From positions 1,110,001 through 1,142,000 of the forward strand of contig OY759724.1 of NCBI GenBank assembly GCA_963662715.1: DNA of 32,000 bases. The letters are read 5' to 3'. Positions 1 through 32,000 of this stretch are shown here, piece after piece. Numbering within the stretch: position 1 is the first letter of the stretch; the number at the start of each line of letters is the position of its first letter. This stretch comes from Candidatus Omnitrophota bacterium (GTDB lineage Bacteria > Omnitrophota > Gorgyraeia > Zapsychrales > JANLHA01). The notes beneath the pieces were generated by a model that saw nothing but the letters and a program-made list of their open reading frames with translations, did no database searches and was not told the origin of the DNA. The translations under genes were made by a program, and so were the position numbers.

Positions 1-3000
1 CAAAACATACGCCGCGCACCTTAGCGGAAAATTCTTTTCTGAAAGATTTCCCTTCCTCTTCCATAGTCCTGTTAAAGGCACCGGCGACCGCCGCAAATGT
101 ACTCATGTTAGACTCCAGAGGAATGCTCCAGCTGCCGATTTCAAGCCGCCCAAACCTTCTAAATTTTTGATTGCTTTGTTTTGCGCCTCCCTTTACTCTG
201 GGTTCCCCCACCGGCGAACTGGTATTATCTGTTTTACTTAACCTTGCCGCTTCGGGTTGGATAATGCCTAAGGCCACCAGTTTTTCATAAAGGGCCTTTT
301 CCTGAATGCCCAAAGCTTCGGCAAGCTGCCCTCTCGACAGAACTTGATGGTTCGCCTCAATGAACCGCAATTCCTCCTTCTTCCTCTGAATCTCAGCCGT
401 GGTTTTTCCAAGATCAACAGCCAGTTGGGCTTCATCCTCTTCCCTTCGCCTTGAGAGTTCTGCCTCTTCCTGATTCTGCCATTTATGCAGTTCGATATCC
501 TCGTTAATCAATCTTCTCATATATCTGCGGTCGGCTTTATGTTGTCCGCTGTCCTCCCATCCGTATGCGGCATAGATGCCCTCAAGACCTTTCTCAAAAT
601 AAATATCAGCGATCACTCGAAAGCCCTCCAGCATATTCTCGATGATCGCCACCGGCTTCTTAAAATGAACAGCCAGAGCCTTTGCATCCTGGGCTCCATT
701 GGCCACAAACAGACGCCACAACAGTTTTCTTTCTTCCCGGCTCCACCGGGTATATTCAAACCAGGTCAGCCTCATCTTGATTGCACTCGTGTTCCATTCG
801 AGATCACCGGCCAAAGTGGCATTATTCAATTCCGCATAATGGTTTCTGATATAAGCTAATTTTTCGAGCTGCTGCTTGGTTGTTTCAACATCCTTCCTGA
901 TCTGAGCAGCTAACTTTTCTGTCTGCTCGGGCGCGGGCATCTCGCCATACGGCAGACTCTCTTTAATCCACTGAATCAATATTTTCTCCTTGGCAGGGTC
1001 CCATTTTCGCCTTCCCTGAGGACCGGCTTTCCTGACCTGCGGGGCAGGGGCGGCAGCACTATGAGGGAGTTCTCCTTCCTGGACTCCGGCGGTATCTTCT
1101 GGTTCTGATGGCGATAAAGCTTCTGCTTTCGACGGGATATCCGGACAAATTTCTGTAGGAACAATATTATTGAGGACAAGACCGGTGATGTCCAGATAAT
1201 CTTCCCCGTAAAATTCATTGATAGAAGACATCCGGGAAAAGAGAACATATCCGTGCCAATTCACGGACACGACCTGCTGCCGGGACTGATTGAAAATATA
1301 AAACGTCCCTTTCGAGCCGTACCGGTAAAAATATTTATTTGCGGCCTGTTGCCCTTCGGCCTCTCTTTCGTTGATGGTTTCTTTGATCTTCTTTTCGTGT
1401 GCACGTGGATCACGCTGCCTATCAATCTTAAAGTCCCTTTCTCCCCGCAAAACGGCCACGATATCCCGGCTTAACCCCGCGTTAATCTTTCCGGCCCCGA
1501 TCTTATCCGCCGCGCCAAGAACATGAGCGGCAAAACCTTCCTCCGAAAATTCCAGAATACGCATCACGTCACCCAGAGGCCCAACGACAACAACTAAAAA
1601 TCTTTGGCCCTTTTCCAAATAAAAATGTTTATAAAACCGCGTCGCACCGCTTCTGTCCTGATAACGGCTCCCCCGGAAAACTTTCCCTTCCCTTAAAACA
1701 TGGGCAATATTGGAAATCACTTCTTCTTCATTAACAATCCTTCTTGCCTGAATATCTGCCCCGAAATACGTATCCCCGGTTCTGGCATGATTATTCACAA
1801 GCATTTCGCCAACCCGCTGCCATCCAAAAGGCCGTTTCCCGCGGTAAGAGGGGTACCCCTGGAATAAGACACAGACGTCAGGGACAACAACTTCCCTTCC
1901 TCTGTGTCGGAAGATCAGCTCCAAGCCTTGCCTTTCCACAACCGCAAGCGGCAGGAACCATCCGCTCTGAATCTCCCGGGTTAAACCGACCGCCTTTATC
2001 TCGGCTGCAAATTTCTCATAAGCCGCCGCATCACTCGCTTCATGCCTTTCCGTCCCCTTTACCGGTGAACTGGTCGGCTCGACCGGGCTTGATGCCGTTT
2101 TATCATCATAAGGGATCCGCAGTCTTTCCTGAAAAGCAAGCTGGTTCATTGTTCCGCTCCGGACCTGCGAGAGAAAATACTCCAGTTTATATTTACTCAC
2201 ATGCAGAGCTGTTCTGCCGCGGCTTTGCGACAGGAAGGACAGATACAGACGCGCGGCCACGCCCTGAATGATACCAAACTCGTATTCCATAAAATCTTCC
2301 ATAAACGCCTTTGTCAGACCTTTAAACCGGCCCGTCGCTCTTCCGTGCCGTATATATTTCTTCGCCTTAAGCCGATTAAAGACGCTGTGTGCCTCCTCTC
2401 CCAGCAGACTCAAGAAGCTGTCGGCGGAAATCGCCCGCTCATATTTCTTGTGTATGGAGGCAAAACGTCCTTTATGCTCTATAAGAACCTGCATAATGAC
2501 TGTCTTGGCGAACATAGCCGTCAAAATTTTCATAACATCAAAATTCTTAATAACAGGTTCACCCGGTTCTTCTTTACCGAATTTCTCATAATACATCCGG
2601 CCTATTTCTAATTTAACAGCCTCTGCCAGGTGCGATAGATAAATAAACCGGGCGCCTCCCCTCCACGGGACAAGAATGACCGGGATTTTCTGCGATGCAA
2701 ACCTTTGGTAAAGCCGCTTCAATAAAGGCTGATCCGATACAATTTCCATGAGGGAATGTCCGGCAAACGGAGCTTCCCGCATGACGGACATGGCTTCGTC
2801 CAACCGGTTCACCTCCGGATAAGCAGCAAAGATATCCTGCGCTTCTTGTATCTTTTTAATTACGACATGATAGCGTCCCAGGAATTCTTTCATCCTGGCG
2901 AAATCCGAATTGAGCCTTCCCCAGCGGGAGACAATATCCATCAAATCAGCCGTCAGCTGTCTGGCCCACAAGAGATCTTCGTACCACTGAGTCTGCCGCC

Positions 3001-6000
3001 GCTCTAAAACACGTTTTCTAAACCGCTCGATAGCCCCCGGTTTTCTTCGGGCCCGGTCATTTTTGCCGTTGAACAGTTTATTCACGGTTATCTCCTTAAA
3101 GCCATGGCTCTCCGCAACGGCTTTATAAGGCTTCCCTTCCAAAAGCCTTTGTCTGACGAAAGACATGAAGACATCCCTATCCACAGCCGCAGTGATAAAT
3201 TCATGGCCAATCTTCTCCGCGACTGTCATCACCTCCGTCTCCAGTCCCGCCAGCTGCCCGGCGAGCTGCTTCAAGATCCAGTGCGGCTGTTGTTCCACGA
3301 TGTGTCTCATTAAATGCCGGGCTACAGATACTTCCTGCATATCCGTGGCCATGGCCGTCAGGACAAACTGTTCGGGAATAATCCGCAGATGCTTCCTTAA
3401 AGTCGTCCATTTCATTCCCATTTTCTCCGCCAACTGTCTCCGCGTCAGCTTTCTATCATCCTCCAAAGCCTCGACAAGGCGGAGAAAATACCGTTTCTGA
3501 ACATCCCGGCCCTGCCAGTTGTCTCCGACAGCCTGCATAAGTTCAAGAAGGTCGGAGTCCCAGTGATCAATAATAAACGCAAACAGTGTTTCTCTGCGTA
3601 AATCATAAAACCTGTCAATCAAGGCGTCCCGCAACTCTGAAGGAGAGACTTCAAATATTCTCTGATAAAGGCCTTTCATGGCAAAAGCCTTGTCAATCCG
3701 TCCGAGCAAGGCCCGGGTGACCATACTCACGCTGACGCCCTCCTCCCTATGGGCAATAACTTCATCCAGCTCGGCGACCGACACGACAGCCCGCGTGACA
3801 GCTTCATTCAGGATGTTATATTCGAAATCACTGATAATCTTTTCCGTCCTCGCTTTATTTAATTTCAGAATTATTTTCTGCGGGGGATAAGAACGGATGA
3901 CCTCTCTGAGCCAAACACGTTCCGGAGTTAAACGTTCAATTTTCCGAGCCTTGATTTTGACCGTCTGGGCTCCTTCATCCTCTACGGGAGAACTCTGCCT
4001 ATCCGGAGCTTTGGGAGCCCCGCTTGTCTGCATCTCTGATAAGACCCGGGTCATAATGACCTGCCCTATGACCTGACGGAACGGAGTTGGCCGGTACGGC
4101 GCGGCTTCCTGCAGGAGCTGTGCCATATCGCCCTGCCACGGCCGGATCATGTTTGAAAAGGTCAATTCGTCCTTCATCATTTGTTGAGGTTTCATAAGAT
4201 GGTTCTTAGCGTACTCTGACATATAATCCGCCGCCCAATGAGCGTCATTAAAATCACGCTCAAAATCTTCAACCGCATCGGTGTCAATGACGAGATATCC
4301 TCCTGAAACCAAAGGTTCGGTCAGGACCTGGACTGTTTTTTCGCGATCATCATCTTCATCGACTTGAATTTTATCCTCGGCTTTCAGTTTAAAATACCGG
4401 ACCGGCAATATTCTCAAAATAAGCAGGCCGTCACTCTGAATCTTGATATAATTCCCTCTCACGTGCTGATAGGTAAAAAGGTTTCTCAGTTCCGGCATCT
4501 CCTCGCCGTCCTGATTGCGTATCACAGGCTGACCGTCATCCGCAAACTTGACCTTGTATAGAACGTCATTCTCATGGTCCAGCATCGTCAAATCCATTCC
4601 GGAATCCTGGGTGACAAGCATCTCCTCCTGGGTAAGTGAATAAATCACCGGCGTCATACTGTACGGCGCATCCCGGAAAGCCTCCTGAATATTCTTCGGA
4701 ATAAAGGTTGTGACATAATCAATCCTGTCCGCCAGCGTCTTTTCAGCCGCTGAAGACCGGACCGTTTGTTTAATGACCAACGTCATCCGGTCCAACATCT
4801 CTCTCGCCGCCGGACGGCCATGAAAACTTCCGATAGCTTTAACATTACACCCGTCAAATCTGAAGACAGCCAGCTTGCCTTCCCGGGCGTCCCACAAAAG
4901 AACCGTAAACTCATCAGACTGCCGCCCCATCCTGAAAGTAATATCAAAATTCTGGCTCAGAGGATGCTCCCCGCTCAGTCTTTCTGCCGGGGAAAGGGAT
5001 CTGCGGTCGTACGCTAAAAGCATAATATAGTTTATGATTCTCCGCAGGTTGGAATAGCCGGTAAAGACATTGTCCCGTCCTCTGATCATCTCGCTGCGGT
5101 AAATGATTCTCCGCTCGATGATGGTGCGCAAAGTCAGTTCAATACGCGAAGGATCTTCTGCCTCCAATGCCTCTTGATATCTTTCAATAAGATCAAAGAT
5201 CGACTCCTGATATAAAGAACAATAATCGGAAACAGCATCAAAATCATTCAGTTCATAAGCCAAACCGTTCCGGGCAATTCTTTTTATTTCTTTCGCATAA
5301 TACGGGGAATACGTTCTTATTTCGCTCCTCCGTACGGAATTGATGCTTTTCTGCAGCTTTTTGATAATCTGCGCCCGCTTAACAAAGGCGGTTTCGCTGT
5401 CCTGCTCCTCTTCCAAAGAGTCTAATTGAGCGGCGGCGTTTTCAAAATAACTGGCATATCTGAAATGAACAACATTCGCCGTCTGAACAGCCTGCTCATG
5501 CAAACGGTCTGCCATCATGAGAGCTTCCTCTTGCGTTGTCAGGTCCCCTCTGAATACGGTTGACAGGCCTCCGTACATATTGAAGTCTTCCGGAGTGAAA
5601 TTATCCAACAACTCCCTTATCCCCGAACGCTTCTTCACCCCTTCAATCACCTGCGTCCGGAATCCCGGCTTATCATCGATGATATCCTGAATCCATGACT
5701 CCGCATTGTACGACATGTCGGCTTCTTCCTCTTTGTAACGGAAAATAATATAAAACGTCGGGCCCTCGTTAAATACGCTGAAATTCAACCCATCCGTGAT
5801 CAGTCCTTCATCCCTGGCCTTTTTGATCATTCTTATCAAAGAGCCTCTCAATGCCGAGCGGATAACCTTGGCCAAAGCGATTGCGCCTAATTTATGGCCA
5901 ATACCCAGATTTTCTCCTCTTGTATTAAATTGCCGCTTAAAGTCATGCCCTTTTAAGACAGCAAGCTGTACACCCCCATGATGCCCTTTCAGGAACTGAA

Positions 6001-9000
6001 CCAGATGTTCGGCAAATGAAAAACGGCTTGTCATCTCGGGCAGTTCTTGAAAAGCCCCGTTCTGGGTTTTTATAATGTCTAATAAAGACGGGGCAGAAAT
6101 CGGGCTGCTTTGCGTCAGCGACTTTTCATAGCCCTGCAAAATATCGGCAACAGCTATCTGCAGATAATCATAAATCTGAATTCCTCTCTTCATGCGCGTC
6201 CTGATTTGTTCTTCATGCTCTGCTATAGGGTTGTTTTCCGGCCGGCAGATTTCCAGCCATTGAACATAACGCCGATACTCTCCATACGACCCCATGATAA
6301 TCGTGTTCTCAACCTGCGGATGGAACGCATGCGGGGCTCCGAACTGGCTGCTTGTTCCGTCAAGAAAATAAACCGGATCATCATGAGAATAAATCAAGCC
6401 CAAGGTATGGCCCTGAGCCTCCAGCGTTTCGGTAATCCCGTAACCAAAAACTATTTCAATCCTATCCGGCCCCTGGTCGACCGCAAGGCCATATATTTCG
6501 GACAATACTCTTACCAAAATATAGGCCGATAACGGACATAATCCCGCCGGGAAACCCCGCTCTGTCTGCAAGGCAAGAATCTGATGTAATTTTCTCAAAT
6601 GATCATTATGCCGGGCGTTGATCTGGCTCAAGGTGTCGGGTAAAGTCGGTAAATAAACCAGCGGAGAAGAAGCCCCCGGGAGGGCAAGACCCCAAGCAGG
6701 GACAGTCACAATACGGAACGTTTCCGCTTCCGGCAGAAGATGTTCTCCCTCACCCTTTCGGGAATCCCCTGTCCCAAGACGATATCCCGATATTTGAAGC
6801 ACATCCTCTTTTCCTCTATTGTGTCTGTCCCCGCTATTTAATTTTCTTTCAGCCGAAATTCTTTCCGGCATAAGCTGCAGAGAATCATGGCCCTTCTGAA
6901 TTTGAACCGGGCTGGAAGCCACAGGACCGCTTTGATCAGACGACGATCCTGGCTTATCTGTTTCATCGCGCCGTTTTTCATATTCGGAAACAAGATGCCC
7001 CATCTGCCCGGCAAGACGCACAGCGCGTGTATAGGCCCACGGATACCGGTAAGAGCGGTCAACGACCTTTGACAATTTTGCAACCAGTTCCTGAGCGTCC
7101 CGGGCCGGTTGTTTGAACCATAACGACAAAACTTTCTGAGCATCGAGATGGATACGCTTTTGCGTTGTTTTCATAAGCGTCTGTATTAAGACCCGCTTCA
7201 ATGTGTAAATATCCTTATACCTGAACGGCATTGAATAAGGCCGGTCATAATCAATGAGTTTGACATCAAAATTGGACAAGACCATCACATTGTGCAAGTG
7301 AACATCCGTGTGACTCATCCCCCTGGAGTGGAAGTAAGCCAAGGCTTGAACCAGTTTAAATAACACATTCAGAACTGTACCGAAATCCCAGGTGTCGATA
7401 TCTCCATCTTGTATGATGGCCTCAAGGTCTTTTCCTTCTACAAATTCCATGACGACAAACTGCCGGGAAAGACCATCCATGATGACCTGCGCATAATCTA
7501 ATATGCTCATAACATATTTGAACCGGCCTATCTTGTTAATAAGCTGTTGCAGTTTTTTCGGATCAAACCTTTTGCGTGCTTTTGCTTTTTCGAGTTTTAT
7601 GGCGACGAACTCTCCGTCTTCCTTCTCGGCTTTATAAACCCGGGCATTGCCGCCGACAGATAACTTATCCAAGATTCGATATCCCAGAGGCAAAAATGCT
7701 TCCCGGATACTCGCTTTTTCTTTTTGTGTCTCATCCAGGACTAATTGATTGACGCGCTGGTGAATGACGTTAGACGGATGGTGTTTTTCTTCAACATGAT
7801 TAGGGTCTTCAAATGAAGCGATATAGGTCAAGGCCGCCCGTTTCGCTCCGGGTTCAGGGAACTCCACGTCAAACCTGAAAAGCAGATCATCCGAGGAGAA
7901 ATAAACCTCCAGTTCACCCTGTTTATTAATACTGCCGCCGATGAACTCATCCCATCCCGGCATATCATTGATGACCCTGAATTTGATTTTCCGGCCTTGA
8001 TATTCCGGAACGAGCCTATTAAATTCTTCAAGGTCCGTGTACCCCTCCTTCCTGATATACTTCTGCATTGTCGATAATATACGTGCATCCATTGTTCCAA
8101 TAAACGGAGTCCAATGGCCGCCTCTTTTAAACTCATTCCATTGCGTTGCTCCGGGAGCGCTCTTTACCGGAGAGCTCGAGACAACCATCTCGTGCGCAAT
8201 AACAATTTTCGTGCCGTGCTCAACCGGGGTATTCCTTAAAACAACTTCTTTTTCGTTGAGCCAGTCCGTATTCTTGTTCTTTTCGTAATAATAAGCCCGC
8301 GGTTTCTCCGTCACACGATCAACCGTGGTGACAGAAACAGCATCATACTGATCCATAATGACAGGAAGGCCGATGCCAAACATCCCTCCGAAACCAGGAC
8401 TTTCCTCCCATTGCACAGCCTTATGAACCGGCAGATGACGGAAAGTGACTCTGTTCACAAATCCCCGGCCGCGGTCTAAAATCACCGCTGTCAATTTCCA
8501 TCGCCCGGACGGCCCCGTTCCCCAGCGCATGAGAAGCGCTCCGTACCGGCCTCCATGCTGTTCAATATTCTGCACGCCGGCCCTGACACCGGTCAGGATA
8601 TCGCTCATATTCCGGCAGAAGTATGGGTTGTGCGGCATCGCCCTGTCTGCGAACGTCTTAACAAATTCGTACAATTCATAGGCGGTCCCGATTCTGATCA
8701 CCTGATTTAGTCCGGTTGTATCATAATCCGTTCTAAAAACAGCCTGCAGTTGATTCCTGATCTGTTCCGCCTTTTGCGGACTCTTTTTGTTTAAACTTCG
8801 CCATAATTGGAGGATATGATCATTTTCCTCTAGTGTAAAAATCCGGCTTTCCAGCATATCCGCCTGAGATACGGGAGAACTCCCGATATCCTTGTCATCT
8901 GCAAATACGTCCCGGGACATAACTGAAGCATCTTCATCTGAACTTAAGCCCCACTCACCGGAAATTTCATATTCCCGGATAATTTGATTCAAATAATCCA

Positions 9001-12000
9001 AACTGCTTAAGACAACAATGCGCATCTCCTCCTGAGTTAACGCATCCCAATTGTCATGAATGGGATCTCCCTCGGGAATCTGCAAATAGGCGAGAACTTC
9101 TTCTCTGAAAATCGTATCCGTAACCAATTGAACGACTGCGTCCTCCGCTTCAAAGGAACCGGTTAAGGCCATTAAAGATGACCAGGCCTCTTTATCGAGA
9201 AGAATAGTACGGATCAAGAGGATGACAGGTATGACTCTTTCGCGGGACAAGGTCGAATCGTATTCATGGAAGTCCGGGTCGGCGATATGGGCTTCGGATA
9301 TTAAAACAGGCTCTTCGGCTAATTGGTCATCCCCGTAGGGGATTTTTATGATATCGTCCATAAGGGCGTGATTCTGTTTTAACCCGTGCATAAGTTGAGC
9401 TAAAGAGAATATTTTCTCCCATCTGTTCAATTGATCAAAGGCCCTCTGGAAAACCAGCACACTGATTGATTCCAAAACAGCATCTACCGCAAATAAGAAG
9501 CGTTCATTTATCAAAGCAAGCCCGTTCATGTCTCCTTCGGTCAAATCAGCCGCCTCAACCATCTGGCGGTATTTATTGTGAATGACTGTCTCCAGTTCCT
9601 CATAAAATTCCATATACTCCTGAGCCGCAAAGAACAAGCTGTTCGGATTCTGCTGCGCGTCCACCTTCACCGGGACATATTTGACTCCCCCGGACCAAAG
9701 ATCTCTAATAGCAGACAAAGCCTTGTTTATAAAACCCCGGCTAGGATGTTTATGGCTATAATAAACTTTCTCCAATTCCAGCAGTTTCAAAACTTCGGCA
9801 CAATGCTGGCATGTTGTTAAGTTGATAAAGAGTGATCCTCCTCTGAATGGATGCCCTGTCGTAGACAGAAGGGACCGCAGGAGCCGCAAAGCTTCCGGTG
9901 ACTCATCAATTTTCTCCGAGTTGGCCATAAACGCAATGCGGTCCAGCTGATGGATAAGAACGGATCTCTCCTCCAAGGGCCGGGACAGGATACGGTCATG
10001 AAGGACATGAAGAATCAGGTTAATTTCGGCATGGGCATGGCGGCCGATCGTGTTAGTAACAATAATTTCCGGTTCTATGCCCCCGGCAGGGACAAAAGCC
10101 GCGGCAACGCGGGCTAACGGCCATACAGAGGGACGGTCTGCCGCAACCCGAATGACATCCCGCAGAATGTTCTGATTCATCAGTTTCTGCGCCTTGACTT
10201 CTAATTGTTTGTTGACTTGCAGGATACGTTCAGAATCATTATGGATGACTGTTAAAACAGCCCTCAATATCCGGATATCCGAATCTAACATCCGCTTGCT
10301 CTGTTCTACGGCCTGCGTCTCCTCTAAACCTAAATAGCCGTGCAGGTAAATATCATGATAAGCGGCAAACTGCGCATATCCCAGCGGGATGAGCTCACTC
10401 AAAAGCAGGACCTGCATATGAACGGATTGACTGGACTTTTCAAACCAAATGGAAGGTTGGTATAAATGGACGGGTTCTATAATAATTTTCAGGCGTCTTT
10501 CTTCATCAATTTTCGGCAACAGGTTGTCTGACGGCGGAGCGTGTATGCAATGGGCGACAAAGCCCAGGATAGCCGTCAGACGCTCCTGAATAAAATCATA
10601 TATTTCCTCTGATGGATTTTTCTCAATTTTAACCGTACCGTTACGCACAATCATTGTTCCATAATTTACCGGTTGAAAATCCTTGAATTCAACAGGAATG
10701 GCAACAACCTCATCAGGCATACCCTGTCTTTCGCCGGAACGGTCAATCGGGCTGGATTGAATTTTTGTTTCTGCTAAATGAGGGGAAATAACCGGCGAAG
10801 ATTGTCTTAGCGGGCCTTCGGTTGAAAGATCCAGCATCATCTGCCAATAGTCCTTAACCGCTCCTGAGAAATCCTCTTCCTTGGTCGCACTCTTATTAGC
10901 ATAATACGCCGCCAAGACCGTCTTTCTAAAATCTTTTAAGGCTTGAGGGTCTTTTTCCACCTCAGCAATATCAAACCACCTCTGTCCCATCAAATCACGC
11001 GTATTCACATCAAACGCCAATACTCCCGAAAGCGTCACCCGCGTCCCCATTTTCTGCAGTGCTTCCGCCGTTCCTGCTTTTGTTAATATGCTCTCAAATC
11101 TCCTCTGGCTCGTTAACACCGATATCATGTCCTGAGGACTTAACAACGTTAAAGACGTCTCCTGCGGCCCAGCATATTCCTCCAATGCTCTGGCATAAAC
11201 CCCTGTCAGTGTATCGCTCTCTTTTTCCGCTTTCGTAAACGAATTGTGCACATGCGCAAATCCAAGAGAATGATCCGCCTGCTGGTTCTTTAACGCTGTC
11301 TTTAAATTGAACGCCGCTGTCGGATACACAAACCGAGGACTCGAGAAGGTCTCGATCCCCAGCTCCCCATCCAAATACAGGTTGTCTGTCATCCCGTTGA
11401 TCTGCCCGTTTTCTATTGAAAACTGCCCTGCCACCTTCTGCGCCTTGATCGTTTCGATGACTTTCTGCTCTAACTCTTCATTGCTGATGCTGTCTCTTTC
11501 CCGGCCCGGGAACATTTCATGCAGCTTCTCGGCAGAGAAGAACCGCGCCATGGAAATATCCTGCGCCAGGACAATATCTTTCCCTGATAAGAAGAACCGG
11601 TTGCCGTCATCCTGCTCCACTTCCGAGATGATCGGATGTGACGCGATTTCCAGGCCAAACTGATACGTGCCGCCACCGTTGACTTTCCGCATGGCCGGCA
11701 ATGCCCGGGTCCACCCGTAAATATTCTTGTCTAAATCTCTCACATCATTCACACCCAAGCTCTTGGGAACCAGAATATGGGAGAATGTTCCGCCCGGGTC
11801 TATGGCAATCAAATAAACGCCAAATTCTATAGGCTGGCTAAACTTCCGGACATCTTCCTGGAACACTGTCTCAATCTCGCTCAAAGGATATCTGAATTTC
11901 GTTCTCTGCGGAGAAACCGCTGACCCGTTCTCCCTTGGTTTTCTCCCGAATAAACTGATGGGCGAAGATGCGGCCTCTGCCGAGAGGTCCATCCGGGAAA

Positions 12001-15000
12001 CCGGAAGTTCTTCACTCGAGAGTTCGACCATCAGGTCCCAGAAGTCCGGCATGATCCCTTCATAATCCGGATGGTCTGTCTGCAGCGTCTCATACGCCTC
12101 TTCCCCGATCTCCCGGAAATCCTTCATATCCTCCGCATCCAAACGGTTCACGTCAAACCATCTCTGACCTATGTACCCCCGGCTCTTCACGTCATAGCCC
12201 AGGATCCCCGCCAAGGTGATCTTCGCCTCTCGCGCCTTCTTCTCCCCGCGCGGATCCGCGTTCCACATCCGGCTCAATAACTCTCCGCTCTCCAGCACGC
12301 TCTTCGCGTCCTTCGGCGTCAGCAATGTCAGATACAGCCCTTCATTCCCTTCAAAATATTCATGCAGTTTCCTCGCATACTCCCCTTCCTTCGTCTGCGC
12401 CTTCCGCTCTGCTTTCGTGTACGAATAGTGCAGGTGCACATACCCCAGCTCCTGATTCGCCTGCTGGTTCGCAAACATCTGGTTCGCCACATACAGCGGC
12501 GACGGATACGCATGCCGCGGCGTCCCAAACAGCTCAATATTGATCGGCGCCCGCAGATACTTCACATCCGCCAGCTTCGGCTCCGGCTTGTAATACACGC
12601 TTCGTCTGAACATCGTCTCGATCGGCGTTGTCCGCACCTTATCCCACAGCTCCTCATCCGTGATCCCGCCCTCCGGTACATTCAACGCCTTGCGCCAGTA
12701 CAACGCATTTGTTGGCTCATCATACAGGTAATCCACAACACTCCGACCTTCCGGCAGCACCAGCTGATGCGTCGGAATCCAGATATACCGGCTCGCACTG
12801 CTCCGCTCATCAAACGTGAACCGCACCGATGACTGCAGCTGCAGCCCCAGCTCTTCCCTGCGCTCTTCTCCGAAACCTCTTTCTTTCAACCCGGCATCCG
12901 TATAGGTCTTCAGGCCCGGGAACGCGAACGTCCAGCCCTTGTACCACCAATCCAGCGGCTTGACATCCATCCCCAGGATATGCGGCATGATAAAATGCGT
13001 GAACTGATCACCCTTCTTTTTGGCGATGATATACGCCCCGAACTGGATCGGTTTGGCAAATCCTTTCACCTTGCGGCTGAACACTTCTTCGATCTCATTG
13101 AGCCGGTGCGGCCCGTTCCACGGCCGCGGACTAGTCTCCCTCTCTTCGATCGAAGCCCCCGTCTTGGCTTCCGGGACTGTCGCGTCAAACGCTCTGACCG
13201 GGCTGGAGACCAGGCTGTCTTTCTTGCCTTTTTCCTCTTTTACATTTGAAGCAAAAATATAATTGACCGGCAGCGTCACCTGAACACTGGCATCATAAAT
13301 AGACGGCAACACGACACGTCTGGTTGCATATTTCACCTCAAACCCAAGCCCCGCCAGAATATCAACATAATGTTCTACTGACTTCTTGTATTGGGCCCAG
13401 CGGTGGCCGATAATCAACAGCTTACCGCCGTTCTTTAAAACCCGCCGGGCTTCCTCCAAGGCCTCTGCAGCTCTTTCGATATGTTCTACCGAATACGGGA
13501 AGATCACCAGATCAAACTGATCATCCTTAAAGGACAAGTCATAGACATTCCCCAAAACGGCATCGACACCTCTCTTCTGAGCAGCCCGAACCATTTCCGG
13601 GACCACATCAATGGCCTTCACGTCATTATGCTCCGAAAGGATGCTTTCCAGCTCACCCCGCCCGCTTCCGACGGAAAGGATTCTGCGGCCTTTAATATTC
13701 TTATACAGATATTCCAGCAGTTCGGGCATGGAGCTAACGGAATAATCTTTATTATCACGCCAGCCGTTTTGAGCGACGTCTCCGTAGAAAATCTCCGTAT
13801 CTTGCGGCAGTCTCACCAGGTCTTCGTAATTTTCCTGCCCGGCCCGGGTTTCCGCAAATCCTTCGTTAACCTTGATCGGGCTTGAAATCTCCCGGATGCC
13901 GGCCGGATGATCAAGATCATAAGGGACAGACCCTTTTGCGTTCCACCGCTTTATCTGAAGAACATTATGAATCTCACCCTTCATCAATTCCCCTGTCCCA
14001 AGGTTCATCAATGTTTGTGCAACATCTTCTTCAGAGCATAGGAATCTGCCCCTTATGAATAACTTTCTCCTTAAAACGAAATCAAAGGCAGATGATGCCA
14101 GAAGCAAACGACCAACAAAGGAAAGGGCATCCGGCTCACCCTTTTCAGAATCCCCCGTCCCAAGGTTCATCTTTTGATCTTCCTGATGACCTTCCCTGAG
14201 CAGCATGTCTCTGCCTTTGATTTCACTGTATTGTGTCCCCCTGTCAACCATCGGAGAACTGACCTCCCCTTTCGTGTCAGTCAGCACCAGATGCTGACAA
14301 GAAAATTCGCTGAAAACAATAGAACGATCAAACACATATTCCCTGAGTTTTTTCCAGGGCAGCAGGATCTCCTGCCGGTCTTTACCTTCCCGGACCGTCA
14401 AGGCATATCCTTCCCGTGTTCCCAGGACAGCAGCAACGTCTCCCCGGCGGATGAACAGGTATCTTGCTCCGTCCTTTGAACGAGACTGCTTTAAAAATTC
14501 CGATAAGGCGTGCATATGAAGTTCAACGTCCTCCCTGTAGACGATAATAAACAATGTGGCTGAATCATCCCCCAATGCGGATATGGCTTCCACGAATTCC
14601 CGCCGGTATTGCTGAACATATTTTTCAACATCAAAGCGAAGAATTCCTTTTGAAGCCCAGACAGGTTTATGCCACTGGTGAATGACATATCCCTGCTGAG
14701 CGAAATTGTCTCCGTTCAATTTTGCCCCTATGACTCCGATACAGTTGCCGCATCTTTGCGTCCCCCAGACAACCCTCTCCGTCACTTCAGGGACAGCCAC
14801 GATGTTCAATCCATCCCTGCTGAAACTCATGGCATTCCGGATAACAAGCCCGTGACTCGTCATTTCAGGTTCCAGGTCTCCGTTGTCTGCCAGCTCCTCG
14901 GTGGCCAAAGTGTATATGAATTTTTTCGCCTGAAGAATGTCTCGCGGATTTGAGGAAGCAAGGCCTTGCCGGGCCTTTTCAAGACCGGCATCCCGCCTGA

Positions 15001-18000
15001 CCGGAGAAGATACGCCGCCTTTTCCTTCAAGGTAAGCCTTGACATGACTTCTCATCCGGGAATAATGACGCCCCCAACCCGGATTGATCCAGAACGGTTC
15101 ATCCAAGTTATCGTCAAATTCAATCAGGACGTCTTCCATTTTCTTAACGAGTTCCACCCTCAGCGGCCTGGCGAATAAACGCTCCTCTATCCAGGACAAC
15201 CCGTCTTCCGTAACGGCTTTTTCAAGTAATGCCAGACGCACCAAAACGACAAGGGCTCTTAATTCATATTCCTGCTCGTTTAATAATGAAATCAGCCGGT
15301 CGACAAAAGCCTTTTGCCAGATTTCAAGATCTCTGGGCTGCCGGATATTCCTTCTTTCAAATATCCCGACAAAAACATCCAGCATGTTCCATTCCACCCC
15401 TTTCAGGTCATTTTGCAGCAGTTCTAAATATTTCTTTAATAATGTCAGACTCGGGACAGCCAGGTAAAGCCGGGTTAAGAAGGATTTCATGTTCTGATCA
15501 TATTCTCTGACGGCGGCTCTCCATCTTCTCAATTCACCGACCCTGTAAGAACTAACTTCATCCAAATAAATCTTCCTCACAGACGCAACAAACGTTATCT
15601 CCCATTCCGGCCAAAGAGCATCCAACTCTTCGTCAAAAACATCCAACAACTCAGGAACAGCTGCCAGCCCTGTATAAAATTCCCGCATTTTACTGATAAA
15701 ACTTTCAATGTGTTTCATCGATTCCGGTTTCCCGAAGGCCTTGAGAGCCGGCGCCGCGATTTTCAGCATTTGATAACGGATGTAGTATTTTCTTAAAGAT
15801 TCCCGGATCGTCAGCTGAATTTCTGTTCCGAGGAAACGGTATAGAACGGCTAACGCTCCCAACGACGGGCTGGTCTTGCGCAATTCAAGATCTATCCTCT
15901 GTGACAGTTTTGTTTTCAGCTGTTGGTCCCCGCTGATCTGCTTTCTCAATCGGCCGAAATCAAGACGGCTTTCGGGCCCGGCCTGTAAAGCCGCTGAAAA
16001 CTGCTGGACCAGATTCTTCCTGCCCAGCCTGACCAGGGCCAGGAGTTCTTTCTCCGATAATGCCTGGAACTCTTGTGTCTTTTTCCTTGAAGATTTCTTC
16101 TCTTTACGGACAGGCGATGATTGTGTTTCATCTTTCTTTAAACGATTAAGGCCCTCCTGTGCCTCGCGATTCGCAGGGTCAATGCTCAAAACATGCTGAT
16201 ACGTCTTCATAGCATCTTCGGCGTGTCCCTGCCTCCAAGCCGTCTCAGCCAGACCGTTCAAAGCCTCGGTGTTTCTGGAATCGATGTTCATGACACGGGC
16301 AAAAACCTTTTCTGCGTCCGGCCACAGACTTTGCCCGGCAAAAATATGGCCGATCTGGTTCAAGGCCCCGGTATGACAGTGATCTGCCCTTAACTGGTCA
16401 ATAGCATCGACCGCACGCGTAATAAGCGTCTTCTGCTGCCGGCTGAATCGCGCGTCTCCGGCCTGTACATGCGGGACAATGATCTGCTTAAAGATGACAT
16501 ACATCAATCGATAACTATACGATTGTACGCCCCTGACCTCTGCCAGGCTGTCAAAAGAACGGATGTCATCCACCATCTCCGCAGTTGTCTCCGGGAAATC
16601 CCTGACGGTCTTTAAGATATGCAGCATTTGAGTGAAGACGCGTTCATAATCTCCTGCCGTTGCGTTCTTAACAGCCAGAGAAATCTTAGGCCGGGAATCC
16701 AAGACCCGGCTTAACAGAGGCGCAAATTGGGTTCTCATCAAGTCGTGCCATGTGTAAGTCTCCAATATGCGTCGCTGCAGTTTTCTTCGCTTGGCGTAAT
16801 TGTGGCTTTCTGTAAAGACAACAATATCATGGGCAATATCCTGAGGTGTTCTGCGCAGGTCGAAAATCATGGTTTCGTCCCGCATCGTTTCGTGATGCGG
16901 AGCCAGGTCCGAAGCGATAACACCGGTCCTGACAGAAGCTGCTTCAATAAGCGGAATACCAAATGTCTCCATCCAGGAAGGGAACAAAAGGTGGTCGGAT
17001 AAAGTGATCAAATCCATGATAAGCTGGCGGTGCAGGAGCGGATCATGTTCTTTGGATGTATCAACAAAAACGACATATTTATCCGCCAATGGCTGAAGGA
17101 GACCAGCGAAGACCTGTATCTTCTCTTTATTATCTTCACCCATTTGAGCAAAAAGTTTTTTCGTAAAGGCATCGAAAGAACCGATCTCGGGAACAGCTAA
17201 GACAAGTTTTGTTCTCATGCCCTGGGCATTTAAGGCTCCGACAATTTCAATCGCTTTTGTGATATCTTTATTCCAGTCCACTCTGGTGGGGAAGACCAGG
17301 ACCAAATCCTGATCGTGAAGGTTATTGTCTCTGAAGATATCCAGAGCCTTTTGCGAGACAGATAAGCTCGAGTAGGTTTGAATGCCGGGGTTAACGATAG
17401 AAATATCCCGGGGATTGATGCCGTAGACCCGGGATAAAACATCCCGGTAGTGCTGGCTGACGGTGACATATGTCACATGTCCGGGTTTCTCAGGGCTCAG
17501 ATTAACAAGATTCAAAGGAGCTTTCTCGTGGACAACGTCTTCAATGTTATGCGTGTAGACGATGAATTGTTTCAACGGATTATCTCTCATGAGACGGTGC
17601 AAAGCCGCCGTAAACGGAAGGTTCAGGCGGACAGTCATAACATTGTGAATCACGATGATGTCCTGATCCGCGATTTCGCGGCTTAACCGTTCATAAATGG
17701 ATTGTTCTAACTGTCTGAAGGCGGGGATGATTTCTCCCTGATTGGCATGGACGAATACCGGATGATCGTGGGGTAAAGCTTCTAATCCTTCAAGGTAAGT
17801 ATAAGTCAAATACGGAGGCTCCTGATATCCGCCGGGAATCCCTCCGATCACCTTTACGGCCAGAGTGTCGTCATTCAGTTCACGTCCCACGGCCGCCAGC
17901 CATCTGGCCTGTTCAGCCATAACAATGTTCACGCCGCCCATGACCGGAGGGAAAGAGAAAGCGACAAAAGCTATTCTTAACTTCTGCGGAGGCGATCTGG

Positions 18001-21000
18001 CTGCAATGGATCTGAACAACCTTTCCGCCGGAGTCCTCCCCTGGCGCGTCAAGAACATCCGGCCGTCGGAATCCCTGTCCCACTCCAGGTTCGCCAGCTT
18101 TGTGATATAACGCGCTCGCGTCGATGCAGGCCAAGCACCTTTCATGATATGATCATTCATCATGGCGCGGATATCCCTGGCCGCAGGAATAACGGGTTCG
18201 TTAAACAAACGGAAACCGTCAAAAGTATTAAACCGGCCTAAAAGCATTAATATCAGAATAGCGGCCGACCAGCTGAAATCCTGCGCGGCCGGGATATGGT
18301 CGTCAACCGGGCCTTCGCCCCGCCGGCCGGTTTGAGAATTATAGTATTCATAAATATGCTGGTTCGCCTTGACCATCCGCAATAATTTGAGAACAGCTTG
18401 ATCGGCCTCTTTTATAAATCCGTATTTATAAAGCGTATCGACCATAAAATACGCCAGATTCAGCCAGACAGGTCCCCGCCAGTAAAACCCTGGTTCATAG
18501 CTCGGTTCAGAATACGCTACCGTTGGGAACGGATAAGCCCCGAAGAAATGATCCGGATGAATCAGAGTTTCCTGAATCATCGCCTGAACAACGGGTTCCA
18601 TGTCTCCGGGATGTCTCTGGGCCTGCTTGAATCTTTCCGGAAGCCCGCCTTCGCCGAATATCCGGCACACGGATTTCTCGCTCAAGGTCATAGGAATCCC
18701 GACCCAAAGCGGCAGGAAACAGGCAGGGGTTAGGATTCTCTGTTTGAGCTGATGATTGTCGCGATGAACATCAAAGAAGAGATTCCTTTCTTTATCATAA
18801 AAAGTCTCCCATATTCTCTGCCCAAGATTCAGGGCCTGACTATGCCACATATCCGCCTCTTTATCCCGGCCCAAGACTCTCGCCATCAAAGACAACATTT
18901 TCATATCCAAGAATAAGAACGAATTCAGATCTACCGCTTCCAGATGTTGACTTCCCTGATCCCAGCGCGGAGAGTTATCCCATCCGCTTTCCAGAGCATC
19001 TTTCCATTCGCATAATCCATTTTTATTGCGGTCACGGTTTTTAAACCACCACGCATTCCAAAGCGACAAATGGCCGTAAATTTCTTCCAGGAAGGCTTTA
19101 TCCCCATCCTGCTGATAAATCCGCATAGCCGCCCAGGTGAAGAGCGGAGGCTGAGCGCTGGGGATAGAGGCATCCGGCGTAAAGAAAACCAATCCGCCGT
19201 CAGGATTTTGATTTTCAAGTATCAGCCGGATATTGCTCTTCGCCAAAGCAGGATCCCATTCTTTTAAGGCCAAAGCGGCAAACGCAGCATCCCAAATCCA
19301 GAAAGCTTCATAGAATCCCCGCGACGGGAACGTCCCCCGATGCCCCTTCATCAGGGACCCATAGCCGACTTCTGCCTGAGGCGTGATTGTGTTTCTTGTC
19401 AAAACGACTTGAGCATGTACGAATTTCTTGCGGAATTCCGGCTCTATTTCCGGATACAGGCCCAGCAGGGCTTGCCAACGTTGTTGAGCCGCAGAAATAA
19501 ACTTGTCGATCTGCTCCGGCGTCTTCAGAATTCTTCTTTGAACAATCCTTTTAAGTCTTTTATCAAAAAATCTTATTGTTTTGTCCCGAGCAACGGCTGA
19601 GATAATAAAATTGAATTTCCCGGTCTGGTCCTTTTGCAATACCGCTGTCCGGCTGGTCGCCAGATAACCTTGCGGTTCTGTTTGATCCGGCTCAACGGCA
19701 AAATGGCTTAGTTCAAAAAGCGGCTTAATGCCTGTAAGAATGGCATATGACGGCTCCTCACGCAGTTTAAACGGCAACGGCTCTGTCGGCCGGGCTTCCT
19801 GTCTCAGGAATATGATATTCTTACTTTCATTCATATAAACACGCTTATCCGCATCCTCTTCGGCCATCTGACTCGAAAACCGCAGCGCCAATGAACGTGC
19901 CTTGGGTGACAGGTTTATCACTTCCACCCTGACTGTCAGGACATCTGTCTTGGCATAGGCAACGGCCATCCGTAAACGCACGCTGTCCTGTTCGGCTTCC
20001 TGTACAAATCCCCAGGCATGCCATTTGGTCTTATACCGTACCTGGCTCTGATCCTGGAATAACGTTTCACCCGAGGATAAATCCACGACACCAAGGCGCA
20101 GTAACGGCGCCAGGAAAGAGGACTTGCCGGTCCTTTGGCTCGCCAAAGCGGCATGATCTATGCCTGCCCTTTGACTGTCCTTGTCTTGCCATATCCCGAA
20201 CCGGGAATCCAAGTCGACAAATTGTGATTGAGGATCGATATTTCGATATGTTTCGTCAAATTCATACGAGGAAGTCCGGGAGGGTGCGCGATGATTGAAC
20301 AGCCCCTTGATAATCAGCGCAAAATAGTCATCAACTTCTATTCCGAAAACGCTGTGATTCTCCGGAGCGGCAATTCTGAAGGTCGCTTCCCGGATCCGCG
20401 GATTATCTTCCAGGTAGTAGCGGTTATTGACTCTTGTTTCAATTTCTTTATAACCCAACAGATGATCCTTTTCATGGCCTTCATTGACCCCCTGGATAAA
20501 GGCCTGATAATCTTCCAGGTCCCGGGTCCGGCCCGCCTGCTCCAACTCAGCTAGTTTCCCGAGCAGGCCCCAATAAATATAAAGGGTCTTTTTATCAACA
20601 GAAACGGATTCAATATACCCGTGCAACAGGCTTAAGTCAGCCGTCAGGATTACGTTTTGAGGCGGCGCATTCGCAAAATAATTCCGGAGAGACAGAAGCA
20701 TCTGCTTTTGAGCCGGGGTCGGATCAAAAGGCTCTCCCGCTTGAGGCCTGAGGTGCCCTTCCTGGATACGGGACCATTCAAAGATTAATGTCGGATAGTT
20801 TTCCGGCAGATATTTCTCCCTTTCTTCATCAGACGGCCGATAAGGCGCTGCCCACGGCTGCTGCTGAACTGGACTGCTGGAAGACTGGCCTTGATGATTC
20901 TCTTTCGAATGGAGGATATCATGCGTACGTGTGAGGATGAAGTAAAAATACTCATCCCCTTGTTCATAAAGCTCTTGCATCTTCTGAGCGACCCTCTTAA

Positions 21001-24000
21001 GATGTCCCTGCATTTTGATTGTCGGATTCCATCGAATCGTTCTTAAGGCAATACGAATGGCCATAGAAGAATAGTACTGTTTCTCCAACAAGCCTTTTTC
21101 TTCCAATAATGTCATATTCGCTTTGCGCAAGAGATCCAAACGGGCATCCAGCTGGTCGCTCAGGAAAAGACTGGCAGCGGTTAATGTTCGGCCGAAACCT
21201 CCCCGGTGAAGTTCAATATCATGAATCAATTGCTTAACCGGATCAGGGAGAGATATTCCCTCTGCTTTTAATAGTTTCAAAGCCGACTGCCCATGACTCA
21301 GCATAACGTCTTGGTCCTCTTCAGACAACGTCACTAACGGTAAAGGCTGATTGTGCAGGGCAACCATTGTTACAGATTCTAATTTTCCTAAGTCATGGGC
21401 CAACCCGGCCAAACGTAATCTGGCGACAAGGGTTCTGTTTAAGCCTAACTCATGAGCTATATACGTGCCAAGAAGAACCACAGCCGTCGCATGTTCGAGA
21501 ATATGCAGAGTCTTGTTTAACGACACGGGCAACCGCATCATCTGCTTGACATAGACGCGGAGGATGGCCCTTTCCTGTGGGGTAGCCTGCTCCCACAAGG
21601 CCATAACACCTTCTCTGAAGAAACGGCCTCTTAACGTGGACTGATCCAGAACGTTTGTGTCGAAAGCATTGACTTTGTGTCGGATGCGGTTAAACAATCT
21701 CTGTCCGCCGAGACTTGCACGGAACGTCTTGACTCCGATGACCTGAACAAGGAATTCCATCAGTTCTGCACTGGCTGCGACACGGTAACCTCTCTTATGG
21801 GACAAATCAAGCTGACGCCGGACTTCCTTATCTGATAAACGGCCCCGCAGTCCGCTAAAACCGAATATTCCCAAAATGAAACGAAGACCGGCTTTCCATT
21901 TCATGGAAAGGGTGAATTTCTCTGTTTCATAAAGAGGGAATTGTGTTATGACCTGATCAAAACAAGACATCTGTTCCACAGCGCTTATAAACTCCCGCTC
22001 CGGTCCGGAAAGTCCGCCTTCTCCCGAGAACAGAAGACCTCTTTTAACTTTTAAATAATTGTAGCGGGCCAAGAGTTGACCGAGCACAAACTCCATGGAA
22101 TGAGGGACATAATCGGGGTTCACATCAACCGGATAAATATAATCCATTCTCAACCTATCGCGTGCCAAATCCATCAAATTCAACGATTCAACATGCATCC
22201 GCTGATCCGGTCCTTTGTGCATAATATTGACTTTTGTCCTGGGATCCAATCCGGCGGCTATAAAACGCCGGGCCGCCATAATCATTTCATTCTGGGTCAC
22301 CTCAGCCAACTGAAGAGCTTCCTGGGGCGTTAATTCCATCTCCCCGGCCGTTTTGGCTGAGTTAATTAATCTATGATACCCGGCCGACAGGCCATGCTGC
22401 GCCATGAAGCGGAAAGGATCCCGGGTGTCGTGGCCTTGGATAGCCATCTCAATCGTCCCGTCCGGATTCTTCTGGAAGAATCCCCGTAAAGTAAACCGGA
22501 TACCTTTCGTGTTCAGTTCTGATTCCGGAGTATCGATCGCAAACACGGATTTCCCGCCGGGAACATATTTAAAGATGAAAACCCCGATATTGTGATCCGC
22601 CAAATACTGCTCAAAAGCCTCTTGAATTTCAGCGGTAGTCATAAAATGATTTATCTCTTCCGAACCTTCCAGAATAACATTGTCAAACTGCCCGCTTTCA
22701 TTGGCCAACAGATCAGCGAGCCGTTTGGCCGGATTCCCGCTGCCCATCAGGCGAAGAGTTTGTTCCAAGGCGGCACGGGCCGACGGATCATAGCGGAGCA
22801 GTTTAGCCACGTCCTGGACAACAGCAGGAGTTTCCGCCAGCATATTATGGAAGTGATGCAACTGCCTGCCCAAAGCTTCCAACGCCAACAGCTCTGCCAG
22901 CTTCCGGTTGACCAGGGTCATTCTGCCGGAACGGGCATAATAAAACGGTTCCCTGGCGGACGGGTACATCTTTCGAAACTCTTCTTCTGAAACAATCTGA
23001 ACTGAAAAATCATTCTTAAATTGAATCGCCAAGAAATACTTTTCGAACTCTTCTTTTAAACGCAGATAATAAGGCACATCCTCGGGCGGCACCGTTTGTA
23101 TCATGGCCAACAACGTCTTGTCATGTGCCGGATACCCCGTAACTTCCGCCACAGCCGCATGAGCAGCAATCTTTAATGTCCGATCGGATTTCGACTGCGC
23201 ACGGGCAATAAGCCGTTCCATCCGCCGCCTTAGCCCGTCTTCCCGCATGCCCTTCTCATCAGAAAGAGCATCTGCGCCCCAAAGGGCCACGACCTCAGCC
23301 AGTCTTTTCCTGAGTTTATATTGATCTTCCTCTCGGACAAGGGCGCGGTTGAAAACATAACCCTGGAAATATTGATCTTCTATTTGAGAATGCGCCCCCT
23401 CTTCCTTGCGTGACAAAGCATCCTTGTCGCTTATCTGCTGATGATAAATCAAACGGTAGAAAATACTGAACCTTAACGCGCTGACGGAATCATAACGTTC
23501 CGGAACATTCAGATAATTTGCGAAATTAATCCCCAGCAGATCATTCTGCATATAAAGGATCGGATGAACCGCATGAGGGACATAAATCAGAGTGACCTTA
23601 TTTGTATAAAGACCGGCCAAACCTGTCTTTTCTAAGTCCGGGAGAACCTGCTGCCGCAAAGCCTGGTACATGTTGGCACATAAATCCAGCAACACTGTCA
23701 TATCATGCATAAATTGCTCTCCGGGATTATCCCCCGGTTTCAGGCCTGCATATCGCGCAAAAATTCTGTCCAGGAATAAATCCCGGTAGCTCATATCCAG
23801 CCATGAGGTAGACGGCTGTGTTTGCAAAAAGGCCTTCACTTTTGTTCTAAAGATTTCCGCGGATTTGAGCAAACGGCCAAGACCGGGGTCCGCCAAGTCA
23901 TCAGAGAAATAGGACCCGACATCCTGGGAGTAATCCTTCCGGCTTCTTTCCGAAATCGGAGAAGAAGATCCCCCGGAAGGCAAAAGGAAGCTGTCGTCAA

Positions 24001-27000
24001 TATCCCAATTCTTCCATTCCGGGGAAGCCTCAAAATGTTCCTTTAACTCCAGCCGACTCGGGGCCTGGCCTGAATATTGCGGGTAGTACCCCGGCCTTTC
24101 TTGGACCGCGTTCAGAGGAATCACCACCGGAGCTATAGAAGCATAAACTTGACGCCGCACTCTGGCAAACTGATCAGCGGTCAGATCTAAAATAAAGGAA
24201 AGACCGGCAACCTCGACAATCCAGAATTCATGAAAATCAGAATGCAGTAAAGCGCTCACAACAGATTTAAAGGCATGGACCTTGGGGATTCTTTCTAACC
24301 TAATCTTCACCGTCCGGTCTTTCAAAAGATTCAATTTCCGGACTTGTTTATTCGTGTCGTCGCAATACTGCGCTATCTTTGTCTTTCGTATTCTTGCACG
24401 ATAATAATCTTCAATGACCGGCTGATTCCAATCCTGAATCAAAGCAAAGAAGGCCTTGATGTCTTCCCGCTGTTTCGAATCAAGTCTTGTTTGACCGAAC
24501 GCTAACTCAACGGCACGGCGGAACGCATCCCGGCCCAGAACCCGGCAATACTGTTGCGGGATGAACGGCTGGTATCCGTATTGATCCTTCAAAGCGGCGG
24601 CGATGATTCTGAGGTTAATCAGGTCCTGCTCCCGCTCATAGATATTCAGCAGCTGTTCCATCCTTATAGGGTTGTTGCCTTTCGCCGCCACAAGCCGTTT
24701 GATGACTCTTCTTCTTTTCTCAACGCCTTCCGGCAACCGATCTTCCCGTACAGGCGAAGAGGTCGGCTTGTCCCCGTCATCCGCCTGACTCCGGCCTTCA
24801 GCCTGATCTCTTCGGATTTTTTCCAGTTCCAGGGTATATAACTCTGCCATCTCTTTCGCAAAATATTCCGTTATCTCCGCCGGGAGCTTCAAGCGGACAA
24901 TAAAGGCGATACTTTGATCAAGATATTTTTCCGCTGATTCAACGCTGCGTTTATATCTCGGGGTCTGATTGTTGTGCAGTCTGTCGGCAAATTTGATTAA
25001 TTTCACATCCAGAGGCGCTTCATTGACCAGGCGATCCAGATATTCTTCATCCGTTTCTCTCGGGCTCTTTGTCAACATCTCCACTTTTTCCAAGACCTTC
25101 GCTCCGAGATAATAGGCGATTAACGATCGCAACTTCTCTCTTTTATATTCGCTTTCCGCATCTTCAATGGCATCATGCAACATAGCGACAGCAACCATCT
25201 CTCGCCAGTCCAGGTTATGAGAAGCCAGCAACGGATGATACGTTCTTAACAGATCAAACAATATTTTCACGACCGTGAGAGGATGCACCAGATAAGGCTC
25301 CCCATTGGCACGGACTTGTTTCCTGTGGGCAAAGAGCGCGATATACAAGATCATTTCATATTTAATAGCTTTTGTCCCGGGATAAAGCGAGTTCAGCTCT
25401 TCCTTGGCGTCTTTCCACAATGATCGGGCCTGTTTCGTCAAAGATTTATAGTCATAGTACCGGAAAATCTTTTCATACATAAAGACAACTGTTTCCACGG
25501 ATGTATCATCAACAACAAACATATTCGTCCTGCGGGTGCCCTGTAATTCCAAAAGGCCTGACTGAGCAAACCATTTTCTAGCCGTTGTGATCAGACGCCC
25601 ACCGACATAAAGATGTTTGATCAAATTCCCGGCCACAATGCTCGTCACAAACTGGGTCTGGGTCTCATAATCTTTCTCTAAAATATATTCTTTAAAAATA
25701 TACGTGATCAAATGAAATTGGCCGAATGTTTCCATATCATCCATATCCGTGAGAGATTCGATATATATGGGGTTAATAATCTCTCGATATTCCTCTTTCA
25801 GCTGATATGTCTGGCCTTTGACTCTTTCAAAATATCTGTCTCTTAGGCCTTGATTCATCTCGTTCAGATCCCCGAACCATTCCTGAGAGTATTGGCCTTC
25901 TAAAGCCTGCCGAAGCGCCTGCTGATCCGAGTCAACCGCTGTAATTTCCAAGGCTTCAAGAGGGATGCTGGAATGTTCCAAAATTTCAATAAGCATCTTG
26001 TGGGCAATCAGTTTAGGCCCGTCTCCGAACAAAGACACGCCCTCCGCGGCAAGAATCCTTATTTTCTGTTCGCCTCCCTTTTCTTGCAATTGACTGTAAA
26101 CACTTTCCAGATAGGGGATGGACTCTCTGATCTGTTCCGCGAAGCCCTCTTGCTCCCAGAAGTACAGTTTTCTCCCCGGCTTCCAGATATCTTTAAGTTT
26201 CCGGACAATAGTCTGTTCCGGAATTCTCATATACTGCAGAATCGCCCGGATTTTATCTGTCCAATAGGAATCTCCGGAAGTGTTGTCATCCGGGTTTTCA
26301 ACCGGAGAAGAACCGTAACGGCCCTGATGTATCTGCGTTTTAATCCTGTTTTCGATCTGATCGGCGGTATCAACACTTCTGAAACGCTGAACATCAGCAG
26401 GAGAAATCATCCCGTAACCCAACAGTGTTGTCTTAAAGATTTCTTCCCAATTGCTCCAGAACTCCCGTCTGACGGGTATCACAGAAAGCCCGGAAACTTT
26501 TCTGGTCTGAACCAGAGTCAAAGCTTCCATAACGGTATCTATGGTGTCTATGGCATCAGGAAAACTGAGGATGAAATCGCTATAACTTATAATAAACGTC
26601 TTCCTGATGAACTGGTGGGTCAGGCCAAGATCCTGGTTAGTACCGTCCAGAGAATCGTCCGTGTTCCCGTTAATGGGAATAAACTGCGCCAAAAAGTGTC
26701 TTCCCCGGTAATCATCTTTCGCCTGCAGATAGCCTTCTCTGGCCGCCGCCCCAACGCCTTTGGTCTCGGGCACAATAAGAGAAATCCCTTGGGAAGCTAA
26801 ACGGCGGGATATTTCCCTGGCCGTATCCATATCATCCGAATTGATCACCCGGGTTGATCCCAGGACCGAAACAATCGGTCCGGGCGTCAACCTCAGCTTT
26901 CTCATAACCCGGTACATTTCCCGGCGGATAAGATTAATGTCAATTTCAAAAACATCCCGGCTCTTATTCTTTTCTAAATGACTACTGATCGTACTCAAAA

Positions 27001-30000
27001 TACGGTTGGCGTTGCCATCCAAACTCACCATGTCCCAAGGACTGTTTAATAAATATCCGTTGATATAATCGCGGGCCAATTGCTCTATCACCTGTTCCCA
27101 GAACGGCAGGGCAATAAGCGGTGTCGCTAAATCAATGGCGCCCTGTTCCTTCAAGGCGAGCATCGTGTAAAGTTCATTTAAAGTTCCGACTCCGCCGTAC
27201 TCAAATACGCCTGCTTTGGCAAGTTTCACAAAAGAGACCAGCCGGCTGAAGAAGTACTTGAAAGCCAGTTCTCTGTTAACGTACGGGTTTGAAGCCTTCT
27301 CACGAGGCAGCTTTATTCTCAGCCCTACCGAATCAGCGCCCGCTTCACACGCGCCTTTATTGGCTGACTCCATCACGCCCGGGCCGCCTCCGGTAATAAC
27401 CGGGTATCCCAACAAAGCCAGCTCTCTGGCCAATTGTTCAGCGAAAACAGATGACTTTCTGGCTGAGCCATAAAAAGCCACGCCAGGCTTAACCTTTTTC
27501 ACTTTCTTGTGTAGTTTGATCTCTCTGACACCTCCGCTGATAAAACCGAATGAGAAATCTTTTCTGCCGTTCCAGACTTTATCCTGTACCGGTGAACTGG
27601 CGACATCATCCGCAGATTTCTTCCTTAAAACAACATGCAGGACACCGTCAAAATTCATCCCTTCCTCTTCCGTCAATTCCCTGTAATCATCCGCTTCCCA
27701 TTCCATAATACCCTTCCGCTCGCTGATCCGTTTCTCTCCGCGAATCGAAACAATTTCAAAATTATTTCCTTTGGCCGTATTTATGAGTTGTCTCTGACTT
27801 TTAATGCCTTTTTCGCTAAAGGCTGTCTGTCGTCCCTGTGTGATATCATTCTGGACAAGGACCACGGCTCCCGGCAGAAGCCCCTCAGATAGCTTTCGGA
27901 AAACCAGATCCGCATCCACATAATTCAAGACATGAGAAATAATCACCGTATCACATAAACCATAAATATGGGAAAGCGGCCCGCGATGACCTCGGGATCC
28001 AAAGAACTGCTTCACTCGCAGGATTCCGCTCTTTTTCGTTCTTTCCGGATAATGAGCGTCTCCCCGCAAAAAGAGGACGTTCCCCTGCCGGAAGAATCCG
28101 TTTCCGACGCCCCTATCAAAGGAAACGATTCTCTTGTCCGGGAACATCTTGGCCGACAGCGGATTATTTTTCCCGCCTATTTCGAGAATACGTGTCCCTA
28201 AAACGCCTTTTTCTTCGAGTTCCTGAAGAAGATTTTCAAAAGCAAAATTATACCCGAATCCTTTATTATTCCAATTATCGACAAAGATCAATTGAACAGT
28301 TTCTTCAGCGAGCGGGGCCCTTGTCCGTGTCCGTTGGTCGTGCATAACCGGGCGCAAACGAATCACAAGGTTCTCTGCCCCGTAACGCAGTTCCATATAA
28401 GGCTGCCCGCCCTCGCAAAGCCGGACTTCAATGCGTTCTTTATCCTGACGGAACAAAAATGCTTTATAGAACACCGCGGACTTCCCTTCCGTTCCTGCGG
28501 ATCTCATCGTTGTCACCCGATAGTTCGGGTCGATGTTTTGCGGAATATGTTTATGGAAAAATTGAATGATGGATATCATTTCTGCCGGGATATATCCCTG
28601 GACCATTAAAGTTCCGACCGGGCCTTCCGCCTGGGCCGTTCCCATAAGCATCTTTCCGGTCTCGAGACGGGCATAAACATGATAAAAGACCTTCCGGGGA
28701 ACTTTAGGATTGATATAAAGTCTTAACACAAACTTTAATCCTGTCTCCGCATCAAATGTCTGGACAATCCACCTTTCTCCTTTAAAGCGCTGCCCGGTTA
28801 AATACAGTTCACCCAGGACCGGGATACGGCCCTTCGTGTGCCGTACGCCCCGGAAGAGGCCCATTCCTTTCAGGTAAAAAACAAGGCGTACAGACTGCGG
28901 GGTGAATTTAGCCATCGCGGCCTGAACGCGCCGTGTTTGCAACAAATCAAGAACGATCTTTTCATCTGCCCGGCCGTAAAGACGCTTAAATAAATCGCCC
29001 AGCCCGCTCTGGTTAAACTCTTTGACAAATTCGGATAAAGTTAAGGCATATCCCTGATAAATTTTTAAATACCGAATCAGCAAGCCTTTTTGGCTCTTTC
29101 CATATACCGGGTTCTCCGCCTGCATTTCCGACGACCATTCCTGTCTTCCGGGGTTCGTAAGCGGTGAACTGGTGATGGGGAAGTCAGGGACATCAACCGG
29201 TGAGAGATGCCCGCCGGCCTTCAGCAAGATTTTTCTAACCAGAGAGAAATCCATGAAAGACTCCAACTGCGATTCGGCCAATTCCTCCGGATCCAGCAGG
29301 AGAACTCCGCCCAAGGCCACGTATTCGGAAGGCTTGGAATAAGCGTGCTCCAGGCACATTTTCCAAAGCAGGCCAGGCACCATATAAATATCATTTGAAA
29401 TAATTTGTCTGAACTGCTGTCCCGGCCAGAATCCGTCCACAACCTGTGAGGCCATCTTCAGGGTTGCAGGGACATGATCCACCGTTAATTTATCGCAGAT
29501 ATTAACCCAGACATCTGAGCCGTCGACACCTGGAATCTTCTTCTCCCAATTCCAGTCCCGGGAATCCCTGATCATGCTGAGAGGCAAATGCTCTGCGCGG
29601 ATTCTTTGGCCTGCATCGGATATATATCTAAAGCTGGCCTGTTCAATAAATTCTCTCCACGCCGTTAAAGGAACTTTCCGGTAAATAAAGACATGCAGAA
29701 ATTCCTCTACAATACCCGAAATATCGACGCTGCCACCGGAAACTTCTATCCCTACAATGGAAGCATCGGAGTTCCAGAAAGACCGTCCGAGGACAAAAGC
29801 CAGCTTAACATCTGTCAAATGAGCTGAAATACTCTTGGGGAACCGATCCAAAACTTCCGCGACGGCAGCTAAAACACTCAAATCCACATCGTCAAGATTA
29901 AGGGGCATGACGCCATAAGAGGATATCTTTCTCAAATACCGGCTTCTTAACCTTATCGATTCCGTGACTGGAGAGCTGGAAAACGCCCGGCTCTTTGTCG

Positions 30001-32000
30001 CCTCAGCTATAAAAATATCCGACGTCCGGCTGTGTTTTATAAGTCTTCTGAGCTCTCCCTGGACAAAATGTTTATTCGTGCGGGCATTCGCGGCGCGGAG
30101 AACCCGAGATAAAATATACGCGAATTGTTCTTCATTGAGATGTTGCATAACGTCCCGGTCAGCCATCGCGGCTAAAAATCCCTGCAGCTGCCGCCAGTCC
30201 GGTGTGGCCAAAACGCATTCGGAAAGGATTCGGACGTTTTCTGCGGGGTTATCAAAAGTGAACCAGCTGGCCATAGCATCGGCCACGCTAAGAGGATCAT
30301 GTCTCTGGACCTTCTGCAGGACGGAAACAGCAGCCTGATTCTCCAGGATATGGTCGATGAAGGAAGCAACGCGATGATCGAGCCGGTAATTGATACGGGC
30401 TAAATACGCTTTCAGGGAAGGAATGACAGAAGGAATGGTCGCAGGGCGATAAACAAAATGGTACGGCCTGCTGGAATCCAGATACGCGGTGATCCAGTCA
30501 AAGACAGAAAACACTTCGGACAACATATTGTTATTGGAAGGCCGGTGATGGTTTAAGATAATATGCTTCTCGGAATCGCTCAAAGAAATGGCTTCGGCCT
30601 GTATCCTATCCACGGACCCGCTGGTGTGCACAAGGGTGATATGGGCCCGCTGCTCATCGAACAATTCTCCCGGATAATTGACCATAGGAAGTATGGAGCT
30701 CTGCCCTTTGCCGAGATCGTGCATCAGCCCCATTCTCCAGAGCATATAAATGTCCTCTTCCGGCAGATCAAATTGGCGGCCGAAAATAACACCCAATTCT
30801 GATACGGCCTCTCCATGCCGCCAAACGTTTAACATGCCGGACCGGTACAAAGATCTTAATAAAGACTTTTCTTTCGACCACAGGGACACATCGATCGGGG
30901 AGCTGTTAACCTGCTGTGTTTTAGCCCGGACCGGCTTCTTGTGACGGAAAAGAATAACGCCTCCTTCGATGTAATCATATATAGTTTTGACGTCCTGATG
31001 CGTTGCCCTTTCAACTTGTTGCCCGAGAAGCCGTAACTTTCCTGCATCAAATTCCTGTTCATGAGAGGAAACCGATCCCTCATGGTCTTCCTCAAACGGG
31101 ATGGAAACAACTAGCGTCCCGCTGACAACTTTTAACCAATCCAGGATATATTCCAACGGAGTTTTATTCATTAAATGTTCCAGGACATGATTGACAACCA
31201 TAAAATCAATAAGCTCCCCTCCCAGGGTTGTTCTCACGTGTTGGACAAAACCCGGATCATTGACATCAGCAACAACCCACTGCGCATCCAACTGAGGATA
31301 CGAAACAGCTTGCTCAACAGCAAATTTCATATCCGTCAGCTTATGATCTAACCCGACAAATTTGACTCTTCTAGAAAGCTCTCCGGGCAGGAGATTAAAA
31401 GCCGTAAAGATAAAATGGCCAAAGCCCGTGCCCAGGTCTGCCACGCGAAGCGTTCTATCCGGATTTGCCGTTAAATCTTTTTGTAAGGCCATGATGGCAA
31501 CAGCGTAAATCCAGCTAAAATGCTGGATGTGACTATAATCCGGCCCGTTCAATTGATATTGCCGATAACGATATTTCTTCCTTCCTGTTATCAACGCCTG
31601 TGTTTGCTCTTCAAAAGCTTTTTGTGAATTTCTGAAGAATTCCGCCAAAACATCATCCATCGCCGCTTCCCGGCCTAATTTAGTCCGGTTCAGCCAGGAA
31701 ACAAGCTTGAGGATTAAACCTGAGCGACTTATATCTTGTCTTCTTGCCCGTCGGCTTTGGGGCACTCGCAGAAACCCTTTTCCGAACAAATCCTGCGCTT
31801 CAATACGTTGCTGCCAGACACTGTCCCGGTCAATAAGCCTTGCTGCCTGATTTTGGCTATTCACAAAATAATGGACAGCACGCCGCACCTGCCCATGGGT
31901 TAATGTCACCACTTGTTCCGCCTTTAGCAGTTCCATTTCATGGCCGGTATAGCGTGTCTCTATATTTTGTTGTTTTAATATCTCATCGAATTTTTCCGGA
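1..32000 (-). CDS. Internal fragment (>=10,666 codons) of a single giant multidomain ORF, partial at both ends; in-frame codons span 2..31999
   Basis: No ORF-track entry lies in the minus frame with first codon base = 1 mod 3, consistent with no stop in that frame. Hand translation at both edges (31999: PEKFDEILKQQ...; nt 2: ...FSAKVRGVCF) and at more than 30 anchor motifs across the window is all in this frame and protein-like. The other five frames hold only short ORFs. Confidence 0.9.
209..220 (-). other. SSP[VILM] inter-module motif (TSSPV)
   Basis: minus codons agt tcg ccg gtg, in frame. Confidence 0.85.
2060..2071 (-). other. SSP[VILM] inter-module motif (TSSPV)
   Basis: minus codons agt tca ccg gta, in frame. 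Confidence 0.85.
2081..2092 (-). other. SSP[VILM] inter-module motif (ASSPV)
   Basis: minus codons tca agc ccg gtc, in frame; first of a tandem pair ASSPV-EPT-SSPV. Confidence 0.85.
3385..3455 (-). other. Helix-turn-helix-like segment
   Basis: DRKLTRRQLAEKMGMKWTTLRKHLRII has a classic HTH residue pattern. Similar segments: EGKPYKAVAESHGFKEITVNKLF (about 3075..3145) and LSRGQLAEALGIQEKALYEKL (about 270..345). Confidence 0.3.
3983..3994 (-). other. SSP[VILM] inter-module motif (QSSPV)
   Basis: minus codons agt tct ccc gta, in frame. Confidence 0.85.
6098..6109 (-). other. SSP[VILM] inter-module motif (QSSPI)
   Basis: minus codons agc agc ccg att, in frame. Confidence 0.85.
6350..6560 (-). 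other. Candidate Cys-His-Asp (transglutaminase/papain-like) catalytic core
   Basis: GFPAGLCPLSAYILVRVL (Cys codon 6536..6538), 43 aa later GHTLGLIYSHDDPVYFLDGT (His 6407..6409, Asp 16 aa later). Spacing and local context resemble GxCxxxA...H...D transglutaminase-like cores. Weak, based on motifs only. Confidence 0.3.
6659..6670 (-). other. SSP[VILM] inter-module motif (ASSPL)
   Basis: minus codons tct tct ccg ctg, in frame. Confidence 0.8.
6749..6781 (-). repeat. Mini-repeat RLGTGDSRKGE (copy 3)
   Basis: Plus strand ctcaccctttcgggaatcccctgtcccaagacg; lies in a 78-aa module between two SSPx motifs. Confidence 0.75.
6905..6916 (-). other. SSP[VILM] inter-module motif (ASSPV)
   Basis: minus codons tcc agc ccg gtt, in frame. 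Confidence 0.85.
7240..7685 (-). other. Domain: protein-kinase-like fold, RIO/Kdo(WaaP)-like atypical kinase
   Basis: YRILDKLSVGGNARVYKA + EFVAIKLEK (Gly-loop and VAIK Lys, about 7600..7680); VVMEFVEGKDL hinge; catalytic loop GMSHTDVHLHNVMV; VKLIDYD (DFG equivalent, about 7245..7320). No APE or long C-lobe is seen. Confidence 0.6.
8165..8179 (-). other. SSP[VILM] inter-module motif (VSSSPV)
   Basis: minus codons tcg agc tct ccg gta, in frame. Confidence 0.85.
8320..8650 (-). other. Domain: GHKL/HATPase_c-like ATPase (RsbW/SpoIIAB or histidine-kinase catalytic type)
   Basis: N-box-like AGVQNIEQHGGRYG (about 8540..8580); G1-box AVILDRGRGF (about 8465..8495); G2-box SPGFGGMFGIGLPVI (about 8360..8400). 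Confidence 0.55.
8870..8881 (-). other. SSP[VILM] inter-module motif (GSSPV)
   Basis: minus codons agt tct ccc gta, in frame. Confidence 0.85.
9790..10050 (-). other. Possible cytidine/nucleotide deaminase-like zinc-binding motif pair
   Basis: GRHAHAEINLI (H-A-E = 10025..10033) and INLTTCQHCAEVL (C-Q-H-C = 9800..9811). This resembles H[AC]E...PCxxC of the CDA fold, but the spacing is about 71 aa (canonical about 25-35) and Thr replaces Pro. Confidence 0.3.
10745..10756 (-). other. SSP[VILM] inter-module motif (QSSPI)
   Basis: minus codons tcc agc ccg att, in frame; only 11 aa after the previous motif. Confidence 0.85.
10790..10801 (-). other. SSP[VILM] inter-module motif (QSSPV)
   Basis: minus codons tct tcg ccg gtt, in frame. 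Confidence 0.85.
10802..11956 (-). repeat. Paralogous module B (385 aa) of the tandem duplication
   Basis: LSEIETVF..RKFSQPIEFGVYLIA..FSHILVP; KNQQADHSLGFAHVHNSFTKAEKE; LTLLSPQD..SVL; MGQRWFDIA..LKDFRK; ends in QSSPV. Divergence is protein-level (roughly 30% identity by eye), so this is an ancient duplication rather than a DNA repeat. Confidence 0.8.
11957..11968 (-). other. SSP[VILM] inter-module motif (ASSPI)
   Basis: minus codons tct tcg ccc atc, in frame; sits exactly at the junction of paralogous modules A and B. Confidence 0.85.
11969..13195 (-). repeat. Paralogous module A (409 aa) of an internal tandem duplication; unrecognised domain family
   Basis: Shares ordered blocks with module B: LNEIEEVF..KGFAKPIQFGAYIIA..FTHFIMP; ANQQANQELGYVHLHYSYTKAERK; LTLLTPKD..SVL; IGQRWFDVN..MKDFRE; ends in ASSPI. 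Confidence 0.8.
13196..13207 (-). other. SSP[VILM] inter-module motif (VSSPV)
   Basis: minus codons tcc agc ccg gtc, in frame. Confidence 0.85.
13290..13740 (-). other. Domain: class I SAM-dependent methyltransferase (copy 3, Methyltransf_11/25-like)
   Basis: GRRILSVGSGRGELE (VGSGRG = 13655..13672); VKAIDVVPEMV; FDLVIFPYSVEHI; ARRVLKNGGKLLIIG (about 13395..13440). Confidence 0.8.
13874..13885 (-). other. SSP[VILM] inter-module motif (ISSPI)
   Basis: minus codons tca agc ccg atc, in frame. Confidence 0.85.
13973..14008 (-). repeat. Mini-repeat MNLGTGELMKGE (copy 2)
   Basis: Plus strand ctcacccttcatcaattcccctgtcccaaggttcat; 54 codons downstream of copy 1 in the same 121-aa module. Confidence 0.8.
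14135..14170 (-). repeat. Mini-repeat MNLGTGDSEKGE (LGTG[DE]xxKGE copy 1)
   Basis: Plus strand ctcacccttttcagaatcccccgtcccaaggttcat. About 80% identical in DNA to copy 2 and in frame with the giant ORF. Confidence 0.8.
14249..14260 (-). other. SSP[VILM] inter-module motif (VSSPM)
   Basis: minus codons agt tct ccg atg, in frame. Confidence 0.75.
14999..15010 (-). other. SSP[VILM] inter-module motif (VSSPV)
   Basis: minus codons tct tct ccg gtc, in frame. Confidence 0.85.
16109..16120 (-). other. SSP[VILM] inter-module motif (QSSPV)
   Basis: minus codons tca tcg cct gtc, in frame. Confidence 0.85.
16140..16400 (-). other. Tetratricopeptide (TPR) repeats, about 2-3 units
   Basis: ALNQIGHIFAGQSLWPDAEKVFARVMNIDSRNTEALNGLAETAWRQGHAEDAMKTYQHVLSIDPANREAQEGLNRL shows the typical 34-aa TPR periodicity (A/G/Y/P pattern). 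Confidence 0.6.
16740..17985 (-). other. Domain: GT-B fold glycosyltransferase, family-4-like
   Basis: N-terminal KLRIAFVAFSFPPVMGGVNIV (about 17925..17985). C-terminal EX7E-type block LLFPSWMETFGIPLIEAASVRTGVIASDL (about 16905..16990). Confidence 0.7.
18230..19520 (-). other. Domain: GH63-like (alpha/alpha)6-barrel glycoside hydrolase (mannosylglycerate hydrolase / glucosidase-I-like)
   Basis: GFYEAFWIWDAAFAALAL (about 19265..19320); NPDGGL; GLCEWKDALESGWDNSPRWD (about 18962..19020); FYWRGPVWLNLAYFMVD (about 18440..18495); YEYYNSQTGRRGEG...DFSWSAA (about 18250..18345). About 450 aa upstream (19520..20866) could be the N-terminal beta-sandwich. Confidence 0.7.
20867..20884 (-). other. SSP[VILM] inter-module motif (QSSSSPV)
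   Basis: minus codons tct tcc agc agt cca gtt, in frame. Confidence 0.85.
21100..21540 (-). other. Domain: HD superfamily phosphohydrolase (copy 3, HD-GYP/HDOD-like context)
   Basis: LHILEHATAVVLLGTYIAHELGL ... LRLAGLAHDLGKLE (H-D = 21392..21397) ... MLSHGQSALKLL ... IELHRGG. Confidence 0.6.
23954..23968 (-). other. SSP[VILM] inter-module motif (GSSSPI)
   Basis: minus codons tct tct tct ccg att, in frame. Confidence 0.85.
24749..24760 (-). other. SSP[VILM] inter-module motif (TSSPV)
   Basis: minus codons tct tcg cct gta, in frame. Confidence 0.85.
24900..25370 (-). other. Domain: RelA/SpoT-type HD domain ((p)ppGpp hydrolase-like)
   Basis: FAHRKQVRANGEPYLVHPLTVVKIL; VAVAMLHDAIEDAE (H-D = 25172..25177); VKLIKFADRLHNNQT (about 24975..25010). 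These match the three signature blocks of SpoT/Mesh1 hydrolase domains. Confidence 0.75.
25450..26150 (-). other. Possible degenerate CheR-like/Rossmann methyltransferase-like region
   Basis: IRILAAEGVSLFGDGPKLIAHKMLIE ... ITAVDSDQQALRQALEGQYS ... FHLITYIFKEYI ... LYVGGRLIT resembles the CheR layout, but the canonical residues are absent. Confidence 0.25.
26300..26311 (-). other. SSP[VILM] inter-module motif (GSSPV)
   Basis: minus codons tct tct ccg gtt, in frame. Confidence 0.85.
26420..27495 (-). other. Domain pair: LOG/TIGR00730 (PpnN-like nucleotide 5'-monophosphate nucleosidase) Rossmann fold, followed by a degenerate second copy
   Basis: GVAFYGSARK; PVITGGGPGVMESANKGA (GGGPGVM = 27371..27391); FEYGGVGTLNELY (27182..27202), i.e. 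the GGGxGxM and PGGxGTxxE LOG signatures. A second half (IVSVLGSTRV ... LIVPETKGVGAAAREG ... SFPDAIDTIDTVMEAL) repeats the layout with degenerate motifs. Confidence 0.65.
27587..27598 (-). other. SSP[VILM] inter-module motif (ASSPV)
   Basis: minus codons agt tca ccg gta, in frame. Confidence 0.85.
27740..28210 (-). other. Domain: SAM-methyltransferase-like Rossmann fold (copy 2)
   Basis: GTRILEIGGKNNPLS (ILEIGGK = 28169..28189), VSFDRG, CDTVIISHVLNYV and LLPGAVVLVQ in canonical MTase order. Confidence 0.5.
29159..29170 (-). other. SSP[VILM] inter-module motif (TSSPL)
   Basis: minus codons agt tca ccg ctt, in frame. Confidence 0.8.
29966..29980 (-). other. SSP[VILM] inter-module motif (SSSPV)
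   Basis: minus codons tcc agc tct cca gtc, in frame. Confidence 0.85.
30400..30860 (-). other. Domain: HD superfamily metal-dependent phosphohydrolase (copy 1)
   Basis: VWRHGEAVSELG ... WRMGLMHDLGKGQ (H-D codons 30716..30721) ... ILNHHRP. This is the typical H...HD...H pattern of HD domains. Confidence 0.65.
30893..30904 (-). other. SSP[VILM] inter-module motif (NSSPI)
   Basis: minus codons agc tcc ccg atc, in frame. Confidence 0.85.
30990..31600 (-). other. Domain: class I SAM-dependent methyltransferase fold (copy 1)
   Basis: Motif I RVADLGTGFGHF (VADLGTGFG = 31418..31444), then KFVGLDHK, WVVADVND, FMVVNHVLEHL and GTLVVSIPFEED (about 31085..31140). Order and spacing fit a Rossmann-type MTase. 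Confidence 0.7.

What the first reader, a model, noticed from the sequence alone, without database searches (positions are those of the whole stretch)
1..32000. The entire 32-kb window is one uninterrupted ORF (over 10,666 codons) with neither start nor stop in view
One minus-strand frame (codon first bases at coordinates = 1 mod 3) appears to be stop-free across the whole window. The ORF track lists 21 minus ORFs and none is in that frame. With Met codons this frequent, any in-frame stop would have produced a listed ORF. Every hand-translated motif between nt 209 and nt 31444 sits in this frame, and both window edges read through. The true gene is therefore longer than 32 kb. ORFs of this size are known from very few lineages, for example the giant ORFs of Chlorobium chlorochromatii and those reported from Omnitrophota metagenomes. 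I cannot assign taxonomy from the sequence alone.
Basis: seen in the sequence. Interest (0 to 1): 0.9.

Follow-up and report, generated by a model that had tools for sequence, protein, structure and literature searches.

The report
Giant modular gene with SSPV junctions
The whole 32-kb window is a stop-free internal piece of an Omnitrophota-type giant gene encoding about two dozen enzyme-sized modules, each joined to the next by a short conserved Ser-Ser-Pro-Val/Ile motif that may mark where such giant proteins are cut.

Summary
One minus-strand frame has 0 stops in 10,666 codons, while the other five frames have 286-621 each. Codon-position GC is uniform along the frame, so it is coding throughout. 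Every named relative comes from Candidatus Omnitrophota MAGs, where giant multi-enzyme genes of up to 147,155 aa are already described. The giant ORF itself is therefore a new member of a known kind.

The new part is the internal structure. The protein is non-repetitive, and a hydropathy scan gave no convincing transmembrane helix. It consists of about 24 protein-sized modules: methyltransferases, HD hydrolases, LOG, GH63+GT, a Ser/Thr kinase and many with no known family. They are separated by hydrophilic linkers with the ordered core SSP[VI] (22 observed, 0.19 expected).

In relatives, homology blocks end at these motifs and modules are inserted or missing exactly there. Orthologous motifs keep the peptide while their codons diverge. 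Some related Omnitrophota long proteins share the motif (SSPV or SSPA forms) and others lack it.

My preferred reading, which is inferred and not shown, is a polyprotein processed at SSPx sites. A conserved, confidently modelled HExxHxxGxxE domain is a candidate protease. The gene's ends and its source contig were not found.

The parts
2..31999 (-). Uninterrupted reading frame of 10,666 codons, with neither start nor stop in view: an internal fragment of a giant gene
   Evidence: 0 stops vs 286-621 in the other frames; uniform GC1/2/3; homology to Omnitrophota-type giant ORFs
30896..31999 (-). Module 1 (aa 1-368), N-terminally truncated by the window edge; SAM methyltransferase-like
   Evidence: Methyltransf_12 E 2e-4, below the Pfam cut-off; 40% identity to P0002; 43% to L004 aa 3334-3792
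29969..30895 (-). Module 2 (aa 369-677), HD phosphohydrolase domain
   Evidence: Pfam HD E 3.9e-5; paralogous to the HD domain at aa ~3466-3625
29162..29968 (-). Module 3 (aa 678-946), no known family. Its C-terminal junction is SSPL, a less certain motif instance
   Evidence: No Pfam hit; motif list
27590..29161 (-). Module 4 (aa 947-1470), no known family
   Evidence: No Pfam hit at E<=1
26303..27589 (-). Module 5 (aa 1471-1899), LOG / TIGR00730 (SLOG) nucleotide-binding module
   Evidence: Lysine_decarbox E 8e-19, LDcluster4; TIGR00730. It is 57% identical to L004 aa 4260-4699, and both block ends lie 0-3 aa from SSP motifs in both sequences
24752..26302 (-). Module 6 (aa 1900-2416), CheR-like methyltransferase plus a RelA/SpoT-type HD_4 hydrolase domain. 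Absent at the corresponding place in L004
   Evidence: CheR E 9.5e-7 and HD_4 E 1.7e-6; spoT_relA subfamily, far below cut-off; junction alignment
23957..24751 (-). Module 7 (aa 2417-2681), no known family. No clear counterpart at the corresponding place in L004: BLAST extends the next block into its C-terminal part, but identity there is low
20870..23956 (-). Module 8 (aa 2682-3710): a rare ~690-aa uncharacterised domain (aa ~2685-3371) followed by an HD domain (aa 3501-3619)
   Evidence: only 28 hits in 1.84e9 representative proteins. HD. In P0006 and P0008 the 690-aa domain, and in P0014, P0020 and P0022 the HD domain, each end within ~5-48 aa of an SSP motif
16112..20869 (-). Module 9 (aa 3711-5296): HExxHxxGxxE domain, then MGH1-like/GH63 glycoside hydrolase, GT4/GT1 glycosyltransferase and TPR
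   Evidence: 55-62% identical to L004, P0003 and P0001
20345..20857 (-). Conserved uncharacterised domain (aa ~3715-3885) with invariant HExxHxxGxxE (aa 3842-3852, nt 20444-20476): a candidate zincin-like metallopeptidase
   Evidence: Alignments A4/A5; no Pfam or PDB sequence hit; AF2 pLDDT 94.1, pTM 0.89. Foldseek found only weak hits, but they are dominated by minimal metallopeptidases
15002..16111 (-). Module 10 (aa 5297-5666), no known family. It is an extra cassette: its two neighbours are adjacent in P0001
14252..15001 (-). Module 11 (aa 5667-5916), no known family; 45% identical to P0001 aa 437-696
   Evidence: block ends 3-7 aa from SSP motifs in both proteins
13877..14251 (-). Module 12 (aa 5917-6041), no known family
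13199..13876 (-). Module 13 (aa 6042-6267), class I SAM methyltransferase
   Evidence: Methyltransf_11 E 2.5e-17
11960..13198 (-). Module 14 (aa 6268-6680), unknown; first of two tandem paralogues
   Evidence: 32% identical to module 15, E 7e-59; no Pfam or PDB hit; AF2 model unusable
10793..11959 (-). Module 15 (aa 6681-7069), unknown; second tandem paralogue. Contains one in-domain SSPR, counted as a chance occurrence
8873..10747 (-). Module 16 (aa 7085-7709), weak cytidine-deaminase-like signal (H-A-E ... C-x-x-C)
   Evidence: dCMP_cyt_deam_1 E 0.016 and Bd3614-deam E 0.022, both below cut-off
8168..8872 (-). Module 17 (aa 7710-7944), no family hit
6908..8167 (-). Module 18 (aa 7945-8364), Ser/Thr protein kinase; 57% identical to P0001 aa 907-1322
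   Evidence: Pkinase E 7.9e-15
6101..6907 (-). Modules 19-20 (aa 8365-8446 and 8447-8633), no family. The SSPL at aa 8444 is an uncertain junction because its context is more hydrophobic
3986..6100 (-). Module 21 (aa 8634-9338), no known family
2084..3985 (-). Module 22 (aa 9339-9972), weak helix-turn-helix signals only; no homologue found
   Evidence: HTH_24 E 0.002, below cut-off
212..2062 (-). Module 23 (aa 9980-10596), orphan
2..211 (-). Start of module 24 (aa 10597-10666), cut by the window edge
30893..30904 (-). Junction motif SSPI (aa 366)
29966..29977 (-). Junction motif SSPV (aa 675)
29159..29170 (-). SSPL (aa 944), probable junction
27587..27598 (-). Junction motif SSPV (aa 1468); orthologous to L004 aa 4260, with 5 of 12 nt different
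26300..26311 (-). Junction motif SSPV (aa 1897); orthologous to L004 aa 4696 (SSPI). The downstream neighbours differ between the two genomes
24749..24760 (-). Junction motif SSPV (aa 2414)
23954..23965 (-). Junction motif SSPI (aa 2679)
20867..20878 (-). Junction motif SSPV (aa 3708); conserved in L004 (aa 5758) and P0003 (SSPI), while the flanks carry indels
16109..16120 (-). Junction motif SSPV (aa 5294); orthologous to P0001 aa 432
14999..15010 (-). Junction motif SSPV (aa 5664)
14249..14260 (-). Junction motif SSPM (aa 5914); orthologous to P0001 aa 689 (SSPL)
13874..13885 (-). Junction motif SSPI (aa 6039)
13196..13207 (-). Junction motif SSPV (aa 6265)
11957..11968 (-). Junction motif SSPI (aa 6678), between the two tandem paralogues
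10745..10801 (-). Doubled junction: SSPV (aa 7067) and SSPI (aa 7082), 15 aa apart
8870..8881 (-). Junction motif SSPV (aa 7707)
8165..8176 (-). Junction motif SSPV (aa 7942); orthologous to P0001 aa 902 (SSPM), with 8 of 12 nt different
6905..6916 (-). Junction motif SSPV (aa 8362)
6659..6670 (-). SSPL (aa 8444), uncertain junction
6098..6109 (-). Junction motif SSPI (aa 8631)
3983..3994 (-). Junction motif SSPV (aa 9336)
2060..2092 (-). Doubled junction: SSPV (aa 9970) and SSPV (aa 9977), 7 aa apart
209..220 (-). Junction motif SSPV (aa 10594)

Best explanation
The window is an internal fragment of a giant gene (at least 32 kb) of an Omnitrophota-type (PVC superphylum) bacterium. It belongs to the published 'multi-enzyme' class of giant genes.

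Shown:
- It encodes a non-repetitive chain with no convincing hydropathy-predicted transmembrane helix. The chain has about 24 autonomous modules of ordinary protein size (median ~400 aa). They include cytoplasmic-type enzymes and regulators: several SAM methyltransferases, three HD hydrolases including a RelA/SpoT-type one, LOG, a GH63-like hydrolase plus a GT4 transferase plus TPR, and a Ser/Thr kinase. There is also a weak deaminase-like signal. About half the modules have no known family.
- Consecutive modules are joined by short hydrophilic linkers that contain an ordered, protein-level-selected motif, x-S-S-P-[V/I/L/M]-x.
- Between relatives, whole modules are gained, lost or re-neighboured exactly at these motifs. 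The gene therefore evolves as a string of cassettes.

Inferred:
- The SSPx motif is a recognition site at which the giant translation product is processed into separate proteins, that is, a cellular polyprotein. About 0.4 of my probability lies on cleavage specifically.
- The protease could be one embedded in the chain. The conserved HExxHxxGxxE domain at aa 3715-3885 is a candidate.
- The biological pay-off would be co-expression of many enzymes from one transcript in a small, host-dependent cell.
For: - ORF reality: 0 stops in 10,666 codons against 286-621 in the other frames, and uniform codon-position GC.
- Taxon and class: all named homologues are Candidatus Omnitrophota. The domain set matches the Archaeovorin and multi-enzyme classes (against the papers read).
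- Motif statistics: SSP occurs 26 times against 1.6 expected. SSP[VI] occurs 22 times against 0.19 expected, with a maximum of 3 in 2,000 shuffles. The permutations are not enriched (SPS 3, PSS 0).
- Linker context: the hydrophobic fraction around the motif is 0.21 against 0.35 at random positions (0 of 5,000 resamplings reach it). The same holds in L004, P0022 and P0008.
- Cassette boundaries: BLAST block ends fall 0-12 aa from SSP motifs in both partners (window against P0001 and L004). An extra 370-aa module (aa 5297-5666) sits between two modules that are adjacent in P0001. Modules 6 and 7 have no clear counterpart between LOG and module 8 in L004.
- Protein-level selection: codons of the motif vary freely within the gene. 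Orthologous motifs differ at 2-8 of 12 nt, including AGY/TCN serine switches, while the peptide is kept.
- Family distribution: SSP is enriched in P0001 (9 against 0.5 expected), L004 (19 against 1.2), P0022 (38 against 1.9), P0008 (15 against 0.55, mostly SSPA) and P0006 (8 against 0.43). It is absent from about 17 other related long proteins.
- Candidate proteases: the HExxHxxGxxE domain (AF2 pLDDT 94; the weak fold hits are almost all metallopeptidases), and an M48 module in the complete 7,051-aa SSP-type protein P0022.
- Gene-equivalence of modules: in L006 a separately called gene ends 19 aa after an SSPA motif, just upstream of the SSPA-type gene P0008.
- The published work states that cleavage points of these giants are unknown.
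Against: - No direct evidence of cleavage exists. Nothing here shows peptide termini.
- The HExxHxxGxxE domain has no significant structural or sequence match to any peptidase (best Foldseek E 0.03-0.46). It also occurs in Omnitrophota long proteins that lack SSP motifs, so it is not tied to the motif.
- No recognised peptidase family was found inside the window.
- A conserved short motif in every linker could equally be a modification sequon or a docking site.
- Published Omnitrophota giants almost always carry many TM helices and often SecA-like or C39 domains. None is seen in these 10,666 residues, although the gene continues beyond both ends.
- Two SSPL instances (aa 944 and 8444) are uncertain junctions.
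- The source contig was not found, so assembly quality and gene ends are unverified.
Confidence: 0.6

Rival explanations
1. The same giant modular gene, but the product is never cleaved. It works as one megaprotein ('beads on a string', possibly membrane-tethered by parts outside the window). The SSPx motif would then be a linker feature: a site of O-glycosylation or of phosphorylation (a Ser/Thr kinase module is in the chain), a docking site for a chaperone or partner, or a rigid Pro kink that isolates the folding units.
For: The motif lies in hydrophilic, indel-rich linkers. A kinase module is conserved in two relatives. No established peptidase family is in the window. The published view treats these giants as membrane-anchored single polypeptides whose cleavage is unresolved.
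Against: By general knowledge of multidomain linkers, purely structural linkers usually show compositional bias, not an invariant ordered 3-4-residue core with free flanks. Here the permutations SPS and PSS are not enriched. The motif persists as the C-terminal tail of a separately called gene in L006, where no linker is needed.
Confidence: 0.33
2. A multi-effector toxin of MARTX type. The chain of nucleotide-, signalling- and sugar-modifying enzymes would be delivered into a prey or host cell by the predatory or episymbiotic bacterium, and cut into separate effectors there at the SSPx linkers.
For: The module repertoire is the kind of enzyme seen in effector arrays: LOG, a (p)ppGpp-hydrolase-like HD, a kinase, methyltransferases and a weak deaminase-like signal, plus NUDIX and adenylate kinase in relatives. 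Omnitrophota are reported as host-dependent or predatory.
Against: No secretion signal, RTX/GD repeats, cysteine protease domain or translocation region was found. Many modules are housekeeping-like (GH63/GT compatible-solute-type enzymes in the window; FBPase and PEP-utilising enzyme in relatives). This is a sub-case of the polyprotein reading, not a separate observation.
Confidence: 0.1
3. The long frame is not translated as one product. It would be an operon whose stop codons have been lost, with each module translated from its own internal start after the linker.
For: Modules have gene-like sizes. A relative has separately called genes at what look like linker positions.
Against: The distance from the motif to the next Met is not shorter than at random positions (median 34 against 27 aa). 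SD-plus-start signals near the motif are not enriched (5 of 25 against a random fraction of 0.38). Internal starts would not stop ribosomes reading through from upstream.
Confidence: 0.03
4. An artefact: a chimeric or collapsed assembly, a chance open frame, or a decaying pseudogene.
For: The source contig could not be retrieved, so read support is unknown.
Against: Zero stops in 10,666 codons against a stop every 17-37 codons in the other frames. Codon statistics are uniform. The window is collinear with independent assemblies over up to 2,461 aa. Purifying selection is visible at the motifs.
Confidence: 0.02

Closest known systems
Omnitrophota giant genes, 'Archaeovorin' type (West-Roberts et al. 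2023, bioRxiv 10.1101/2023.11.21.568195), equivalent to the class 1 'multi-enzyme metabolic clusters' of Nielsen & Lui 2026 (bioRxiv 10.64898/2026.06.07.730766)
   Same: A single ORF of tens of kilobases. Many different enzyme domains (glycosyltransferase, glycoside hydrolase, SAM methyltransferases, HD, TPR; NUDIX and HATPase in the relative L004) tile the chain with no dominant repeat. Much of the chain has no known family. The homologues are Omnitrophota MAG proteins, and the sequence is poorly conserved, with very few relatives.
   Different: The window's 10,666 residues have no convincing TM helix by hydropathy scan, whereas published giants of at least 10 kaa average about 22. No SecA-DEAD, C39, S8 or HEAT domains were found. 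The SSPx junction motif and cassette exchange at it are not mentioned in either paper, and West-Roberts et al. state that cleavage points are unknown. Full length is unknown here.
Viral polyproteins (picornavirus, flavivirus or potyvirus type)
   Same: One ORF encodes many mature-protein-sized units separated by a short conserved junction motif with variable flanks. A possible protease is embedded in the chain.
   Different: This is a cellular gene and is far larger. The units are metabolic or regulatory enzymes. Cleavage has not been demonstrated. The candidate protease is not related to the viral 3C, NS3 or NIa proteases.
MARTX multi-effector toxins (Vibrio), processed by an internal cysteine protease domain at inter-effector linkers
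   Same: A modular string of unrelated enzymatic modules, with cassette-like shuffling of modules between strains at the linkers. The producer is thought to attack other cells.
   Different: No RTX repeats, no CPD and no T1SS signal. The linker motif is different, and the module content is largely housekeeping-like.
Giant adhesin-type ORFs (Chlorobium chlorochromatii and other repeat-rich giant proteins)
   Same: Extreme ORF length in a symbiotic or host-associated bacterium.
   Different: Those are built from many copies of adhesion-type repeats. This protein has essentially no internal repeats (one pair of tandem paralogous modules and two HD paralogues) and no adhesin domains.

Membership tests
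Omnitrophota giant genes, Archaeovorin type (West-Roberts 2023) | Encoded in an Omnitrophota genome | tested here: inconclusive
   The source contig was not found. All named homologues are Candidatus Omnitrophota, but the closest long relative, L004, is titled 'uncultured Planctomycetales bacterium'.
Omnitrophota giant genes, Archaeovorin type (West-Roberts 2023) | Very long single ORF (their set: over 90,000 bp) | not testable with these tools
   At least 31,998 nt are open with both ends outside the window. The true length is unknown.
Omnitrophota giant genes, Archaeovorin type (West-Roberts 2023) | Domain set: glycosyltransferases, methyltransferases, glycoside hydrolases, peptidases, NUDIX | tested here: met
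   GT1/GT4, four methyltransferase-like domains and GH63/MGH1-like are in the window. NUDIX is in the relative L004. For peptidases there is only a candidate.
Omnitrophota giant genes, Archaeovorin type (West-Roberts 2023) | Numerous transmembrane regions | tested here: not met
   A Kyte-Doolittle 19-residue scan gives a maximum of 1.75, with two marginal segments that by my reading are buried elements of soluble domains. This applies to the window only, not the whole gene.
Omnitrophota giant genes, Archaeovorin type (West-Roberts 2023) | SecA DEAD-like domain; N-terminal C39 or S8 peptidase; frequent HEAT repeats | tested here: not met
   None appears among the Pfam hits over all 10,666 aa. 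These could lie outside the window.
Class 1 'multi-enzyme metabolic cluster' giant proteins (Nielsen & Lui 2026) | At least 10 kaa, with many distinct Pfam families tiling the polypeptide and none dominating by copy number | tested here: met
   10,666 aa in view. About ten different domain types are detected, each present in one to four copies, and there are no tandem repeats.
Processed polyprotein (viral type, used as a functional analogy) | Conserved short motif at every junction between mature units | tested here: met
   There are 22-25 SSP[VILM] junctions. They coincide with homology breakpoints in relatives and are under protein-level selection.
Processed polyprotein (viral type, used as a functional analogy) | Proteolytic cleavage at the junctions by a dedicated protease | not testable with these tools
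   Proteomics or biochemistry is needed. The only candidates are the HExxHxxGxxE domain and an M48 module in P0022.
MARTX toxins | RTX/GD-rich repeats, a cysteine protease domain, and T1SS export | tested here: not met
   No such Pfam hits and no tandem repeats.
NRPS/PKS megasynthases | Condensation, adenylation and carrier domains, or KS/AT/ACP domains | tested here: not met
   None among the Pfam or NCBIfam hits.

The most novel reading that the evidence does not exclude
A subset of Omnitrophota encode a large share of ordinary cytoplasmic enzymes as a virus-like cellular polyprotein. The giant translation product would be cut at x-S-S-P-[V/I/L/A]-x sites by a dedicated protease, possibly the new HExxHxxGxxE zincin-like domain embedded in the chain. 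New enzymes would be added or lost as in-frame cassettes at these sites. The motif would then give the first defined processing-site map for bacterial giant proteins.
Probability: 0.3. Interest if true: 0.85.

Novelty: new variant of a known kind. Interest (0 to 1): 0.6.

Why it matters
Giant genes of Omnitrophota are known, but how a protein of 10,000 to 150,000 residues is made, folded and used is an open question. The main paper on them says that the lack of known cleavage points blocked further analysis.

A short, statistically unambiguous junction motif that delimits protein-sized cassettes has four uses:
1. It gives a concrete, testable hypothesis for processing: search proteomes for termini at SSPx.
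2. It gives a practical way to cut these giants into units for structure prediction and annotation.
3. It shows that the genes evolve by in-frame cassette gain and loss.
4. It defines a recognisable subclass (SSPV and SSPA types) whose phylogenetic spread can be mapped.

The HExxHxxGxxE domain would be a new peptidase family if it proves active.

Tried and rejected
- Finding the source contig or extending the gene. A genome-contig scan found only the relative L004. Two metagenome-contig scans and one viral-contig scan found nothing. The window's own protein is not in the 5.8-billion-protein database. The start and stop therefore remain unknown.
- The 5,000-aa word-index searches are insensitive. 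One search missed P0003, which is 62% identical over 951 aa and was found only by the exhaustive search.
- A DNA-level explanation of the motif (recombination site or RNA signal) is rejected, because the codons vary freely and orthologous sites differ at up to 8 of 12 nt.
- A pure Ser/Pro compositional bias is rejected, because SPS and PSS are not enriched.
- Internal translation starts after the linkers are rejected.
- Repeat-built adhesin or recent tandem expansion is rejected.
- An alternative genetic code is not needed, since no stop of any type occurs in the frame.
- AF2 of the tandem paralogue module with a 2-sequence alignment failed (pLDDT 33). A PDB profile search for it found nothing.
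- PADLOC gave mainly generic kinase hits, plus weak methyltransferase, HD and LOG-like ones.
- The apparent gene end of P0003 is a scaffold gap of Ns, not a stop.
- The literature held in the library has no paper combining Omnitrophota with 'polyprotein', and neither giant-gene preprint mentions a linker or an SSP motif. This covers only the held library.


Full report
1. THE OBSERVATION

The window was translated in all six frames. The minus-strand frame whose codons start at + coordinates equal to 1 mod 3 (nt 31999 down to nt 2) has no TAA, TAG or TGA in 10,666 codons. The other five frames have 286-621 stops, and none is open for more than 298 codons.

GC at codon positions 1/2/3 is about 0.55/0.37/0.52 in every 1,000-codon block, so the whole length has a coding signature.

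2. WHAT THE PROTEIN LOOKS LIKE

The translation is not repetitive. Tandem Repeats Finder reports one trivial 17-nt repeat. At protein level only two paralogous pairs exist: modules aa 6268-6680 and 6681-7069 at 32% identity, and two HD regions. Cysteine is only 0.27% of residues.

A Kyte-Doolittle scan finds no convincing transmembrane helix in 10,666 residues. The maximum is 1.75. By my reading, the two marginal segments are the first beta-strand of the glycosyltransferase and a helix inside a soluble module.

Pfam and NCBIfam detect the following:
- a Methyltransf_12-like domain (aa ~183-287);
- HD domains (aa ~393-490 and 3501-3619);
- a LOG/TIGR00730 module (aa 1512-1664);
- a CheR-like methyltransferase (aa ~2002-2084) next to a RelA/SpoT-type HD_4 domain (aa 2217-2346);
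- an MGH1-like/GH63 glycoside hydrolase (aa 4232-4586), followed by a GT4/GT1 glycosyltransferase and TPR repeats (to aa ~5290);
- a Methyltransf_11 domain (aa ~6105-6200);
- a Ser/Thr kinase (aa 8107-8252).

Deaminase-like (aa ~7300-7415) and HTH signals are weak and below cut-off. Roughly half of the chain has no family hit.

3. THE SSPx JUNCTION MOTIF

The tripeptide SSP occurs 26 times against 1.6 expected. SSPV occurs 16 times against 0.11 expected, and SSPI 6 times against 0.10. SSP[VI] occurs 22 times against a mean of 0.19, with a maximum of 3 in 2,000 shuffles. The permutations SPS (3) and PSS (0) are not enriched. This is an ordered motif, not a Ser/Pro-rich composition.

The motif sits in hydrophilic stretches. 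The hydrophobic fraction in a 21-aa window is 0.21 against 0.35 at random positions, and none of 5,000 resamplings reaches it. The flanks are enriched in S, P, Q, K, T, D, A and G and depleted in aromatic and aliphatic residues.

Splitting at SSP[VILM] gives units of 125-1,586 aa with a median of about 400, plus two doubled linkers. That is the size of ordinary bacterial proteins. One SSPR (aa 6886) lies inside a domain and is about what chance predicts. Two SSPL sites (aa 944 and 8444) are less certain junctions.

4. RELATIVES AND TAXON

Relatives are very rare.
- Word-index searches with 5,000-aa queries returned one hit each. P0001 is a 3,108-aa partial protein of a Candidatus Omnitrophota MAG. 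P0002 shares only the methyltransferase module.
- A scan of GTDB representative genomes returned one locus, L004. It is 21,095 nt of a 41-kb MAG contig titled 'uncultured Planctomycetales bacterium', and it too is one fully open frame of 7,031 codons.
- An exhaustive HMMER search of 1.84 billion representative proteins with aa 2682-3881 found only 28 proteins. Every one that carries a name is from Candidatus Omnitrophota.

The window's own protein and contig were not found in any collection. The last 1,328 residues have no detectable homologue at all. The organism is therefore most probably an Omnitrophota bacterium, or at least a member of the PVC superphylum. This is inferred from homologues, not from a marker gene.

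5. THE MOTIF MARKS CASSETTE BOUNDARIES

BLASTP blocks between the window and P0001 are aa 4871-5297 to 1-435, aa 5661-5921 to 437-696, and aa 7954-8368 to 907-1322. Their internal ends lie 3-12 aa from SSP motifs in both proteins. The window carries an extra 370-aa module (aa 5297-5666) between two modules that are adjacent in P0001.

Against L004, the LOG module aligns from SSP to SSP in both sequences (aa 1468-1900 to 4260-4699, ends 0-3 aa from the motifs). After it, the window continues with two modules (aa 1900-2681) that have no clear counterpart in L004. L004 continues directly with the homologue of window aa 2682 onward, and the two are then collinear for 2,461 aa at 57.5% identity.

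In junction alignments identity collapses and indels appear in the linker, but SSP[VI] is kept. The same junction is also kept in P0003.

In P0006 and P0008 the ~690-aa domain, and in P0014, P0020 and P0022 the HD domain, each end within about 5-48 aa of an SSP motif. In the window these two are fused in one unit.

6. SELECTION ACTS ON THE PEPTIDE

Within the gene the motif uses all serine codon families and various Pro and Val codons. Six orthologous motifs (window against L004 or L001) differ at 2-8 of 12 nt, including AGY/TCN serine switches, while the peptide stays SSP[V/I/L/M]. A DNA or RNA signal is therefore excluded, and the peptide itself is under purifying selection.

7. DISTRIBUTION OF THE MOTIF

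SSP is strongly enriched in these proteins:
- L004: 19 against 1.2 expected;
- P0001: 9 against 0.5;
- P0022, a complete 7,051-aa gene at L005 56-21211: 38 against 1.9;
- P0008: 15 against 0.55, mostly SSPA;
- P0006: 8 against 0.43.

P0014 and P0020 have 3 each. In P0022 and P0008 the motifs again lie in hydrophobicity minima. About 17 other long Omnitrophota proteins that share the 690-aa domain have none. The motif therefore defines a subclass of these giant proteins, with SSPV-like and SSPA-like variants.

8. A CANDIDATE PROTEASE DOMAIN

Eight residues after the SSPV at aa 3708 begins a ~170-aa domain conserved in L004, P0003 and six further Omnitrophota long proteins, in at least three copies in P0024. 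It has an N-terminal AP[YF]xP, an APP...T[SA]D segment and an invariant HExxHxxGxxE.

It has no Pfam hit and no PDB sequence hit. AlphaFold2 with only 10 sequences gives pLDDT 94.1 and pTM 0.89. The model has a small beta-sheet, a long helix carrying HExxH, a break at the Gly, and the Glu at the start of the next helix.

Foldseek finds no significant match (best E 0.46 against PDB, 0.03 against BFVD). The weak hits are dominated by metallopeptidases: selecase, jannalysin, IrrE/M78, M48, SprT-like and a phage 'Metalloprotease'.

By my knowledge, the motif spacing equals the metzincin signature HExxHxxGxxH/D, with Glu as the third residue. I regard it as a candidate new zincin-like peptidase. 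Its link to SSPx processing is not established, because it also occurs in proteins that lack the motif. P0022 additionally has a Peptidase_M48 module.

9. MECHANISM

Shown:
- a real, very long coding frame;
- a chain of autonomous, protein-sized modules, the identifiable ones of cytoplasmic type;
- a selected junction peptide;
- cassette gain and loss at the junctions.

Inferred: the junction peptide is a processing site, which would make the product a cellular polyprotein. The pattern of an invariant short core, free flanks and one site per junction is what viral polyprotein sites look like, and it is unusual for passive linkers. I put about 0.4 on cleavage specifically.

The main rival is an uncleaved megaprotein in which the motif is a modification or docking site (about 0.33). 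A MARTX-like delivered effector string is a sub-case (about 0.1).

Internal initiation is not supported. Met and SD-plus-start signals are not enriched after the motif. An artefact is very unlikely.

In L006, a separately called PEP-utilising-enzyme gene ends 19 aa after an SSPA motif, directly upstream of the SSPA-type gene P0008. This fits the idea that modules are gene equivalents.

10. COMPARISON WITH WHAT IS KNOWN

Giant ORFs over 20 kb are common in Omnitrophota (Seymour et al. 2023, PMC10066038). West-Roberts et al. 2023 describe giants of up to 85,804 aa and an 'Archaeovorin' type with GT, MT, GH, peptidase and NUDIX domains. Nielsen & Lui 2026 report up to 147,155 aa and a class of 'multi-enzyme metabolic clusters'. 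The window fits that class by domain content.

It differs in three ways. It has no convincing predicted TM helix over 10.7 kaa, whereas published giants of at least 10 kaa average about 22 helices and 94% have a TM helix or signal peptide. It lacks SecA-like, C39, S8 and HEAT domains within the window. It has the junction motif. Neither paper mentions linkers or an SSP motif. [quoted passage not shown] No paper in the held library combines Omnitrophota with 'polyprotein'.

11. VERDICT

As a giant ORF it is a new member of a known kind. The SSPx-delimited cassette architecture, and possibly the HExxHxxGxxE domain, make it a new variant that turns the question of whether and where these giants are cut into a directly testable one.

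The main gaps are that the gene ends, the source genome and read support are unknown, and that cleavage is not demonstrated.

Noticed in passing
window nt 20345-20857 (-), aa 3715-3885: An uncharacterised conserved domain with AP[YF]xP ... APPxx[IV]x[IV]T[SA]D ... HExxHxxGxxE. It gave a very confident AF2 model (pLDDT 94) from 10 sequences, and has no Pfam, PDB or significant fold match. It is a possible new zincin-like peptidase family and recurs in several Omnitrophota long proteins, with at least 3 copies in P0024.
   Followed up: partly
window nt 21887-23947 (-), aa ~2685-3371: A ~690-aa domain of unknown function, with conserved stretches such as FQGHDTRD and NPDYVP. It was found in only about 17 of 1.84 billion representative proteins, all of them long proteins; every one that carries a name is from Omnitrophota. 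Some have signal peptides or TM segments.
   Followed up: partly
window nt 10793-13198 (-), aa 6268-7069: Two tandem paralogous modules (32% identity) with no detectable family lie in the only part of the ORF with raised GC3 (0.64 against ~0.52; window GC 0.536 at nt 12001-14000). This may be a more recently acquired or duplicated cassette.
   Followed up: partly
window nt 10745-10801 and 2060-2092 (-): Doubled junction motifs only 15 and 7 residues apart (SSPV...SSPI and SSPVEPTSSPV). L004 has three tandem 30-aa repeats, each carrying SSSPVS (aa 4112, 4142, 4172). The linkers themselves appear to duplicate.
   Followed up: no
L006 nt 562-3054 and 3086-14536: In a JGI metagenome contig, a separately called PEP-utilising-enzyme gene ends 19 aa after an SSPA motif. 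31 nt later the 3,816-aa SSPA-type gene P0008 starts. The neighbouring gene pairs at nt 562/565 and 14533/14536 overlap by 4 nt. This looks like a giant gene split, or not yet fused, at a linker.
   Followed up: partly
L001 nt 1-10128: The giant-gene frame of the Omnitrophota relative stays open to nt 10128, although it was called as two genes (1-9323 and 9424-10128, same frame). The true C-terminus overlaps the 3' end of the convergent mutL by about 65 nt. The last ~400 aa have an odd Pro/Arg/Trp-rich composition.
   Followed up: partly
window nt 2-3985 (-), aa 9339-10666: The last 1,328 residues in the window (two HTH-like or orphan modules and the start of a third) have no detectable homologue in 5.8 billion proteins.
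   Followed up: yes
L007 nt ~2878-2889: The apparent end of P0003 is a 10-N scaffold gap. The homologous frame continues after it into the GH63 region, so this relative is also uninterrupted there.
   Followed up: yes
whole window and relatives: Cysteine is very low in the SSP-type proteins (0.08-0.64%; 0.27% in the window). Related long proteins without the motif overlap this range but reach higher values (0.06-1.12%).
   Followed up: no

Follow-up and report, generated by a model that had tools for sequence, protein, structure and literature searches.

The tetrapeptide SSP[V/I], rarely with Leu or Met in its fourth position, is a selected junction signal in a giant protein of Candidatus Omnitrophota, where it marks the C-terminal edge of modules and is followed by around 20 hydrophilic, disordered residues. 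The stretch of DNA analysed here (the window, 32,000 nt) is an internal 32-kb part of a giant multi-enzyme gene, and the encoded protein is built from successive modules of protein size, each with a counterpart elsewhere that exists as a complete independent protein or as a small multidomain enzyme. The analysis shows a genuine motif that is strict and conserved, occurs at the junctions within disordered sequence, and is missing from the homologues that stand alone. With regard to its function, the most likely reading, held here with somewhat less than even confidence, is recognition by a protease that would process a polyprotein-like giant protein.

A strict tetrapeptide in a giant reading frame

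The minus-strand frame at offset 1 contains no stop codon across the 32,000 nt (10,666 codons) and is open at both ends, and since it runs past both limits of the window, the product has at least 10,666 aa. In this frame SSP[VILM] is found 25 times, against 0.40 copies expected from composition, while over 2,000 shuffles of the residues the mean count was 0.39 and the highest was 5. These figures sustain the preliminary description of this DNA, which had listed 25 copies and estimated fewer than about one by chance, and the low coordinate of every 12-nt site matches that list. No other 4-mers of the whole protein exceed their expectation as strongly as SSPV (16 copies for 0.11 expected) and SSPI (6 copies for 0.10 expected). 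The tripeptide SSP itself occurs 26 times, and in 25 of these it is followed by Val (16), Ile (6), Leu (2) or Met (1), whereas no TSP, STP, ASP, GSP or SSA variant precedes V/I/L/M anywhere in the frame. Val and Ile are strongly favoured over Leu in the fourth position, even though Leu is commoner in the protein. The median spacing between sites is 380 aa, and the window includes motif-free stretches of 1,029 aa and 1,586 aa. The two tandem pairs reported earlier are also present (2060/2081, 7 aa apart, and 10745/10790, 15 aa apart). The sites are the following:

30893–30904, minus strand: SSPI, residue 366
29966–29977, minus strand: SSPV, residue 675
29159–29170, minus strand: SSPL, residue 944
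27587–27598, minus strand: SSPV, residue 1468, about 35 aa ahead of the LOG/SLOG domain
26300–26311, minus strand: SSPV, residue 1897
24749–24760, minus strand: SSPV, residue 2414, just past the SpoT-like HD hydrolase
23954–23965, minus strand: SSPI, residue 2679
20867–20878, minus strand: SSPV, residue 3708
16109–16120, minus strand: SSPV, residue 5294, about 4 aa past the end of the TPR array
14999–15010, minus strand: SSPV, residue 5664
14249–14260, minus strand: SSPM, residue 5914
13874–13885, minus strand: SSPI, residue 6039, start of a 226-aa methyltransferase segment
13196–13207, minus strand: SSPV, residue 6265, ends the methyltransferase segment and opens paralogous module A
11957–11968, minus strand: SSPI, residue 6678, junction of modules A and B, in a tail with pLDDT <50
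10790–10801, minus strand: SSPV, residue 7067, directly after module B; conserved in relatives P0001, P0002 and P0015
10745–10756, minus strand: SSPI, residue 7082, tandem copy 15 aa after the site at residue 7067
8870–8881, minus strand: SSPV, residue 7707
8165–8176, minus strand: SSPV, residue 7942, opens the kinase-like segment
6905–6916, minus strand: SSPV, residue 8362, closes the kinase-like segment
6659–6670, minus strand: SSPL, residue 8444
6098–6109, minus strand: SSPI, residue 8631
3983–3994, minus strand: SSPV, residue 9336
2081–2092, minus strand: SSPV, residue 9970, first copy of a tandem pair
2060–2071, minus strand: SSPV, residue 9977, second copy, 7 aa later
209–220, minus strand: SSPV, residue 10594

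The codons used for the motif are diverse, with five Ser codons in the first position, six in the second, four Pro codons in the third and nine different codons in the fourth, and the Ser codons alternate between the AGY and TCN families. Because the codons vary, the constraint acts on the protein and not on the DNA, in line with the original view of a protein-level motif that is no DNA repeat.

Modules, junctions and relatives

According to Pfam, NCBIfam and PDB profiles, the window encodes GT1, GH63, three methyltransferase-like regions, HD, LOG and TPR. The features delimited along the frame are:

2–31999, minus strand: single open reading frame, internal piece of a giant multi-enzyme gene, with no in-frame stop and with Pfam, NCBIfam and PDB domain matches along its length
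27008–27457, minus strand: LOG/SLOG domain (Lysine_decarbox), residues 1515–1664 (Pfam, 4.5e-19)
24962–25336, minus strand: HD_4 / RelA-SpoT-type hydrolase domain, residues 2222–2346 (Pfam, PDB)
21143–21499, minus strand: HD domain, residues 3501–3619 (Pfam)
16142–19306, minus strand: GH63/MGH1-like glycoside hydrolase (residues 4232–4553), GT1 (residues 4888–5066) and TPR array (residues 5212–5286)
13328–13723, minus strand: class I SAM methyltransferase, residues 6093–6224 (Pfam)
11960–13198, minus strand: paralogous module A, residues 6268–6680, uncharacterised family (segment BLAST)
10793–11959, minus strand: paralogous module B, residues 6681–7069 (segment BLAST, confident AlphaFold core)
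7235–7681, minus strand: short kinase-like domain (Bud32/Kdo-like), residues 8107–8255

The LOG/SLOG domain matches a cytokinin riboside 5'-monophosphate phosphoribohydrolase in the PDB (3.7e-32). A CheR-like methyltransferase (residues 2006–2084) shares its segment with the HD_4 / RelA-SpoT-type domain, and the GH63/MGH1-like domain, GT1 and the TPR array share the single motif-free segment of 1,586 aa. The kinase-like domain holds the sequences HTDVHLHN and DYD and lacks an activation segment and an APE motif; its identification as a CMGC-like proline-directed kinase acting in cis was rejected by the reading of the catalytic region and by NCBIfam matches to Bud32/Kdo small kinases.

None of the 25 sites falls within the nine Pfam domains and two modelled modules that make up 19.5% of the protein (permutation P=0.004), which agrees with the earlier remark that all copies lie outside recognisable domain cores. 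The start of the LOG domain, the end of the TPR array and the end of the SpoT-like HD domain are edges that also meet motifs. The flanks are hydrophilic (KD -1.01 vs -0.36), and hydrophobic residues are scarcer from -10 to +24 around the motif.

The clearest junction is that of modules A and B (about 400 aa each), which align nearly end to end with 32% identity (E=7e-59). This paralogy is visible by segment-against-segment BLAST, while self-BLAST of the whole protein returns only the self match. The site at 11957 (residue 6678), for which a position at the junction of two paralogous modules had been claimed from the start, does separate residues 6268–6680 from residues 6681–7069. In the AlphaFold model of residues 6661–7100, the core (model positions 35–406) mostly shows a pLDDT >90 and all three motifs are in tails with pLDDT <50, so that structure prediction places these three sites in disordered tails flanking a confident core. 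The family to which both modules belong presents conserved Glu, His-x-His and (S/T)PxD residues, the Glu being replaced by Gln in module A. This residue pattern is suggestive of a JAB/MPN+ (JAMM) metallopeptidase, whose signature is E...HxH...SxxD in an MPN fold, but profile and structure tests give that assignment no support: the modules have no match in Pfam or in the PDB profile search, hhalign to a RadC JAB gives a probability of 0.2%, and Foldseek against PDB and BFVD yields sub-threshold matches only.

Homologues of the modules were obtained by an exhaustive HMMER search; a word-indexed protein search with three queries was nearly empty and is insensitive in this case, since one of the queries missed homologues recovered by HMMER. 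Nothing useful was found by megablast for close DNA relatives in phages and plasmids, or in IMG/VR, either with an exact 40-mer of the window or with the module alignment; the GTDB representative genomes gave generic kinases only, and the JGI metagenome contigs no useful relatives.

Two kinds of homologue have been identified. The first, which include the closest relatives, are fragments of other giant proteins (P0001, P0015, P0003, P0005, P0011 and P0008), in which the search of homologous giant ORFs recovered the motif: they contain 23 copies of SSP[VIL] in 5,116 aa, where about 0.4 would be expected, and none of their SSP tripeptides precedes a residue other than Val, Ile or Leu. The annotation is Candidatus Omnitrophota for the cluster formed by P0002 and P0015 and for P0011, and Zixibacteria for P0005, which lies on a 1.6-kb contig. 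Identity is 63% for P0001 and 50% for P0002/P0015, and even where module identity falls to 22% the motifs of the relatives occupy the junctions at which they stand in the window. The four residues remain invariant across these relatives and across unrelated modules while the flanks are not conserved, and tandem copies, in the window and in relatives, are separated by 5–25 non-conserved residues. In P0015, only one motif-bounded segment matches the window, its other segments being unrelated. The relative L081 shows synonymous codon differences at orthologous junctions, and also a stretch of about 3,400 aa without the motif. On contig L082, 16 copies are found in 11 kb of giant gene, against one in the housekeeping genes that occupy 7 kb ahead of it.

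The second kind comprises seven free-standing proteins of 350–420 aa, one of which (P0004) is encoded by a gene of its own on four contigs. They match the module over its full length, have termini that coincide with the motif positions (the C-terminal ends within 10 aa), and hold no SSP[VILM]. According to these homologues and to the AlphaFold core, the units between sites are complete, independently folding proteins.

One further junction involves a putative export signal. A Tat signal normally must be N-terminal; in P0015, a perfect twin-arginine consensus (TRREFLK and a hydrophobic region) begins one residue after an SSPI, in a module for which no fold could be assigned from sequence. However, P0016 (3,087 aa), a relative of one module, has an internal Tat-like signal and no SSP at all, indicating that such signals can be relics.

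Proposed cleavage and other readings of the motif

In the cleavage mechanism proposed here, a site-specific endopeptidase would recognise SSP[V/I] at the junctions, and the giant precursor would be cut into about two dozen separate enzymes, much as viral polyproteins and MARTX toxins are cut. Subtilisin- and elastase-type serine proteases have a classical P4–P1 preference for Ala-Ala-Pro-Val/Phe, and it is because the small-small-Pro-aliphatic pattern resembles it that the cut is guessed to fall after the Val or Ile. Cleavage, the enzyme responsible and the bond it would cut are inferred, and several features favour the cleavage reading: the strict enrichment, the selection at the protein level, the position at junctions, the equivalence of module and whole protein, the relatives, the Tat signal and the tandem copies. 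Against cleavage stand the absence of any peptidase domain from the 10,666 aa (Pfam, NCBIfam), the motif-free stretches and the lack of SSP in P0016. C39 and S8 domains are likewise absent from the window, which does not include the N-terminal region of the gene. In addition, four residues are short for a specific protease.

The best surviving alternative, which we nevertheless consider unlikely, is that the motif is a sequon for post-translational modification of an intact chain, either by O-glycosylation through a GT module or by Ser-Pro phosphorylation. A strict motif in disordered linkers is in keeping with this, as is the presence of GT1 and kinase-like modules in the same protein, and secreted enzymes are known to have O-glycosylated linkers rich in Pro, Thr and Ser. 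In the distant relatives P0005 and P0011 the motif is set within P/S/T-rich linkers and its copies are separated by as little as 5 aa, which is more reminiscent of a modified or structural linker than of a protease site, and for that reason the O-glycosylation and linker alternatives of the preliminary description retain some weight. Its proposal of proline-directed phosphorylation is weakened, since Thr never substitutes either Ser (no TSP or STP before V/I/L/M) and the sole kinase-like module, without activation segment and APE motif, is of the Bud32/Kdo small-kinase type and not CMGC. As for glycosylation, the similarity with the Pro/Thr/Ser-rich O-glycosylated linkers of secreted carbohydrate-active enzymes resides in the interdomain location, the Ser/Pro content and the linkers of P0005 and P0011, whereas the linkers of the window are charged and hydrophilic, not low-complexity P/T sequence, and hold an exact tetrapeptide that never contains Thr. 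Moreover, the window is almost devoid of transmembrane and export signals, and its LOG, SpoT-like HD and SAM methyltransferase domains are cytoplasmic types, so that extracellular glycosylation is not obviously relevant. Modification also leaves unexplained why the free-standing homologues end at the position of the motif.

Less probable still is a passive linker element, in which a Pro-containing breaker would end each fold and would be copied as modules were added, with no protein reading it. The sites do lie at domain ends within hydrophilic spacers, and the A/B duplication would have carried the linker along with the module. Linkers usually vary widely, however, and this reading has to face four residues that stay invariant beside changing flanks to 22% identity and between unrelated modules, a synonymous codon turnover that shows purifying selection on exactly these residues, and a preference for Val/Ile far above Leu despite the abundance of Leu.

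The motif could also be a docking site for a partner (TPR, PDZ-like, or a chaperone or secretion component) that organises, folds or exports the chain module by module, which we regard as the least promising of the protein-level explanations. Strict four-residue sequences in disordered regions, sometimes in tandem, are typical of short linear binding motifs, the window encodes a TPR array, and class I PDZ ligands resemble S-x-[V/I/L]. Nevertheless, class I PDZ ligands are normally C-terminal, which would require cleavage again, no PDZ, WW or similar peptide-binding domain was detected in the window (Pfam, NCBIfam), and no partner can be named.

Finally, a DNA-level element (a recombination or cassette junction) or an assembly or gene-calling artefact is scarcely credible: some motif DNA recurs (AGTTCACCGGTA twice and AGTTCTCCCGTA twice) and GTA, a rare Val codon (7% of all Val codons), is over-represented at the motif (6 of 16 copies), but the switching between AGY and TCN and the nine codons in position 4 effectively refute a DNA-level origin, no repeat exists at that level, and an artefact is contradicted by a 32-kb open frame with real domains and by the same peptide motif in independent assemblies from different studies.

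Known systems and meaning for Omnitrophota

The window resembles the giant genes already reported from this phylum, namely those of the 'Archaeovorin' type (West-Roberts et al. 2023, bioRxiv 10.1101/2023.11.21.568195) and of the 'multi-enzyme metabolic cluster' class (bioRxiv 10.64898/2026.06.07.730766). The likeness includes the host phylum, with annotated closest homologues being proteins of Omnitrophota MAGs, an ORF of more than 32 kb with poor conservation and much unannotated sequence, and a matching mix of glycosyltransferase, glycoside hydrolase, SAM methyltransferases, HD, Lysine_decarbox/LOG and TPR. Archaeovorin-type genes exceed 90 kb, with products of more than 30,000 aa, and the giant Omnitrophota genes reach about 147,000 codons (bioRxiv 10.64898/2026.06.07.730766). 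Published examples comprise 46 giant proteins from West-Roberts et al., 916 long proteins from the 2026 preprint and the 39,678-aa protein of V. archaeovorus. The Archaeovorin-type set comprises glycosyltransferases, methyltransferases, glycoside hydrolases, peptidases and NUDIX, together with numerous transmembrane helices and SecA_DEAD. Neither NUDIX nor SecA has a match within the window (Pfam, NCBIfam), although SecA may sit elsewhere in the gene. Transmembrane candidates in the 10,666 aa are limited to two weak hydrophobic 19-mers, against about one per 370 aa in the densest example of the 2026 preprint (bioRxiv 10.64898/2026.06.07.730766), and helices may sit outside the window. Cleavage has been suspected in the literature on these genes, with S8 and C39 peptidase domains reported near the N-termini. 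The papers on both classes describe no junction motif; the cleavage points were stated to be unknown in two papers, among them West-Roberts et al. (bioRxiv 10.1101/2023.11.21.568195), and missing cleavage points or protease motifs are presented by two papers as an obstacle to structure prediction and to interpretation of the giants. In the literature searched, SSPV and SSPI appear as unrelated acronyms only, and no bacterial system using SSP[VILM] is described, just as had been supposed.

Viral polyproteins (processed by picornavirus 3C, coronavirus Mpro, flavivirus NS2B-NS3 or potyvirus NIa-Pro) share with this protein the single ORF with many units of mature-protein size and the same short motif per junction, in an exposed stretch with variable flanks. 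In contrast, the window belongs to a cellular DNA genome, its ORF exceeds theirs in size by a factor of 10 or more, known viral sites do not resemble SSP-V/I, and no cognate protease is found in the window. Among bacteria, the P97/P102 adhesins of Mycoplasma hyopneumoniae undergo endoproteolysis at S/T-X-F|X-D/E in disordered regions. These too are large bacterial proteins with a short recurrent motif in disordered segments, but the motif is another one, the sites per protein are few, and they are surface adhesins rather than chains of enzymes. MARTX and large clostridial toxins are also large bacterial multi-effector proteins, in which a cysteine protease domain frees the modules by cutting at simple sites (P1 Leu) in the unstructured segments that separate the effectors (PMC2900308, PMC6315884). 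Unlike them, the window has no Pfam match to Peptidase_C80 (CPD) or RTX repeats at E<=0.01 over its 10,666 aa, it uses a strict tetrapeptide and not a single Leu, and the protein is far larger, with more modules. By analogy, MARTX-like delivery of modules by a predatory Omnitrophota cell is conceivable.

A strict junction tetrapeptide bears on the question whether the giant Omnitrophota genes yield a single chain or cut products. Nearly every module junction carries SSP[V/I], and the protein may be cut or otherwise recognised there. The motif provides a rule for segmenting giant proteins into protein-sized units and a starting point in the search for the enzyme that recognises it, and the cleavage hypothesis is checkable in existing metaproteomes. 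It is possible, although our confidence in this wider proposal is limited, that some Omnitrophota make a single polyprotein, tens of thousands of residues long, that holds dozens of enzymes, and that a dedicated SSP[V/I]-reading protease would free these enzymes at every junction. If so, giant genes could be cut informatically into their real products by means of the motif, and this would be polyprotein expression on the scale of an operon in a cellular organism, a counterpart of viral processing.

A strict tetrapeptide in a giant reading frame

The minus strand of the window contains, at offset 1, no stop codon in 32,000 nt, which gives a giant reading frame of 10,666 codons open at both ends, whereas the remaining five frames of the window hold 286-621 stops each. 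Three plus-strand ORFs of at least 150 aa (1744-2271, 12362-12832, and 25973-26800; 156-275 aa) lie antisense to this frame; in all likelihood they are spurious. Only 0.27% of the residues encoded by the whole giant ORF are cysteine, and a strong G-over-C skew runs along its entire coding strand.

The motif SSP[VILM] (Ser-Ser-Pro followed by Val, Ile, Leu, or Met) occurs 25 times in the giant frame, exactly at the coordinates reported in a preliminary description of this DNA, which are the low coordinates of the 12-nt sites. That description had roughly estimated fewer than about one chance copy; amino-acid composition predicts 0.40, and 2,000 residue shuffles yielded a mean of 0.39 copies and a maximum of 5. 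No other tetrapeptide in the giant protein is as over-represented as SSPV and SSPI. The residue after SSP (n = 26) is V in 16 cases, I in six, L in two, M in one, and R in one, and none of the variants TSP, STP, ASP, GSP, and SSA precedes V, I, L, or M anywhere in the giant protein. Because of this excess over expectation, the restriction to V/I/L/M in 25 of 26 cases, and the lack of variants, the motif is a strict tetrapeptide and not a by-product of Ser/Pro-rich sequence. A small or polar residue, in no case a charged one, directly precedes the motif, and the other flanking positions contribute little information.

At the codon level, the motif is written with five kinds of codon at the first Ser, six at the second, four at Pro, and nine at the fourth position, and its Ser codons come from both the AGY and the TCN family. 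It is therefore the protein that is under constraint, as had been proposed. GTA is the Val codon in six of the 16 SSPV copies (27587, 24749, 8870, 8165, 3983, and 2060, for example) versus 7% of the Val codons of the ORF, and AGT is over-used for the first Ser (7/25 versus 13%). Selection for a slow codon where modules end could account for this excess.

Placement between domains and modules

Domains called in the giant ORF by Pfam, NCBIfam, and PDB sequence searches (aa numbers count along the ORF)
aa 1515-1664, minus strand, LOG/SLOG domain
aa 2006-2084, minus strand, CheR-like methyltransferase
aa 2222-2346, minus strand, RelA/SpoT-type HD hydrolase
aa 3501-3619, minus strand, HD domain
aa 4232-4553, minus strand, GH63/MGH1-like glycosidase
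aa 4888-5066, minus strand, GT1 glycosyltransferase
aa 5212-5286, minus strand, TPR array
aa 6093-6224, minus strand, class I SAM methyltransferase
aa 8107-8255 (window 7235-7681), minus strand, short kinase-like domain

The claim that all copies lie outside recognizable domain cores was borne out, since none of the 25 sites falls inside these nine domains and two modelled modules (19.5% of the protein; permutation P = 0.004). The ends of several domains coincide with motif sites: the LOG fold is expected to start near aa 1463, with SSPV at aa 1468; the SpoT-like hydrolase is expected to end near aa 2392, with SSPV at aa 2414; and SSPV at aa 5294 lies ~4 aa past the end of the TPR array. The flanks are strongly hydrophilic (mean Kyte-Doolittle -1.01 versus an average of -0.36, with 0/20,000 resamples as low), and hydrophobic residues are depleted asymmetrically from about -10 to +24, which places the motif where a module ends on its C-terminal side, with a spacer of ~20 residues after it. 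Sites are a median of 380 aa apart, about as long as a typical bacterial protein, and the short spacers between tandem copies are not conserved. The longest stretches without a motif measure 1,029 and 1,586 aa, the latter containing several domains.

Segment-against-segment BLAST aligned two paralogous modules, A (aa 6268-6680) and B (aa 6681-7069), almost end to end (32% identity over 390 aa, E = 7e-59). SSPI at aa 6678, the copy at 11957, is therefore their exact junction, in keeping with the preliminary description. An AlphaFold model of aa 6661-7100, built with an alignment of homologues, has a mean pLDDT of 79.8, with core residues 35-406 mostly above 90. Residues 1-34 and 407-440, which contain SSPI, SSPV, and SSPI, score below 50, and these three sites are predicted to lie in disordered tails.

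Modules A and B (window 10793-13198, minus strand) belong to an uncharacterized family with a conserved Glu, a His-x-His, and a (Ser/Thr)-Pro-x-Asp, in which module A has Gln at the position of the conserved Glu. A similar residue pattern suggested a JAB/MPN metallopeptidase with an inactive partner, an idea that found no support in Pfam, PDB profile, hhalign, and Foldseek searches. The HD domains at aa 371-511 (second segment) and aa 3466-3625 (end of the eighth) are also paralogous (E = 6e-8), a second case of module duplication within the giant gene. The kinase-like module holds a Gly-rich loop and a VAIK lysine, its catalytic loop reads HTDVHLHN, DYD replaces DFG, and there is no activation segment; it is nearer to Bud32/Kdo-type small kinases than to Hanks Ser/Thr kinases.

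Homologues with and without the motif

With aa 6250-7100 as the query, HMMER run exhaustively against 1.84 billion representative proteins returned 14 matches. Seven are free-standing proteins of 350-420 aa (24-31% identity) that span the module from ~30 residues before the core to at most 10 residues from its end. All seven terminate where the giant proteins bear the motif, and none contains SSP[VILM]; without a counterpart there, the motif is a property of the fusion and not of the module. The homologue P0004 is a separate 369-aa gene found on four contigs (L083-L086) with other genes on either side. Two TPR-CHAT genes and two small ORFs (~145 and ~176 aa) precede it, the gene after it encodes a T9SS sorting domain, and genes for a Type ISP restriction enzyme and for RadC are close by, a neighbourhood that may represent a conflict-system context.

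The remaining matches are pieces of giant proteins, of which P0002/P0015 and P0011 are annotated as Candidatus Omnitrophota, and P0005 comes from a 1.6-kb contig binned as Zixibacteria.

SSP[VIL] copies in six fragments of giant proteins
P0001, 1,832 aa, 3 copies
P0015, 1,641 aa, 7 copies
P0003, 299 aa, 3 copies
P0005, 538 aa, 5 copies
P0011, 484 aa, 4 copies
P0008, 322 aa, 1 copy

Combined, these fragments hold 23 copies in 5,116 aa versus ~0.4 expected, and the residue after SSP is always V, I, or L. As in the window, the motifs flank the homologous module on both sides, even where module identity falls to 22%, whereas the surrounding spacers show no conservation. Synonymous but different codons are used at orthologous junctions in the window and in contig L081 (TCTTCGCCCATC versus TCTTCCCCTATC, and TCTTCGCCGGTT versus TCTTCTCCTATT). 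Just one motif-bounded segment of P0015 matches the window, so the motif is independent of what it joins. In contig L082, an error-prone long-read assembly, 11 kb of giant gene carry 16 coding-strand copies, compared with one in 7 kb of upstream housekeeping genes and four on the opposite strand. Use of the motif is not universal among relatives: SSP is absent from P0016 (3,087 aa; 40% identical to window aa 44-354) and from the first ~3,400 aa encoded on L081.

Within nt 6150-7420 of the error-prone contig L082, the giant gene seems to begin near nt 6898, with gyrB directly before it. Its first module is a member of the A/B family, and ~85 aa separate the first SSPI from the likely start. The giant gene of L081 is called as three ORFs, with frame switches at nt 4023-4051 and 6140-6194 that reflect either frameshifts introduced by long-read errors or genuine boundaries between genes.

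A putative cleavage signal and its alternatives

The motif is real, highly non-random, and conserved, and its junction role is well supported. As four residues stay invariant while their disordered surroundings drift, the motif must have another protein as its reader. The leading hypothesis, held at somewhat less than even confidence, is that this reader is a putative site-specific endopeptidase. Cleavage is favoured because the units between sites are whole proteins, because the free-standing homologues lack the motif, and because tandem copies flank non-conserved spacers. Moreover, P0015 (HPN56572.1, residues 121-160) holds, one residue after SSPI, a perfect twin-arginine signal (T-R-R-E-F-L-K) with a hydrophobic region, a signal that normally functions at the N-terminus. 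The small-small-Pro-aliphatic pattern is also what serine proteases of the subtilisin and elastase types prefer at P4-P1, as in the test substrates Ala-Ala-Pro-Val and Ala-Ala-Pro-Phe. In other giant genes of Omnitrophota, S8 and C39 peptidase domains have been reported close to the N-terminus. Counting against cleavage, no peptidase domain was found in the window, and the long motif-free stretches weaken this reading. P0016 holds an internal Tat-like signal (residues 690-725) with no motif anywhere in the protein, so such signals can be relics, and P/S/T-rich linkers surround the motif in P0005 and P0011, where copies are spaced by only 5 aa, a setting more like a modified or structural linker.

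A modification sequon, although unlikely, agrees with so strict a motif and with a glycosyltransferase module in cis; its phosphorylation version, raised in the preliminary description as a proline-directed site, is weakened because Thr is never seen and because the kinase-like module, with HTDVHLHN and DYD and no activation segment, matches Bud32/Kdo kinases. A passive linker, also improbable, does not explain why just these four residues stay the same at unrelated junctions and over deep divergence. Slightly less credible still is a docking motif, which the form of the tetrapeptide fits but for which no reader domain can be named. A DNA-level element or artefact is scarcely tenable in view of the codon diversity and the independent assemblies.

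By analogy with cleavage, the closest functional counterparts would be the junction sites of viral polyproteins and the MARTX/CPD system; the Leu residues at which MARTX toxins are processed are found in unstructured stretches that separate the effectors. Assignment to either family finds no support: no CPD, no RTX repeats, and no cognate protease were found in the window. West-Roberts et al. 2023 describe the cleavage points of such giants as unknown, the words cleavage, motif, linker, and junction are absent from the text of a 2026 preprint on giant Omnitrophota genes, and a survey of huge proteins singles out the protease motifs as what is not known. Since the papers on Omnitrophota giants and huge proteins do not report it, the motif is undescribed within the searchable literature, in line with the earlier remark that no described bacterial system is known to use it.

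The taxonomic labels of the homologues, an ORF of more than 32 kb, and the domain mix suggest that the window is best filed with the giant genes for multi-enzyme proteins reported from Omnitrophota (West-Roberts et al. 2023, Seymour et al. 2023, 2026 preprint). It differs from the published giants in being nearly devoid of candidate transmembrane helices and in lacking a SecA or peptidase domain, either of which may sit beyond the window. Within the literature searched, the junction motif is a previously undescribed feature of Omnitrophota giant multi-enzyme proteins.

Follow-up and report, generated by a model that had tools for sequence, protein, structure and literature searches.

The DNA stretch analyzed here (32 kb; hereafter the window) is occupied from end to end by an internal part of a single giant reading frame, the product of which is divided into mostly gene-sized modules by a recurring tetrapeptide, S-S-P-[V/I/L/M]. 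Taken as a whole, the explanation that this is a giant Omnitrophota gene, composed of cassettes that are joined by the tetrapeptide and likely processed proteolytically, is moderately probable.

The frame on the minus strand did not contain one stop in 10,666 codons and exits the window at both ends (aa 1 corresponds to positions 31999-31997, aa 10666 to positions 4-2), whereas the other five frames contained between 286 and 621 stops each, i.e., approximately one per 20-37 codons. Only three low-complexity shadow ORFs were present antisense to it, and the window contained neither a tRNA or Rfam match nor DNA tandem repeats of note. When five modules were compared with their orthologs on the contig L001, differences by codon position ranked 3 > 1 > 2. 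By this measure, the window carries a single ORF under purifying selection, and its orthologous modules, at 47-60% identity, are ordinary in that respect.

The tripeptide SSP was found 26 times in the window protein, compared with 1.6 times expected and a maximum of 6 in 200 shuffles. In 25 of these 26 instances, it was followed by V, I, L, or (once) M and was situated in a hydrophilic linker at a module boundary; the sole non-delimiter, SSPR at aa 6886, lies inside module M14. The linker context was more hydrophilic than that of each of 2,000 random site sets. SSPL was counted as a delimiter because an SSPL of L001 aligns with the SSPM of the window. Since both families of serine codons occur in the delimiter, selection acts on the peptide. 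SSPx was kept at seven of the seven junctions common to the window and its orthologs while the flanking residues diverged; four residues are fixed, and the prime side showed no conservation. The enrichment extends to relatives, with 18 SSP in L001 (1.1 expected) and a 10-20-fold excess in P0013, P0014, P0018, P0024, P0027, and P0030. Position 4 was V, I, or L in 90% of 105 pooled sites. The median interval between delimiters was 264 aa when eight fragments were pooled, which is gene- or domain-sized, and 401 aa in the window (split at 23 SSP[V/I/M] sites). In six divergent proteins, SSPx was located no more than 12 residues from both ends of the LOG module. SSP was absent from several long proteins with this module (P0017, P0019, P0023, and P0025), so the tag is not required for module fusion as such. 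The delimiter divides the window protein as follows (window positions; aa numbering of the window protein):

2..31999, minus strand: internal 10,666-codon stretch of one giant ORF, 0 stops; start and stop beyond the window
30905..31999, minus strand: M01 (aa 1-365), N-terminally cut, probable SAM methyltransferase; Methyltransf_12 2.2e-4 (below the Pfam cut-off); motif I DLGTGFG at aa 188; ortholog at L001 aa 1936-2284 (49% identity)
29978..30904, minus strand: M02 (aa 366-674, starts SSPI), HD phosphohydrolase module; Pfam HD 3.9e-5; HDLGK at aa 427; 34% identical module at P0030 aa 3161-3457
29171..29977, minus strand: M03a (aa 675-943, starts SSPV), no Pfam or NCBIfam match
27599..29170, minus strand: M03b (aa 944-1467, starts SSPL), class-I MTase-like motifs in the C-terminal part only; no profile match
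26312..27598, minus strand: M04 (aa 1468-1896, starts SSPV), tandem LOG/SLOG; Lysine_decarbox 2.2e-21 (two stretches), LDcluster4 7e-16; GGGPGVME and YGGVGTLNE in the first copy, second copy degenerate
24761..26311, minus strand: M05 (aa 1897-2413, starts SSPV), CheR-like SAM-binding domain plus RelA/SpoT-type HD; CheR 9.5e-7, HD_4 1.7e-6
23966..24760, minus strand: M06 (aa 2414-2678, starts SSPV), no significant Pfam/NCBIfam match
20879..23965, minus strand: M07 (aa 2679-3707, starts SSPI), ~800 unannotated aa, then HD; Pfam HD 2.2e-6 at module residues 823-941; 59-64% identity to counterparts in L001, P0001, and P0002
16121..20878, minus strand: M08 (aa 3708-5293, starts SSPV), GH63/MGH1-like glycosidase, GT4-type glycosyltransferase, and TPR; Pfam MGH1-like_GH 2.6e-48, Glyco_hydro_63 4.3e-18, Glycos_transf_1 2e-7, TPR_19 3e-6; glycosyltransferase E-x7-E at aa 5011; orthologs 59-64% identical
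15011..16120, minus strand: M09 (aa 5294-5663, starts SSPV), no Pfam/NCBIfam match
14261..15010, minus strand: M10 (aa 5664-5913, starts SSPV), no Pfam match even at E<=10; conserved CxxC at aa 5750-5753; ortholog at L001 aa 5962-6209 (46% identity)
13886..14260, minus strand: M11 (aa 5914-6038, starts SSPM), short spacer module with LGTGDSEKGE and a degenerate second copy; L001 counterpart a 63-aa spacer with LGTGDSGKGEG
13208..13885, minus strand: M12 (aa 6039-6264, starts SSPI), class-I SAM methyltransferase; Methyltransf_11 1e-18
11969..13207, minus strand: M13 (aa 6265-6677, starts SSPV), orphan, paralog of M14 (32% identity, E 5e-59); no relatives among 5.8 billion proteins or GTDB genomes
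10802..11968, minus strand: M14 (aa 6678-7066, starts SSPI), orphan, paralog of M13
10757..10801, minus strand: M15 (aa 7067-7081, SSPV), 15-aa "empty" interval, then SSPI; flanking delimiters differ in codons
8882..10756, minus strand: M16 (aa 7082-7706, starts SSPI), zinc site resembling that of cytidine deaminases, with HAHAE (aa 7321) and CQHC (aa 7397)
8177..8881, minus strand: M17 (aa 7707-7941, starts SSPV), GHKL-like motifs only (NIEQHGG, DRGRGF, GFGGMFGIG); no Pfam match even at E<=10, none in NCBIfam or PDB; AF2 pLDDT 37
6917..8176, minus strand: M18 (aa 7942-8361, starts SSPV), ~160-aa N-domain and truncated protein-kinase-like domain; Pkinase 5.7e-16, profile covered at positions 1-143 of 263; VAIK, HTDxxxxN, and DYD; ortholog in P0003 (55% identity) with SSPV on either side
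6671..6916, minus strand: M19a (aa 8362-8443, starts SSPV), 82-aa spacer with LGTGDSRKGEG
6110..6670, minus strand: M19b (aa 8444-8630, starts SSPL), candidate Cys-His-Asp module (Cys 8488, His 8531), putatively papain-like; no Pfam (E<=10), NCBIfam, or PDB match; AF2 pLDDT 32
3995..6109, minus strand: M20 (aa 8631-9335, starts SSPI), no significant match
2093..3994, minus strand: M21 (aa 9336-9969, starts SSPV), weak HTH-like segments; HTH_24 2e-3 (below the Pfam cut-off)
2072..2092, minus strand: M22 (aa 9970-9976, SSPV), 7-aa "empty" interval, then SSPV
221..2071, minus strand: M23 (aa 9977-10593, starts SSPV), no match
2..220, minus strand: M24 (aa 10594-10666, starts SSPV), first part of one more module that continues past the window

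Profile searches confirmed several domain calls that an earlier, sequence-only reading of this DNA had made, namely those of a SAM methyltransferase (M12), of HD domains (M02 and the C-terminal part of M07), of tandem LOG domains (M04), of a CheR-like domain (given there with a question mark) with a SpoT-type HD (M05), and of GH63-like, GT4, and TPR domains (M08). Its label "RIO/Kdo-like kinase" is fair for M18 because the Kdo, RIO, and ABC1 profiles also match, and the two modules that it had regarded as novel paralogs, M13 and M14, are indeed related to each other. A deaminase-like motif had been assigned to M16; direct matches to deaminases were weak (Pfam 0.016; PDB 2a8n 0.56), but transitive homology supports the assignment. 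M16 matched modules of P0014 and P0027 by BLAST (8.5e-8 and 3e-6) that themselves match dCMP_cyt_deam_1 (2.8e-17 and 3.3e-12, respectively), with the zinc-site histidine and both cysteines aligning. The MTase-like label of M03b is a motif-level one. Catalytic motifs are intact in many modules. Significant Pfam stretches cover only ~14% of the residues, and 11-13 modules have no match in Pfam, NCBIfam, or PDB; "cytoplasmic enzyme content" is, therefore, a description of the annotatable minority.

No Ig, cadherin, RTX, NRPS, or PKS family, and no C/A/T or KS/AT/ACP domain, was detected at E<=0.05 anywhere in the window protein, as the same reading had claimed, and profile search of the window yielded no dockerin/TSP3 arrays, C80 CPD, or adhesin repeats. 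It had also seen no obvious transmembrane stretch, which holds for the window: the 19-residue Kyte-Doolittle mean reached at most 1.75, at a GT-B N-terminal strand, and no credible transmembrane helix was found over the 10,666 aa. Because the ORF runs past both window ends, the full protein may still have transmembrane helices or SecA_DEAD. Within the protein, repetition was seen only between M13 and M14 and between the HD domains of modules M02 and M07.

Close relatives were found only as partial ORFs filling whole contigs of Omnitrophota MAGs. P0001-P0003 are 52-64% identical to the window protein. The contig L001 (41 kb), in which all 6,647 codons examined are open, carries the submitter label "uncultured Planctomycetales." The distant relatives P0013, P0018, P0024, and P0030 are likewise named Omnitrophota. 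Because all named relatives are Omnitrophota MAG proteins, an Omnitrophota origin of the window is strongly indicated, albeit indirectly. Modules are collinear in independent MAGs (47-64% identity), and changes concern whole cassettes: M05 and M06 are missing from P0001 and L001, exactly between delimiters (a counterpart of M05 resides in P0030, aa 4146-4572), and M09 is missing from L001 with the same precision, M08 there adjoining the M10 ortholog. The downstream neighbor of M18 in P0003 differs from that in the window, as does the module order in the distant giant P0030. The LOG module M04 had 4,584 library matches, with full-length ones in many Omnitrophota giants. Free-standing homologs also occur, P0036 and P0038 (419-426 aa) corresponding to one tandem-LOG module from end to end. 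The impression of ordinary genes concatenated into one frame is thus well supported by free-standing homologs, gain and loss of whole modules, their reordering, and gene-sized intervals. Among the relatives' fragments, P0013 contained a NUDIX domain, and hydrophobic segments were discernible by eye in P0014, P0025, and P0030.

The novelty that the sequence-only reading had implied was not borne out, as the architecture has already been described in two papers on giant Omnitrophota proteins; the window gene is a further example of this Archaeovorin or multi-enzyme class, and the delimiter is absent from both papers. Archaeovorins (West-Roberts et al, 2023, bioRxiv 10.1101/2023.11.21.568195), with a 39,678-aa protein of Velamenicoccus archaeovorus LiM as the type sequence, were proposed to degrade cell walls extracellularly; no junction motif was given, and the cleavage points were called unknown. 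Class traits are numerous transmembrane helices, a divergent SecA_DEAD, and an N-terminal C39 or S8 peptidase near a signal peptide. The window shares with them a giant single Omnitrophota ORF, GT, GH, SAM methyltransferase, TPR, and Lysine_decarbox domains, much unannotated sequence, HATPase-type content (in the window at motif level only, M17), and, in its relative P0013, NUDIX. It differs in having no transmembrane helix, SecA_DEAD, HEAT, NUDIX, or peptidase (which may lie beyond the 32 kb), and in that its annotatable enzymes require SAM, ATP, or nucleotides, in contrast to the extracellular role proposed. The 30,000-aa threshold of that paper is beyond the reach of a 32-kb window; the 10,666 open codons exceed the 10,000 aa used for giants in the 2026 survey (bioRxiv 10.64898/2026.06.07.730766). 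The "multi-enzyme metabolic cluster" class defined there among Omnitrophota proteins of at least 10,000 aa, with Pfam co-occurrence modules 1 and 2, resembles the window protein in that many distinct Pfam families tile the chain, none being dominant, without tandem repetition of nucleotides. Its module 1 (PF08241 MTase, HATPase, and HD regulators) resembles M12 and M02/M05/M07, and its module 2 (GT group 1 and sugar enzymes) M08. The survey operates with Pfam families and is silent on linkers, motifs, and cleavage, and 94% of the proteins of at least 10,000 aa had transmembrane helices and/or a signal peptide, whereas the 10,666 aa studied here have none. Both papers leave cleavage of the chain undecided, and missing information on cleavage points blocked module-wise structure prediction in one survey paper.

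In the processed-polyprotein explanation, the window is an internal, transmembrane-free part, no fewer than 10,666 residues long, of a giant gene that extends far beyond it. The encoded chain consists of ~24 gene-sized cassettes, about half of them orphans and many retaining intact catalytic motifs for chemistry that requires cofactors of the cytoplasm (SAM, ATP, nucleotides, or sugar nucleotides). Short hydrophilic linkers, each with an invariant S-S-P-[V/I/L], join these cassettes, which are gained, lost, and reordered as units at the junctions. The whole chain would be translated as one polypeptide, and one dedicated factor would read the common tetrapeptide, most likely an endopeptidase cutting after the aliphatic residue (Pro in P2, aliphatic P1). 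Cleavage would yield individual enzymes, one per module, at a fixed 1:1 ratio, and the gene would amount to an operon written as a polyprotein. The cofactor needs, together with the lack of transmembrane helices in the window, suggest a cytoplasmic location; for some giants, published predictions of topology put comparable content on the outer side of the membrane. In form, SSPx is like the recognition motif of a protease, and subtilisin- and elastase-type proteases have A-A-P-V/L/F substrates similar to SSP[V/I/L]. A processing site is probably the most likely role of the delimiter, although a conserved linker tetrapeptide could equally serve phosphorylation, glycosylation, or docking. Tentatively, a cellular polyprotein system is proposed that uses S-S-P-[V/I/L] as its processing code: Omnitrophota would make tens of unrelated enzymes as a single chain, cut for instance by an S8-type peptidase of the same giant, and the gene would be a stop-codon-free operon with cassettes shuffled at the tag. 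Viral polyproteins (e.g., of picornavirus, flavivirus, and coronavirus pp1ab) likewise combine many unrelated enzymes in one ORF, with a short recurring sequence in exposed linkers and products in 1:1 amounts; the window differs by belonging to a cellular genome, by its far greater number of modules, by the exchange of cassettes between relatives, and by its putative cleavage, no protease having been found in it.

Processed polyprotein, scaffold, and delivered effector array are indistinguishable by sequence alone. Rather unlikely, in our judgment, is an uncleaved "beads-on-a-string" scaffold, in which the intact chain would be anchored by transmembrane segments beyond the window and would hold enzymes at the envelope or cytoplasmic face, with S-S-P-[V/I/L] acting as structural linker cap or as modification or docking site of the kinds named above instead of a cut site. 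Profile search detected no protease domain in the 10,666 aa and only an M23 peptidase (not to be confused with module M23) in the relatives' fragments, which fits an uncut chain, as do the helices and signal peptides of most giants and the membrane-anchored readings favored in the literature. Peptides of the V. archaeovorus giant were reported from cells, and a surface "coat" was proposed; re-analysis of that proteome for separate products had an inconclusive published outcome. Ser-Ser-Pro is also a plausible site of Ser-directed modification, with a kinase (M18) and a glycosyltransferase (M08) embedded in the chain. A purely structural linker, however, needs no invariant tetrapeptide amid drifting flanks, and the "empty" stretches (7-15 aa) that lie between paired delimiters have no scaffold role. 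Moreover, the modules have unrelated functions and can change places, which disfavors an ordered assembly line.

Export of the chain or of freed modules into prey or host cells or onto their surface, as with MARTX or polymorphic toxins, is improbable, and it would be compatible with either the polyprotein or the scaffold explanation rather than a competitor of them. LOG, HD, SpoT-type HD, deaminase, kinase, and MTases would then target metabolites of the prey. Omnitrophota are ultra-small and thought to be predatory or parasitic, and peptides of the V. archaeovorus giant were ~3-fold more abundant in attached cells. Rapid cassette turnover is typical of effector repertoires. Cysteine is depleted in the window protein (0.27%), a typical trait of bacterial proteins that are exported. 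The domain types overlap with conflict systems (PADLOC matches to PD-T4-6 kinases, PsyrA (SLOG), and Cas3 HD), but these domain-level matches reflect generic domain homology only. Against export, the window has neither a secretion signal nor an RTX repeat, an autoprocessing CPD, or a domain known from toxin delivery, and its orthologous modules are under ordinary purifying selection. MARTX toxins are very long bacterial proteins as well, with interchangeable, unrelated enzymatic effector domains and a repertoire that differs between strains; these are released by cleavage in interdomain linkers, which is only proposed for the window protein, and the cut is made after Leu without an SSPx-type tag. 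The window protein lacks RTX repeats and the C80 cysteine protease domain and is several times larger. Internal starts of transcription or translation, producing the modules separately as in an operon without stop codons, are very improbable: SSP is followed by V, I, L, or M, whose codons can resemble starts, but the fourth codon is mostly GTA, GTC, GTT, ATC, or ATT, GTG and ATG occurring just once each. In-frame start codons with a Shine-Dalgarno-like sequence upstream showed no enrichment, being present near 4 of 25 junctions compared with 6.4 ± 2.2 at random positions, Met was not enriched after junctions, and every upstream ribosome would read through. The chance of an artefact, be it an assembly chimera or a pseudogenized stretch open by chance, is next to negligible. 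The window does end inside the ORF, and its relatives are contig-limited fragments, but the stop-free frame, the collinear modules in independent MAGs with their codon-position pattern, and the intact catalytic motifs speak against it.

Giant genes make up a large share of the small Omnitrophota genomes. The delimiter provides a concrete, testable rule for where to split these sequences, and the chain may be cut at this tag, which would supply the cleavage points called missing in earlier studies. It predicts which peptide termini to expect in existing V. archaeovorus proteomes and names a linker peptide relevant to co-encoded peptidases. If the tag is a processing code, this would be the first rule for splitting giants in silico and in proteomics, and cleavage, if true, would make them the cellular equivalent of viral polyproteins, at a scale without precedent. 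Without cleavage, the tag would still define the cassette as the unit of evolution in these genes.

The minus-strand frame runs through 10,666 codons with 0 stops (the remaining five frames contain 286–621 stops each), and because it is open past both ends of the window, the protein must be longer than 10,666 aa. Compared with L001, a contig carrying an orthologous giant ORF, substitutions by codon position follow the order 3 > 1 > 2 in annotated and dark modules alike, which indicates purifying selection on both. Neither tRNA genes nor Rfam families were found in the window, nor any DNA tandem repeats of note. Three arginine/proline-rich antisense ORFs on the plus strand read as shadow ORFs, and the longest of them is treated as a shadow of the giant gene (modules between tags are numbered M01 to M24, N to C):

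25973–26800, plus strand: antisense ORF of 275 aa, ATG start, low-complexity translation, overlapping M04/M05

The ORF, tRNA, and Rfam results together rule out additional genes or RNAs on either strand. The protein is strongly depleted in cysteine (29 in 10,666 aa, 0.27%); L001 has 0.33%. CxxC motifs account for two of the rare cysteine pairs: that of the dark module M10 (window 14741–14752) is conserved in L001, and that of M16 (window 9800–9811) is part of a deaminase zinc site.

The tripeptide SSP occurs 26 times when 1.6 occurrences are expected (16-fold), and at most six were obtained in any of 200 shuffles. All but one of these (25 of 26) are S-S-P-[V/I/L/M], invariably in hydrophilic linkers, and their surroundings are more hydrophilic than those of all 2,000 random site sets. 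The 25 sites divide the chain into 26 intervals; splitting at the 23 SSP[V/I/M] sites instead gives complete modules with a median of 401 aa. At seven junctions common to orthologues (47–64% identity), the tetrapeptide is kept while its neighbours drift. L001 contains 18 SSP versus 1.1 expected, and SSP is enriched 10–20-fold in six distant giants; six proteins carry a tag no more than 12 residues from each end of the LOG module. Over 105 pooled sites, position 4 holds V at 58, I at 26, and L at 10; tags follow one another at a median spacing of 264 aa, and the flanks contain no further conserved position. Six long proteins with the same tandem-LOG module (P0017, P0019, P0023, P0025, P0058, and P0141) have no SSP at all; thus, the tag is lineage-specific. 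By eye, the inter-module regions of P0019 and P0023 contain recurring "SEPSL" and "SSS[A/V]", respectively, which may be alternative delimiters of other lineages.

Modules turn over as cassettes at these sites. M05 and M06 are absent from P0001 (a partial orthologous ORF) and L001, where M04 adjoins M07, and M09 is absent from L001, where M08 adjoins M10; both changes are bounded by a tag. P0003, another partial orthologue, has M18 in common, between two SSPV sites, followed by a module with no counterpart in the window. In the distant giant P0030, M04, M02, and M05 stand in another order, and free-standing proteins of 419–426 aa each match a single LOG module exactly. Some tag-to-tag intervals are nearly empty or contain remnants:

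window 10757–10801 (aa 7067–7081), minus strand: near-empty interval, 15 aa
window 2072–2092 (aa 9970–9976), minus strand: near-empty interval, 7 aa
L001 aa 284–291: remnant interval, SSPVSSPE
L001 aa 2714–2777: remnant interval, three 30-aa SSPV-bearing repeats
P0003 aa 1080–1134: remnant interval, 50-aa P-loop fragment

These very short intervals look like footprints of lost modules; in the window, the paired tags of the empty intervals differ in codons and are therefore not recent duplications. The sequence-only reading had likened the locus to ordinary genes concatenated into one frame, and the gain, loss, and reordering of gene-sized units at tags, together with the free-standing one-module proteins, bear this out.

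Its domain list stood in most parts when the modules were scanned against Pfam. The scan agreed with an HD domain in M02, tandem LOG in M04, CheR-like plus RelA/SpoT-type HD in M05, HD at the C terminus of M07, and a GH63/MGH1-like glycosidase, a GT4-type glycosyltransferase, and TPR in M08; M12 matched Methyltransf_11. The proposed RIO/Kdo-like kinase M18 was recovered as a protein kinase–like domain that aligns with no more than the N-terminal half of the Pfam profile; Kdo, RIO, and ABC1 matched secondarily. Four calls stay tentative: GHKL in M17, the Cys-His-Asp module M19b, the second methyltransferase-like M03b, and HTH in M21. M17, M19, and M03 had no match in Pfam (E ≤ 10), NCBIfam, or PDB (phmmer), single-sequence AlphaFold2 models of M19 and M17 (pLDDT 32 and 37) were too poor to use, and the sole HTH match in M21 was subthreshold (HTH_24, Pfam 2e-3). 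Significant Pfam stretches cover just ∼14% of residues, and most assigned modules have intact catalytic motifs. In M04 (window 26312–27598), the first LOG copy retains GGGxGxM and (P)GGxGTxxE; the second is degenerate (PDAIDTIDT) and probably non-catalytic. In line with the sequence-only reading, the Pfam scans detected no adhesin-type, RTX, or NRPS/PKS family. PADLOC matches went no further than generic homology at the domain level (kinase, HD, SLOG, and MTase) and showed no membership of a defence system.

The deaminase-like motif of M16, weak alone, gains support from modules of two distant tag-bearing giants, P0014 and P0027:

window 8882–10756, minus strand: M16
P0014 aa 2670–3022: deaminase module
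P0027 aa 638–892: deaminase module

BLAST of M16 against the latter two gave 8.5e-8 and 3e-6, both are clear dCMP_cyt_deam_1 domains (2.8e-17 and 3.3e-12), and the zinc-site His and both Cys align between them and M16. All three share an insertion that separates the HxE zinc motif from CxxC, ∼70 aa long in M16 and ∼60 aa in the other two. In P0014 and P0027, the deaminase lies directly upstream of tandem LOG; in the window, ∼5,000 residues separate the two.

Among the dark modules, the anticipated paralogy of M13 and M14 was confirmed (E 5e-59):

window 10802–13207, minus strand: paralogues M13 and M14, ∼400 aa each, 32% identity

Nothing was detectable for either in Pfam and NCBIfam, and M13 searched against GTDB genomes, and both against 5.8 billion proteins, returned no relative, not even a self-match. 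On these comparisons, M13 and M14 are true orphans, a tandem duplication inside the giant gene. A second linear motif, LGTGDSxKGEG, occupies short spacer modules flanked by SSPx on both sides, and the corresponding spacer of L001 (63 aa) has it conserved; it may serve as a peptide for docking or recognition:

window 14144–14176 (aa 5946), minus strand: LGTGDSxKGEG
window 13982–14014 (aa 6000), minus strand: LGTGDSxKGEG
window 6758–6790 (aa 8408), minus strand: LGTGDSxKGEG
L001 aa 6241: LGTGDSxKGEG

Close relatives of M08 and of the M17–M19 segment were found solely in Candidatus Omnitrophota MAGs. P0001 (2,317 aa), P0003 (1,201 aa), and a third orthologue, P0002 (959 aa), are partial ORFs spanning entire contigs, and L001 (a GTDB contig) is open across all 6,647 codons examined. 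A scan of JGI metagenomes with an M07–M08 alignment gave no match. Searching exhaustively with the LOG module, without a profile, yielded 4,584 relatives. Among those that match over the full length are many long partial ORFs, the longest reaching 7,135 aa, and every named one belongs to Omnitrophota. One LOG protein, P0012 (460 aa, 59% identical to M04), turns into low-complexity Arg/Ser/Pro from the exact point of its relatives' SSPI junction, which suggests a frameshift or an error of assembly in the MAG contig, not a true terminus. ORFs of more than 20 kb have been reported across Omnitrophota classes (Seymour et al, 2023). "Archaeovorin" giants, as defined by West-Roberts et al (2023), contain glycosyltransferases, methyltransferases, glycoside hydrolases, NUDIX, TPR, HATPase, and Lysine_decarbox (bioRxiv 10.1101/2023.11.21.568195), and a "multi-enzyme metabolic cluster" class from 176 complete genomes has co-occurring sets of MTase/HATPase/HD and GT1/sugar enzymes (bioRxiv 10.64898/2026.06.07.730766). 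As such giants are described there and the named relatives are all Omnitrophota, the window belongs to an already described kind of gene; its architecture is known for the phylum and not new. The tag, in contrast, appears undescribed in the survey literature on these giants: SSP, linkers, and junction motifs are unmentioned in both surveys (bioRxiv 10.1101/2023.11.21.568195; bioRxiv 10.64898/2026.06.07.730766), a literature search for SSPV/SSPI as a known cleavage site returned nothing relevant, and missing cleavage-point information kept the authors of the former from splitting giants (bioRxiv 10.1101/2023.11.21.568195).

Independent gene-sized units thus share a single frame, with a common tetrapeptide between them at which cassettes turn over. 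Composition does not account for the SSP excess, given the low expectation and the fact that ordinary short LOG proteins are essentially without SSP. Nor is the junction a DNA-level motif or recombination site: tag serines are drawn from both codon families and the four-codon strings differ between junctions, which places the constraint on the peptide. Internal translation starts were likewise rejected; the fourth tag codon is seldom a start codon, and a Shine-Dalgarno sequence plus start accompanies 4 of 25 junctions, which is no enrichment over random positions (6.4 ± 2.2).

One common factor would read the tag between modules. A putative endopeptidase is favoured because the motif has the shape of a non-prime-side protease site and because S-S-P-V resembles A-A-P-V/L/F, the classical substrates for serine proteases of the subtilisin and elastase types. 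It is also favoured because S8 and C39 peptidase domains have been reported near the N termini of these giants (bioRxiv 10.1101/2023.11.21.568195). The window itself contained no protease, and the only one found in fragments of relatives was an M23 peptidase in the distant giant P0024. The main rival to endopeptidase processing is a chain that stays intact and anchored in the membrane, with the tag serving for modification or docking. As the sequence-only reading had noted, long hydrophobic transmembrane stretches are missing: the 10,666 aa contain no credible transmembrane helix, and their most hydrophobic segment coincides with the first β-strand of the GT-B fold. We infer a cytoplasmic location of the stretch only from enzyme cofactor needs and this lack of helices, and topology predictions conflict among other giants (bioRxiv 10.1101/2023.11.21.568195; bioRxiv 10.64898/2026.06.07.730766). 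Delivery as an effector array would be compatible with processing and with an intact chain alike.

The S-S-P-[V/I/L] tag is the part worth pursuing, as it extends beyond the window and makes the question of processing directly testable. The annotatable modules are nucleotide-centred (LOG, three HD, a SpoT-type HD, and the deaminase), to which the distant giant P0013 adds NUDIX and PRPP synthetase. Such a theme would suit the scavenging or manipulation of nucleotides by a host-dependent, ultra-small bacterium.
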